In this document: in pieces, positions 1 to 64,000 of the stretch
Layout of the letters: the number at the start of each line of letters is the position of its first letter
Position numbering within the stretch: the stretch's first letter is position 1
NCBI RefSeq assembly: GCF_026571515.1
Contig: NW_026865957.1
Location: forward strand, 186,001-250,000
Direction: 5' to 3'
Length of the DNA: 64,000 nucleotides
From: Ruditapes philippinarum
Lineage: Eukaryota
Translations under genes and position numbers: made by a program
Notes under the pieces: model-generated
Databases searched by the model: none
Told to the model about the DNA's origin: nothing
Seen by the model: only the letters and a program-made list of their open reading frames with translations

Positions 1-919
1 TATTGTGAAGTGACCGAAGAAAGTAATTTACACATTGCAAACAACACTTTCATTTAAATAACCAAAAAGAGGTCATAATATGCAAAAATAGCCCTTATTG
101 CATTAGTCATGCAGTAGAAATATAGTAATAAATAATGCAAAATAGAGTCATTTCTCACAGATAACAATTGTAAATTACTATCTTCAATCTTGAATTTTTT
201 TCATTTCTTAAAATCTTAGAACATTTTTCTCATGTTTGATTTTCTTGAAATATTTTTTGCCTATCTGAATGCATGCAGCTTTAATAATTTTTATTTTTGA
301 CCTTTTTATGATGGAAAGTGACTGCAACATTAATGGCATGTTAACATATCTATTATACTTTGTACACATAAATTGTTAAATGGAAAGGGAAATAAAATGG
401 AAAGTCCAGGGTTTGTAAACATTTGATGATGTCATCATGCTTGATGTTTGAAACAAGGTCAACTTTTAAGTTCTATATATATAGTGTAGTAACAGTTAAA
501 TCACTGAATAAACACTGAAACTTTTGAACAAAGTATATTATATATATATATATACTTTGTTCAATGTTTACAATGTTTGTGTGATTCAACTGTTACCACA
601 CTAAATATCTTGCACTAAACTGGTCAACCGTTCATCCTGGACTAAACCAATCCTCCTTTTTAGTGAGTATTTCCAAATAAGTTCTGACCGAAAAGTCAAC
701 AATGCAGACCATGATAAGAAGGTACGCATGTACTGGCTGATCTTGGTCCGCACTGGTTGCATTGGTAAATTTAGTCGCTGCCACAAGGCTAAGGGTTAAA
801 ACAAACAAAAACTGTTAACAGGTAGTCTAAAATGATACAGATTGTAAAGAAACCTTGGATGTCTATATACAGGCAAAATTTCAGTCAATAAATTGTAAAG
901 GTTATTGAACCTGATGTAA

Positions 920-3187
920 TTAGTCCCCTACCGGTTTACCGGAGGAGACTTTAGGTTTACCCTCCGTCCGTCTGTCCGTCCGTCAGTCCGTCCGTCCACA
1001 AAACTGGATCCCGCAATAACGCAAAAAGTACTGAAATTATTTTAATGAAACTTGATATATGGGTAGATGGCAGTATGAAGATTATGCACGTCTTTTTCTT
1101 TTCTTCCTATGTTGAAAATTCTGGTTGCTATGGCAACAAATAGACTGAAAATATGGAACATTTTACACATAACCTGGATCCCACGATAGCGCAAAATGTA
1201 CTGAAAATATTTTTATGAAACTGGAGATATGAATCGATGGCAGTATGGAGATTATGCACGTCTTTTTGTTTTTTTCCTATGCTGAAAATTCTGGTTGCTA
1301 TGGCAACAAATAGACTGAAAATATGGCAAATTTTACACATAACCTGGATACCGCAATAATGCAAGAAGTATTAAAAATATTTTTATGGAACTTGATATAT
1401 GGATAGATGGCAGTATGGAGATTACGCATGTCTTTTTCTTTTTTTCCTATGCTGAAAATTCTGGTTGCTATAGCAACAAATAGACTGAAAATATGGCAAA
1501 TTTTACACATAACCTGGATCCAGTGATATTGCAAAAGTACTGAAAATATTTTTATGAAACTTGACATATGGGTAGATGGCAGTCTGGAAATTATGCACAT
1601 CCTTTTCTTATCTTCCTATGTTGAAAATTCTGGTTGCTATGGCAACAAATAGACTGAATTTCAAGATTTCTGATTCTAGTTTTTAAGTTTTTTCACTATA
1701 AGTTCTTTATTTCTTAAGGTATTTTCTTCAAACTTTAAATAAAAGTTGCTAGTCATCAACCACATCATATGTGACAAGGTTTACAACTCTAGCACAAAAT
1801 TTATCAGAATTACCTCCCTTGAACTTTAAATTTTCATGAAAAAAATGTTGTTTTTTTAATAACTTCTTTTTATGCCCCCACAATGTGTAGATGGTAGTAA
1901 AGGAAGGAAGTTTCGCTGCGACCAAATTTAACAGAATTATGGCCCTTTGTTGATTTTTTCACTATATACTATTTAGAAATTTTGTGAACGCAACTTCTCT
2001 TAAACCGGATGGCAGATTTTGCTTAAACTTCCAGAGATGAACAACCTTAATGTGTAGATGGTAGTAAAGGAAGGAATTTTCGCTGCGACCAAATGTAACA
2101 GAATTATGGCCCTTTGTTGATTTTTACACTATATACTATGTAGAAATTTTGTGAACGCAACTCCTCTTAAACCGGATGGCAAATTTTGCATGAACTTCCA
2201 GGGATGAACAACCTTAATGTGTAGATGGTATAAAAGGAAGGAATTTTTGCTGCGACCAAATTTAACAGAATTATGGCCCTTTGTTGATTTTTTCACTATA
2301 TACTATGTAGAAATTTTGTGAATGCAACTCCTCTTAAACCGGATGGCAGATTTTGCTTAAACTTCCTGGGATGAACAAAATTTATCAGAATTATGGCCCT
2401 TTGTTGATTTTAAGTTTTCAACTTGTGGCACATGTTAGTCCAAAAAATATTTGACCTAGAGTCATAAGATTGACAGAACAGTGGCGTGTGGGGGCATCCG
2501 TGTCCTATGGACACATTTCTAGTTTTCTGAATGTATCTACTTCAAACTTCATATCTATGTTTCTTATTATCACTCAACATTTGTGAAAAAGTTCAATACT
2601 CTAGCAGGACTATTTCCAGAATTATGCCCCTTTTGAACTTAGACTTTTTTTCGAGAAGTTGGTAATTTTTACTCCAACTTCTTCAATCATGATAGGATTT
2701 TCTTCAAACTCTCACATCATAATATTATGACAAGGTTTATAAATCTAGCATCCATATTTCCAGAATTATCTCCTCCTTAAACTTTCAATTTTTCTTATTC
2801 GTTCTTTTAACTTTTATTTACTTCAAATTCAAAATAAACATTCATTATTCATACCTTCATTACTAATTGTTCTTTGTTACACTCACATCATGTATGACAT
2901 CTTGCATCTTTATTTCAAGAGTTATCTCCTTTTTAAAAATTTTGCTTTTAAAAATGTTATATTTTGATAACAGGGATGTTTAAAAAATAACTTTAGAGTG
3001 TCCTTCAGTCCGTCTGTCTGTCTGTACATAAAAACTGTTTCCTGTGATCACTTTTAAAGAACTTTTTCAACAAATTTACTTAAAATAGAAACATAAGTGA
3101 ATGGCCAATGGCCCTTCAGAATGTTGCTGGGGTTCTTACAGGTAGGGGACTTATGGATTGCTTGCAATACTATGATAACTGCTTGTT
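920..3187 (+). mobile_element. Non-autonomous Helentron/HINE (DINE-1/pearl-like) element with internal ~176-bp tandem repeats
   Basis: Subterminal IR agtcccctacc...ggtaggggact, (GTCC/GTCT)n microsatellite near the 5' end, about 4 tandem units at 1005-1660, T-rich ends. Confidence 0.7.
1867..2525 (+). mobile_element. Nested HINE-like element with ~170-bp tandem repeats
   Basis: IR atgcccccac...gtgggggcat, 3' hairpin gtgtcc-tat-ggacac, about 3 tandem units, inserted in a T-run. Confidence 0.7.
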
Positions 3188-3503
3188 TTTATACTTGAAT
3201 CATTTGGTTAAGTCATGAACTGGTGTTCATAAATGTGTGGCAATTTTTATATTGGTTGTAATTATTTGTTTGGTAATTTTTTATTCTAATTTTTTTTATT
3301 AACTTTTTTTTTTTTTTTGCTATTGCAGGAATGTCTTGTTACTCTTGTGAAAAAGCTGATATTATTTTTATTTTTGTTTTATTTTTTGCTCATGTATCAT
3401 TAATATTGCGATGATATTATTATATCATTTTATGAGAATTTTTTTTACTATTTTTAAAATATTTGTAACTACACAATGTATATGCTTATGTTTCTTTAAG
3501 ACA

Positions 3504-4430
3504 TTTTTAGCTCGACTTTTCTATGAAAAGGGGAGCTATCCTACTCGCCCCGGCGTCGGCGTTGGCGTCACACCTTGGTTAAGTTTTTCGTACCACCCCA
3601 CTTTATTTCAGAAGTATTACAAGTATGGCTTTGAAACTTACCATACTTGTTCACCATCATAACCTCCATCTACAGACAAGAGTACATAACTCTGTCAAGG
3701 TTTTTGACAGAATTATGGCCCTTTTTTGACTTAGAAAGTGTATTGAGCTTGGTTAAGTTTTTTGTACCACCTCACTTTATTTCAAAACCATTGGAGGTAT
3801 TGCTTTGAAACTGACCATACTTGTTTACCATCACGACCTTCATCAACAGACAAGAGGACATAACTCTGTCAAGGTTTTTGACAGAATTATGCCCCTTTTT
3901 GACTTAGAAAATACATTGAATATGGGTAAAATCCACTTATTGCCTTAACCCTTTGAGATATTGCTTTGAAACTTTTAATGCTATTTCACATCATTACCCC
4001 CATCTGTACGCAAGAGAAGGTAACTCTGTCAAGGATTTGTTTTAAAAATTAAGGCCTTTTATCGACTTAGAATCTTGGTTAAGTTTTTAGTACCAGTCCA
4101 CTTTTTGACTGAACTGTTTGAGATATTAATTTGAAAGTTGGAATACTTGTTTACAATCATGATTCCCAAACATGTCCAGGAGAAGGTAATTCTGTCAAAG
4201 ATTTTATTTGAATTATGGCCCTTAACTGTCAATGTTTTGTATTATAGGCAAGCAGTGTTCAAGGGTATCACACAATTCAGTAAAATAATTCTTCACTAAA
4301 TATCTTAATGCTCATGGCCATTGTTCACTTTAAAAATACAGAGATTCTTGTATTGCCTTTTACTGCAAAAACTTTTTTTATTGGCAAGCAATAAAAAAGT
4401 CGAGCGCGCTGTCTTACGGACAGCTCTTTT
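3504..4430 (+). mobile_element. HINE-like element, copy 1
   Basis: IR gctcgactttt...aaaagtcgagc, (GGCGTC)n tract, 3' hairpin gctgtc-ttacg-gacagc; near-identical to 11362-12308. Confidence 0.8.
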
Positions 4431-5073
4431 TTCTCATATTATAAAATGTCATTTTATAAAGTGTTCATAGAAGTGCTGGTTGTGAAACTGAAAATTTATG
4501 CTATAAACTTAGATTTTTTTAATATTTGGATATTGGGATATTGTCTTAAATATTTATTCTGGGACATTATAAAATGGCACAAGCAACTCTAGATTAGTGA
4601 TGTATTGTCTTCTTGTCCAGTCAGATGCATATACTGCCATTTCGTCTTGTTGGCCAATGTGAAATGTATCTTTTAGTCATAGGTTTTTATAGAAATATAG
4701 ACAACTAAGATTTTAAAATTCCTTTTGTATTTACATTATCTTAACACATTGTTATGAAATATATCACTCTTATACAAATTCTAAGCTTATTGATTTATTG
4801 ACTGTAAGTTGGATACCAACATAAGATTGATTTCCAGTTTTGTTGTCGGAGGTTTCCTGTCATGTTATATCATGTCCCAGATATAGTTAATCACCTTAGT
4901 GATGTAACAGGTTTTCTCCTATTAAATTATATAAGGAGTTAACTCATTACTGTACTAAGGTGACAATATACTGAACAAAGTAATAAGATATAAGGATACT
5001 ATAGCTGTATCAAGTGGTTAATTCTAAACCATAGTGATAATTTATCATTACTGGATGACACAATAATATAGAT

Positions 5074-5272
5074 ATGAGCCGTGTCATGACAAAACCAACA
5101 TAGTGCGTTTGCGACCAGCATGGATCCAGACCAGCCTGCACATCCGCGCAGTCTGATCAGGATACATGCTGTTCGCTATCAGTTTCTCTACTTGTTATAG
5201 GGTTGCGCAGGCTGGTCTGGGTACATGCAGGACGCAAACACATTACGTTGGTTTTGTCATGGCGCGGCTCAT
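5074..5272. mobile_element. Palindromic MITE (internally deleted copy)
   Basis: atgagccg...acaaaaccaaca / tggttttgtc...cggctcat inverted ends; same family as the copies at 23347, 26004, 29966 and 38246. Confidence 0.8.
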
Positions 5273-5612
5273 ATATGTATATACATAACACATTTGTATA
5301 CATATATTTTACTTGCACACCCATATTTTCATAATTTTGATAAAAATGCAATGCCATGTTTTTTGCATGATATTATGATCTGTATAATATTGAAATTATA
5401 TTTAATAAATGACCTCTTCATTTTTTCTGACCATCTTTTCTCATCACTTTTACAAAATGAAAAAAACTGTTCATACATTTGGTGAATTTTTGTTATTTCT
5501 AGACATTTTAGTAATTTATCACTTTTCATAATCTGTATAGATATACATTTTAATCAATAGAAAAAATATGATTGATATACATCAATGATCATTTTAATGG
5601 ACCATTCCAGTG

Positions 5613-5952
5613 TTAAAGGAACTCCACTGAGGTCCAAAAGTCTAAAAACATAGAATTTGAATTTCTTACATAGAACAACTGTGGCACTTAAAAACGGAAA
5701 GATATGCAAAAGAAAATTGAGAAATATACTCCCAAATGAATTGAAAGTTGTATTTTTGTGCTTTTCTTAACCAAATTCGAGTGAAAAGCATTGCAACGCT
5801 TTTCAAGTCTTAGTAAGGAAAAATGGAGTGAGCTAAAGATTTGAAATTGTACACACATGTTATTGATCTAGACCTACATCAAATGGAACATTAATCTTGA
5901 AAAATTATTTCAGTCCTGTATTGTCAAAAAAACCTCAGTTTAGCCCCTTTAA
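5613..5952. mobile_element. TTAA-flanked MITE-like element (Kolobok/piggyBac-type ends)
   Basis: ttaaagga..actgagg / cctcagt..cctttaa imperfect inverted ends; related reversed fragments end near 25036 and 33492. Confidence 0.5.
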
Positions 5953-7317
5953 CAGTTTTATGCAATTTGGATGACTTGTTATCCAATTGGTACACTGGGA
6001 TAATACATTGTCACTGGTTGACCTGATTTACGCAAAAAGAATACATTGTTTGTTTGTAAATACTGTTTGTGAACAATTGACCTAGCAAAGAATTGTAAAG
6101 GTGGGGCTAATATTTTTCACTGCTAAAAACTGAAAAGGTCCATTGATGATAACTGTACAGGAAACACATGAAACAGACATCAAAAAAGTAATATTTACAT
6201 TTTAATTTTATTCTGGTTATTTTTTAACCTGGTTGTGCCATACATTGACTTTTCCATCATTTTTTTTTTCATTGATACCTTAATTAATCAAAAGGAGTAA
6301 GGTCAAAGTGTTCTTGTCCATGTATATAACAAGTATTTGTTTTGCTTGCATCGCTATTACTCTTTTTTTGTTAGATAAAGCTACATGATGCTTATTTTTG
6401 TGGTGAAGTTGAGCTGAATGAACAATATATTTCAAAAGATTTTGTATTGTAAGGGTGATTGAGCAATGATTGCTTATGACTAATATTAAGAGTAAAATAT
6501 AAAATGATGTCAAAAGTATTTTTAAGAAGACAAACATTGCATGTCTTAAATGTAAATTACTGCCTCGCTCTTTTTATTACACTAATTTTAATGATAAATT
6601 CTGAGGAATATTTAATATTGACGTTTCTATAAGTCATATAGGTTATTAATTAATTATTCATGGACTGCAGTATATAAAATGGATAATAATTAATGATAAA
6701 ATGCACAGTTATTTTAACTTATACCTATACACTTACCATTTATACATGTACTTTGGGGTATACATAAAGTCACTTTAAATTGTTATTATATTTTTAAGCT
6801 ATGCTTACATTTGTTTATGCACAATTTGATATTGTTGATATATAAACTTATATCAAAAGATATAAGTCATTGTTCTGCTTATAGAAACAGTCAATACTTT
6901 GCTCAGGGCTTATAGAAATATGCTGTCATAATGTAGATTCAGTTTTAGATGAATTGTAGATTGTTTTATTTTCATTTTATACTTTGTAGAAACCATTCTT
7001 GTAATAATTTGTACTTTAAAACTTTTTATATAGATAAATGAAGCTGGATTTGTTTAAATTTTTTTGCTTGAAAATCATGATCACGGAATAATGTTTATAA
7101 GTTACAAAAACTTACCATACAGTCTGGTCTTCCAATTAATTACAGATATAAAAGAAATTAGAGATTGATCATGAAAAATATTGTCTGGTGAATGTGATCT
7201 GAATTTAGCTGAATTTAATCTGTTTGTGTCGGAATTGATTTCTGAAATTTTGCTTTATTTTGAACTTTTTTCAGAGAATTTTCAGAAAAAATCATATAGA
7301 CCTACTGAGATGTAGAA

Positions 7318-7512
7318 CTTTTCAGCCCAAATTCAGAAACTTTCAGCCCAAATTCAGAAACTTTTAGCCTAAATTAGAAATCTTTCAGCCCAAATTCAGA
7401 AACTTTTGGCCTAAATTATGAATCTATTAGCCCAAATTCAGTAACTGTCAGCCTAAATTAAGAAACTTTCAGCCCAAATTCAGAAACTTTCAGCCCAAAT
7501 TCAGAAACTCTC
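7318..7512. repeat. Minisatellite, ~21-22 bp unit (ttcagcccaaattcagaaact), about 9 copies
   Basis: Direct tandem units visible in the sequence. Confidence 0.9.
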
Positions 7513-8184
7513 AGATATCTTAATTGACTCTTAATTTAGAACACTTTGGTATAAAGATATTATGCACTCTTTTGATATTTGTTTAAATTTAGCTTGCCAA
7601 AATCCAAAGTGCATCTTTAGTCTTTACTGTGTCATTAATAAAAACTTTCGGTGCTATTTTTAATTATTATTATTATTTTTTATGCATGATTTTTATTGTT
7701 TTCTTTTACATTCATTAATGATTCTTATGTTTTAAAGCATAACGATTTGTCATTAGATTGTCTTAATTTAAAATTTGTCTCTTTAATTTTCTTTTTATTT
7801 TGTATTTTAATATACATGTATGTATACTGTATAGGAATTTTGAATAATGTGTTTAGATTAAATGGGCATTGTGAATGGAGGAATTACTACATGTAGTTTA
7901 TACTTTGTTGATTGATACTGAAATTCAAGGTGATTACACAAATAATCAATAATGGTTTGATTAATATGAGCAATATATGGAAATTGTGAAGTGCAGTCTT
8001 CTTAAAATGCAATCTGTTTTGGTTGTAGTGATTGCTTTGATAATTTAAACCTACTTAGACTATGGATTAATTGAGATTGCACAGAAGATAAATATGTTTA
8101 TGTAAATATAGAAGGTATAATAGGTTTATGTAAATAAAATTGGCTTCTTTTGGTCTAAGCAACAAAAAATGACAGATGTACCTA

Positions 8185-8680
8185 GTCTGTAAAGAGCCTT
8201 GCAAGCCTTAAATTGACCACTATTGTAGAGCCAGTCTGTGGAGATAGGCCAGCCTTGCATTGACCACTATTGTGGAGCAAGGCCAGCCTTGATCTCACCG
8301 CTACTGTAAAGTTAGTCCAGTCTTGCATTGTCCACTTCTGTAGAGCTAGGCCATCCTGAGTACCTGTATAGTCAGGCAAGCCTTGTTCTTTCCACAATTG
8401 TAGAGCCAGGCAAGCCTTGCACTATCCACTATTGTAGAGCTAGATCAGTCTGTCAACCAGTTCAGTCATGCCAGCCTTGAACTGTTCACTATTGTAGAGC
8501 CAGGCCAACCTTGCAACATCTACCAAAATTGTAGAGCTAAGAAAGCTTGTACAGTTCACCTGTGTAGTTAAACCAGCCTTGCACTGTCCAACATTGTAGT
8601 ACCAGGCCAGCCTGTACAACTACAATCCACTTTTTTTAAAGCCAGACTAGCACGCAAGCCTTACATTGTAGGGCCAGATC
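8185..8680. repeat. Degenerate minisatellite, ~35 bp unit (attgtagagccaggcaagccttgcact-ccact)
   Basis: Recurrent tgtagagc / agccttg cores at regular spacing. Confidence 0.75.
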
Positions 8681-9084
8681 ATGATTGAATAAATGTTCTG
8701 TTTATTTTCTAATGTTTGTCATATTATGAAGTTGTAGTAAGGCGTATTTATTGCATAAAAAGAACACTTTGATAATAAACATTTATTTTATATTGTTTGT
8801 GATTTCACTGCCCCCTACTTACTCTTGGAAAAGTTCCTAATTAAAAGTGAAGAAGTGACATAACTCAGTTATGATCATAGACAATGGTAGAATATACAAG
8901 AAAAAATATCTGACATGTGTTGAAGGTTCAGATCAGAATATCTGTAAGCCTCATTACCACCCATTGGATGGGTACTCTAGGGACAAATATTCCGATTCAA
9001 ACCATATATGACAGATATTATTTGCTTGACTTTTTCAAAGAAAAATTCCAGCTGTTGCTACAGTCAGGATGTCATTAGCGTCCA

Positions 9085-9600
9085 GGGGTCGTATTCATAA
9101 AGGATCTTAAGTTTTAAGGGAAAAATGTCCTTATCTTGAAGAAAACTCCCTAAGGTAAAATTTTCCCTTAACTTTGAAGTCAAAAATCCCTTAAGTGAAT
9201 TCCTTAGGCAAGAAATTCCTTAACTTAAATTTTATCCTAAGGTGAAAATTTCGTTCAATAGCAGTTTTTCTATTTGTAATTACCGACTGGAGAGCACTGA
9301 CTGTGCTAAAAATAGTAACAAAAACAAGATGGCTGACCTAGAGCAGGAAATGCGCGACGTTTCAAACCTTTTCATGGATATTTGTTGTATATCATGGAAT
9401 TATTCGGACAGTCATCATATGAAGCAGGCAGAGGAAAAAGATTGTGGGTTTAACACTAGTGGCATGGTTTGAGACTGACGTTTTTAAACATTATCAGTTT
9501 CATTCGCATGTTGTTCTTGTTTACCTAACTCGCTTCGAATTTTCCGAAAATACAAAGTGAAAGTAGGGTAAGTGTTTACTATTTTAGTAAAAATTTACCG
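9085..9600 (+). mobile_element. Probable PIF/Harbinger-type left end with decayed ORF start
   Basis: End ggggtcgtattcataaag..cttaag followed by reiterated ccttaa subterminal motifs and a short disrupted ORF. No matching right end was found. Confidence 0.4.
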
Positions 9601-10737
9601 ATAAATTATGCCGATATGATTAAACATACGTAATAGCATGTTTACTAAAGAACCAATGTTTTACTCCTAATTGATTTCTTGACGATACATTTGACAATTT
9701 TTCTGAATTTCGAGACGGAGTCAATAACTCAAATTATTCGTCCCCTGATCACTTCGTGCACATTTTGCCTGTTTTTGGTAAATTGTTGGAAGTTGATACT
9801 TTTTTCTGAAAAAAACCATCTTGGTAACAAATTCAGAAGCCGTGTAGCAAGGGGGTTATTGGACGATTGCCAAAGTTTATTAATTTTAAACATCATCAAG
9901 TCCAAGGTACATGTAGATCTATATATACATGTACATCATACATCTAGCCCTCCATGTTTAATATTATCTTGTCTCTTAATTTTGTTTATAATTATTTACT
10001 TTTTTTTCATAGTTACAAGAACTAAAAGTTAGATATACATACCATATATAAAATAGGTAAATAATGTTTACAAATACAATATCATTAATTTAATGCTTTA
10101 ATACAATTTGAATTTACATATACATGTAATAGATTTAATGTTTGCCTTTTTAGCTCACCTGAGGTAGCTCAGGGTCAGCTTGTAGGATCATTGAATGTCC
10201 CTCATCTGTCATCCTACATATTTGTTTGTTATCACTCTTGTGGTCACCTTTTTGCCTCAATCATCATCAAACTTGGTTAGGATGCTTGTCTAGGTAATTG
10301 CTCGGACGAGTTCGAACATGGGTCATCTCGGATGAAAAACTAGGTCACAGGAGCTAAAAATAGAAAAATCTTTTAATACTAGTGGCTACTGTTTTTATCT
10401 AAATATCCTGGAAATTGGTCTGAAAGTTTGTTTTGATTATTTCTAGGTTAAGTTCGAATATGGGTCACCTGGGGTCAAAAACTAGGTCACACCTCCAAAT
10501 ATGGGAAAAAAGAACACATCACAAAATCTTAAGTTGAATAATTCAAGTATGACGCGTGACTTTAATTTTACCTTAATGGTCAAGGTCAAATTATTGAGAT
10601 TTGCTTAAATTGTCTTTAAATTGACTTGATTCAGATTCATACTTTGACAAAATAAACACACAGGACAAAATCGAGATGTTGGATTATTCTGATAATTGAT
10701 CTTGAATTGACTTTGATCGTGCAGGTCAAACTATGAA

Positions 10738-12884
10738 ATTTTATGCTCCCCAAAGGGAGAGCATATAGTCGCCTCCTTGTCCGTCTGTCCGTCTAATGTC
10801 TTGTCCAGAGCATAGCTTAAAAACCCTTGGAGATAATTTGTTTAAACTTCATACAGTGGTAGAGGGCATTGAGGTGGAGTGCAGTGTCAAAAAACCATAA
10901 CTCTATTTTCCCCGTTTTTTTTAATTATCTCCCCTTTTAGAAAAATCTTGTCTGGAACATAACTCTAAAACTATAAGAGATATCAACATGAAACTGTAGG
11001 TAAATATCTCCCCTTTTAGAAAAATCTTGTCCGGAACATAACTCTAAAACTATAAGAGATATCAACATGAAACTGTAGGTAAATAGATCTCAATGGGTTG
11101 ATGTCCGGTGCACAAGAAACATAACTCTTTTTTGCCTAATTTTGAAGTTATTGCCCTTTGTTTATTTTTTTGAACTTTGTCTTGGAAATTACACTAAAAC
11201 TAAAATATTATCAACATGAAACTTTGTTAATTTTAGCATTTTGAACTTTGCTGGAACATAACTCTAAAACTATAAGAGATATCAACATGAAACATTGTAG
11301 GTAGATAGATCTCATTGAATAGAAGTGCAGTGCAAAAGTACCATAACTCTGTTAAGCCTCATTTTTAGCTCGACTTTTCTATGAAAAGGGGAGCTATCCT
11401 ACTCGCCCCGGCGTCGGCGTCGGCGTTGGCGTCACACCTTGGTTAAGTTTTTCGTACCACCCCACTTTATTTCAGAAGTATTACAAGTATGGCTTTGAAA
11501 CTTACCATATACTTGTTCACCATCATAACCTCCATCTACAGACAAGAGTACATAACTCTGTCAAGGTTTTTGACAGAATTATGGCCCTTTTTTGACTTAG
11601 AAAGTGTATTGAGCTTGGTTAAGTTTTTTTGTACCACCTCACTTTATTTCAAAACCATTGGAGGTATTGCTTTGAAACTGACCATACTTGTTTACCATCA
11701 CGACCTTCATCAACAGACAAGAGGACATAACTCTGTCAAGGTTTTTGACAGAATTATGCCCCTTTTTGACTTAGAAAATACATTGAATATGGGTAAAATC
11801 CACTTATTGCCTTAACCCTTTGAGATATTGCTTTGAAACTTTTAATGCTATTTCACATCATTACCCCATCTGTACGCAAGAGAAGGTAACTCTGTCAAGG
11901 ATTTGTTTTAAAAATTAAGGCCTTTTATCGACTTAGAATCTTGGTTAAGTTTTTAGTACCAGTCCACTTTTTGACTGAACTGTTTGAGATATTAATTTGA
12001 AAGTTGGAATACTTGTTTACAATCATGATTCCCAAACATGTCCAGGAGAAGGTAATTCTGTCAAAGATTTTATTTGAATTATGGCCCTTAACTGTCAATG
12101 TTTTGACTTAAACATTTCAAACTTTGCTGCAGTGTTCAAGGGTATCACACAATTCAGTAAAATAATTCTTCACTAAATATCTTAATGCTCATGGCCATTG
12201 TTCACTTTAAAAATACAGAGATTCTTGTATTGCCTTTTACTGCAAAAACTTTTTTTATTGGCAAGCAATAAAAAAGTCGAGCGCGCTGTCTTACGGACAG
12301 CTCTTGTTTAATTATCTCCCCTTTTAGAAAAATCTTGTCCAGGACATAGCTGTAAAACTATAAGTGATATCAACGTGAAACTTTGAAAGTAGATATATCT
12401 CAATCAGTAGATGTGCAGTGCACAAGAATCATAACTCTGCCTTGCCTAATTTTGGAGTTATTGCCCTTTGTTTATTTTTACTTTTTGAACTTTGTCTTGG
12501 AAATTACTCTAAAACTACAAGAAATATCAACATGAAACTTTGAAGGTATTGTAGATCTAAATGAAAAGATGAACAGTGCACAAGAACTTGAACTCCGCCA
12601 TGCCAAATTTTGTAATTATTGCCCTTTATTCATTTTTACATTTTGAACTTTGTCCGGAACATAACTTGGAAACCATAAGAGGTATCAACAAGACACTTTG
12701 TAGGTTGATAGCTCCCATTGATTAGAAGTGCAGTGCAAAGAACAGTAACTCTGCCTTGCCTGATTTTGATATTATTGCACTTTGATCTTTTTCCAGGGAC
12801 ATAACTCTGAAACTACAAGGTGTACTTTCCTGTGTCCAAAACCTATTCGGGGAGCATCACCCGGCTCAAACTGGGCTCTTTTTT
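10738..12884 (+). mobile_element. HINE-like element with ~100-200 bp internal repeats
   Basis: IR atgctcccc...ggggagcat, GTCC/GTCT tract, 3' hairpin cccgg/ctggg, repeated cataactct...aaaactataagagatatcaacatgaaac units. Confidence 0.7.
11362..12308 (+). mobile_element. HINE-like element, copy 2 (nested)
   Basis: Near-identical to 3504-4430; splits a host repeat unit at a T-run. Confidence 0.85.
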
Positions 12885-15537
12885 AAAAGGTCATAACTTT
12901 ATTTACAGATTTGATTCATACTTGGACAAAAGAATACATATCAAAAACCACATGATTAATAATATGACATGGACCTTTATTTGACAAGGTCAAGTCATTG
13001 AAATTTGCTTAACTTGTCATATCTTTTGCTATTTTCTTACAAAATTTGATTCGTACTTGGCCAAAAGAACGCATATGCCAAAACACACATGTGAATACAA
13101 ACATCACGTGATATCCTGTGAACGTTTAAAAAGTTTACATTTGTTCCCTTTATTTTACAGTGTGGCCATACCCACGTGACATTGACGTCATTTTCGGCAT
13201 CATTTCCAAGACAAATATTGCTCGATTCGGACAAGAAAATAGTCATAAATATTTTATTTTTGTACCAATTTCTTTAGGATATGCACCAGTCTACGGGGAA
13301 AAATATAAGCTTTCCACAGAATATTGGATAATCGTCAGTTTATAAGCCATTTTATCAAACACTTTGCATAACCTTGAAAGTTGCTTGTATTAGAGCGGGC
13401 TTCAGTTGCAAGCTATTTCGTTTTCTGGCGTTATCTGGTCTACGCCATGAATAAAGTCAGGTTTACATCAACCGGGAGTACGGAAGGCAAAACTCTACCT
13501 AAATATGTTCATATTTGTATTATGAATGACATAAATCTTACATTTTTCTTCAATTGTCAATTCTGGCACCAATTCCAAGTCGAAAAAAAGGACTACAGTT
13601 TAAAGCAGATTTTAGAATCCGTTGCAAATGCTAAGCAACATGCCTACCGTTCTCTTTCTACAATTTAGGTTATCATTGTTGATCTTTCACAGAGAGATTG
13701 TGAAAAAACTGATTGTTCCTTAAAGCAATAACACTTATACTTGTATCGCAATAGTGCACGTCAAATCACTTAGATTTAGTCCTGTCGGAAAATAATATTT
13801 TGGTTTCGTTTTGAAGATGTTTTAAGTATTGCTCATCTTATCCTATGTAGTAAAATGTGTTTCATTCTATTTCACAATGGCGAAATTGATAAGAAATATA
13901 TGTGCTCTCAGTAAGAGAAAGAGTTAAAATAAAAAAACACGTTTGTATGCTAATGAAAGGGTTACACTTTAACGCGAGTGTTGTAAAGCTAAAGGTATTT
14001 TTTCACTTTATTTTTGTCAAGAGTTACTGACAAACACTGACACTATTGAATGTGACAAATAGGTTTTTCTGTCCTCAAAAGAGAGACTTTTAAAGGTTTA
14101 TATTTTTTCTGGAATTGTATAATAAATTTCTATAGAGTTTGATAAACGAAATCACAATTTGAACTTGGAACTTTGCCGTGTAAATCTGATAGTATTGTTA
14201 CTTAGTTGCATTACTTATGATTCTCTATTTATCAAAAATACCCAAAATAGCCATGAATAAGAACGAGAATGGACGCCATGTGGAGTAAACAAAGTAGAAA
14301 ATAGTAAACAGATAAATGATTTTACAAACCAATAGCCATCGATCACAGTCAAATTTCTTGAAAACAAAACATTCAAAAAGACGGAAATAACAATGATTAT
14401 CAATAATTATATAAATATTTACATTAACATCTGTAATAGCAACATCGGCAAGATCTAAGACTAGGGTCCATATGACACTGATGCGTCCATTGAATAATTG
14501 ACAGCTAACAATTGCGATTACATTTGAAGAGTATATTCAAATTTTATCCTTCAACTGTCAAATGACTTACTGCTTTATTTACATATCAGATAATTCACTT
14601 ATTTAGTATATGCGTCATGTTTATCTTGTGTTAGATTTTAATGTGTGGTCCGTTTTTAAATCGTAAAATGCTACAAAAAGCCAGTTGAGGACATCTGCAG
14701 GTCATGCCGCGTGTAATAATCCATGCATTTACAGCCAATGACCACATCGATAAGAAATAGTCCCAAATAGCCCTATCGTTTTTATTCAGTTGAAAGAGAC
14801 ATTATTGTTAAAAAGGTTCTACTCGATTTAAATGTTTTCAAACCATAAATATTCCGTTCCCTTCCTCTCTTTACAATGTATATTGGTGAGCTCTCTGATA
14901 AAGCTGAGTTGACTGATATAATTAACTAAATTTGTCAGATATGCAGTTTATCAACAGAAATAGCATTATTCCTTCCTAGTTGTGTGCCGACTCTATAGAT
15001 GCCGAGACAAATCCTCTAACGTTAGATGTCCACAATTTTAATGGGTTGAAGGAAGGGAATATAACAACATTAAACCTATAGTTGGCGCGATGTATTTGGC
15101 AATCACTAAGCAATTGAAGGCTGTATTTTTTTACTGTGCAAATCTTAGCCTCAGACTACGTATTTTTAGGGGAAAAACAAACAACAAACCAATTGTTGCA
15201 TGTATTTTGATTAAGTTTTAAGTAATGAAAATAAAAAGGAAAACAGGAAAATAAAACATTGCAATTTTCTTCGAAAGAATAAAATATAATATGCACCGAG
15301 TTCCCTTTCATGATTCCGTGACTATTTCATGACGTCAATGCTAAATTATTTGTATATATTCCACAAAATTATAAATTAAAATGCTTTATAGAGCAAAATC
15401 ATCAAAAATTCTCCTTGATATCGCGCCGTTTTGTCTCTATTTCTCACGGTTGACTAATCTCAAATTAATTGCATATCTTGGAATAAGTGTATCTTTATAC
15501 CAAGTGTTTCAATAAAATCCTTCACTGTGTAAGCATG

Positions 15538-16246
15538 TATGGTGGCTGATTTACGCCTCGTATTTTCTTCTTTTTTTCGCCCCGTTGTAGTACCATCACA
15601 TTCTCAAGGCGAACAGTAAAATACGACAAAAGTAGAAAGATAATACGACACATACAATATGTCGTGTTTTTGCATTGCATCTGCCGTGATTTGCCATTTT
15701 TTTGCGACTTTGTCGTGTTTTCGCATTGCTAGACTTGGCTTTTTCGCATTGCTACATTTGTGCATTTTCGAGATCCGATTGTATAAGTGCATGGGCACAT
15801 CATTAGCAACAGAAAGAGCTTACAAAATGTGATGACCTAACTCTCAATAAAATATTTATATTTATAAATTTATTCGAACCAATGTAGTTTGACGAATTAT
15901 CAACTTAGATTTGACATTATACGTACTTTTACATACAGCACATGTAAATTTTAATTTTAAAATGCGAAAAGGTCCAGTAAAAAAATGAAGTGCCAAAACG
16001 AAAAACGGAAAAAACAAACAATACAAAAAGCTCAATCGAAAAATATGTAATAAAATAAAGCAAAAACGGAAAAATAAAAAATACAAATTTCTAAAACATG
16101 AAAAGGGAAGGGTTTAAATTTTTTGTGAAAGTGTTTTTTCCCCCGGGAATGCAAAAATTTAAATCAAAAACTTTGTCGCATTTGTATTTTCTCATTTTAG
16201 TGGCGAAAAAAGTAAAAATACGACATTGCGAAAGTCAGCCTCCATA
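15538..16246. mobile_element. TA-flanked MITE-like element
   Basis: tatggtggctgatttacgc ... gcgaaagtcagcctccata inverted ends with internal cgaaaa/tttcg repeats. Confidence 0.65.
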
Positions 16247-16362
16247 CATATCTGGATGAAGAATATTTATGTTCTTGATATTGCCTCAAACTATTTCAGA
16301 CTACATAGCATCATCTTTATTTCATTATTAATTGTTATAACTATTCTATTCTACTCCCGCCG

Positions 16363-16863
16363 TTAATCGTTTTTATTCTCAACCACATCCTGGTGCACTT
16401 CTGTTGTGATTCTTAGAGAGAGGAGAAAATCCGCCAGAAAATCTTGATAAACGCACAAAACTAACCAGGCCGGGGCATAAACTAGCGTTATTAGACCCAT
16501 TAAGTTTAGGGGATAATGACTGTAATCCCAAGAGCAAGCGTCAAATTGTCTTAGAACAAGCCCGAACATGAATTCCCATGTGTATAGTATGCATAGATAA
16601 ATCGGAAGTCTAAAGTACCACTGTACACCGTGTTGTAGATATATGTACACATATAATCTCTCCACAACGAAACTACAACTTCCATAGATAAGAAATGAGA
16701 ACAACGTGCTGTAGCCCTTTAGCTGAGAGTTCCCCTGAGGCTCGAACAGTAGGTCAAATATTGCAGTGAAAACAATTTCATCCAGAAATCCTTGCATCCC
16801 ATAAACGTAGAAACGAAGCCAAGCCGGAAGTGGCTTCGACACTGTGCTAACTTTCTTCTTCAT
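16363..16863 (-). CDS. TMEM229: TMEM229-family multi-pass membrane protein, 166 aa, single coding exon; sequence closest to TMEM229A-type domain
   Basis: ORF with motifs LPAWLRFYVYGMQGFLDEI, YGSCSFVVE, YTWEF and ACSWDYSHYPLNLMGLITL.Y, recognised from TMEM229A/B. A splice acceptor (ttttcag) lies 2 nt before the ATG, so an upstream exon exists. Confidence 0.9.
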   Translation of the reverse strand: MKKKVSTVSKPLPAWLRFYVYGMQGFLDEIVFTAIFDLLFEPQGNSQLKGYSTLFSFLIYGSCSFVVERLYVYIYLQHGVQWYFRLPIYLCILYTWEFMFGLVLRQFDACSWDYSHYPLNLMGLITLVYAPAWLVLCVYQDFLADFLLSLRITTEVHQDVVENKND

Positions 16864-17134
16864 CGCTGAAAAATTTTGACACTTTTTTTTAAATAACAGA
16901 ATTGTATAAAGCGAACTATTACAATCTCTAATAACTAGCTTATTGAAATAACATATTGTTTTGTGCTTTGAGATTTTATACTAAAAAATCCCACTCATTT
17001 CCAACATCAGTTTAAAATGCAAAAATGGCACACTGTAAAAGACTTAATGTTTTATATTGAATGTACTAACTGTACACACTGTTAGTGCAATTCTTGATCC
17101 CCCGAGGTAGGCAATATGGTATTATACTATAAAG

Positions 17135-17893
17135 TACGGAATACCGTTAGAGCTATTGCTTGAGAGTGTGCTAGTCTGAAAAGCGATACTCAACAGTACG
17201 ATAATTAACACGAAAATGCTATCATAATTACTTTTATTCAGCATTTTCGCTATAAAATTGTATTTATTTATAAATATTTTTCAAAACACACATCCTTACC
17301 ATATGTAATAAAAACCGAAACGGTCATAAAGTATTAATTTAAATTAATTTAAAATTAATTAAAATATATGTGAAATAAAAAAAATTATTTGATTTGTTAA
17401 ATGCCGCAAGACATGTGATTTAATTCTTACATGAATGTCAAACAAAGAATGAATTTTCTTCAATTCTAGCCAAGAAGATAATAACGAAAGAACGTCCACG
17501 TGATAAAATACAGCGCGACAATATGATAATACGATGACGCGACAGCATGATGATAAGTCAACACGGCAGTACTATTATACGACAAAACGACACTGCGATA
17601 ATTCGTCAACGAGACCGTAAGATAATACGACAATGAGATAATACGACAACGCACAGGTACGATAAAACGCTAATGCAATGGTTCGATAACGGAAACACGA
17701 CACTATTGCATTATTATTATCGTAAAATCGTACTGACTGGTTTCCGTCATCGTACGGTCGTATTATCGTTCTAGTACAGTCTTTTTCATCATTATTGTAC
17801 TGTCGCGATTTCGTACTTTCATAATCGAACTGTGATCAGTTTTGCATTTTAGAACAACACACTCTTTGGCGATGGCCCAAACAGTATTCCGTA
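17135..17893. mobile_element. TA-flanked MITE-like element with acga-rich internal repeats
   Basis: tacggaataccgtt...gagagtgtg / cacactct...aacagtattccgta inverted ends; internal repeats switch orientation near 17700. Confidence 0.7.
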
Positions 17894-20800
17894 ACTATTG
17901 TTAAAGACTACACGAATAACCGTTATGTGTTGCCACAATAAAACATTTATTTCAATATAATTTATTAAGTTCTATACGAATATGACAGTGCATGCAATAT
18001 CATAGTAAAAGATGTTAATTTATTTTTTAATTATTAAATATATCACGGTTAACTTACAAAGTCATGACCCAAAGAAGGTTTACTCTTTCTTAAAAAAAGG
18101 ATTTGTGAATGGGTCATGTTTGCCAAAAAGAAGTTCTTTATTAGGACATACCTATACAAACGATTCGATTAACAATAAAGAATTAACAAGGTTTAAGTTT
18201 CATTAGTTTTAGAACTGTGAAAATCTTAAATCCACCGGCGGAAGTGGTTTTTACAAGAATACAAAAAGAGCTTAAGAAAATCATGCGCTTATTTAAACCA
18301 TATATAAGAAAGAGTAAAAACTTTATACATACTTTCAAATTAGGATTCCTTTGATCTCAAAATATACCCTGTTAACCTTGTAGTCGATCGATCAACAATG
18401 TATAGTAAAACCAATTGCTTAATTCAATTCAAAAGAATGATTCCCAAATGGGACTTCTATTATACTAATCAAGCTTTCCGATGATCAAAATAAAATTAAT
18501 AAAAATCGAGTGAAGTCTTTAATACGTAGATATAATTATACACAGTCGTTCTTAAAGCACTTCAAAATAGTTTGTATAGTATACATTTTTTTGGTAATTA
18601 TAGCCAATCATTAATGCACTGGGAATATCCAATATCCAATTTTTCTGTGTATACATGTACGTATATGATACACCTTGTAAATCGACATGTATATTTACTT
18701 AATGTCGAGACTTTAAAGCGCGACTATTATTTGACCTGTGCTATGCAAACACAACGGCAATCTTTTGATCAATTTGTGACAAGTGAAAGTTTAAAATAAA
18801 TTCAGATTTCTTCTCTCAAATAAAAAAAGTATCAGTCCAACTCTTAATCCTAAAAAGACAACAATATTATGCATGCATGCATGGTATAAGATAAATTTAC
18901 TAGAACATGGGTTTGAAAGAAAGTATGTATTCAAGTTTTTACATGTACTGTAGCATATCAATACGTTTTAATAATTAATTAATACATATTGAAAGCCAAT
19001 GGTCTATGCCTGGTTTATGTTATATCGGGTTTATTGCCAACGTTGTTACGGTTTTTGTTGTAAAGATGTTTTTACCGTGTCATTCAAAGCTAATTCTGTA
19101 TAATCCGTTATTTTTTTTTATCTGTCTATGACGTAAACAATTCGTATCGAAACCTTCCTTTATTTGCAACATTCAACCTTTTTGCACCACCATACGAAAA
19201 TTCATACATTTTGTGTTTTCGTCCTTTCACAATTTCGTCCCACCACAAGGGAAACAATAATTTGTCATGTAATGGCGCGAAAGTGTGACAGGTCAAAAAC
19301 GCGACGTGAACTTACGAAAACATTTTACGTCAAAACATCTGCCGTTTCTTCCCGAATTCGTGGTTGCCAGGCAAAAGTAGGGGGGGGGGAGAGACACAGT
19401 TTCAACTCCCGAAACCATTCTATGACAATACATTTATTTGTTTGCTAGGAAAATATGAATTTTGGCCTACTTTCACTTTGGACAGACGTGCAGACTTAGT
19501 GAAACAAACATGGCTGACAAAGCGGAATCACATTAAGTAACATTATTACGTGGTACAAGAACGCTTTTTCACATTAGCATTAAATAATATAAAATAAAAC
19601 CTTTCAGTTGATTGTGATAACTCTTCTTAATTACATTAACATCCAAACAATTCAAACAATAATAAGTCCACATTTTCATTTTTTTTACACAGACTGATAA
19701 CCAATCAATCGTTCAGCATGGGAATATTTTGATCTGCGAACCACAAAATGAATAATAAATTATTGTTGGGTTGCTACAGTGCACGTGTTTCCCACAAAGT
19801 TGTATACATTTGCTTTTGAAGTTTAATTAATCAATATAAATAATCCTACTGACGTATTTTAAAACAGCTGCGCTGATACAAAGTAGTAAGGTAAGTATAA
19901 GTTTAACAATATGCACGAGATTCCCTTGCAGCTTTGTCCTTGTTTACATACAGCGTTCTACATGCAGGGAATGAGCAGAAATCAAAGCTATTATATACAA
20001 CTATACCCTAAACAAAGCTATATTAAGAATACACCTTTAAATATTAATAACCGCCCCATTAATAACTGATACCTTCCACGTGGATTTATTGCAGCTGAAA
20101 TATACGGTGTCCTGGTTGCGCCAGTTATAGGACATTTATTGACATTAAAGTCTTATGCCGCTCTTCTGTATTTTTTTAGATAAAGAAGCAAGATTTTACA
20201 TTCTCGCGCCATTCAACGTTAAACTTAACATATATGCTAGTAGTTTCGCTCTATATTACCTTTTGTATCGGAAGGATAATTTATGTGTATTAACAGTTCA
20301 AGTACAAAATAGAGATTCCGGACAAATTGCATGTGCTAAAAGACTTTGGCTCATTTGTCTAGTCTCATAATTATCCTCCCTTTCATAATCAATTGCAAAT
20401 AATTATTTAATAAACACATTTTCTTGTTTTCGAACAAAAAAAAGAAAGATGTAAGGGAAACAACTCATTTTCAGTGCAGTATTTAATTCTTTCTTGAGTT
20501 ATTTCCCTTTAAAATATATCGCCTGTTGACCATGTGAGAACCAACAGATACTGACCATTGATAAACAACACACTGGAAATTGCTTTCTTTAATTTTACCT
20601 CCTTTATTTTGCTAACCTTCGTATTGTTAATAACAGGTTAAGCACGAGAGTTATATTCGACGTTGCGAATGCTTTTTGCCGTATAGTGCACCACGATCTC
20701 CACTATGATCGATGCTCTTTTCGAACGGATCCAAGCAGGGCGTGACGCTGCGGCTCGTGTGACCCTGTTAGTTCGGACGAAGTCCATTTCTTACAAACCA

Positions 20801-22112
20801 GAAATTTCCAACCTTACCGGGTAATGCACCCTACAGTGACGTTTCATCACTATTATATTCTATCAAAGTCGACTGGAAACCATCAAGATTCTCTTATCCT
20901 ATTTAACTAAGAGTCAGAATGTATTAGTCTGATACAAAAAAAATTGAAATTGAACATCTTAAGATGTGTAAAACTGTAAAAAGAAAATATATACTAACAT
21001 AAATTATCACATACCTTTTCCGATTTTACGACTCGGTAAAAATCGTTTTGCACGGCCGTGCACATATTTTGACGTGACGTCATTTGCGTTATTCAAACAT
21101 AGCGTAAAGACGCGCAAAATGTTATCGTTACACTATAGGCGCGTCAATGTAAAAATATTATTTTGCACTTTGAACCGTCTTTATTTTGGGTACAGTATGT
21201 GGTAAAAAAATTATATTCGTGTAGGTTCATTACTAAATGTATTGAACTCTTTGAATGAAATAATATTTTGCTGGCCAAAGGCTCGTAAAATATAATATTA
21301 TTCAACTCGTTCAATAAATTCAGTTCTCATTCAATTTACTCTTTATAATGGTAGAGAATTTACACCATTACTACTGCTGAATAATTCATTTTTCAGTTTT
21401 ATTTAAACCAATGCATGGGCAAATAATAGTCATTAACAGTATTATTTAAAACAACTCAATGCAATTATGGCTACATATTAAATAATCACACATTATATCG
21501 AGAATAGTGCAAAGATATTACATACATAAACATTGATTCTCATAATTATTCGGTGAACCTTTTCTCAGAGTTGGTAATATTTTTAGTTCCTGGTCACTTC
21601 GATGCTTATGTATTCAACAAAAGAGACCGGAAGTGGCAAAAGATATCGAGTTGTTATGAGTTAATCAAATGTTTTATTAGGCACGTGATAGCACATTACG
21701 AAACAACTAAATATTTCTTCAGATTTATGCTAATTTTCCTGAAAATTTTGAAAAAATGTATTTAAAAGTTCAATATTGTGAATTGAACAAAGAAAATAAT
21801 TTACATATTGCAAACGGCACATACAATCCGATTACTAAAAAGAGGTCAAAATATGCAAAAGCAGGCCTTATTGCGTTAGTCACGCAGACGAAATATGGCT
21901 AAATCATTCATTAATCGCGCATAACATGTAAATTATTACTTGAATCTTGATTTTTTTTCTGTTCACATGTTTTTCAAGTTAGATTTCCATGAAATATTTT
22001 AGCTCATCTGGAGGTATGCAGCTTTAATTTCAGAATGAAGTTTAACTGTTTTATTCGTTGTAGCCTTGATCTCGGTCTGAACAAATGTGCCCGGTGATGT
22101 TTGTTTTCGGTT

Positions 22113-23052
22113 TTAGTACTTCGGTCGGTAGGCGGGATCATATCCGGGACCTGTATGCGGAGGAGGATACGTTTGTGGCTGTGGATAACCCGGTTGGAAG
22201 CTGGAACCACCTGGTGGTGGTCCTGGGTAGCTTGGCGGAGGACCTTGCGGATGTGGTTCTAAAATATTAAAGAGAATGTGTGACAGTAAATTTACGACAT
22301 GTTTCTTATAAGATTGTTAAAAATATTACTTACTCATGCGATGTGACATTTTTTAACATTGGGCTATTATTTTAAATCGTTTTGGTCTTAAAATAAATAA
22401 TTGTCTAAGATGGGGATTAAGTAGAATTTTATAGAAACTGTACCAATTAAATAAACAAACTTAATAAAGAAAAACACTTATTACATTAACTTGCTCTAAA
22501 TGACGTCATGATTTAATATTAAAACATGAATTTCACCAAAAAACAAGGCGACAAAGCGGGCTTTAAAGAAACGGTGCAGAATCTGTAACATATTACTTAC
22601 GATACGCAGGAGGTTGAACAACTGTCACTCTTGTCGCGTGTTGTGGAGATGGGTTTATAACACTTCCACGTTGTTTTTTCTTCTTACATATGTAAACCAG
22701 CACGACAATCACAGCCACTATAAATATTGTCCCGAACACGGCGCCGGCCACAATACCGGTTATCGTACAACACCCATAGTCGTAGTCGTACTTGCTGCCG
22801 CAACATCCATACGTGCATTCGTAAGTCTCGCTGTAGTATATGTTATAACAGCTGTCACCTGATGCTCCTACCGGAAGGAAAGACAATAATAGGTTATTAA
22901 TTAGTGAAAACAATCGGATAACTTCCGGCATGTCCGTTTTTTCGTATACTCAGTATGTCTGAGTTGGTCAGATATGCACCAATCCCAATATTAAGTACGA
23001 AACATATTTATATGATTATGTCACATTGTGTCATGTAGTTTTGTTGTGTGTT

Positions 23053-23108
<56 letters not shown>

Positions 23109-23952
23109 TATTATTATTATTATTATTCAATAAGTATCCTAAAAACGCCTCAATTTTAAAGCAGGTGTATGCGTCATTTCTTATGATGTAAAGCCATGGG
23201 ACAATTGTATTCTTACTACATGTAGCAATTACACTTTATTTATAACAGGAATTTGTGCGAGTTTTGTTATTAAATAGCAAGCTAAACCTGAAGATATGTA
23301 CAAATAGTGATGAAGAATAAGGTCATTTTATAATTTATGTATGTTTACAAAACCAACATAATGGGTTTGCGATCAGCATGGATCCAGACCAGCCTGCGCA
23401 TCCGCGCAGTCTGATCAGGATCCATGCTGTTCGCTATCAGTTTCTCTACTTGTAATAGGGTTAGTAAGCGAACAGCATGGATCCTGATCAGACTGCGCGG
23501 AAGCGCAGGCTGGTCTGGATCCTTGCTGGTCGCAAACGCACTATGTGGGTTTTGTCATGACGGGGCTCATATTAATGTTATTCAACGTGCTAAATGAATC
23601 ATAAAGTAATAGATAACCAGCCAATATGTACACTGCACTTTGGTTATATAACTATAACATATGGCCAGTTTTTAATATAGCAAATCGTATACAATTGAGA
23701 TTGTAATTTCAAAGACCACACGATCGGACAATATAAGATAAATCTTTGTTTCCGCTTCAAGGCCCCGTGAAATGATTTTAAAGATGGCAAGTAGCTTCTT
23801 GTTTAAGAAAGTCAACGAAAAAATCGTTATAACATAATTACGTAATTCTTTTTATTGTTTACTGAATGATTAATCAAATAAAATAAGTTATTACCTTGAA
23901 GAAACAGCAATATTGATAAAATAAATGTCGAAGTAAATAATAGAAAATCCAT
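22113..23952 (-). CDS. Shisa-like/CYYR1-like single-pass PY-motif protein, gene A (156 aa); exons 23895-23952, 22601-22867, 22113-22258
   Basis: Signal exon MDFLLFTSTFILSILLFLQ|gt. Exon 2 has CYNIYYSETYECTYGCCGSKYDYDYGCC + TM + CKKKK. Exon 3 is Pro/Gly-rich with PPSY and ends YDPAYRPKY*. GT-AG phase-1 introns keep the frame open. Confidence 0.85.
23053..23126. repeat. Compound microsatellite (ATC)n(ATT)n in intron 1 of gene A
   Basis: Directly visible. Confidence 0.95.
23347..23570. mobile_element. Palindromic MITE (left end truncated)
   Basis: Same family as 26004-26242. Confidence 0.85.
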
Positions 23953-25817
23953 CTTTTGAATGATCGTAAATATTTAACAATTTCTTTTATTCATTTCGTT
24001 TTAAACGGCTTAGACATGTGCCTTAAGCTTATGATTTTACATGTTTAAAAGGTTACATTTTCTAATAAGCTTACGAAATAATAATCGTAATCGGTAATGT
24101 CCGTTCAATTTACAATGTATTTATTTTTATGAGAGACTTATGTTGTGTTTTCATCGGCCTCGCAGACACTACTTTTGATACGACAAATGCCAAAGTCGCA
24201 CGTGCAGACTACGTAATCTAACGAAATTAACCGAGTATCTGTTAATACTTCGGCCAATGTTTTTATAGATCAATAATATCAATACAATAATCAATATATA
24301 CACCAGTCATATATATACAAATGTATATATATATATTTCAGTATCAGCTTAAACAAAGTTAAACATACTAGAAAGTTCAAGTTTAATTTTTGTTTAACGG
24401 AGGAAACAGCCACGTTGATTCAATATTTATTATTATTATTATTATTATTATTTATAATTGTAATTATTATTATTATTTTAAATTAAGCCTAGTCTACTGG
24501 TTATATCAGTTATTACGCATGTTGATACTTTATACTCTGTTAGTTGAATATCCCCAAATTACGAAGATATAATTCCCAGTATTTTCAACGGATTTAATAA
24601 TTCTGAACATACCGCCCTAGAAATATTCTGCTCAACTTTCGAATGAATGATCACAAACATCCTAGTTTCAGTCGATCGATCGGGTACTCCACTGTGGTAT
24701 TTTGACATGACCATGACGGAACTGTAAATTCTTCTGAGATTTTTATACTACTTGATGTGGGTTTGGTCCTATAACTTGTATGCACATTTTCAGATCATTC
24801 CTTTGCCCTGTTTTTTTCCCCAAGCATAATAATTTTAATGCGAAAAAAGACCCTAAAACGAAAAGCGTTGCAAAATCGACCTAACCGTACACAAAAATCG
24901 ATTTTCAATTTAATTGAGTATATATTTTTATTTTCCTTTGCAGGATTGTCCAATTAAGTGGTTGGCATGATCTTTTTAAGAATGTCAATCAAATTTTATG
25001 TTTTTAGGCTGTTTGATCTCAAAAAAGCTCCTTTAATTGTCCAAATAATTCCATTTATATTTGACCGAGATTGAATAATCCCAGTTGTAAAAGATTTCGA
25101 TAATATTTGACCCCTATAAAACGAAACCGGGCCCTTTTAAACATTTAAATATTTTTTCTTGTTTTTTTTCCCTTCAAAACCCCTTTTAATTGTCTAGGCC
25201 ACAAACCGACAATGGGGGGGGCCCCGTGGGGTTAAAGTTAAGGTTGGGTTGGGCTTCAAAACCAAACCCCCACCCCCTTTGCCGAAGTGGGAACAAAAGA
25301 CTTTAAGATTCTCTCATGTTTAAAAAAGTTGTACAGAAAGCTTACGGAAGGTTTGGGGCCCTTTTAAAAGAGACCCTTTTTAGTCCTTAAAAATGCACGA
25401 ACGGAAGGGGACTCTGAGGTCCCAACCACTAAAATTTTGTTTGGGCAGGCACCCCAAAGAACTTTTCATTTTGGGGCCAAAAATTACATAGACCCGTTAC
25501 TATTTTAAAAATTCTAAAATCAAATCTAAAGGGAAAAGGGAAAAAAAAACAAATATAACAATAACGACGTTTTATTTTTCATATAAATAGTGAACATAAT
25601 ATGTTAATTAAATATATCAAAATCTCCTTTATAACTTTACAAATTTTTCGAGTAAACATCTGAAATATTTTTCGCAAACTATGGCCTCAAAATAAAATAA
25701 ATGTATAGTCTTAGGTTGCTATGTTATGTTCTAATAATTAAGTAATAAAGTTCTTATCCAATCATATTAAGGTATGTGACTTGATTCCATCACTGCTATA
25801 TGTAAGAACTTATATAT

Positions 25818-28735
25818 TTATTTAGGTGGGTATGCGGGGTCATAAAGAGGCGCGTTTCCAGGCGGTGGGGGAGGGTACATCTGTGGAGGCTGGTTTCCGG
25901 GGTGAAATCCAGGTGCCCCGGGAGGAGGTCCGTGGTAGCCCGGCGCTGGAGGTCCTTGTGGATCTGAAATGTCAAAATATAAAAAAGTTATTCTGAATAT
26001 TAAATGAGCCGCGTCGCGACAAAACCAACATAATTGGTTTGCGACCAGCATGGATCCAGACCAGCCTGCGCATCCGCGCAGTCTGATCAGGATCCATGCT
26101 GTTCGCTTACCAACTCTATCACAAGTAGAGAAACTGATAGCGAACAGCATGGATCCTGATCAGACTGCGCGGATGCGCAGGCTGGTCTGGATCCATGCTG
26201 GTCGCAAACCCATTATGTTGGTTTTGTCATGACACGGCTCAATTATCAAATAGCACCAATCCTACTGGATAGATGCATTGCTTCCGTGCTTATCATGTGT
26301 GATTGATCAGATACTTGTGCAAGCCCAAAACTACATGTACATTATTGTTGTGTGTACATATTATGTGATATTTTTAGATTCCTTGTATTTGACATTTGAA
26401 GGTTCTATGATAACCGCCGTGTGAACAAATCTGGGGATGTTTCTAAATTCAAAACCTCACCATTTTCATGATTAAATGTTGAAAACTGCTGTAACCGGTG
26501 CTAGGGTGCGCGGACGTTAACTTACTCATTCTGACCAAGCCTGCAACATTTGCAATTTTGTCGTTTTGAGCGAGTTTTTAAAAGGGGTTTCGTGTTTTTC
26601 TTTATTGAATACAATTGGCTTGCCGAAGATGGTCGTAATAGACAGGTATAACAAGAATGTGTACCCTTTTACAGCCGGCCGTAAGAATAAGTTATGAGTA
26701 TATGCCTTGCTTGAGATAATCACAATATACCAGCAGAACAGGTTTGACTTTGTAACATGCCAATGATGGTTGTAATAGGTAAAAAAGTTGTGCCGTGCCA
26801 GGGATGGTCAGAGTTAGATGTAACAACATTTACATGCCGTGTAGATAATAGGGGCTAAAAGCAAGTATAACAAAGCTCGAATTTGTAGATGTGAAACATT
26901 GTCCCAAATCTTTGTCAGCAATGGTTGTCGTTATAGACGGGTAAAACAAAAAGGTTTGTCTCAATAGACTTACAATGTGTGAGTGAATGTAGGGAATGCA
27001 AATGATGGTCGTGACAAAGGTTTTAACATATCTTAAAAGGGTTGACTTAATAGGCATGAATAGCAAATAATGAATGTACCGTGCAAATGATGAGAATACC
27101 AGACATCTGCATAAAAGCTTGTATTTGTGCCGTGCAAAGGAGGTCGGATTTGACAAGGGGTAGCTAAACAGTAAATTGTACAAACCCCGACCTACAGACG
27201 TTTGCACCGAGATATGACAAACTACAATATACTAGTAATCCTTCACAATTTTTATTGTAACCACTTAGATGGGGTAAATGAAATCTGAAATATGGTGGTT
27301 TTGAATATTTTAAGGAACATATACTATATACCGGTATTTCCCGATAAAGCATGGATTATAATAATTATAACACCGGCAAAACTTACTATATGGTGGAGGT
27401 TGAATCACTGTTACAGTAGGAGGAGCATTATTCTGTGGCGGATGATTGACGACTCTTCCTCTCCTCTTTGTCATTTGCTGCTTGCAGACTATGATCACAA
27501 CAACTATAATAACAATGACTATGATTCCCCCGACGACGGCGCCGGCAATTGTGCCTACCTCTACACAACAGCCGTAACTAGAACTGTAATAATCACCACA
27601 GCAACCATTTTTACAGTCGTAAGTTGTCCTATAATACGTGTTGTAGCAGTACTCTGCCGATATACCTATAACATAAAAAACAAAAACATTTTTACTCAAT
27701 GGGAATTAGCAGTGAGGCGGAGACAGCTGGTTCTAATCCTAAAGACTCGTGGGGACATTTCAACTTCATGAAATCCCGATTTCACCATTTCATTTTCAAG
27801 AATTCACGATTTCTATTTCATAAATCCACGATTTCAAATTTACGAATGCGTGATTTCAACTTCGTGAAATTGCAATACCATCATTTCAACATCACGAATT
27901 CACGATTTTAATTTCATGAATTCACGATTTCAACTTCATGAATTCATGATTTCAACTTCACGATCGAACTGATTTCAACTTCATGAATTAATTAACGATT
28001 ACAACTTCACGAATTCGTGAATTTATGAAGCTGAAATCTTGATTCCGTGAATTCCGTATCTTGAAGAGTTTAAACCGCAAATTCACGAAGTTAAAATTGT
28101 GAATTCATGAAAATGAAATCGGGAATTCATAATGTTGAAATGTCCCCACCAGTATTTCGTAAAATCCTGCTATCTACGTGGAGTCATGGTAACAGAACTT
28201 GATGTCTTGTTTGATTTTATACCGATTGTAACACATTTGCATTTATAATTCGGCGGTCGATCATTAACCGGCTTAACTGGATGATTATAATCAGAATTAT
28301 CAGTAATAAATTACTAATTTCATCGAAAATAATTGATTACTTATCTCAAATGTTTCCGAACCAGCGATGAGAGACAAAATACTCATGTATTATCACGGGG
28401 AAATAACGCCCTGCCCGAAGATCGAACCAGTGGAAAGTGACACGCCCCCCTGCCAGGTTACTAAATTACTAATATAACATTTTATCGAGCTAAGTGGGTG
28501 CACATCTTATCTGAATGATTTAAAGTTTTCTTACATAATGTAAAATACCGGTTTGCTAAGCCTAGATTATTACAAGAAATTTCAATAAAAAATGTTCAAG
28601 AGAACTATAATGTGAAATAAAATGATTTTGATCTAAACTATAGTGAATTAAAGAAATAAGTAATATACACTAACCCTTTAGAAACAAAATAAGTAGTAAA
28701 ATAAAAGTTGAGCTGAACATTTCCTGCAAATCCAT
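25818..28735 (-). CDS. Shisa-like/CYYR1-like protein, gene B1 (161 aa); exons 28675-28735, 27387-27665, 25818-25963
   Basis: MDLQEMFSSTFILLLILFLK|G; CYNTYYRTTYDCKNGCCGDYYSSSYGCC; TM; QPPPY; 146-nt Pro-rich last exon, same length as gene A exon 3; canonical phase-1 splice sites. Confidence 0.85.
26004..26242. mobile_element. Palindromic MITE, ~240 bp, in B1 intron 2
   Basis: About 100-bp inverted arms; absent at the equivalent B2 site near 34436. Confidence 0.9.
27741..28162. mobile_element. Foldback-like element built from ~21-bp units (ttcaacttcacgaattcacgat) in B1 intron 1
   Basis: ggggacatttcaac...gttgaaatgtcccc inverted ends; the internal units flip orientation. Confidence 0.75.
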
Positions 28736-29965
28736 GATTGTATATATCATGTCCACATTTTATGTCACAAGAAAATTATTTCAAAATTTTACATTCGATT
28801 TTATTTTGCTTAAAGCTGTTACATTGAAAGGGATTTGAAACTGTAATAGGCTTAGTGTATTGAATTAAATAACTAGATTTTGAAAATGTTGGAGGTTTAA
28901 AGGCATACATCGACGCAACTTAAAAAAGAAACTTTCTTATTGTTAAAACATACTTTTTAAGCTTGGCCTTTGAATTGTTCACTGACCAAAGATAATAAAC
29001 GCATTTTATATTAAATTTTAACCATTACCCATTATAATCATTAATGGACTTGTCCATCTTCCAATTTGGATAAAACCATTTATCATTTAAGGGCAAAATT
29101 CCATTAGGTATTTACCAAATAGCTAACAGTGCAGACCAAGATTCAGGCGGTGTGGGTGTGCTGGTTGATATTGGTCTGCATTGCTCGCATGGATCGAATC
29201 GATTGCCGCCTGTAAGGATTAAAGACAAACATGTTAAAATCTGCCTGCTTGATGAATATTTTTACTTTTTGGTCGAGCAGTGTCTTTAATATTCATGTAC
29301 AGTGAAACCATGAAAGTGGCATAAACAATTGTAAAACTTATTTATATTCACGTATACATTTGTGTAGGGATAAGCAATCAGAAATTCCGTAATACTATAA
29401 TAATAAGGAATAGTATTATATTGCATACAATAAGTGCAGAAAACATATTAGACAAAATTGTCAAATTCCATCCATCTCGTATGTAAAACAATTAATAACA
29501 TTTGTATTAAATTAAAATAAATTATATATTACATCTAATTAATTCTTTCATTTTAATTTAATTTAATTAATTGATTTATTAAATTGAATTAAATTAAGTT
29601 CTGGTTGCCCAGGAGGTATATGTAACACTCGAAAAATATGCACGTTTAGTAAAGGTCCATTATGTCACAGATATGCTTTTATTTTTTCAAAAGCTTCTTC
29701 TTTTTGGTTTCTTGTTATAGTTTCCAAAAAGTAACTAAAGCTAGACCAATAATTTGAACAATCTTTTGTTTCTTTTTCTTTCTGGGAATAAGTACAGTAA
29801 TAGAGATTTAATATTTTGTATGGAAGTCAAAATACTCTATTTTGGTTACATTTTGTTACTTTTGTGACAAAATATTTCACATTCAGTACTACTTCCTTCA
29901 AAAAATAAGCATCTAGCATTATAAACATTATAATATTCATATTTGCTCTTTCTAAATAAGGGAAA

Positions 29966-30204
29966 ATGAGCCGCGTCACGACAAAACCAACATAATGGGT
30001 TAGCGACCAGCATGGATCCAGACCAGCCTGCGCATCCGCGCAGTCTGATCAGGATCCATGCTGTTCGCTATCAGTTTCTCTACTTGTTATAGGGTTTGTA
30101 AGCGAACAACATGGATCCTGATCAGACTGCGCGGATGCGCAGGCTGGTCTGGATCCATGCTGGTCGCAAACGCACTATGTTGGTTTTGTCGTGACGCGGC
30201 TCAT
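29966..30204. mobile_element. Palindromic MITE
   Basis: Full-length; an equivalent copy sits at the same site in the other duplicate (38246-38483). Confidence 0.9.
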
Positions 30205-30850
30205 TAATGTATTCAATTCTGATGCATAATGTGGCTTTAAAATGTAGTTGATTATAATAATTTTCCTTAGCTGAATCTTTACAGTTTCAAGTATTACCAT
30301 GACACCCGCGCCTTAACCAGTTGACTTTTCAGTAGTCAGCCTTCTTAACAATAGAGTTTTAAAATCAAAAGATCCTGACACCGGGAAGACAAGAACAATA
30401 TAAAACACTGAGATAATGTACGGATTTTTTTTTACAAATTCCAAACTGTATGCTCTGCTTCATTTGAGGTATAATGTTTAATGTTACATCCATGTTACAC
30501 AACTACCACAAGAGATAAAAGGTCTAAAGTGCTGATATTAACACATAATACATATACATGTGTCATTTGTTAACGCTGTTGCAACTTCATTGATACAAGG
30601 CCTATATATTACAGTAGATCATTTCTATTTATATTAACTGGACTTCCATGACTATTTTTCTCAAAGTAAAACTTTAAAACCTGTGTCACTGACTAGTTTA
30701 AAATGTCTCATACGTTTGAAACAGTTAACAGCAACTTCTTTCTATCACTATTTTATCTGTTCAGTTGTATTTGCTCTTAAAAGTCGTCTCTTTTCAAAGC
30801 CAACGGCGTTATCAATTCAAACGTTTCAGGTGTTGCTTTTCGTGATTACT

Positions 30851-31846
30851 TTATATACTGTACGGTGGCGGTGGAGAATTATTGCCAATTGTCCGATTAC
30901 ACTCGTTGGTATTCTGATGCGGTTGCCATTCTATTATCTGGCCGGAAGTGTTTCTACCAATAGTATTTGACGCATGCGTGCCATGAACGGAAGCTGAGTC
31001 GATATAATATGGCGGAGGAGCCATTGGTTGTCTGAACACCCCTAAAATAATAAAATAGCTTTTTCAGATTTTCTTATTTCAACAGCGGGGATCGGGGTTG
31101 CTTCTTTTCAAAAGAGGCTACGATGTTAGGCTAAATTTGATATGACTCGACAACATAAAGTAAAGTGTGTCTATAAAAGCGGTTTAATGGGTACAATGTG
31201 CACTTTTAGAGCAATGAAAACACATAATAGAATTCAAGGTAAATGATTTGTTATGAAACTTTTCTGTAAACAGGCAAAATTGCCGTTTCCTACTTCTGCC
31301 TAAAACTGTTAGTCTATATATAGTCACCCTTAAACTTTTAAAATTTTCAATTTATATATTTATTATTCATTTTGAGAAAAGGTTGACACTTGTTCACATG
31401 TTTTAACTCTATGAACTTTCTAAATAAATATCGATAGCCGGCTAATCGTATCAATTTTTCTAGGAAGCGCGACTTTTAGAGAGGGGAAAAAACTATTACA
31501 AAAGTTATAAAATAACATTACTCACATTGTAGATGATAATAGTTAAAGTTCCTTCTGTCAGTTCCATCGATACATGCTCGTGGTAGGTTGGAAGGTCTAT
31601 CTTCAGTCATACGTATCGAAATACCGGACGGTCCGGTTCTTCTCCGTGAATCTGTTTTCTTCTTGTACCAAAGGGCGATAAGCAATACAGCTAGCACTGA
31701 TAGTAAGATTGCAGCCACGATTATATAAGCTATGTAAGATGATGTCGCGCAACAATATTTGTCGGGACTATTTCCACAGCAGCCATTGTCACACATGTAT
31801 AACTCATGCCGAACTTCGTTTATGCACTCCGTTTCGCATTGTACCT
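30851..31846 (-). CDS. Shisa-like protein, gene C1; exons 31526-31846 and 30851-31041 intact, signal-peptide exon not found (5'-truncated duplicate or possible pseudogene)
   Basis: CINEVRHELYMCDNGCCGNSPDKYCC + TM + KKK; tail with MAPPPYY and PPPPYSI*. Homology to C2 stops near 32310, before the position equivalent to C2 exon 1. Confidence 0.7.
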
Positions 31847-33652
31847 CTTGTATGGAAGAAAGAAATAGGTATTTAAAGCGCATATCATTAAAGGCTGGTC
31901 GATATGACTACACGATTTAATATCGTCACTATTTCGACAATTTCTTTTCAGTTTTAGACAAGAATCACTCTAACATTTATATAATAGGTTAATGCGTTTA
32001 CAATTATTAGCAAATGCACGAAGACTTGTTCTATTAGATAACTTCAGATGACACTTAGTTTGAATTTTATTCTGATAAAAAATATATCTTAAGAAGCGTC
32101 ATAAGGAAAGTAGTGCAATATTGTTTCAAAGTAGCTATGTCGTTCTCCAATTAATTTCTTAAAACCGATCAAGATTTCACGTACTAACTGTTGAAATGAA
32201 ATAGTATATAGTGATGGCTATTCATCAGTATAAGTCTAATTAATCCTTACCACTCTAAATATCTTAAATGGACTTGTCCATTCTAAAGACTAAACCATTC
32301 ATCATAAATATAAAGTATATTTTGATATTTCTTCATATATGAAATCTGATCCTTTTTAAGATATGATACTGTTGGTATTTTGCGAGGTTTTCTTAAAAAA
32401 AAATGAATTTTCTTTACAATAAAATCATTAAACCAGAAAACCGAAATGCTTTGAAACACTGAGATAAGTATATCAGTATTCTGTGCTCTATTTTTAAACA
32501 CTTGCGCAGTTTTTTCGGTCCACACAAGTCCAAATATTTTTTAAAACATTTTTTGGTTGTTTTCTTTTGTGAGATCGTGCAGTTCTACTTTGTGTGTCGT
32601 TTTCAAAGAAACCTGCCGGAAAGATAAGTTGGTTCATGTCTGAATACGCCTAAGCATTAGCAAATAGTTCTTTTATGTCCACTTTTACAGAACTACTACG
32701 CTCTTTGTCAGATTACTGTATTGTAACATGGCCAGTGATTGGCTGCGAAAAGGGCAGGAAAAACCGTAAGATTCAATGATAAGCATGTAATGTTAACAAG
32801 TATGAAAAATGTTTATGAAACTAACACTGCATTGTTTTCTTAATAAAATGAACTTTACCATATAGGTCTCTAGGATAATTTCTCATTTGGATTTTTGCAT
32901 TTTAAAAATAGTATATGTCAGTCCTGTGATCAGCAGAAAATTTCATTGAAAAGGGGGAATCATCTTTGGAACACTGCGAAAAATGTGGACTGTCAAACCC
33001 TGTATAACAAGGTCAGTTTAGTATGTCAGGTATGTCATTCTTCTAGAAAAACCCCATCTTTAGCATAAATACTCAATTTTAAGGTTAGTTTAGTGGTAAT
33101 TTCTTGTAATGCCAGTCTATGGGAAAATTAATACAGTAGTATGACTTTGTTCTTAAGTTGTTGAACTAAATTGAAAATGTTTTGCATTCTTACTAGTTAT
33201 TACACTTTATTTATAAAAGACTTAGTGCGAGTTTTGTTATTAAATAGCAAGCTAAATCTGAAGATTTGTACAAATAGTGATGAAGAATAAGGTCATTTTA
33301 GAATTTATGCTAAGTTTACAATAATATTTCACATTTTCTTTCATCTTAAAGCAGTACAAATTGTATAATCAGGCCGATGAAAGACATATTAATTGCAGGA
33401 TTGTCCAATTAAGTGGTTGGCATGATCTTTGTAAGAATGTCAATAAATTGTTATGTTTTTAGGCTGTTTGATCTCAAAAAAGCTCCTTTAATTGTCCAAA
33501 TAATTCCATTTATATTTGACCGAGATTGAATAATCCCAGTTGTAAATGATTTCGATAATATTTGACCCCTATAAAACGACCGGCTTTAATCATAACTATT
33601 TTGCTTGTTATTTCCCTTCAATCATTTTAATTGTCTAGGCTACAAACCGACA

Positions 33653-33850
33653 ATGGGGGCCTCCGTGGCTTAAAGTTAAGGTTGCTGACTTCAAACCAAC
33701 CACTACCATTTGCCGAAGTGGGAACAAATGGACTTTAGATTCTCTCATGTGAAGAAGTTGTACAGCTAGCTTACGGAAGGTCGGCCATTCATGAGACCCA
33801 TCTAGTCCTTAAATAATGCACGAACGGAGGGCACATCTTAGGTCTAACCA
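33653..33850 (+). mobile_element. Decayed tRNA-derived SINE (Meta/RUDI-like body); garbled duplicate near 25213-25430
   Basis: ggggcctccgtggc..aagttaagg..gctgacttcaaa head followed by cagctagcttacggaaggtcgg...aaataatgcacg...gggcac, recalled as a mollusc SINE core. Confidence 0.55.
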
Positions 33851-34241
33851 CTAATTATGTTAGACAGGCACCCAATGAACTTGTCATTGTGGACCAAAAT
33901 TACATATGACCCGTTACTTTAAGAATTCTACATCAACGTCTAAGAATAAGAAAATAATACAACAAAATATAACAATAACGACGTTTTATTTTTCATATAA
34001 ATAGTGAACATAATATGTTAATTAAATATATCAAAATCTCCTTTATAACTTTACAAATTTTTCGAGTAAACATCTGAAATATTTTTCGCAAACAATGGCC
34101 TCAAAATAAAATAAATGTATAATCTTAGTTTGCTCTGTTATGTTCTAATAATTTTTTAATAAAGTTCTTATCCAATCATATTTAAGTATGTGACATGATT
34201 CTGTCACTGCTATATGTAAGTACACAAATGTACTTAGTAAT

Positions 34242-37024
34242 TTATTTAGGTGGGTAGGCGGGGTCATAAAGAGGCGCGTTTCCAGGCGGTGGAGGAGGGT
34301 ACATCTGTGGAGGCTGGTTTCCGGGGTGGAATCCAGGTGCCCCGGGAGGAGGTCCGTGGTAGCCCGGCGCTGGAGGTCCTTGTGGGTCTGAAATGTCAAA
34401 ATATAAAAAAGTTATTCTAAATACAAATGTATTAAATATCAAATAGCACAAATCCTACTGGCTATGTGCATTGCTTCTATGCTTTTCATGTGTGATTGAT
34501 CAGATACTTGTGCAAGCCCAAAATTACATTATTGTTGTGCGTACATATTATGTGATATTTCTAGATCATTATATTTGACATTTGAAGGTTCTATAATAAC
34601 CACTGTGTGAACAAATCTGGGAATGTTTCTAAATCAAAATTTCGCTATTTTCATGATTAAATGTTGAAAACTGCTTTTGCCGATGCTAAGGGACGCGGAC
34701 GTTAACTTCAACTTACCAGTACCGTCCATAAACGGGCTCATTCTAACCGAGCAATTTTGTCGTTTTGAACGTTTTTTTTAAGGATTCTGTTTCTTTCTTT
34801 ATTTAATATAATTGGCTTGCCGAAGATTGTCGTAATAGACAACAACAAGTTTATAACAAGTTTTGAATGTGTACCCTTTTACAAACGGTCGTAAGAATAA
34901 GTTAAGAGTATATGCCTTGCGTGAGATAGTCACAATATACCAGTAGAACAGGTTTGACTTTATAACATGCCAATGATGGTTGTAATAGACCGGTAGAAAA
35001 AGTTGTGCTGTGCCAGGGATGGTTGGAGTTAGGTGTAACAACATTTATATGCCGTGTAGATAAACGGGGCTAAAATAGGTATAACAAAGCTCGAATTTGT
35101 AGATGTGAAACATTGTCCCAAATCTTTGTCACGCAATGGTTGTCGTAATAGACGAATAAAACAAAAAGGTTTGTCTCAATAGACTTACAATGTGTGAGTG
35201 AATGTAGGGAATGCAAATGATGGTCGTTTAACAAAGGTTTTAACTTTTAACATATCTTAAAAGGGTTGATTTAATAAGCGCGATTAGCAAATATTGAATG
35301 TACCGTGCAAATGATGAGAATACCAGACAACTGCATAAAAGCTTGTATTTGTGCCGTGCAAAGGAGGTCGGATTTGACAAGGGGTGGCTAAACAGTAAAT
35401 TGTACAAACCGACCTACAGACGTATGCACCGAGATGACAAACTACAATATACTAGTAATCCTTCACAATTTTTATTGTAACCACTTAGATGTGGTAAATG
35501 ACATCTGAAATATGGTGATTTTGAATAACTTATTTAATTTAAAATATACTTTATACCGGTATCTTCTGATAAAGCATGATTATATTAGACAGGGAAAACT
35601 TACTATAGGGTGGAGCTGAAGGTTGAATCACTGTTACAGTAGGAGGAGCATGATTCTGCGGCGGATGATTGACGACTCTTCCTCTCTTTGTCATTTGCTG
35701 CTTGCAGACTATGATCACAACAACTATAATAACAATGACTATGATTCCCCCGACGACGGCGCCGGCAATGGTGCCTACCTCTACACAACACCCGTAACTA
35801 GAACTGTAATAATCACCACAGCAACCATTATTACAGTCGTAGGCTGTCATATAATACGTGTTGTAGCAGTACTCCGCCGATATACCTATAACAAATAAAA
35901 AGTCAATTTTACTTAATGGGAATTAGCAATGAGGCGGAGACAGACGAAATACTGGTGAGGACATGTCAACTTCATGAAATCCCGATTTCATCATTTCAAC
36001 CTCACGAATTAGTCAATTCATGAAGTTGAAATCGTTAATTCATGAAGTTGAAATCGTGAATTCCTGAAGTTGAAATCGTGAAATCATAAAGTTGAAATCG
36101 TGAATTCATGAAGTTCAAATCGTGAATTAATGAAGATAAAATCGTGAATTTGTGAACTTAAAGTCATGAATTCGTGAAGTTGAAATCATGAGTTCGTGAA
36201 GTTGAAATCGTGAGTTCGTGAAGTTGAAATCGTGAGTTCGTAAAGTTGAAATCGTGAATTCATGAAGTTGAAATCGTAAATTCCTGAAGCTAAAATCGTG
36301 GTATGGTGAAATCCGTATGTTGAAAACGTGAATTCACGAAGGTAAAATTGTGACTTCACGAAAATGAAATCGAAAATTCATGAAGTTGAAATGTCCCCAT
36401 CGGTCTTTCGTATAATCCTGCTCTCTATGCGTTTCTCTTTTCAGATAGCCGTGATAACAATTGACTTGGGCAGTACTTTTTATCGTTTAGCTTGAATTTT
36501 ATACCAATTGTAACACATTTTCATTCATAATTCGGCGGTCGATCAATAAACCGGCTTAACTGGATAACAATAATCAGTAATCAATAACTAATTTCACCGA
36601 AAGTGATTGATTACTAATCTCACATGGGTTCTGAATCAGCTGTGAGAGAAAATAGACTCATGTCCGAGAAGTATTGTCACGGGAAAATTGCGCCTTGCCC
36701 CGACGCTCGAACCACTGACCGCCCCGATTACTAACCCAATGCTTTACCTATTGAGCTAGGTGGACATATCTTATCTCAATAATTTAAAGTTTTTTATTAC
36801 ATAAAGTAAAATACCGATATGCTAAGCCTAGATTATAACAAGAAATTTCATAATAGAATGTCAAGAGAAATACAAATGTTCGCTATCATGTGAAACAAAA
36901 TGATTTTGGTCTAAACTATGTTGAATTAAAGAAATAAATAATATACACTAATAATATACTAACCCTTTAGAAACAAAATAAGTAGTAAAATAAAAGTTGA
37001 GCTGAACATTTCCTGCAAATCCAT
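34242..37024 (-). CDS. Shisa-like/CYYR1-like protein, gene B2 (162 aa); exons 36964-37024, 35604-35885, 34242-34387
   Basis: Near-identical paralog of B1 with the same splice sites. Ectodomain CYNTYYMTAYDCNNGCCGDYYSSSYGCC; QPSAPPY at the end of exon 2. Confidence 0.85.
35944..36412. mobile_element. Foldback-like ~21-bp-unit element in B2 intron 1, inverted relative to the B1 copy
   Basis: Left end acgaaatactggtg, right end ggtctttcgta; same flanks as the B1 copy. Confidence 0.75.
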
Positions 37025-38245
37025 GATTGCATATATTATGTCCACATTTTATGTCACAAGAAAGTTATTTCAAAATACTTCATTCGATTGTATTTTGATT
37101 ATAACTGTAATATTGAAAGGGATTTGGAGCTGTAATAGGCTAAGTGTAACTAAATAACTAGATTTTGAAAATGTTGGAGGTTTAAAGGCACATATCGACG
37201 CAACTTAAAAAAAAACTTTCTTATTGTAAAAACATACTTTTTAAGCTTGGCCTTTGAATTGTTCACTGAACGCACTTTATATTAAATTTTAAGAATTTTA
37301 ACCATTACCCATTATAATTATTAATGGACTTGTCCATCTTTCAATTTGGATAAAACCATTCATCATTTAAGGGCAAATTTCCATAAGGTATTAACTAAAT
37401 AACTAACAGTTCAGACCAAGATCAGGCGATACTGGTGTGCTGGTTGATATTGGTCTGCACTGCTCGCATGGATCAAATCTATTGCGGCCTATAAGGACTA
37501 AAGACAAACATGTTAAAATCTGCCTGCTTGATGAATATTCTTACTTTTTGGTCGAGCAGTGTCTTTAATATTCATGTACAGTGAAACAATGAAAGTGGCA
37601 TAAACAATTGTTAAACTTATTAATATGTACGTATACATCTGTGTAGGGATAAGCAAACAGAAATTTCGTAATACTATAATAATAAGGAATAGTATTATAC
37701 TGCACACAATAAGTGCAGGAAACATAGAAAAAGTTGTCAAATTACATCCATCTTGTATGTAAAACAATTAATAACATTTGTATTAAATTAAAATAAATTA
37801 TATATTAAATCTAATTAATTCTTTCATTTTAATTTAATTTAATTAATTGATTTATTAAATTGAATTAAATTAAGTTCTGGTTGCCCAGGAGGTATAATTA
37901 TGTAACACTCGAAAATTATGCATGTTTAGTAAAGGTCCATTATGTCACAGATATGCTTTTATTTTTTCAAAAGCTTCTTCTTTTTGGTTTCTTGTTATAG
38001 TTTCCAAAAAGTAACTAAAGCTAGGCCAATGATTTGAACCATCTTTTGTTTCTTTTTCTTTCTGGGAATAAGTACAGTAATAGAGATTTAATATTTTGTA
38101 TGGAAGTCAAAATACTCTATTTTGGTTACTTTTTGTTACTTTTGTGACAAAATATTTCACATTCAGTACTACTTCCTTCAAAAAATAAGCATCTAGTATT
38201 ATAAACATTATAATATTCATATTTGCTCTTTCTAAATAAGGGAAA

Positions 38246-38483
38246 ATGAGCCGCGTCACTACAAAACCAACATAATGGGTTAGCGACCAGCATGGATCCA
38301 GACCAGCCTGCGCATCCGCGCAGTCTGATCAGGAACATGCTGTTCGCTTTCAGTTTCTCTACTTGTTATAGGGTTTATAAGCGAACAGCATGGATTCTGA
38401 TCAGACTGCGCAGATGCGCAGGCTGGTCTGGATCCATGCTGGTCGCAAACGCACTATGTTGGTTTTGTCGTGACGCGGCTCAA
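38246..38483. mobile_element. Palindromic MITE
   Basis: Duplicate of 29966-30204. Confidence 0.9.
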
Positions 38484-39128
38484 ATGTATTCAATTCTGAT
38501 GCATAATGTGGCTTTAAAATGTAGTTGATTATAATAATTTTCCTTAGCTGAATCTTTACAGTTTCAAGTATTTCCATGACACCTGCGCCTTAACCAGTTG
38601 ACTTTTCAGTAGTCAGCCTTCTTAACAATAGAGTATCCTGAAACCCGGAAGACAAGAACAATATAAAACACTGAGATAATGTACGGATTTTTTTTTTTAA
38701 AATTCCAAACTGTATGCTCTGCTTCATTTGAGGTATAATGTTTAATGTTCCATCCATGTTACACAACTACCACAAGAGATAAAAGGTCTAAAGTGCTGAT
38801 ATTAACACATAATACATATACATGTGTCATTTGTTAACACTGCTGCAACTTCAAAGATACAATGCCTATATATTACAGTAGATCATTTTTATTTATATTT
38901 ACTGGACTTCCATGACTATTTTTCTCAAAGTAAAACTTTAAAACCTGTGTCACTGACTAGTATAAAATGTCTCATACGTTTGAAACAGTTAACAGCAACT
39001 TCTTTCTATCACTATTTTATCTGTTCAGTTGTATTTGCTCTTCAAATTCATCTCTTTTCAAAGCAAGCAATTTCAGTTCAACGGCGTTATCAATTCAAAC
39101 GTTTCAGGTGTTGCTTTTCGTGATTACT

Positions 39129-41324
39129 TTATATACTGTACGGTGGCGGTGGAGAATTATTGCCAATTGTCCGATTATACTCGTTGGTATTCTGATGCTG
39201 TTGCCATTCGACTATCCGACCGGAAGTGTTTCCACCAATAGTATCTGACGCATGCGTGCCATAAGCGGAAGCTGAGTCGACATAATATGGCGGAGGAGCC
39301 ATTGGTTGTCCGAACACCCCTAAAATAATAAAATTTATTTTTAAGATTTTCATATTTCAACATATATATAATAGCTGCACAGGTGGTTTGCTTCTTTTCA
39401 AAATAGGCTACGATGTTAGGCTAAATTTGATATGAATCAACAAGTGTGTCTATAAGAGCGGTTTAATTGGTATGATGTGCACTTTTAGAGCAATGAAAAC
39501 ACATGATAGAATTCAAGGTAAATGATTTGTTATGAAACTTTTCTGTAAACAGGCAAAAATACCGTTCCCGCACATACTACTGCCTAAAACCGTCAGTCTA
39601 TAGTCATCCTTAAACTTTTACTATTTTCAATTATTATTTATTATTTATTTTGAGAAAAGATTGACACTTGTTCACATAATATGTTTTAACTCTCTGAACT
39701 TTCTAAAAAATATCGATACGCGGCTAGTCGTATCAATTTTTCCAGGAAGCGCGATTTTGAGAGAGGGGAAAAAACTATTACAAAAATTATACAATAACAT
39801 TACTCACATTGTAGATGATAATAGTTAAAGTTCCTTCTGTCAGTTCCATCGATACATGCTCGTGGTAGGTTGGAAGGTCTATCTTCAGTCATACGTATCG
39901 AAATACCGGACGGTCCGGTTCTCCTCCGTGAAACTGTTTTCTTCTTGTACCAAAGAGCAATAAGCAATACAGCTAGCACTGATAGTAAGATTGCGGCCAC
40001 GATAATATAAGCTATGTAAGATGATGTCGCGCAACAATATTTGTCGGGACTATTTCCACAGCATCCATTGTCACACATGTATAACTCATGCCGAACTTCG
40101 TTTATGCACTCTGTTTCGCATTGTACCTCTTGTATGGAAGAAAGAAATATGTATTAAAGCGCATATCATAAAAGCCTCGGCGAAGATAAAATATCGTCAC
40201 TATTTCGACAATTTCACAAGAATTACTCTTACATGTATATAATAGGTTTATGCGAGTACAATTATCTGCAAATGCACGAATACTTATTCTATTAGATAAT
40301 TTCAGATGACACTTAGTTTGAATTTTATTCTGATAAAAAAAATACATCTTAATTAAGAAGCGTCACAAAGAAAGTAGTGCAATATTGTTTCAAAGCAGTT
40401 ATGTCGTTCTCCAATTAATTTCTTAAAAACCGATCAAGATTTCACGTACTAACTGTTGAAATGAAATAGTATATAGTGATGGCTATTCATCAGTATAAGT
40501 CTAATTAATCCTTACCACTCTAAATATCTTAAATGGACTTGTCCATTCTAAAGACTAAACCATTCATCATTTTAAGGGGGGAAATTAACAATATGTACAT
40601 TTGTAAAAACTGCAGTCTACGTTCAAATGGCAAGGACTTTGGTCCGCACGGGCGGCACGAGTAAATTCACTTGCCGCTAGCATATCGATCTTATTACTAA
40701 TAAATTGTTAAGTATTGCATGTCGTTTATCATGTTCTTTTTTTATGTATTGCCGGATACATAAAGAATCTTTAAAAATATTCCCGACCAGACCCACAATT
40801 CCTTGCACGAGATTCATTGGCCCTTCAAGTTGACCAATTTCTGCCATCTTGTTTTAACATAACCGTATCGAGAAAAATTTTGATTTTCTTAATATTCAAT
40901 GGTTTTTATTTTACATTTTTACAACTTCTTTTTGTCACTTCTTTCGATAACCGTAACAAATTTTATATAACGTGGTACATTTTCTCGTTTCAAACATAGT
41001 TTTAGAAATTCTCACGAAAATGAGAACTTGCGAGATGATTTATTCCTGATAAAGTTTTTAGGAGGACGACAGCTTACTCTCCATTTAAATTGCTCTGTGG
41101 TATTTCTGAACCACGCTCTTGTACTTATGTTTACGAAAAGTGCGCTTACTATCAAACGGACTGAAGACAGTAAAGCAATACAATCACCATTGCTGTATCT
41201 TTACAACTGTTCGGAAATAAATATATATTTTAGAATATAATACAAATGCATTTAACATACCTCGCAGTATCAAGAAAAATAGTCCAATTCTGAGGATTGC
41301 TGCGTAGGAATCTAACTTTTTCAT
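39129..41324 (-). CDS. Shisa-like protein, gene C2 (191 aa); exons 41261-41324, 39808-40128, 39129-39319
   Basis: Signal exon MKKLDSYAAILRIGLFFLILR|gtatg, phase 1; six-Cys ectodomain, TM, two PPxY motifs; frame open across both junctions. Confidence 0.82.
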
Positions 41325-42007
41325 TTTCACCTGGGAATTGTGAACGTAAGCGTAACTTTAAAATGTCCACTTTATGTTGGTTAGACCTAAGATCAATAAA
41401 TGCTATGTCAAAATCTCAATACAATGTAATTTAAAGTCTCTTTATTAAATGAATGGTGTTTTCTAAACTAAAGAAGGTAAATAAAAGGTTTTTTATTTTT
41501 ATTTCAACATGTTGTAACGTATTTTATACATAATTTTACATGTGTAAAACTGCAATATTACGCACGCAGTTAAACAATATTATACAATTCAATAGGTTAT
41601 ACATTATTACACAATAACATTTTTGTGGCTGTAATTGGGTTTATTGTAATCCTTTAGATTAAATTATCGAACGATACATGTGTAAACTATGCTTTTATTC
41701 CGTGTGCATGTATACAAAAATTGGTAAAATATAAAAACTAACATATAATTTGTCACACAATTACGTCACCGGTAACTAGATAGTCTCCCCCACCCCCTAC
41801 TGTTCTTTGTTAGAGTAGGTAGCTAGTCACACTTTGGGACTGGTTCATGTAAGTATTACTGAACATTTTTCTTTCTTTTCTTGATAAATAAACGTTTCAT
41901 CTGTCTCACATCCTTCATTTACAACGATATAAATAATCCAGTGCCCCTGACTAGTACTTATATCTTTGTCATCTAACGTTTCCATCCTATTTCTTCTTTA
42001 TCTCATT

Positions 42008-44150
42008 TTAAGCCCGATGAGCAACATCGGCATTAATACTGTATGGTGGAGGCAGTTCGCCGTGCTGTTGTTGTGAAGTTTGGGGATCTAGTGTGTGACT
42101 GTATTCGTTTTGCGTTCGTTTTTGATTGGCAATTTGTTGCATATTTAATGACGTCAGTTCAATGTTTTCGTGAGAAACTTGGACGGCAGTGTAAGGTGGC
42201 GGCGGTCCTATGTACGGAGGAGGAGCCATTGTGCACGAGGAGGGTGTGGCTGAAATGTACAAAAACAATACTTGTACCTTAAGTTTTGAACGACTCATAA
42301 AAATACATTTGAAGACAGTGTAATAATGTATTGTTAAAGGACTATGACTTCTTCGCCGTATATACCATCTGTTTCAACTCAAACAATTCAAGTACAATTC
42401 TCAATTATGTGCGCTCATTTGTTTATTGACTAAATATATTCATAACTCACCACACATGCATTTCATTTTTCTTAACATTGAAAGAAATGGGCAAACATAC
42501 CCTGTTAACAAATATGTAGAATTCATTCTAATACTTTGCGGATGTTTGTAAATACAAAAAACAAACTATGTATATTTGAGTTTACTTACAATGCGATGAA
42601 TAACCGATGATTCTTGTGGTGTTATTTAAGCCTAATACACGATCATGAATTATATCTCGTCTGCTTGTGGAATTGAGCATCCGCTTGAGGTCCTTCCGTT
42701 TCCGGTAGCATATAACGAATACAGCTATTGCTAATACTACTAGGAACATAACACCGGCGACTATATATGGTATAAGTCTTCCATGTAGACAGCATTCAAG
42801 TTCTAAGTCGTTACCACAACATCCGAAATCGCAAAATTTTACCTCGGTGAAATCATGGTTGTAGCAAGCGGCCTCANNNNNNNNNNNNNNNNNNNNNNNN
42901 NNNNNNNNNNNNNNNNNNNNNNNNNNNNNNNNNNNNNNNNNNNNNNNNNNNNNNNNNNNNNNNNNNNNNNNNNNNNNNNNNNNNNNNNNNNNNNNNNNNN
43001 NNNNNNNNNNNNNNNNNNNNNNNNNNNNNNNNNNNNNNNNNNNNNNNNNNNNNNNNNNNNNNNNNNNNNNNNNNNNNNNNNNNNNNNNNNNNNNNNAATG
43101 GCGTCTTATATTTATTGTATATACATGTAGAAACAACAATGATTTTCTAAAGATTTAAATTCTTTTAACATATAATGACCAATGTGTCGGAAAAATGAAA
43201 AAATAAACAAATAAAATAAAAATAAATGCATAAATAAATAAAGAAAAGAAACAGAAATGAGCTAAAATCTTTACAAAAAAGACACAACGACCTATATTAG
43301 TTTTCCAGGTGGGGCTTGATTATATAAATCTTTGTAAGGTGTGCACGGGAGAGCAGCTGGGTAGAACAATTGGCTAGCTGGATAGGTTCCTAACATGTTG
43401 AGACTCGAACCTATCGGAGGTGCTCTGATAATAATTTGGTGCCAATATAACCTGCCACCGGAAACTGATAGCATATGGAATTAAATTTTAAGGCGCGATC
43501 AGTGAATTTGTCTTACTTTTATGTGTTACCATTGGATCCGATCTATATAAAAATCATAGTATCTTTTTAAAGTATGTTTCAGTGTTAACATTGAACCCGA
43601 TATAGATAAAATCAAAGTCTGGGAGTCACATTACATGTACCCATTGCTATTGAACAAGTTGTTTTAATGCAATAAAGTATTTGTAGTTATATGAGAGTTG
43701 CTCGAAAAGTGTAATATTATAAAGGCTTAATTAATTAATCAATAAATTGTTAAGTCTATATTTGTGTGCGAAGTGGGTGGAAAACAGCAATCACGTGTAA
43801 CCAAATATATTTTTGTTGATAAAATCTCTAAAATAAGTATGACCGCTAATTAATATGAAATTTAATAGTCCATATTTAAGACTCCTGTTTGATTTTTGAT
43901 ATATTATAATTACAAATATTTAAATAATACAATATTGTTATAAGAATTCATTTATTGCTCGTACCCTTGACAATATAAACGTTGTTATTTTATTGTGCAC
44001 ATGAATAATATAATATAATAAAAGTAGTATAATGATGTACAACACATAATGTCAGATAATATATCTATTTAATTATATAAAATATTATACAGTCTTACCA
44101 TTAATAAATGTATACAAACATCCAACGTATAGATATAATATCAAAATCAT
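42008..44150 (-). CDS. Shisa-like protein, gene D; exons 44099-44150, 42590-(gap, probably 43104), 42008-42249
   Basis: Signal exon MILILYLYVGCLYTFIN|gtaag; CYNHDFTEVKFCDFGCCGNDLELECC + TM + CYRKRK; last exon with three PPxY motifs (APPPY, PPPPY, LPPPY). The start of exon 2 is interrupted by an N gap. Confidence 0.75.
42877..43096. other. Assembly gap (220 N)
   Basis: Run of N. Confidence 1.
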
Positions 44151-44791
44151 TCTTCTGTCTCAACTTACGGGGAAGTTTCTGTCACAATAAAAGCGGAAAA
44201 TTTAACCCATATTTTCGCAAAATCTAAAATCTGTTAAATCGGTTAACAGTTTCCTTTATGTTATTAAAAGAATTATACATAACAGATGGCATGTATAAAC
44301 GCGTTCAAGTGGAAATTGTTATTGTTAGTTAATCGCCAACCAACATAACAGTGTTCGTTGACCTTATACGTAAAAGCAACAATGAGAAATTTCATTTAAA
44401 CTTGGTGAATGATGTATAAAGAATTTTTATATCTTTATTTGCATTTCAAAAGAAACGATAGCAGCACATGGAAAAAACATCTTTTGATTGTCATTAAATT
44501 GTTCAATTTACATTAATGAAAACATTCATTTCTTTCATTTTGTTTAAATTAAAAAAAACTGCTGGGGTGGGACTGGATATGTTACTACATGTCAACAGAA
44601 ATGATGGGCACATTAAGACGTTATTCTATGACTTGATTAATGGTTGTAACGGATCATTATTTACCGTCGGCATTCATAAAACTTTTTGTATAGCCAATTG
44701 TCATGTGAAATTAGAAAAAAATCTATATATCCTTTATTGCTTTTTTTTCTTATATTCCATTATGACCAGGTTGTATATGTATAATATCCGT

Positions 44792-44926
44792 CATATGTTG
44801 CGGTTCGGACCGGAATATCCGTCCTGAGGGAACCCGCCCATTGGGCGGTAACGGGGCTTGCCGAGTTACCGCCCATAGACGTGTTCCAGAGGGACGGATA
44901 TTCCGATCCGAACCGCAAACATATGT
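44792..44926. repeat. GC-rich ~135-bp palindrome (dispersed repeat; decayed relative near 8914-9030)
   Basis: catatgttgcggttcgga.cggaatatccgtcc ... ggacggatattccg.tccgaaccgcaaacatatg with an inner tgggcggtaac/gttaccgccca stem. Confidence 0.8.
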
Positions 44927-46618
44927 CAGATATTTTTTCTTGCATATTCTGCCATTTTATTTCATATTTTGAAATGGTTTACCTCAATGATATATGTTCA
45001 TTGAAATTAGTCATTTCACCACGATTACATATCTGATTCCAACAACTAGTTACTGGAGAACCCTTTTTAGCGACAGTAAATTGGCAATTACATTTGGCAA
45101 CACTGTTCCAACATCTGATGAAAAGCAGTAACTTGGCTTTTGGACGGGGAAATCCTGGGTAAATGCCGTTTCATGGGCACAACAAGATGATGAATCCACA
45201 TCCCTCTCTAACTACCGCCCCCTCTCCCCTAACCTCTGACAGTCTTTATCCCAGCTACTTTTCGTTACCACCACATTCACAGTGGAAAACAAGAAAGATC
45301 TAATGTCTCACTCAGCTTATCCCCATAACGTTTAATGGACAAGGAAGAGGTAGGGGGAACCTCCTAAAGCACTTGTAAACCATGAACAATGCCAATCATA
45401 GCAAATGTTCAAAATCCTCTGCATATAAAGATATGCTGTCAAATTCAAGTTCCCTTTACATTCTAAACTAAAACAGCAAGTGAACTAACCAAGATATATG
45501 AAAAAAAAAAGCAAATATTTTTTAAATCATTTTTTTTATTTCATTCATAACATTTACATACACGATTCAAGTCAATATTGCTTAAAGCACTTTTGTGTAC
45601 ATAGAAATATGAATTAATTACATAATAGTAAATGGAATCTCTTGAAAAATATTCATTCAAGAGTGAAAAAGCAGTTCATAAACCAAATTTTCTTTTTTTA
45701 TAAATGAGACTTCAACAAACTAGAAAACAAATATCTAATTAGCACAAGATTTAGTAAATAGCTAATGCATACAAATGTTTGTATCTTAACCCTTACATGC
45801 TGGACTGTCACAGTTAAGTCTTTACCAACTGTATAGAGCTAGGCAAGCATGCACATCCATACAGTTTGACCAGGACAGGCTGTATACAGTTGGCTGACCA
45901 AGTACACATTTTCATATATATTCTCAAAATTGATAATGGACAATTCCAAAAATGGCACATGGACATAGATAAGTCACAATGGCTACCAGCACAAAGAAAT
46001 CTAAAGTAAATATAAACATATTATGTGGAGATATATGCTACAAGAGTTTTGCAATTTTGAAATCCACTAACAAATTGAATATAAAATCCATAAAAGTTTA
46101 ACAAATTATGTTACTACAAATAATATTTGACCGAAAATACACAAATAAGATGAAAATCAACTTTGAAAACAATCTTTTTCCTATTTTTTTTTTATTTTGA
46201 ATTATGATGCATATTTATTCATATATAATGGTATTTGATAGATGGCCACTAATGAATGATAGTAATGCAAATGACTCAAAGTGCACTGAAATACTTACGT
46301 AAGTTCATGTATTTAGACTTTTTTTGTTATAGAGGAAGAACAATGTGTACAAGTTAACTCCCTTTCACTTATTACCCTATACATTATCTTACAGAATTTC
46401 CATCATGAATCATCAAACTACACTTAAAACACATTTTTTGAGTCTAGTAAGAACAGTATTTTTAATTGTTGGTTGTTTTCACAAGAGTAGAGTGTCTCTT
46501 GTCCACTGAAGTTATTAAACTTATTCCACACTGAATTACTTTCACAGAATCTGATATAAGTGTCTTCATGTAACAGTGTTCTAAAATGTTTATGTTCCTG
46601 TCATAATAAGAGATGTGT

Positions 46619-49600
46619 TTATGTTCCTGTTCGCATTGGGGGTGACACAAGTATCACACCATCACCTCTAACAAACAACATAGGGATGTTCCTCTTTGTT
46701 GACTGAAAAAATAAAGAACAACATTGAAGAAATTAACATTAAGCCCAGTGTATTCTATTATCAGAAAACCCTCATCTGTACTAAGAAAGTGCCTGAACTG
46801 TGAAAGCTCTCATCTGCACTGAAATATCTCTCCTGCACTAAAAAAACAACATGAAAACCCTCTTTCATCTGTAAAGGGAATTGGACTGAATTGAGAAAGC
46901 TCACATCTGTGATGAGGAAGTTAGGATACATTATGTTAACTATTCACATTTGTTGATATTACATGTCATTGATTTAAATAAAATTGACCAAATTTTAATT
47001 CTGTTTAGAGCTGTCATTGATTCAGTCAAAGGCATATCGTCGATATATCGATATCGGATTGCAGACATCGACAATACACCGATATATCGATATATTTACC
47101 TGTATTTCACATCCATATTTGTATGAATTATTTTAGTAAAAAGAACACCTTCTTTACATGAGCTTTTGATGTGTTTTGTTCATAAATGTCCCCTGATCAT
47201 ATTTTGCATACATTTGTGCTATGAAATATGTAAATTATCAAAGAAATATAAAACAGAGTATTAACTGTGGTTATTCATTTACTGGCCTCTATCCATATCT
47301 ATACACCATCACAATAAGCAGAACACTTCAATGACTAAAGTTACAATATGGAATCACTATCTCACTTGACTATATACAGAGTTCAAACTTAAATGTATAT
47401 TAACTAGAATGACTAGTTACCATGACTAGAGTAGAAAAACATAAATGTTTCATAAAAAATTTCAAATTTGTGCATAAGTTTTGTATGTAGATGTTAAATA
47501 ATAGTGACTGTTACAAGTCATAAAGTATTGAAACTAATGACACTTGAACACAGTGGATACAAAAACACAGTTGATATTAAGGATGCAAAGGAATGTGATT
47601 TTGAAAATATACATTTCTGGAAATAACTATAGTTTAATAGGAATTTATTATATTGAAATACAATTTTATTGACTTTTTATGACATTTTTTTAATTTTACT
47701 GTTCATACAGAACAAGGATTTGTCAAACCATTGTTACGCTTTTACTTGACAAAGTTACAATAATAATTTATTTTATTTATATACATATTTATTTTGTAAA
47801 TGATAGGAATTTTACAAATTATTTTATTTTTAAGTAATGGCCTACTGATTATATTGTTTTTACAAGCGGTGCTGACACTTGACTGATGTTTAACCTTGCC
47901 CCAATCAAGATGTGATCTCAAGTTAAATGTATTGCCGCTTAATGGCAGTCATACAACGAATCTAACTTGGGACTAATTTTGAGTTAACAACCCCCTTTTC
48001 ATCAACAAACCCAAAATGTTCCCAAATGGGAATTGGCTTTGAAATTTTAGCCTTCTTTTTGTCCCAACAATTTTAATGTTTTCAGCCATTTTTAAGTGTT
48101 GCTAAGATATGGGCATAGACTAAAATGTAGACAATTGTAAATGATGAATCTGACAGATCAAGACAGTTTAAGTATAATGATAATTGATTTAGATCTATTG
48201 GATTTTTATTTTCAAATTATTTTTTAAAATTGGATTGTTTTGTATATATAATTTCCAACACAGAGAAATATGTTTTTTCTGAAGTGCAAATACAGCTAGA
48301 TCCATACAGTAGCTGTCCATTTAGTAGTCACGGTATAGTTTTAGACATGTCCTTTTGACAGGGCACCTGTTTCCGTTTATGTTTTGAGTTAATTTTCGTC
48401 TTTTCCACAGACTTTTAGTAATAAGTTAAAGTATCGATTTTCTAAAATTTGAATCGATAATCGATCGACAAAAAAATATCAATGATACATCGATATCGCT
48501 TCTATCGATGACAGCTCTAATTCTGTTATCATTTCATTTTGTATTTTCAATTTTTATTTTTGACCATATATCATAAGTTTTCGCGGATATTCAACAGGAA
48601 TCAAGTGTCCCTTCTTTAAAAAAGTGCATTTGACTATGTGTATTCTTATAGCAATGTTAAAATACTAAAATAGAGGCTATTCATGCTCATAGACATACGG
48701 ATAAAAATATTACCAAGCTGGGACATATATTTATATAGTCTATGCTTAATGAACACCCATTAAAGCACAAAGATAGCTTTTGCTGTCGTGTACGGATCCC
48801 AGACATATCACATGTTGTGCCCTTAAAAGGTTAAATTTTGAAGCATAACAAGAGCTGTCAGTAGGACAGCAACGCTCGACTATTCTTAGTGCTTGATAGT
48901 AAAATAATGCTTGATACAGTTACCTCCTCCTGTTAACAGGTTGGGGTCATGATGGTGAACAAGTGTGCAAAGTTTCAAAGCCATATGTCAATGGACTTTG
49001 AAAATATTTGAACTATTACAAAAACTTTAACATAAATTCTAAGTCAAAAAAGGGGCATAATTCTGTCAAAATGCTTGATAGAGTTACCTCCTCCTCTTTA
49101 CAGGTTGGGGTCATGATGTTGAACAAGTGTGCAAAGTTTCAAAGCCATATGTCAATGGACTTTGAAAATATTAGAACTATTACAAAAACTTTAACGTAAA
49201 TTCTAAGTCGAAAAAGGGGCATAATTCTGTCAAAATGCTTGATAGAGTTACCTCCTCCTGTCTACAGGTTGGGGTCATGATGGTGAACAAGTGTGCAAAG
49301 TTTCAAAGCCATATGTCAATGGACTTTGAAAATATTTGAACTATTACAAAAACTTTAACATAAGTGGTTATGCCGACGCCGACGCTCGGGTGACTGCAAT
49401 AGCTCTACTTATTCTTATCGAATAGTCGAGCTAAAAAGGTAATGATTTAACTCTGTGCAATTTCCTCATAGTTTAAGCCAAAGAAGTGAATTCTGAGCTG
49501 AAAGTTGGTCACTATAATACACTGTAAAGCAGTCAATGAGCACAAATTGTATAGTAATCTGTACATCATTTGGGATATAAAATCACATGTCAGTGATTTT

Positions 49601-52600
49601 CCTGCTTATAAAACAGACTCTGATAAAGGCCTCTTTCCAATTGAAATTTTCTTTAAAAGCCTGCAATTTTTCCAAAAATCTGAACTTAAACCTGCTTTTT
49701 TACTTCCCAAATTAGCAATTTCAACGATTTTTCCCAAAATCAAGAGGCTAAGGCCTCTTTCCAATTAAGTGAGAAAAATCACTGCATGTGAATATAAAGT
49801 TTCTGTAATCACAAAGGTAAGTCAATCATTAACAATTTATATACCTTATAAATTTCCTCATATGTTTCCTCGTCAATCTCTACTGTGGTAACTGTCTCTT
49901 CAACATCTCCCATTATCATGTTTAAATGTTGATCATATGCCTGTAAAACAAAAAGGTATGCTTAACTTCAGGCTAAACAAATACCATTCAAACATACTAA
50001 TACTGTAAAATCATTATTATTCGTGGTGCACGTATTTTCGTGGTTTTCGTGGGTAGGTCAATCCAAGAATTTAAGATCCGACGAAATTTTATCCCAACAA
50101 ATACTTCTTACCCAGTCTCTGTTCTATATATATCAAACATGCGTCGGCTCTTTTCTGGCCGATATTTCGTAAAATGGATGTAAATACAGACAGATACAGT
50201 AATCAGGTAATTGACATATTAAATCCGTTTGCATTATTTAAGAAACTTGAAGAAAACTCGATTATATATATATCCTTAAAATGTCGCATATACATACTTG
50301 ATCGTTGTAGTCTACTAGGACTTGATTGTTTTAACAAGAATACTTGACATAATCGAGTAAATTTGGGAACCCAGGCAGTGCAATAATTAGCGCTAATTTA
50401 AATTATTAATTTAAAAAAAAACTTTGATATTATTGTCGTAAGTACACAAAACTAAAAAAAAAAAAATACGCCACCGACTTTTACAAGATCCACATATACT
50501 AGTACTCGTGTTATTCACCGATACACAGACGCTGTGACGTTGCGTGTAGTTACTGTCAAATATGTTAAGACCAATTCAAGGAGTAAACTTTTAACTCGCT
50601 GGTTAAAACCTGTCAAATGTCGTATAAATTATGCGATGTTTACATCGGCGAATTACAGGGGCAATGTGTCCAATGGAGGTGCATATCATGTCACTTAAAT
50701 GTGTTAATTGCAGTCAATTATCGGCAGTAACTGTGCTATATTAGAGTTATGCCCAGAGGCAAGGATTAAATTAATTGACAAGCGCTGTGTGACAAGTAAA
50801 GATATGTACATGTTGTAAGTAAAAATGTTCGGCGATTCAGTTTAAGATTACTTTGCATTAGGTTACTGAATTTTTTTTATACAAGAAAACGAAAATCCAC
50901 GAATTTAAGAACCCACGAAAATGCCCGTTTTGATAAAACCACGAAATTTCATGCCCACGAATATAAGTGAATTCGCAGTATACAATGTCATTGAAATGTT
51001 AAAACAAGAGACAAGATTTGTCGGTTTCCAATGAAAAAGTGCATTTATTCATACAGTCAACTCCGCTTATAACAAATTCAATGTCTGAATCTGAATGGGA
51101 CATTTATATATTGTTTGTTTTATCGGAAGTTCACTAAAAGTGAAGTAGCAACAACATGCTGACTTGTTTAGGTCGCCGTGAAGAAGCCATACAGGTGTAA
51201 TCAGTATATTACAGCAGTGGTAATTTTATGCAGGGCATTTTATTGAACAATTTATTATGTACATGGTACATGTACATGTATTTGGACATGTAGGAAATGT
51301 CTGAAGTGCTTACTATTTGTATTCTTTTGTTATTTGTTTATTATTGTTTGGTTAATATTCATACAGAGAATTGATAATTTGGTAATTATCGGGTACATGT
51401 ATTTACAGCAATTTATCAACTGAGGGTGCAAAAAACAAGTAGGAAATTATGTTGAGAGGAAAGTTATGTGTTTTTCACTGTTTGCAGGGGTTTACTTAAG
51501 GTTTTGACTTTCACTTGCCCGAAGGGCAAGTAACTTTGAAAATCTACTTGCCCCCAGGAAAAACAGGTTGCCCGATCTTAAATGTGAAGTTTGTTAATAA
51601 TCAAAGCAAAAATTATGGGTAAAAATAAGATTTATTGCAGATCCTATCAACTTATGCCTCAGATAGTAAAATAGTCCTAAATTCCCTACTGTATATGTTT
51701 GTTTGCTCATTCACAATAGTCTAGGGGTCGACACAACTTTCTTTGCCAGGGATCCAATAGAAATCCCTGAGATTTAAAAACTCCTAAATGTCAGGGATTC
51801 CTCACATCAAAATAGTAAAATGAAAGTGAAGATTAACAATAGTCATGTCCGACATGATCTGTTAAGGCTTATAAAAATTACAGGAAATATTAGGCCCTAT
51901 TCCAGATGACTTTTAAAATATATTAACATTCAGATGCTATCACCTTAAAAATATTTATTCCCTAAAACAACATTAAAAAGGAAACAGTACATTGATTGTT
52001 AAAATTGTGCTAGGTTTTAAATGTTTATTGTTGATTTCAAACAATGTAAAATATCAAAAATATGTTTGCTTTGTTTGCATTACCAAACTAGTAATGTACC
52101 TTTCAAATTTTATTTCATTTTTAAAAACAACAAGTTGCTCCAAGTCCATGACAGGATGTGTTATACTCAATTTAAATTGATTCCTATCCTCCCTGTTTGT
52201 ATTAAAATTTTTTTGAAGTTTTAACCTATGTCACATCAAAGGGACTCACCCCATGCAGTAATCATACAGTTCAGAGCACTGACTGGTTCAAAGAACTGTC
52301 AGACGAAATATACGTCATTTGCTGTATGTTTCACCTAAGGAGGTTTTTTTCTGTTTTGGTCGTAAATTAGGCATGACCTAGAATGACCTCAGATAACTTA
52401 TAGTTACACAATATGCTGTGATTTACCAAAAAGGATTTTAAACATTTTATGGATTATTTTATTCTGTTTATTTATAGGTAAGAATATTTCTAAACATTGC
52501 CGTAGGGGAGAAAGGAAAATAAATTAACAACAGTTCAAGACTATTATGGTTTTTCGTCAAGATTTGTGTAAAAAAGATTACTGGTGATGAATTTAAAAAA

Positions 52601-55600
52601 AAAATCTATAGGCCTATTGCAAATGAGTTGACGCCAGTTAGTTAAATTTTGACTGTATGAAGAAAACAATAGCGTACAGGATTCAAAGGAGTAGATTTTT
52701 ACGGCCCGATTTTTCTGTTCTTTCTTGAACCTTGCAGTTGTGTCAGTCTTTATTGACATAACTCATCTCGAATTTTTGTGATTTTATGCTTTTTATTCAG
52801 AAAATCAGATGTTTTCTTTGCCGTGGCTTTTTCTTTAATTGCTGTAGATTTTTTTCTTTTAAAAATGAGAAAACTTTCGGCGCCGCCCGCCATTTTGAAA
52901 GGAAAGCAAAATAGAAAAAAAGGTTTTTTACGTAATTTGATGGGTTGATAGGAGTCCAACTACAATCAGAAACAGTTATAAATACACTTGTTTGACTGTA
53001 ATATGAACGGAAAGAAAAGTATTATCGGCAAAGGATATCAAAGCTAATAGAAGGCATAACGAAAATTCACTTGCCCGCCGGGCAATTTGCTTTCAAATTT
53101 CACTTGCCCGCAGCGATTTCTACCCCACGCGGGCAAGCGGGCGTCCGCTTAAATAAACCCCTGTGTTTGGGGCAAAAAAAATGGTTCGCTTTAGCCGAAA
53201 ATATATTTTAAGCGAGTACGTATGAAGCAATAGAAGGAATCGGCCAGGGATTTCATATTTAGTGTGCAATAAATGATAATTCCTTATAAGCAAGTTCATC
53301 ATAAGTGGTTAACTACATGTAAGATTTCCTAACTTTGCATACTTAAACAAGTTCATCAATGACAAAAGACAACAAGAGCTGTCACAGGAGACAGCGAAGC
53401 TCGACTAATAAAATACTGGACGCAGTAAGGAGGACAAAACTATGAAAGAAAAATCAATTATGTATAATTATGTATTAAGTTATAGTAAAAAAACATTTGT
53501 TAACATAAATTCCAAGATCAAGGGGAATAATTCTAGAAATAGTCACACTAGAGTTATGAACCTTGTCACACAACATGTGTGTAATGATAAGAAATATATA
53601 TTTGAAGTTTGAAGTAGATACCTTAAAAAGTAAAGAAGTTATAATATTTCTTAAAGAAAATCCTAAGTTCAAAGAGAGATAAATCTGTAAATATTGCTTC
53701 AAGAGTTATGAACATTGTCACATAAAAACTGAATTGATGATAAGGAATAAGTATTTGAAGTTTGAGGTAGATACCTTTAAATCTAAAAAAGTTATAGAAA
53801 AAAAAAATATTTTTTAAGGAAAATTCTAAGTTCAAGGGGAGATAACTCTGAAAATATTGGTGCTAGAGTTATGAACCTTGTCACATAAGATGGGGATGAT
53901 GATAACGTACATATATTTGAAGTATGAGGTTGATCCCTTAACAAATAAAGAAGTAACAGTAAAAAATAGTATTTTTTGAGGAAAATTCTAAGTTCAAGGG
54001 GAGATAAATCTGAAAATATTGGTGCTAGAGTTATGAACCTTGTCACATAAGATGGGGATGATGATAACGTACATATATTTGAAGTATGAGGTTGATCCCT
54101 TCACAAATAAAGAAGTAACAGTAAAAAATAGTATTTTTTGAGGAAAATTCTAAGTTCAAGGGGAGATAAATCTGAAAATATTGGTGCTAGAGTTATGAAC
54201 CTTGTCACATAAGATGTGGTTGATGATAAGGAACATATATTTGAAGTTGATACCTTAAGAAATGACAAAGTTATAGTGAAAAATATTTTACTGCACCAAA
54301 ACTTTAATCTGAAATCTGGACGCGGACGTGGACGCCGACGCCGGGGCGAGTAGGACAGCTCTCCATATTCTTCGTATAGTCAAGCTAAAAATACAGTATT
54401 GAGTGATTTTTCACCTGTATGATCTTGACCTCTGGGCTGCTTAACAAGATATTGTTATCTATCCACAAATAATAAAGTTCTGCACAGATCTATTTTCAAT
54501 CATGATGTTTTATGTTAGATTGTCACCCTGACCTGTGAGCTGGAGATTTTATAAGTTTTTACTATATACATATAAGGAAAATCAATGATCTCCAGGCCAA
54601 TTTTAACCCCAGGGCCCTTATTTGAATAAAAATGATAGACACCCATTAGAAGATGTTTCATGCTACATATCTTAGCTCTAGCTCTAAAGGCTTTTTAAAA
54701 GAAGATTTTTAAGTTTTTACTGTATACATAAAGGGAAAAACAATGACCCCCTGGGGTGGGGCCAATTTTGACCCCAGGGCTTTTATTTGAACAAACTTGG
54801 TAGACAACCACTAGAAGATGTTTCATGCTTAATAGCTAAGCTCTAGCTATTTGGGTTTTTTTAAAAGAAGATTTTTTAAGTTATTTTCTATATACAAATA
54901 AGGAAAATCAATGACACTCCCCCCCCCCCCCCGGGCGGGGCCAATTTTGCCCCCTGGGCATTTCTTTGAACAAACTTGGTAGACACTGACTAGATGATGT
55001 TTCATGCCAAATATTTAAGCTCTAGCTCTTATGGTTTTCTAAAAGAAGATATTTTTTAAGTAGTTCTGCTTGGAATTAAGTTCTTTGGACAATTTTAAAG
55101 TTGACTACCAAAGAAACATTCCTGTGAGGTTTGGATGAAATTGGCTTAGTGGTTAATGAGGAGATGTTTAAAGTTATAGTTTACGGATGGAGGCTGGACG
55201 AAAAGCGATCACAAAAGCTCACCATGTCACTTTGTGACAGGTGAGCTAATAAATAAATAAAGGAAATTGAAGCATGAAGATTAAATTACATGTAATCTGC
55301 CTCTAAGTTCTCTGTCATTTCTCATCTTTACATAGATTCTCTCATCTAAACTCAGCCTGATCAGATCCAATGGCTCTTCTACTGTCTGGGCAGGTACTTG
55401 CTGAAAACATAATATAAAGTTTAAAAGATCAACTTTATGCCAAAAAAAAACTCACAAGAGTATTAGTATTTTATATAAATTAAAAACAAAGAGAAAATAC
55501 TTTCTTAAATGTGCTGTTAAGTAAAATTTAAAATGATCAACAAATTATGCTGGTTAGAATGCAAAAAGGTCAGTTTTTTGTACATTTCTTTGATGGAAGT

Positions 55601-57643
55601 GGCTAGTCATTTGGGCCCATACTGTTAGCCAAAAGTTCTAGCCGTATGTGAATCATGTCTGTCTAGCCTATATGCAGTGTTCAGGAAAGCCATACAGCAT
55701 TTTTTCAATATTAACAAATAAATGCAACGTTGAACATTAGTCAGTAACTTGCACATCTTAAATTACATTTTCACAAAGAATGATAATATATATTTTTACT
55801 ACTTAATTTTATCAATGATATTTGGCAATTTATATTATGACAACTTGACAAGATATATCACCTTTGGATAGATCTATCTATTGCTTGAAACTGAAACTTC
55901 TCTTGGTTTGAAATTTTGAAAAGTATTGCAATAAACAATTTTTCAAAATTCAAAATATGATCATTTACGTATAAATCCTTTTTTATAAATAAGCACATTA
56001 AAAATAACGTAAAAACAACATATGTGATAAGAGATTAACAGAAAATGGCGGACGGGATTTTCCAAACGCCGACGCATGCGCAGTGGTCCCTCTTCCAATG
56101 ATAGGTTGAACACCACCAATTTATTCGTTTCTGTTTACGCTACAAAATACCTGCATTTACTTAATATGAAATTAGGTGCTACTTATGGCGTGGAAAGCTC
56201 TTATGATTTATGATTTAATTAAGCATAACATGTTTAGTGTACATGTTAACCAGTTCTATCATGCAATTCGTTAATAAGTAAATGCAGGTATTTTGTAAAC
56301 AGAAACAAATAAATTGGTGGTGTTCAACCTATCATCGCAAGAGGGACCACTGCGCATGCGTCGGCGTTTGGGTCCGCCATTTTCTGTTTATCTCTAATTC
56401 ACATCTGTTGTTTTTACGTTATTTTTAATGTGCTTATTTATCAAAAAGGATTTAAAAGTATCTTTTTACATTTATCATCGTTACTATAGTTCTTATGAAT
56501 GAAATGAATGTTTATTTTCTGATTTTGTACATCATTCTTTCACCGGAAGTGTTATTTAGCATGCGTCTGCTAGCAATAGTCTGAATTAAGTAGACGCTCA
56601 ATTAAAGCGCTCTGATATCTATATTTAGCTCAAAAGGATTTTAAAATGGCGGCGCCCAGTTAACTAAGGATTTTTTCACAGCTCATTAGGTATAGGATAT
56701 ATATATTTTTGAAATTTTCATTTAATTTTAATTTAATTTCATTTGAATTGATACGCGTCATACATGTTATCTAAGAGCGCTACAGCCTTCGCGGGGCCTT
56801 TGGCCCCGCTCGGACTTTCCGCGTATTAACGAATTGCATGATAGATCTGGTAAACATGTACACTAAACATGTTATGCTTAAATCATAAATCATAAGAGCT
56901 TTCCGTGCCATAGGTAGCACCTAATTTCATAATATGAAATTAGGCAAAGCCTATCAACGGGGAAGTCCTTTCATTCTTTCCGTTTTAAAGGTGTCATTCG
57001 GTATAACATGCACCGCTTCCGTTTTCACTCGGAACACTCGACGATTATTATTGATCCGAAAAGTTGAGATTTGTTCCGTTATCGGAATACCCCGCCTATT
57101 ATCATTGAGTTTCATTGTAAATGGCGGCGCCCGACTAGGACTGACACTGAAAATTTCATTGATAGGTATAGAATTCTATATATTTTTAATTGTTTTTTTA
57201 TTTTATTTTCTTTTAAATATACACGTGTAGTCTATAGCCGGGCAAGCCAAAGCCCGGACCTGCTTCGCGGGCCCGGTCTTTGACTTCCCCGTATTAATCA
57301 AAATACTTAAAAATTTAGCTTCTATCTATTTAATTCCAGTTCATTTTCGTTTTTCCAAAACTTCCTTAAACTTTCGATATCATAAGAGAAATCTAAACGT
57401 GCGTCACTTATCATGGTTTCATTCCCTCTTCAACTTTCATATTATTTTTCTGTCGCGAAAACATATGTCAATAAGCCAAAACTTCATTTTTCCGCATTAA
57501 AGCTTCACATTCTTAACCTGAACAATATCTTTTACATAATGTTCATACCCCATAATATCGTACAGATATGTCAACGGGTTAAAAAGTAGATAAATCATCA
57601 AAGAAAAAATTAGAAAATTTACCGGTTCCGTTTCGTCCGCCAT
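46619..57643 (-). CDS. LSM3: U6 snRNA-associated Sm-like protein LSm3 (103 aa); exons 57623-57643, 55290-55400, 49845-49940, 46619-46702
   Basis: Spliced translation [103 protein letters not shown]; all introns GT-AG and phase 0. Confidence 0.97.
47006..48519. mobile_element. Non-autonomous hAT-type DNA transposon in LSM3 intron 3
   Basis: TIR tagagctgtcat/atgacagctcta, exact 8-bp TSD attctgtt on both sides, subterminal atcgat repeats. Confidence 0.9.
48847..49437 (-). mobile_element. HINE-like element with ~175-bp tandem repeats
   Basis: IR gctcgactattc/gaatagtcgagc, hairpin gctgtc..gacagc, (GACGCC)n tract, about 3 units. Confidence 0.8.
50001..50980. mobile_element. TA-flanked MITE (Tc1/mariner-type ends) in LSM3 intron 2
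   Basis: tactgtaaaatca..tattcgtgg..ttttcgtgggt / acccacgaaaa..ccacgaata..tgaattcgcagta. Confidence 0.75.
51485..53163. mobile_element. Non-autonomous hAT-like element with apparent 6-bp TSD
   Basis: TIR caggggtttacttaag/cttaaataaacccctg; tgtttg directly flanks both ends; subterminal acttgccc/gggcaag repeats. Confidence 0.8.
53371..54391 (-). mobile_element. HINE-like element with ~160-bp tandem repeats
   Basis: Hairpin gctgtc..gacagc, IR gctcgacta/tagtcaagc, (GACGCC/GACGCG)n tract, about 5 units. Confidence 0.8.
54450..55249 (-). mobile_element. HINE-like element (caggtgagctaa end) with ~180-bp repeats
   Basis: Three units containing ggccaattttgacccc; terminal gctcacc..ggtgagc IR; left limit approximate. 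Confidence 0.65.
55971..56455. repeat. Long inverted repeat (arms ~195 bp) in LSM3 intron 1
   Basis: 55971-56165 is the reverse complement of about 56271-56455. Confidence 0.9.
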
Positions 57644-58075
57644 TTTAGCGTGCTTATTTTATTTGCACGTTGTGAAAATTTGATTACAACAGAGCAAGTT
57701 ACACTAAATGTTATTATGAATCAATCAAAGGCTTTCGTTGAAATTTGCTATATAAAACTATTTAAGATTTCTAATCACGTCATCTTTTAAAGAAATATTT
57801 CATTAAGAATTTTTAAACTTAACTCCCAATTTTAGTCAATAATTTGCTAATTTTGATATGGGTAGATTTACCCATATATTTATAAACACAAGCTTAAAAA
57901 TATTCGTGTCTTAAAAAACTTATTATGAATTGTTTTGAAATGTTTTATTTACACGGATACTAACGCATATCTGTCTCCAAATAATGTTCAAATATATGGA
58001 GAATGGGAGATCCCTACTTAATCACTTAAAATGTTGATAATAATTGTGGACTCAGTTTTTATTGAGGCAGTTCAT

Positions 58076-59935
58076 CAAGTCAAGTCAAGTCAAGTAAATT
58101 TTATTTATAAGTCGGATACATCAACAATAAACATAAGCTCTGATGAGCTTTTTACACCGACTACAATAATATAAAACACATGTTTAAGATATGATAAATG
58201 ACAAAATGGTTATGATAAAATTAGACAAATATCATTGCATTAACAAATAGAGTATACAAACAGCACTGTACTAGCATTCATCAATAGCATACAAAAGTAA
58301 GAGGTAATCCATATTAGATCTAATAATAAAAAACCATTAATATACATACTAAAAGTTAAGATCACACATCACAGCTTATATAAGACACATAAACATTTAA
58401 GCAGAGGAACATCAGGCATGCATACACACAATAAAATGCATTGACAAACCAACTTATAAAAAGAGCAAATATAATATATAAATAAATAAAACATGTTAGG
58501 ACTAAGCAATAGAAAGACAAGGTTAAAATATGCATAATGAACATCAATCCTGACATTAACATACACACAAACATTCAAGTTATACCTGTATATAAAAGAT
58601 GATACATAGCACATAAAAATAGAAATAAATCTATTACAATAAAAGCACACAAAAGCATAGCACTTAAAAAATAGAAATAAATCTATCACATTAAAAGCAC
58701 ACACAAAGCAGCTCATATCAAAGCACAGTTATAAAACAAATGCAAAAGTAAAAGTAACTAAAAAATTGAAACATCCAGCATGTCGCTGCCAACATTTTGG
58801 TTTTTTTCTTTTTGATGATGTACATGCGTTATGTGTATTACATGAAGTACAGGAGCAGTTCTCCCTTTGCCAAGTATTTATCAATGATCTAAAATGGTTA
58901 AAAGATGAAGTTTGTCTAAAATTATCTGGAAATTGATTCCAAAGTTTGGCAGCGGCATACCGGAAAGATTTCTTACCAATATCTGTCAGTTATTGGTAAA
59001 GGTACCTCAACAATATTGGTGTGTCTAAAATTATATTTCGAATGTTTAAGATGTAGTAAAATCATTTAAATAAACAGGAAACATATCATTTAGAATTTTG
59101 TATGTTTCTAAAAGCAATTGCTCTTAATCTCCTAACTTTCAAAGAAATAAGGCCAGACTTCTCAAGTAGTTGATCATAGTTACTGTTAAAATCATCATAA
59201 ATAAATCTCAAAGCTCTTTCCTGAATTTTTTCTATTTTCCTAGTGTTTGATTCATTGGTAAAATGCCAAGTAAGAGGACAATAATTAAAAGTTTGACATG
59301 ACAAAAGAGTAGTATATTGTGAGTCTGCTTAAACTAATTAAGATGTTTACCAATTCTCTTTAGTACATTCAGTTGTTTAGAGGCTTTCCTACATATATTT
59401 GACACATGTGAATTAAAATTTAACATAAAATCTAAGTTTACACCAAGCAGCTTTACTTCATCGTCACATGATATTTCTATATTTTTGAATTTAAAATTAA
59501 TTTTCTGCTGGTGGGTTTTCTTCCCAAGAGCTATTGCCTTGGAACTTCTCAGGGTTTAGCCTTCAATTTGATTTTTTGAGAACCAGTCTATCAAAGTTAA
59601 ACTATCTTTTTCTAAAGTGCTAACCAAATCCGTTTTACAAGTGCTTGAGTAAGAAAGAGTGTTATCATCCGCATAGTTATACAGTTGACTTTTATTTATG
59701 AAAAAGAAAATGTCGTTTATAAAAAATATTAAACAAAATCGGTCCAAGTATTGAGCCTTGTGGGACGCCTTTAATTATGTTTTGATAATCACTACATATA
59801 TTTCCTATCTTAACACATTGTTGCCTATTAGACAGATAACTTTTAATAAGATTGAGTGATTGTTCAGACATACCATAAAATTTCATTTTAAGTAATAATA
59901 AATCACGAGGCAAGCAGTCGAAGGCTTTTGAGAGG
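58076..59935 (-). mobile_element. 5'-truncated, frameshifted LINE (CR1/L2-group) reverse transcriptase plus 3' UTR
   Basis: Fragments LSKAFDCLP, GVPQGSILGP, YADDNTL and KIEKIQERALRFIY in different frames; terminal CSCTSC; tail aataaa followed by (acttg)n. Confidence 0.9.
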
Positions 59936-60502
59936 CTGAAATATGAAGATTTTGTGATAAATAGTTTCAAGATAATGAGTCGAAACCATTTTGACATTTA
60001 AGGCACCTGTGACATTGACCTTTGACAAAGTGATCCCAATAGTGGACATCTACAAGTTATGACCAATCAGTATGTGAAATATGAAGACCTTGTGATAAAA
60101 AGTTTTTAAGATGAGCTGAAACCATTCTGACATTTAAGGCACCCGTGACCTTGACCTTTGACCTAGTAACCCAGAATAATTAGGGGTCATCTACTAGTTA
60201 TGACCAATCAATATGTGAAATATGAAGCGTTTGTAATAAATACTTTTCAAGATAACAAGCAGAAACCATTCTGACACTTAAGGCCCATGTGACCTTGACC
60301 TTTGAACTAGCAATTTCAAAATCAATGGGGGTCATCTACTAGTTATGTCCAGTCACTATGTGAAATATGAAAACTTTGTGATAAATAGTTTTTAAGATAT
60401 ATAATCAGCGAAAACCATGTTGTCTACCGACGGACGGACGGACCGATCGACCAACATAAGCAAAACAATAAATCCTTCTTCGAAGGTAGGGGGGGGTATA
60501 CA
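59930..60502 (-). mobile_element. HINE-like element with ~145-bp repeats (tgaccttgacctttga) abutting the LINE
   Basis: Three to four tandem units, (GGAC)n tract, terminal cttcgaag..ggggtata. Confidence 0.65.
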
Positions 60503-61543
60503 AATGTAAAAATGTTTAAAACAGGGGTAATGGGAATCTAGGTACTAAGATATGGGACGAGACAATGCTAGATATGACTGAACTGAATTGCTCTGAGATA
60601 GGCTGTATGGCAACTCAGGGATAAATATGTTCAAATAGACATACTTAAAAATTGAAAAGTCCTATGATGAATGTAATGATATTTGATGAATGTAATGATA
60701 ATGTTCTACCGGCATGTACAAAACTAATCAAAGAAATAAAAGTTCTGTTCTGTCAAAGGTACATGTGATTTGATTGGCAAGATGGACTGCAGTCTACATG
60801 GATGTCTCACGTTAGGCATATTTGTCTTTCATTGGCCAGAATTATATTGACTCTGCATCTTGACTCCTTTGTTTAGATAATAATGATACAAATTAATAAA
60901 CAATTTAACCAATAAGCATTTCATAATCAACTTTTTAATTGCTTGAGTTATAAAATAAACGAATGCACAACACTGCATTGATTACAGCATAAAGGACTTT
61001 TAAGTACAAGTTTCAAAAGGAAAAAAAGGAAACTATCTAAAGAAACATTTTTCTTGAAATATGCGCCTGAAAATGCAAAGAGATACTAGCGTTTAACATT
61101 ATTGCAGGCATTAATGTGTGGAAAATGTGCATCTCAAATGCACTGGTCATAGTCCACCATTGAATATGAAGATTATTTATAAACTAAAAAAGTAGCGATG
61201 AACATGCAGTTTTTCCGTAAGCTAAAGGTTGCAAAATGTAAACATAGTAGCATTTTGACTTCCATACAATATACTTATTCATTATAATTGACTTCCATAC
61301 AAAATACTTATTCATTATAATTATACCAATTGCAAAATCAAAGCACATAAGGCGCTGAATTCGTTTAGGTCACAGAATGTCAGAAAGGTGAAGGTTGTGA
61401 AATTATAAACCAATTTGTTTTTGTATAGTGCCACCAATGCTTTCCAGTGTTTTAACTGTTCATAGTAAATTGGCTATAAGACTAATTGCAACACTGATAT
61501 TCAATTCAAAGTTTATTTGACTTAAACAATTAAAGAAATGAGT

Positions 61544-61612
61544 TGCCCCTAACTTGGATTTGAACTCCAGACCTCTCGAATCCTAAGCGAGCGTCAAACC
61601 CCTCGGCCACGG
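61544..61612 (-). mobile_element. Degenerate tRNA-like SINE head
   Basis: Minus strand reads gtggccgagggg...gttcaaatcc (A-box and B-box like); no intact cloverleaf. Confidence 0.4.
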
Positions 61613-62619
61613 TGAAGTTATATGTCAACGGGCTGAAGAAAACCATATTATTCTAAATTAGGGTTTGTAACTCTTATTATTTCGACGCTAAACCTGTTGT
61701 GATGTTTACAGATGTAAATAATCATGGAGCTTACTATAAGCATGTATATTTATAAAGAATAAAACAATATTAGAAATCTCCGACCATTCGGGAACTAATT
61801 TGCTTGAAAATTAATGCGCCTGTCATTTGACAATCTTTAAGCAGTGATCTCCCCTGATTTTTTTCGGCGTTAGTGTGCGTATAAAGGGAAGTAACCGCTT
61901 CAAAAAAGCGGACTACTTTCGGCATTTGCAATTAAGAGCATCAAGGTCGGAAATTTCGCTACCATTATTTGTTTGGTCTGACGACCCAAACAAATAAAAA
62001 ACTAAATATGCAAAAGATACTGTAGGTAATGTATATAGCAATCAAAATGTTTTTGGAAATTGTAACATGATACCAAAAAAATAAACAGTTTTGAGATATA
62101 AAAATTATAGCATTTATGTGGCATAATGGGCCTTTAAGGGGAGGTCAGATATCATTATGCTCAAAACTAAAGCAAATCTGTCACCATTGCCTGACTTATA
62201 TTCATATAACGTTTAAAGTAAAGAAAAGCATTCCGACTGCATAATTGAAACATTTCAAATGTTAATTTTGATCTAAATCTTTTCTCTCCCACATGTTTAT
62301 TAGTCTGTAACCACCCGTACAGTTTAACAATACTGTTGTCCGTCGGCTGTTTATATTTTTCCTATGAAAATTTTCCGAAATCAAAGGAAGAAGTTATTTG
62401 TATAATTCCACTAATTTCATAGTGTAAAACCGTAGATTAAACAGAAAATAACCAGCCAGGCGACAATCAGGCTGTAAATTTACTTTGGTTATGTTACATG
62501 ATAAGTGCATATAAATACCGCGTAAATTCTTGTATAATTTTAGATAAATATACAGCGCTTATATACGAAAGCGTCCTAGCGCCAACTTTTAAAAGTAAAT
62601 ACATAAATAGAAAATACCG

Positions 62620-62696
62620 TAAATAAATAAATGATAAATAAATAAATAAATAAATAAATAAATATATAAAAATAAATAAATAATATAAAAATAAAT
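62620..62696. repeat. (TAAA)n microsatellite
   Basis: Directly visible. Confidence 0.9.
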
Positions 62697-64000
62697 CCTA
62701 ATAAAAAGTTACAAAAACCTTTATTTGAAGAACAAAAAACTTATAACGACTTTTCAACTCACTTATTTAGGATTTTCAATCTCCTGTCACGGAGAAAGAA
62801 AATCCTAATTAGGAGAAAAAAAATCCGATGAGGAAAAATAAAAACCTCATTTAGCTCTGTATAACTCCTAATTTTCTCTGAATTAGGAGTTTCGAAGTCC
62901 TAATTAAGTTTTTACTCGTAGTTAGAGATTTCAAAGTTCTAATTAGGCTTTTCTCCTAATATCGAATGACAATTAAAGTCATCATTAGGAATAAAAAAAA
63001 TCTAATTAGGAAATGGTTTTCTTTTTACTATAAGATGTGTAACCAGGACGCTTACGTGGTAAACATTTCACTCTTTCTGCTAAATATTTAGTTTCAGTTT
63101 ACATTCTACGAAAAACATGTATACCAATGTTTACAAAAATAAAATCAGGTCAAGGGAAGAAACATGAGCAAGTATTATGTATTAAAATAGGAACCTGGTT
63201 CGGGAGGAAAACTAAAACGTAAACAAATCGGGCGTTATGCAACAGCTGCTGTAACACTTAGACAATAAGGCGAAATGCATAAAACACGCCCTTATCCATA
63301 GCTTGTTATCCATTTTTGATAATTTGTCAATTACTTGACGGCCTAGAAAAGTATAAAGTAGTCAACAAACCAAGCAGGGATTTTCAGACTGAAGTTTTTG
63401 AATTTTTTTCTGCCTTATATTTTTAATTGAATAACACTTTGTTGATACAAAATTGTAAGTTTTAAGAAAAATCTTTTTGTAACATTTTTACAACTAACAC
63501 TGACGTGGCTTTTCGGTGCTTTGTTGTTGTTTCGAATTGATGACAATATTTACGCGCTAAAAGACTGTTTTTAAACACATGCACAGTGTATTATTGTACA
63601 GTTGTATTTCTCAGCGGATTGAATTACATTAACCTACATTCAAGAAGCATGTGCGAAAAGGACAAAGCTAAAATTCCTTTGGTTTTGGTTCATCCTGAAT
63701 CAAATAGTTAACTTTTTCCTCGATTTTTAATTGTCAATAAACAAATAGACGCATTATAGAGGTTAACTAGTCATAATTGTTCTAGATGCAAGACTTTGCG
63801 ATCATCAATTATTATTTTTGCATAAAAATCTCTCACTCCTGTGGTCATTTAACGGGCTCGCAGGCTGGATCCCCATTCTTCTTATTTCATCTCCAGTAAC
63901 TCATGTTCGCCTTCTAGGCGATTTATATTTTCCGATAAAGTTTTCATGAAGATCTGAAGGTGACCGATAGGAGATCACCTTATCAGTCAATCAGTGACAG

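What the first reader, a model, noticed from the sequence alone, without database searches (positions are those of the whole stretch)
22113..44150. Hidden tandem array of six micro-receptor genes: six-Cys ectodomain + TM + PPxY/PSAP tail (Shisa-like/CYYR1-type adaptor cluster)
Seen in the sequence: six co-oriented genes (5'->3' D, C2, B2, C1, B1, A) share a signal exon / Cys-domain+TM exon / Pro-rich exon layout (C1 lacks the first). The ectodomain is only ~30 aa. It keeps C-x10-C-x2-GCCG-x8-CC (A, B) or -x6-CC (C, D), while inter-Cys residues differ strongly (YNIYYSETYE, YNTYYRTTYD, INEVRHELYM, YNHDFTEVKF). Established: the C-C-CC-CC pattern + TM + PY motifs defines Shisa-like proteins (CYYR1, WBP1/VOPP1, TMEM92), and PPxY binds WW domains of NEDD4-family E3 ligases. 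Inference: this is a lineage-expanded set of variable-ectodomain adaptors that route different surface targets to ubiquitination/ESCRT. Clustering with variable ectodomains resembles immune or recognition loci. The ORF track shows only fragments, so automated annotation may miss most of it.
Basis: partly seen in the sequence, partly recalled or inferred. Interest (0 to 1): 0.85.

Follow-up and report, generated by a model that had tools for sequence, protein, structure and literature searches.

The report
Clam cluster of CYYR1/Shisa-like adaptor genes
Six small membrane-protein genes of the known CYYR1/Shisa-like family, which in vertebrates dock NEDD4-type ubiquitin ligases through PPxY motifs, sit in a row in the Manila clam genome; the array is real and partly recent, but the family is known and half the genes are already annotated.

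Summary
Six minus-strand exons carry C-x10-C-x2-GCCG-x6/8-CC, then a transmembrane helix. Each is followed by a phase-1 intron and a Pro-rich exon. These are the only GCCG peptides in any frame of the window.

The genome is Ruditapes philippinarum. RefSeq already models three of the six: A ("shisa-5-like"), C2 and D (both "uncharacterized"). I found no protein entry for B1, B2 or C1.

B1+C1 and B2+C2 are a tandem two-gene duplication of about 7.4 kb (87-90% identity, dS about 0.09). B shows purifying selection. The B signal exon is 61/61 nt identical while its flanks are 74-89% identical.

No window protein passes a Pfam cut-off. A profile built from them finds 421 representative proteins; the 16 clusters with a named source were all molluscan, mostly bivalve. 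Three bivalve hits pass Pfam CYYR1. Profile-profile comparison gives 97.8% to those and 94.9% to Shisa_N-certified exons of the same genome.

So this is a new local cluster of the six-Cys (STMC6/CYYR1) branch of Shisa-like adaptors. Binding to NEDD4 ligases is inferred only. The "immune-like variable receptor" idea is unsupported, and "hidden from annotation" is half wrong. The N-termini of C1 and C2 are unresolved. The scan noted a similar tandem family on another piece of this genome.

The parts
23895..23952 (-). Gene A, candidate signal exon (starts MDFL..., phase-1 GT donor)
   Evidence: Similar to the B1/B2 signal exons and to the N-termini of paralogue P0003 and Mercenaria P0008. Not used by RefSeq model P0001, which starts at the in-exon ATG 22931.
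22601..22867 (-). Gene A, Cys-domain + TM + juxtamembrane exon (ends with PPAY). The open frame extends up to the ATG at 22931 used by RefSeq.
   Evidence: P0001 'protein shisa-5-like' (158 aa) matches it.
22113..22258 (-). Gene A, Pro-rich exon with PPSY, through the stop codon
   Evidence: The junction is identical to P0001.
28675..28735 (-). Gene B1, signal exon (starts MDLQ...)
   Evidence: 61/61 nt identical to the B2 copy while flanks are 74-89% identical.
27387..27665 (-). Gene B1, Cys-domain + TM exon, ends with PPPY
   Evidence: There is no in-exon ATG, so an upstream exon is required.
25818..25963 (-). Gene B1, Pro-rich exon through the stop codon (no canonical PPxY)
   Evidence: A ~240-bp palindromic element sits about 40 bp upstream of its acceptor, in B1 only.
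31526..31846 (-). Gene C1, Cys-domain + TM exon (seven Cys). No signal exon found.
   Evidence: The duplicated unit ends at 32305, about 460 bp upstream.
30851..31041 (-). Gene C1, tail exon with two PPPY motifs, through the stop codon
   Evidence: Ten nonsynonymous against one or two synonymous differences from C2.
36964..37024 (-). Gene B2, signal exon
35604..35885 (-). Gene B2, Cys-domain + TM exon. It ends with PSAPPY: PSAP gained, canonical PPxY lost.
34242..34387 (-). Gene B2, Pro-rich exon through the stop codon
   Evidence: The protein is identical to B1 exon 3.
39808..40128 (-). Gene C2, Cys-domain + TM exon
   Evidence: RefSeq P0004 (LOC132730853, 153 aa) starts at a Met between Cys2 and the first CC.
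39129..39319 (-). Gene C2, tail exon with two PPPY motifs, through the stop codon
   Evidence: The junction is identical to P0004.
44099..44150 (-). Gene D, signal exon
   Evidence: It forms the N-terminus of RefSeq P0007 (XP_060572913.1, LOC132730856).
42590..42876 (-). Gene D, Cys-domain + TM exon. Its 5' end and acceptor lie inside the gap.
42008..42249 (-). Gene D, tail exon with three PPxY motifs, through the stop codon
   Evidence: The junction is identical to P0007.
42877..43096 (.). Assembly gap or masked run inside D's intron 1 and the 5' edge of its exon 2
   Evidence: Not filled.
24938..32305 (-). Duplication unit 1 (B1 + C1)
   Evidence: Self-BLAST, 87-90% identity to unit 2.
33393..40570 (-). 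Duplication unit 2 (B2 + C2)

Best explanation
The region is a tandem cluster of six co-oriented genes in Ruditapes philippinarum. They belong to the six-cysteine (STMC6/CYYR1-like) branch of the Shisa-like transmembrane adaptors. Each encodes a protein of about 150-200 aa: a signal peptide, an ectodomain of about 30 aa with the C*C*CC*CC pattern, one TM helix, a basic juxtamembrane stretch (with a membrane-edge Cys in A, B and D), and a Pro-rich tail with PPxY motifs. The signal peptide is on its own exon in D, probably also in A, B1 and B2, and is unresolved in C1 and C2.

The array grew by local duplication. An older A/B lineage has x8 spacing and a C/D lineage has x6 spacing. D predates the split from Mercenaria. 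A two-gene unit of about 7.4 kb (B+C) was copied recently.

Inferred mechanism, by analogy with CYYR1, WBP1L and Shisa: the tails recruit WW domains of NEDD4-family HECT ligases at endomembranes or the cell surface. This would regulate the ligase itself or direct ubiquitination and lysosomal sorting of membrane proteins that associate through the ecto/TM part. Identity and gene structure are shown here. Ligase binding and cargo are inference.
For: Motif, exon structure and splice phases. RefSeq proteins with the same junctions: P0001, P0004, P0007.

Family: the profile of the window's exons plus paralogues finds 421 representatives at E<=1e-3 and 72 at E<=1e-10 among 1.84 billion. Named members came from 16 mollusc species, mostly bivalves, and are often called CYYR1-like or shisa-4/5-like. 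Of 88 relatives, 18 hit Pfam CYYR1, 14 WBP-1 and 8 Shisa_N at E<=0.01. P0099, P0118 and P0079 pass the CYYR1 cut-off with 50.6, 40.4 and 34.2 bits. hhalign of the window exons against these gives 97.8%, E 8e-13 over 70 columns; with the ectodomain alone it gives 88.8%. hhalign of the ectodomain against Shisa_N-certified exons of the same genome gives 94.9%, E 4e-8.

Selection: B1/B2 dN/dS is 0.13. Exons are 96-97% identical against 74-93% for introns. The signal exon is 61/61 identical.

The six genes sit in one 17-row clade (SH-aLRT 89), with C+D+Mercenaria P0064 at 82.

Function of relatives: CYYR1 binds WWP1/WWP2/ITCH through its PPxY motifs and drives WWP1 to lysosomes; WBP1L adapts NEDD4-family ligases to CXCR4 (PMC11399591). 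The C*C*CC*CC pattern plus PY motifs defines Shisa-like/STMC6 proteins (PMC5578492). The genome encodes a NEDD4-like gene with four WW exons.
Against: No window protein reaches a Pfam gathering score. The best scores are Shisa_N at 15.0 bits (cut-off 22) for C1 and WBP-1 at 13 bits for C2; A has no CYYR1 hit. Pfam CYYR1 finds nothing in a six-frame search of the genome. B2 has no canonical PPxY and B1 has only one. C1 has no findable signal exon, and RefSeq starts C2 inside the Cys domain, so one or both C copies may be defective. I obtained no transcript reads and no binding evidence.
Confidence: 0.75

Rival explanations
1. One reading: the array is a diversified repertoire of recognition receptors. 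Variable ectodomains each capture a different surface target, comparable to immune or recognition loci.
For: Inter-Cys residues differ strongly between A, B, C and D. Three of the four B1/B2 replacements, and two of the four differences between A and a second copy of A found on a JGI contig (P0002, probably an allele), fall in the first loop. The family is large and clustered in this genome. Shisa-domain genes are over-represented among gill-specific genes in a mussel (PMC5549309).
Against: Loop variability is family-wide and compositionally simple, rich in Y, S, D and G, which looks like low constraint. C1 and C2 ectodomains are identical and their changes pile up in the tail instead. The B counts are not significant (about p 0.12). 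D keeps a 52%-identical orthologue in Mercenaria. No expression or challenge data.
Confidence: 0.12
2. Fewer than six genes work. C1, and possibly C2, are 5'-truncated or decaying copies without a signal peptide. The functional set would then be A, B1, B2, D and perhaps C2.
For: The duplication unit ends about 460 bp upstream of C1's exon 2, and no paired signal exon exists for C1/C2. RefSeq C2 starts at an internal Met and so lacks Cys1 and Cys2. The C tail shows 10 nonsynonymous against 1-2 synonymous changes. C sits on a very long branch. C1 is absent from the protein collection.
Against: C exon 2 is 97.5% identical against about 91% for the neighbouring intron, with 1 nonsynonymous to 7 synonymous changes. 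All frames are open, splice sites are intact and both PPPY motifs are kept in both copies. A short N-terminal ectodomain could in principle be translocated by the TM helix acting as a signal anchor (my inference).
Confidence: 0.45
3. The B1C1/B2C2 repeat is an assembly artefact: two divergent haplotypes laid in tandem. The true array would then have four genes.
For: Bivalve genomes are highly heterozygous and such false duplications are known (general knowledge). An assembly gap lies nearby at 42877-43096.
Against: Divergence is 10-13% with many indels and a copy-specific element insertion at 26006-26241. The two units are joined by about 1.1 kb of unique sequence with no gap between them. RefSeq's C2 model matches unit 2 specifically.
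Confidence: 0.1

Closest known systems
[quoted passage not shown]
   Same: Signal peptide, six-Cys C*C*CC*CC Tyr-rich ectodomain, single TM helix with Cys at its cytosolic edge, basic juxtamembrane stretch, tail of about 50-80 aa with PPxY motifs, total size about 150-200 aa. Profile-profile probability is 97.8% to Pfam-certified bivalve CYYR1 proteins. NCBI names the paralogue P0003 and many relatives 'CYYR1-like'.
   Different: The window proteins score below the Pfam cut-off. The window's clade is separate from the certified CYYR1 rows in the tree. There are many clustered copies instead of one gene. The number of PPxY motifs ranges from 0 (B2) to 3 (D). C lacks the membrane-edge Cys.
Shisa family proper (Shisa1-9; Pfam Shisa_N PF13908)
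   Same: The core C-x2-GCCG-x6-CC of the ectodomain aligns with Shisa_N (C1 and C2 E 0.03-0.05; hhalign 94.9% to certified exons of this genome). Same TM + Pro-rich/PY tail architecture and adaptor role (PMC10531659).
   Different: Vertebrate Shisa proteins have eight Cys (C*C*CC*C*CC*C) and longer ecto and cytoplasmic parts. The window genes have six (seven in C). None passes the Shisa_N cut-off, whereas 11 other exons in this genome do.
WBP1 / WBP1L (OPAL1) / VOPP1 / TMEM92
   Same: Members of the same STMC6 group with a TM helix and multiple PPxY motifs. WBP1L adapts NEDD4-family ligases to CXCR4 (PMC11399591, PMC6991692). Weak WBP-1 hits in C2 (E 0.17) and in 14 of 88 relatives.
   Different: No significant direct match from any window protein. 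Tails are not alignable beyond the motifs.

Membership tests
Shisa-like superfamily, six-Cys STMC6 group (Pei & Grishin 2012, as summarised in PMC5578492 and PMC11399591) | Six cysteines in a C*C*CC*CC pattern right after a signal sequence | tested here: met
   All six genes carry the pattern. It lies right after the predicted signal peptide in A, B1, B2 and D. The signal sequence is unresolved for C1 and C2.
Shisa-like superfamily, six-Cys STMC6 group | Single transmembrane helix directly after the Cys domain | tested here: met
   A hydrophobic stretch of about 23-25 aa, 3-6 residues after the last CC, followed by K/R-rich residues. Pfam TM-segment models hit it.
Shisa-like superfamily, six-Cys STMC6 group | Pro-rich cytoplasmic tail with PY ([LP]PxY) motifs | tested here: met
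   Canonical motifs: A 2, B1 1, C1 and C2 2 each, D 3. B2 has none and carries PSAP instead.
Shisa-like superfamily, six-Cys STMC6 group | Detectable sequence homology to accepted members | tested here: met
   hhalign 97.8% / E 8e-13 to Pfam-certified CYYR1 proteins. hhalign 94.9% / E 4e-8 to Shisa_N-certified exons.
Pfam CYYR1 (PF10873) | Score at or above the gathering cut-off of 31 bits | tested here: not met
   A (P0001), C2 (P0004) and D (P0007) have no CYYR1 hit at E<=0.1-10. The paralogue P0003 scores 17.1 bits. The six-frame genome search found nothing.
Pfam Shisa_N (PF13908) | Score at or above the gathering cut-off of 22 bits | tested here: not met
   C1 15.0 bits, C2 14.2 bits; A, B and D have no hit. 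No exon of the window's contig is among the 14 genome matches.
Pfam WBP-1 (PF11669) | Score at or above the gathering cut-off of 28.1 bits | tested here: not met
   C2 13 bits, E 0.17.
NEDD4-family adaptors (functional class) | Tail binds WW domains of a NEDD4-family HECT ligase | tested here: inconclusive
   One complex prediction (clam NEDD4-like WW domain + D tail) gave no verdict. Motif presence is the only evidence.

The most novel reading that the evidence does not exclude
Bivalves have turned the single-copy CYYR1/STMC6 adaptor into a large, clustered and fast-turning-over repertoire. In it the first ectodomain loop sets cargo specificity and the tail motifs set the sorting route. The recent B1 to B2 change from PPxY to PSAP would be a live example of rewiring from NEDD4 ligases to ESCRT-I (TSG101).
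Probability: 0.1. Interest if true: 0.6.

Novelty: new member of a known kind. Interest (0 to 1): 0.3.

Why it matters
The cluster documents a recent gene birth in a little-studied family. STMC6/CYYR1 proteins gained a first mechanism only in 2024, when CYYR1 was shown to regulate WWP1 (PMC11399591). The report supplies corrected gene models for a commercially important clam: three unannotated copies (B1, B2, C1), a probable upstream signal exon for A, and unresolved N-termini for C1 and C2. The B1/B2 pair differs in the one canonical PPxY motif, which makes a natural test of what that motif does. Otherwise it is an ordinary lineage-specific expansion of a known adaptor family.

Tried and rejected

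Copy-number comparison across species was therefore not done.

3. Complex prediction of a WW domain from the clam NEDD4-like gene (L026:1483-1596) with the first 40 residues of D's tail returned 'no answer' (score 0.16, mark 0.34). This is evidence neither for nor against binding.

4. Direct Pfam assignment of the window proteins gave only sub-threshold hits.

5. A Pfam CYYR1 six-frame search of the genome found nothing. The model spans several exons, so this says little.

6. The search for homologous proteins with the B1 open frame found no protein.

7. The ESM Atlas look-up gave only leads: mollusc clusters auto-named CYYR1, shisa-4-like or WBP1-like. Its own model of A is poor (pLDDT 0.61, pTM 0.30), so I ran no structure prediction or fold search.

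8. The family tree has 82 columns for 144 rows and most forks are unresolved. I use only the 17-row clade and the C+D+P0064 grouping, and both are weak.

9. Joined (spliced) protein models were not built or searched. Exons were searched apart by reference, and the RefSeq proteins returned by the searches served as the joined forms.

10. One script came back unrun because it held a typed peptide. I repeated it by reference.

11. The genome search automatically fetched locus L003 over gene D. My script printed a frame that runs through the place where the window has N. I set those letters aside, did not analyse them and do not report them.
Full report
**What is there.** Translating the window in six frames, the tetrapeptide GCCG occurs six times, always on the minus strand. 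Each occurrence lies inside C-x10-C-x2-GCCG-x8-CC (A at 22767-22850, B1 at 27565-27648, B2 at 35785-35868) or C-x10-C-x2-GCCG-x6-CC (C1 at 31749-31826, C2 at 40031-40108, D at 42789-42866). In every case the frame runs on into a hydrophobic helix of about 24 residues and a K/R-rich stretch, and it ends at a GTAAGT or GTGAGT donor in phase 1. In A, B1, B2, C1 and C2 a pyrimidine-rich phase-1 acceptor lies 4-6 codons before the first Cys. Downstream, each gene has one phase-1 acceptor that opens a Pro-rich frame running to a stop. Gene order along the minus strand is D, C2, B2, C1, B1, A. The finding's coordinates are exact: 22113 is the end of A's stop codon and 44150 is D's ATG.

**The gap.** The N run 42877-43096 ends nine bases before D's first Cys codon. 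It therefore hides the acceptor and about three codons of D's Cys exon, and the rest of it lies in intron 1. The signal exon (44099-44150) lies about 1 kb beyond it. A homology search returned the RefSeq protein XP_060572913.1 (P0007, 196 aa). This protein starts with that signal exon and continues through the Cys exon and the tail exon with the junction I predicted. So the two sides of the gap belong to one transcription unit in NCBI's model. A locus fetched automatically by the genome search (L003) carries letters at that place, and one script line printed a frame through them. I set them aside.

**Organism and annotation status.** Database names identify the genome as Ruditapes philippinarum.
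- Gene A is RefSeq 'protein shisa-5-like' (P0001, 158 aa). Its exon 2-exon 3 junction is mine, but it starts at an ATG inside the exon-2 open frame (22931).
- Gene C2 is 'uncharacterized protein LOC132730853' (P0004, 153 aa). It starts at a Met between Cys2 and the first CC, so it lacks a signal peptide and two cysteines.
- Gene D is LOC132730856.
- C1 has no separate entry, and the B1 open frame found no protein at all.

So three of the six genes are annotated, not 'mostly missed'.

**First exons.**
- A scan for ATG...GT phase-1 mini-exons with a hydrophobic core finds one for A at 23952-23895, and D's at 44150-44099.
- It also finds a pair for B1 (28735-28675) and B2 (37024-36964).
- The B pair is 61/61 nt identical, while the 150 nt upstream are 89% identical and the intron sides are 74-85% identical. 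At about 11% background divergence this would happen by chance with a probability near 1e-3 (my calculation).
- The A and B exons resemble each other. They also resemble the N-termini of the paralogue P0003 and its Mercenaria orthologue P0008, both of which begin MDF/MDL.
- B has no in-exon ATG, so it needs this exon.
- For A, both starts give a signal-peptide-like N-terminus. Paralogy favours the upstream exon, RefSeq uses the internal ATG, and only reads can decide.
- For C1 and C2 no shared candidate exists. The duplicated segment ends about 460 bp upstream of C1's exon 2.

**The duplication.** Self-BLAST shows unit 1 (24938-32305, B1+C1) and unit 2 (33393-40570, B2+C2) at 87-90% identity with many indels. 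A palindromic element of about 240 bp is present at 26001-26245 in unit 1 only.
- Exon-by-exon Nei-Gojobori counts for B give dS 0.097, dN 0.013 and dN/dS 0.13.
- For C they give dS 0.083, dN 0.029 and dN/dS 0.35.
- B exons are 96-97% identical against 74-93% for introns, so both B copies are under constraint.
- In C the Cys/TM exon is constrained (1 nonsynonymous to 7 synonymous). The tail exon has 10 nonsynonymous to 1-2 synonymous changes, with both PPPY motifs untouched.
- B1 ends exon 2 with PPPY and B2 ends it with PSAPPY.

**Family.** Alone, the window proteins stay under all Pfam cut-offs. Shisa_N gives 15.0 and 14.2 bits for C1 and C2 (cut-off 22), WBP-1 gives 13 bits for C2, and the remaining hits are generic TM-segment models.

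A profile of the six exons plus paralogues finds 19 exon matches in this genome. Six are in the window. Others form clusters on contig C1575 (three within 12 kb) and contig C11532 (four within 50 kb).

The same profile finds 421 representatives at E<=1e-3 and 72 at E<=1e-10 among 1.84 billion proteins. Named members come from these molluscs:
- Bivalves: Mercenaria, Mactra, Mya, Dreissena, Mizuhopecten, Argopecten, Potamilus, Sinanodonta, Pinctada, Saccostrea.
- Gastropods: Littorina, Haliotis.

They are called 'CYYR1-like', 'shisa-4-like', 'shisa-5-like' or 'uncharacterized'.

Of 88 relatives, 18 hit Pfam CYYR1, 14 hit WBP-1 and 8 hit Shisa_N at E<=0.01. P0099, P0118 (Sinanodonta) and P0079 (Pinctada) pass the CYYR1 cut-off.

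| Profile-profile comparison | Probability | E-value |
|---|---|---|
| Window exon 2 vs those three CYYR1-certified proteins (70 columns: all six Cys, TM helix, juxtamembrane stretch) | 97.8% | 8e-13 |
| Ectodomain alone vs the same three | 88.8% | 2.5e-6 |
| Ectodomain vs exons of this genome that pass the Shisa_N cut-off | 94.9% | 4e-8 |

The window proteins have six Cys (seven in C). This is the C*C*CC*CC type called STMC6, which includes CYYR1, WBP1, WBP1L, VOPP1 and TMEM92 (PMC5578492, PMC11399591). It is not the eight-Cys pattern of vertebrate Shisa (PMC10531659).

**Relations inside the family.** D has a 52%-identical counterpart in Mercenaria mercenaria (P0064, LOC123530319), and its tail is 46% identical. 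So D is older than the split of these two venerid clams. In a poorly resolved tree, the six window genes fall in one 17-row clade (SH-aLRT 89) with proteins from Mya, Mactra and Dreissena. C groups with D and P0064 (82) on a very long branch. This fits local duplication: an A/B line and a C/D line, followed by the recent B+C copy.

**Function.** Nothing here tests function. In the literature, CYYR1 sits on late endosomes, binds the WW domains of WWP1, WWP2 and ITCH through its PPxY motifs, and sends WWP1 to lysosomes. WBP1L adapts the same ligases to CXCR4 (PMC11399591). Shisa proteins hold back Frizzled and FGF receptors (PMC5578492). The clam genome has a NEDD4-like gene with four WW exons on contig C11258. 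My single complex prediction, one of its WW domains with D's tail, gave no verdict. The mechanism I commit to is recruitment of NEDD4-family ligases by the tails, with the ecto/TM part choosing the partners. I put it at roughly even odds. The family assignment is about 0.9.

**The 'variable recognition receptor' idea.** Loop variability is a property of the whole family, and the loops are compositionally simple. C1 and C2 ectodomains are identical. B1 and B2 show 3 nonsynonymous to 2 synonymous changes in the ectodomain against 1 to 7 elsewhere, about p 0.12 by my exact test. Two of the four differences between A and a second copy of A on a JGI contig (P0002, probably an allele) also lie in loop 1. 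This is suggestive of a soft spot and no more.

**Surroundings.**
- A 166-aa single-exon ORF at 16363-16863 (-) hits PF06541. From my own knowledge, that is the domain of TMEM229 proteins.
- A weak LSM-domain exon match lies at about 49881-49949 (-) (21.8 bits, below the cut-off).

**Not done.** Joined spliced models were neither built nor searched.

**Verdict.** The object is a partly recent tandem cluster of CYYR1/STMC6-type Shisa-like adaptor genes, a new member cluster of a known kind and half of it already annotated. Interest is modest.

Noticed in passing
window 23347-23585, 26001-26245, 29964-30216, 38243-38483: A palindromic element of about 240 bp (each copy matches its own reverse complement at 86-90%) occurs four times inside the array. 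It gives the recurring 'MLFAISFSTC...' ORFs on both strands. The copy at 26001-26245 is absent from duplication unit 2 and sits about 40 bp upstream of B1's exon-3 acceptor. It looks like a MITE.
   Followed up: partly
G000 contigs C1575:126458-138526 and C11532:1982-52094 (loci L008-L012, L015, L019): Further clusters of the same family lie elsewhere in this genome, three and four Cys/TM exons respectively. One member (L019) has extra CC repeats inserted after the GCCG core. RefSeq models P0005 and P0006 belong to these groups.
   Followed up: partly
window 35604-35630 vs 27387-27410: A 6-nt indel makes B2 end its exon 2 with PSAPPY where B1 has PPPY. B2 then has no canonical PPxY anywhere, because B's exon 3 has none.
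   Followed up: yes
window 23040-23135: A long (GAT)n/(AAT)n microsatellite lies in A's putative first intron. It gives poly-D, poly-H and poly-S ORFs.
   Followed up: no
window 16363-16863 (-): Intact single-exon ORF of 166 aa with Pfam PF06541 (E 2e-7), TMEM229-like, about 5 kb downstream of gene A.
   Followed up: partly
window 59692-59997 (-): A 101-aa ORF with a reverse-transcriptase (RVT_1) match, E 9e-8. It is a retroelement fragment.
   Followed up: no
window about 49881-49949 (-): Weak exon-sized match to the LSM domain (21.8 bits, cut-off 23.4).
   Followed up: no
G000 contig C11258:278383-288278 (loci L026, L027): Four WW-domain exons within 10 kb, the first two with the typical NEDD4 'PPGWEE...' start. 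This is a NEDD4-like ligase gene that could partner the PPxY tails.
   Followed up: partly

What the first reader, a model, noticed from the sequence alone, without database searches (positions are those of the whole stretch)
35604..35630. 6-nt indel swaps a PPxY motif (B1) for a PSAP motif (B2)
Seen: B1 exon 2 ends VIQPPPY (27387-27410), whereas B2 ends VIQPSAPPY because of an extra tcagct; exon 3 is protein-identical in both. Established: PPxY binds NEDD4-type WW domains, and P[S/T]AP binds the TSG101 UEV domain (ESCRT-I). These are the two viral late-domain motifs and both occur in LITAF and arrestin-domain adaptors. Inference: one indel may switch the near-identical paralogs between E3 recruitment and direct ESCRT-I recruitment, since neither tail has another canonical PPxY.
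Basis: partly seen in the sequence, partly recalled or inferred. Interest (0 to 1): 0.7.

Follow-up and report, generated by a model that had tools for sequence, protein, structure and literature searches.

The report
Rare clam allele swaps sorting motif
A real 6-base insertion in one copy of a small Manila clam membrane-adaptor gene turns its only ubiquitin-ligase docking motif (PPxY) into an ESCRT-type motif (PSAP), but the four other samples examined show the gene without the insertion, so it is likely a young allele rather than an evolved switch between two fixed gene copies.

Summary
B1 (161 aa) ends exon 2 in QPPPY; B2 (162 aa) has an extra TCAGCT, reads QPSAPPY, and has no PPxY or LPxY left. 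One sample's contig carries the 6 nt exactly, so a consensus error is unlikely. Both are six-cysteine, single-pass, proline-tailed Shisa-like/CYYR1-like (STMC6) genes of Manila clam. The two-paralog framing is weak. Contigs from three other DNA samples and one probable RNA sample, each from a different study, lack the 6 nt on B2-like haplotypes; one differs from B2 by only 2 letters plus the gap. The sequence unique to the duplication junction is absent in two of the three DNA samples and low in the third. The insertion is therefore derived, and B1/B2 are probably allele-level copies: a polymorphic duplication, or two haplotypes placed in tandem. P[S/T]AP recurs in the family (18 of 127 tails), always beside a PPxY. 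B2 is unusual for losing PY, not for gaining PSAP. Binding is untested, and no expression of the PSAP form was seen. Verdict: a real but probably minor allelic motif turnover; interest 0.25.

The parts
35614..35619 (-). The 6-nt in-frame insertion (Ser-Ala codons) that turns QPPPY into QPSAPPY
   Evidence: present in the X1 contig, left out in the X5, X6 and X11 contigs and, by length, in the X15 spliced contig
36964..37024 (-). B2 exon 1 (predicted signal peptide)
   Evidence: ATG..G|GT scan; same peptide in B1 and a homologous exon in gene C; X15 contig matches 36962-37051
35604..35885 (-). B2 exon 2: six-Cys ectodomain, hydrophobic helix, basic stretch, tail start ending PSAPPY
34242..34387 (-). 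B2 exon 3: proline-rich tail without PPxY, and stop
   Evidence: joined to exon 2 in an X15 contig
28675..28735 (-). B1 exon 1
27387..27665 (-). B1 exon 2, ending PPPY; one extra Arg codon after the membrane helix
25818..25963 (-). B1 exon 3, protein-identical to B2 exon 3
24938..32305 (.). Block 1 (genes A1 and B1) of the tandem repeat
   Evidence: self-BLAST, 86.5-87% identical to block 2; 9.8% substitutions over aligned columns
33393..40570 (.). Block 2 (genes A2 and B2) of the tandem repeat
32306..33392 (.). Spacer between the blocks: unique part (about 32306-32700), a dispersed repeat (about 32707-33145), and a fragment homologous to gene C intron 1 (33182-33321 matches 23205-23350)
   Evidence: bin 32500-32649 depth 8.35 in X1, 13.8 in X5, 0 in X6 and X11
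22116..23952 (-). Gene C, the nearest paralog and outgroup; QPPAY at the end of exon 2 and a second PPSY in exon 3
   Evidence: its exon 2 and exon 3 peptides match P0154, named 'protein shisa-5-like [Ruditapes philippinarum]'
30854..31856 (-). Gene A1 (exon 2 and 3 frames), same family, PPxY motifs in exon 3
   Evidence: weak Shisa_N match, E 0.049
39132..40138 (-). Gene A2 (exon 2 and 3 frames), copy of A1
42011..42875 (-). Gene D (exon 2 and 3 frames), same family, three PPPY motifs

Best explanation
Gene B encodes a small six-cysteine, proline-tailed single-pass membrane protein that likely works as a NEDD4-family ligase adaptor through its one PPxY motif, and B2 is likely a young allele in which a 6-nt insertion removed that motif and created a PSAP predicted to bind TSG101. 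Shown: the gene models, the motif change, the insertion in one sample's contig, and its absence from B2-like contigs of four other samples. Inferred: the insertion is derived. Inferred: B1 and B2 are allele-level copies of one locus, either a duplication carried by only some clams or two haplotypes assembled in tandem (not resolved; about even odds). Inferred: the main effect is loss of direct WW-domain docking, any TSG101 gain is weak and monovalent, and the allele is near-neutral or mildly hypomorphic among many PPxY-bearing paralogs.
For: Site 35614: 6 letters left out in X5 81/81, X6 45.6/45.6 and X11 13.2/13.2, one contig each; 0/7.35 in X1. The X15 spliced contig has 12 letters between 34385 and 35620 where the B2 form needs 18 (my arithmetic, table 8). 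These contigs are B2-like: over 35406-35790 X11 differs from B2 by 2 letters plus the gap, while B1 differs by 21 substitutions and 6 gaps; X15 has 0 differences over 35620-35790, where B1 has 3 plus a 3-nt gap. Paralog C reads QPPAY. Allelic divergence exceeds the B1/B2 divergence: two X5 contigs differ from B2 by 24 and 29 letters over 34934-35214, B1 by 14. Spacer bin 32500-32649 is 0 in X6 and X11 and 13.8 in X5, against about 80-110 over A and B exons; an X5 contig fits 31803-32305 and then runs on 134 letters unlike the spacer. Family: 91 of 97 proline-rich tails keep PPxY, and all 18 tails with P[ST]AP also have PPxY. CYYR1 and WBP1L recruit NEDD4-family ligases through PPxY (PMC11399591, passages). 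An isolated PSAP of Hrs bound Tsg101 weakly or not at all without a second region (PMC2172688, passages).
Against: Contigs drop the rarer branch, so heterozygous PSAP carriers among S2, S3, S5 and S8 cannot be excluded, and each call rests on one contig. Only 6 of 24 listed runs were laid. S1 shows PSAP together with the spacer, and its contigs also hold letters found in neither assembled block (11 of 25 listed letters near gene A). S1 may therefore be a second carrier, and the allele may not be rare. Contig depth is not a copy number. The assembled junction has no N gap and cuts inside a short repeat, which fits a real duplication. B2's frame is intact, with 9 synonymous against 4 non-synonymous codon differences from B1. 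QPSAPP has the form of the family's recurring P[ST]APP motif, which composition controls show is not random.
Confidence: 0.62

Rival explanations
1. One reading: B1 and B2 are stable paralogs with divided labour. B1 recruits NEDD4-type ligases; B2 recruits ESCRT-I directly.
For: Tandem blocks without an N gap. Spacer contigs near-identical to the assembly exist in S1. Both frames are intact. The clam TSG101 exon keeps Met95 (role of M95 from PMC2172688 passages). P[ST]AP is enriched in the family.
Against: No listed contig of S2, S3, S5 or S8 shows PSAP. Their PPPY contigs sit on B2-like haplotypes, not B1. The spacer is absent or low in S2, S3 and S5. No listed contig bridges 32305|32306, though thousands of records were not shown. 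None of 127 homolog tails has P[ST]AP without PPxY.
Confidence: 0.08
2. A functional polymorphism: one locus (or a copy-number variant) with two maintained alleles that route the adaptor by different paths, PPxY to a ligase or PSAP to TSG101.
For: The indel differs between samples. S1 may be an independent PSAP carrier. The new motif has the family's P[ST]APP form. The ectodomain is also polymorphic at residues 33-39. In viral budding the late motifs are interchangeable (PMC2958808, abstract).
Against: PSAP was seen in 1 of 5 informative samples. No spliced PSAP contig was seen. There is no frequency or selection data. Segregating indels are elevated in disordered regions (PMC4494057, title and start of abstract in a listing only).
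Confidence: 0.13
3. No functional change: the residual APPY, or other proline and tyrosine sites in the shared tail, still bind WW domains, so both forms use the same partners.
For: Exon 3 is identical and holds more tyrosine-proline sites. About 40% of some NEDD4-family interactomes lack a canonical PY motif (PMC8509885, passage). APxY occurs in 20 of 127 homolog tails, many of them probably the terminal DPAY/NPAY region (not separated).
Against: The family conserves PPxY strictly, in 103 of 127 tails against at most 20 for any other first letter.
Confidence: 0.14
4. The 6 nt are a consensus error.
For: Block 1 has a stretch (about 25125-25560) with stretched homopolymers relative to block 2, typical of a poorly polished long read. 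The assembly is locally unreliable.
Against: An X1 contig matches B2 across the site with 0 differences over 368 letters. The PPPY state is present in four other samples. The insertion is in frame and not a homopolymer.
Confidence: 0.03

Closest known systems
STMC6 / Shisa-like single-pass adaptors: CYYR1, WBP1, WBP1L/OPAL1, VOPP1, TMEM92 (PMC11399591 and PMC5037681, passages; Pei and Grishin 2012 itself not held)
   Same: Signal peptide, six ectodomain cysteines, one membrane helix, proline-rich tail with PPxY. Homologs match Pfam CYYR1 (15 of 70), WBP-1 (9 of 70) and Shisa_N (6 of 70). Named neighbours are 'CYYR1-like' and 'shisa-5-like' in Ruditapes and Mercenaria.
   Different: B1 has a single PPxY where the mammalian members have several; B2 has none. 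B exon 2 alone matched none of these Pfam families. PSAP and TSG101 are not mentioned in the CYYR1 paper (0 occurrences).
LITAF/SIMPLE, Hrs and arrestin-domain adaptors with both PPxY and P[S/T]AP (Hrs: PMC2172688 passages; LITAF: listing; ARRDC1 PSAP recalled)
   Same: Host endosomal adaptors that use the two late-domain motif types.
   Different: They carry both motifs together, as do 18 of 127 homolog tails here. B2 has PSAP alone. No homology to these proteins was tested or is claimed.
Retroviral and filoviral late domains (PMC2958808, abstract)
   Same: PPxY and P[S/T]AP are alternative routes into ESCRT.
   Different: This is a host gene with no viral origin indicated. In viruses the two routes converge on the same outcome, which weakens the idea of a functional switch.

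Membership tests
STMC6 / Shisa-like adaptors | Six conserved cysteines in a short ectodomain | tested here: met
   C6, C17, C21, C22, C32, C33 invariant in 7 of 7 aligned exon-2 peptides
STMC6 / Shisa-like adaptors | Signal peptide and single transmembrane helix | tested here: met
   Hydrophobic exon 1 by Kyte-Doolittle scan; hydrophobic run with weak TM-family matches at residues 39-67 of exon 2. No dedicated predictor was run.
STMC6 / Shisa-like adaptors | Proline-rich cytoplasmic tail with PPxY motif(s): B1 and the common allele | tested here: met
   One PPPY at residue 110
STMC6 / Shisa-like adaptors | PPxY motif: B2 allele | tested here: not met
   No PPxY or LPxY. B2 is a family member by descent but does not meet the PY-adaptor criterion.
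STMC6 / Shisa-like adaptors | Pfam CYYR1, WBP-1 or Shisa_N match | tested here: inconclusive
   No match for B exon 2 alone; a minority of 70 homologs match at E<=0.01. The spliced protein was not scanned.
STMC6 / Shisa-like adaptors | Binds NEDD4-family WW domains | not testable with these tools
   Inferred from CYYR1 and WBP1L (PMC11399591, passages)
TSG101-UEV ligands (P[S/T]AP late-domain type) | P[S/T]AP in a cytoplasmic proline-rich region | tested here: met
   PSAP at residue 109 of B2, after the membrane helix
TSG101-UEV ligands (P[S/T]AP late-domain type) | Host TSG101 with an intact PTAP pocket | tested here: inconclusive
   One exon aligns to human TSG101 residues 65-121 (E 1.1e-24) and keeps Y68, N69, T92 and M95. 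The rest of the pocket was not examined. Pocket roles other than M95 are recalled.
TSG101-UEV ligands (P[S/T]AP late-domain type) | Measured UEV binding and TSG101-dependent sorting | not tested
   No complex prediction was run; experiment needed
Fixed tandem paralog pair | Both copies and the junction present in unrelated individuals | tested here: not met
   S2, S3 and S5 contigs show only PPPY on B2-like haplotypes, with the spacer absent or low. Contigs show presence better than absence.

The most novel reading that the evidence does not exclude
A natural, segregating 6-nt indel toggles a host membrane adaptor between the two late-domain motifs. Clams would then carry alleles (or copy-number variants) that sort the same protein through a NEDD4-type ligase or directly through TSG101/ESCRT-I, and both forms are expressed and maintained. 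A side claim is that P[S/T]AP is an unrecognised second motif of invertebrate STMC6 adaptors (18 of 127 tails).
Probability: 0.13. Interest if true: 0.6.

Novelty: new variant of a known kind. Interest (0 to 1): 0.25.

Why it matters
As it most likely stands, this is an ordinary example of motif loss and gain by a small indel in a disordered tail, in a very polymorphic animal, and a caution that tandem 'paralogs' in this assembly can be allele-level copies. If both forms are expressed and bind differently, it would be a one-mutation natural test of whether PPxY and P[S/T]AP are interchangeable in a host adaptor, as they are in viral budding. The enrichment of P[S/T]AP next to PPxY in the invertebrate family is a small, separate and testable lead that these adaptors couple ligase and ESCRT-I recruitment.

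Tried and rejected
A word-based protein search with B2 exon 2 found 6 candidates and none scored. The same search with alignment A1 found 8 proteins and no B ortholog. No cross-species B ortholog was obtained, so polarity rests on paralog C, on B1 and on conspecific haplotypes. Metagenome scans found nothing. Pei and Grishin 2012 was not held. No listed holder was on record as RNA; this is not evidence on expression. The raw RNA run X24 had depth 1 at the indel and gave no splice joints among those shown, so it is uninformative. I first read X1's 'B1-type' intron letters (9 of 10) as proof that S1 holds B1. I rejected this because several are shared with X5, X6 and X11 and X1's contigs are far closer to B2. 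Copy number in S1 from contig depth (A and B about 7-9, C-intron contig 9.1, spacer 8-10) fits no model cleanly and was not used as proof. A templated origin of the insert inside the coding sequence: one 8-of-9 match 308 nt upstream, not convincing. Complex and structure prediction were not run, because PSAP-UEV is a textbook pair and only a stand-in TSG101 from another clam was at hand. Three look-ups of earlier findings gave nothing on this locus. Literature searches showed no report of this gene or of such a swap in the titles and abstract starts listed; most subscription journals and supplements were not seen.

Full report
Observation. The window holds a tandem repeat of about 7.2-7.4 kb (24938-32305 and 33393-40570, about 87% identical). 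Each block carries two minus-strand genes, A and B; single relatives lie on either side, C (about 22.1-24.0 kb) and D (about 42.0-42.9 kb). B1 and B2 have three exons with GT-AG introns and give open frames of 161 and 162 aa. B1 exon 2 ends QPPPY. B2 has six more bases at 35614-35619 and ends QPSAPPY. A motif scan finds one PPxY and no P[ST]AP in B1, and one PSAP and no PPxY or LPxY in B2; exon 3 is protein-identical. The two also differ by one Arg codon, 4 non-synonymous and 9 synonymous codons.

What the genes are. Exon 2 has six cysteines invariant across 7 aligned paralog peptides, a hydrophobic helix and a basic stretch. A profile of that alignment found 316 proteins at E<=0.001, of which the best 150 were returned. 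Named ones are 'cysteine and tyrosine-rich protein 1-like' and 'protein shisa-5-like' from Ruditapes philippinarum and Mercenaria mercenaria, plus unnamed mollusc proteins. The exon 2 and exon 3 peptides of gene C match the Ruditapes shisa-5-like record P0154, which places the window in the Manila clam. I scanned 70 of the 150 homologs against Pfam: 15 match CYYR1, 9 WBP-1 and 6 Shisa_N at E<=0.01. B exon 2 alone matches none of these. This is the STMC6/Shisa-like group, whose mammalian members CYYR1 and WBP1L recruit NEDD4-family ligases through PPxY (PMC11399591, three passages read). The genome holds at least 23 exon-2 matches at E<=1, and the exon-3 frames visible in the fetched loci mostly carry PPxY.

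Is the indel real? Yes. A contig of run X1 (sample S1) matches 35452-35819 with no difference. S1 may be the source of the assembly or close to it, so it is not counted as independent for frequency. It does make a consensus error unlikely. The assembly is locally poor elsewhere: B1's 3' flank (about 25125-25560) has stretched homopolymers relative to block 2.

Paralogs or alleles? I laid 6 of the 24 listed runs. At 35614 the six letters are left out in the only contig of X5 (81 of 81 depth), X6 (45.6 of 45.6) and X11 (13.2 of 13.2): three samples from three studies. A spliced contig from X15 (probably RNA, a fourth study) joins exon 3 to exon 2 with 12 letters where the PSAP form needs 18. X24 was uninformative (depth 1). 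These PPPY contigs are not B1. X11's contig differs from B2 by 2 letters plus the 6-nt gap over 35406-35790, where B1 differs by 21 substitutions and 6 gaps. X15 equals B2 over 35620-35790, where B1 has 3 substitutions and a 3-nt gap. So PPPY lies on both B1 and B2-like backgrounds and PSAP on one only. With gene C reading QPPAY, the insertion is most simply derived and young.

Divergence and junction point the same way. Two X5 contigs differ from B2 by 24 and 29 letters over 34934-35214, more than B1 does (14 substitutions), so B1 against B2 is within allelic range. The spacer part unique to the assembled junction (bin 32500-32649) has depth 0 in X6 and X11 and 13.8 in X5, against about 80-110 over the A and B exons. 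An X5 contig follows the A upstream region to 32305 and then continues into other sequence. These three samples look like one A and one B locus.

Limits. Logan contigs drop rarer branches, so heterozygous PSAP carriers can be hidden, and contig depth is not a copy number. S1 has near-exact spacer contigs but also letters found in neither assembled block (11 of 25 listed letters near A), so it may be a second carrier. No listed contig bridges 32305|32306, but thousands of records were not shown and a high-copy repeat ends there. Whether the assembled tandem is a real duplication in some clams or two haplotypes joined is unresolved; I put the odds about even. Either way a fixed paralog pair is not supported.

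Motifs in the family. Of 150 homologs, 127 have a tail of 40 aa or more; 23 were dropped as too short. Of these 127, 103 have PPxY (shuffles: mean 23.7, maximum 32) and 18 have P[ST]AP (mean 4.2, maximum 11). All 18 also have PPxY. Other orders of the same four letters occur 1-9 times, except the overlapping [ST]APP (24), and P[ST]xP with any other x occurs at most 6 times. So P[ST]AP is a real accessory motif of this family, though relatedness among the proteins was not corrected for. Of 97 proline-rich tails, 91 keep PPxY. B2 is thus unusual for losing PY. Gene B had already lost the second PY site that C has in exon 3 (GPPPSY in C, GPPAPGY in B), so the site hit by the insertion is its only one.

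Mechanism. The partner for PSAP exists: a clam exon aligns to human TSG101 65-121 and keeps Met95, the residue whose mutation abolishes P(S/T)AP binding (PMC2172688, passages). The same passages report that Hrs fragments with PSAP alone bound weakly or not at all. Viral work shows the late motifs converge on the same ESCRT outcome (PMC2958808, abstract). About 40% of several NEDD4-family interactomes lack a canonical PY motif (PMC8509885, passage). My inference is that the common allele docks a NEDD4-family ligase, that the B2 allele loses this docking and gains a weak TSG101 site, and that the net effect is small given the many PPxY-bearing paralogs. None of this binding was measured or predicted here.

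Verdict. Observation confirmed; interpretation partly supported. It is a new variant of a known kind of adaptor, most likely a young allele (confidence 0.62). A maintained functional allele switch is not excluded (probability 0.13, interest 0.6 if true). Overall interest 0.25.

Noticed in passing
window 25125-25560: B1's 3' flank has systematically stretched homopolymers relative to block 2 (about 33580-33965), the look of an unpolished long-read stretch in the assembly.
   Followed up: partly
window 35830-35850 (B ectodomain, residues 33-39): Three of the four amino-acid differences between B1 and B2 fall in this 7-residue stretch. X5 and X15 contigs show further letters there, and X15 has two allele contigs. 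Possible diversifying selection on the extracellular loop; not tested.
   Followed up: partly
homologs P0001-P0150: P[ST]AP is enriched beside PPxY in invertebrate Shisa-like/CYYR1-like tails (18 of 127), including clam paralogs in L005, L006 and L010.
   Followed up: partly
G000, loci L026-L029 and seven further places: Eleven UEV-domain matches above the Pfam cut-off: two TSG101-like copies on different contigs and nine more divergent ones, which suggests an expansion of UEV-domain genes.
   Followed up: no
window 23895-23952: A likely signal-peptide exon 1 for gene C, homologous to B exon 1. The database model P0154 instead starts in the sequence just upstream of exon 2.
   Followed up: partly
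window 33182-33392: Block 2 ends in a fragment of gene C intron 1 without C exon 1 or exon 2, so the second block carries a destroyed C remnant.
   Followed up: partly
window 23346-23585, 25994-26244, 29964-30215, 38244-38483, 5062-5300: Copies of a palindromic MITE-like element of about 240 bp. The copy at 25994-26244 is present in B1 intron 2 and absent from B2 intron 2.
   Followed up: no
L007/L008/L009/L020, L005/L006, L014/L017, L026/L027: Sets of similar loci on different contigs (75-95% identical stretches), either recent paralogs or uncollapsed haplotypes.
   Followed up: no
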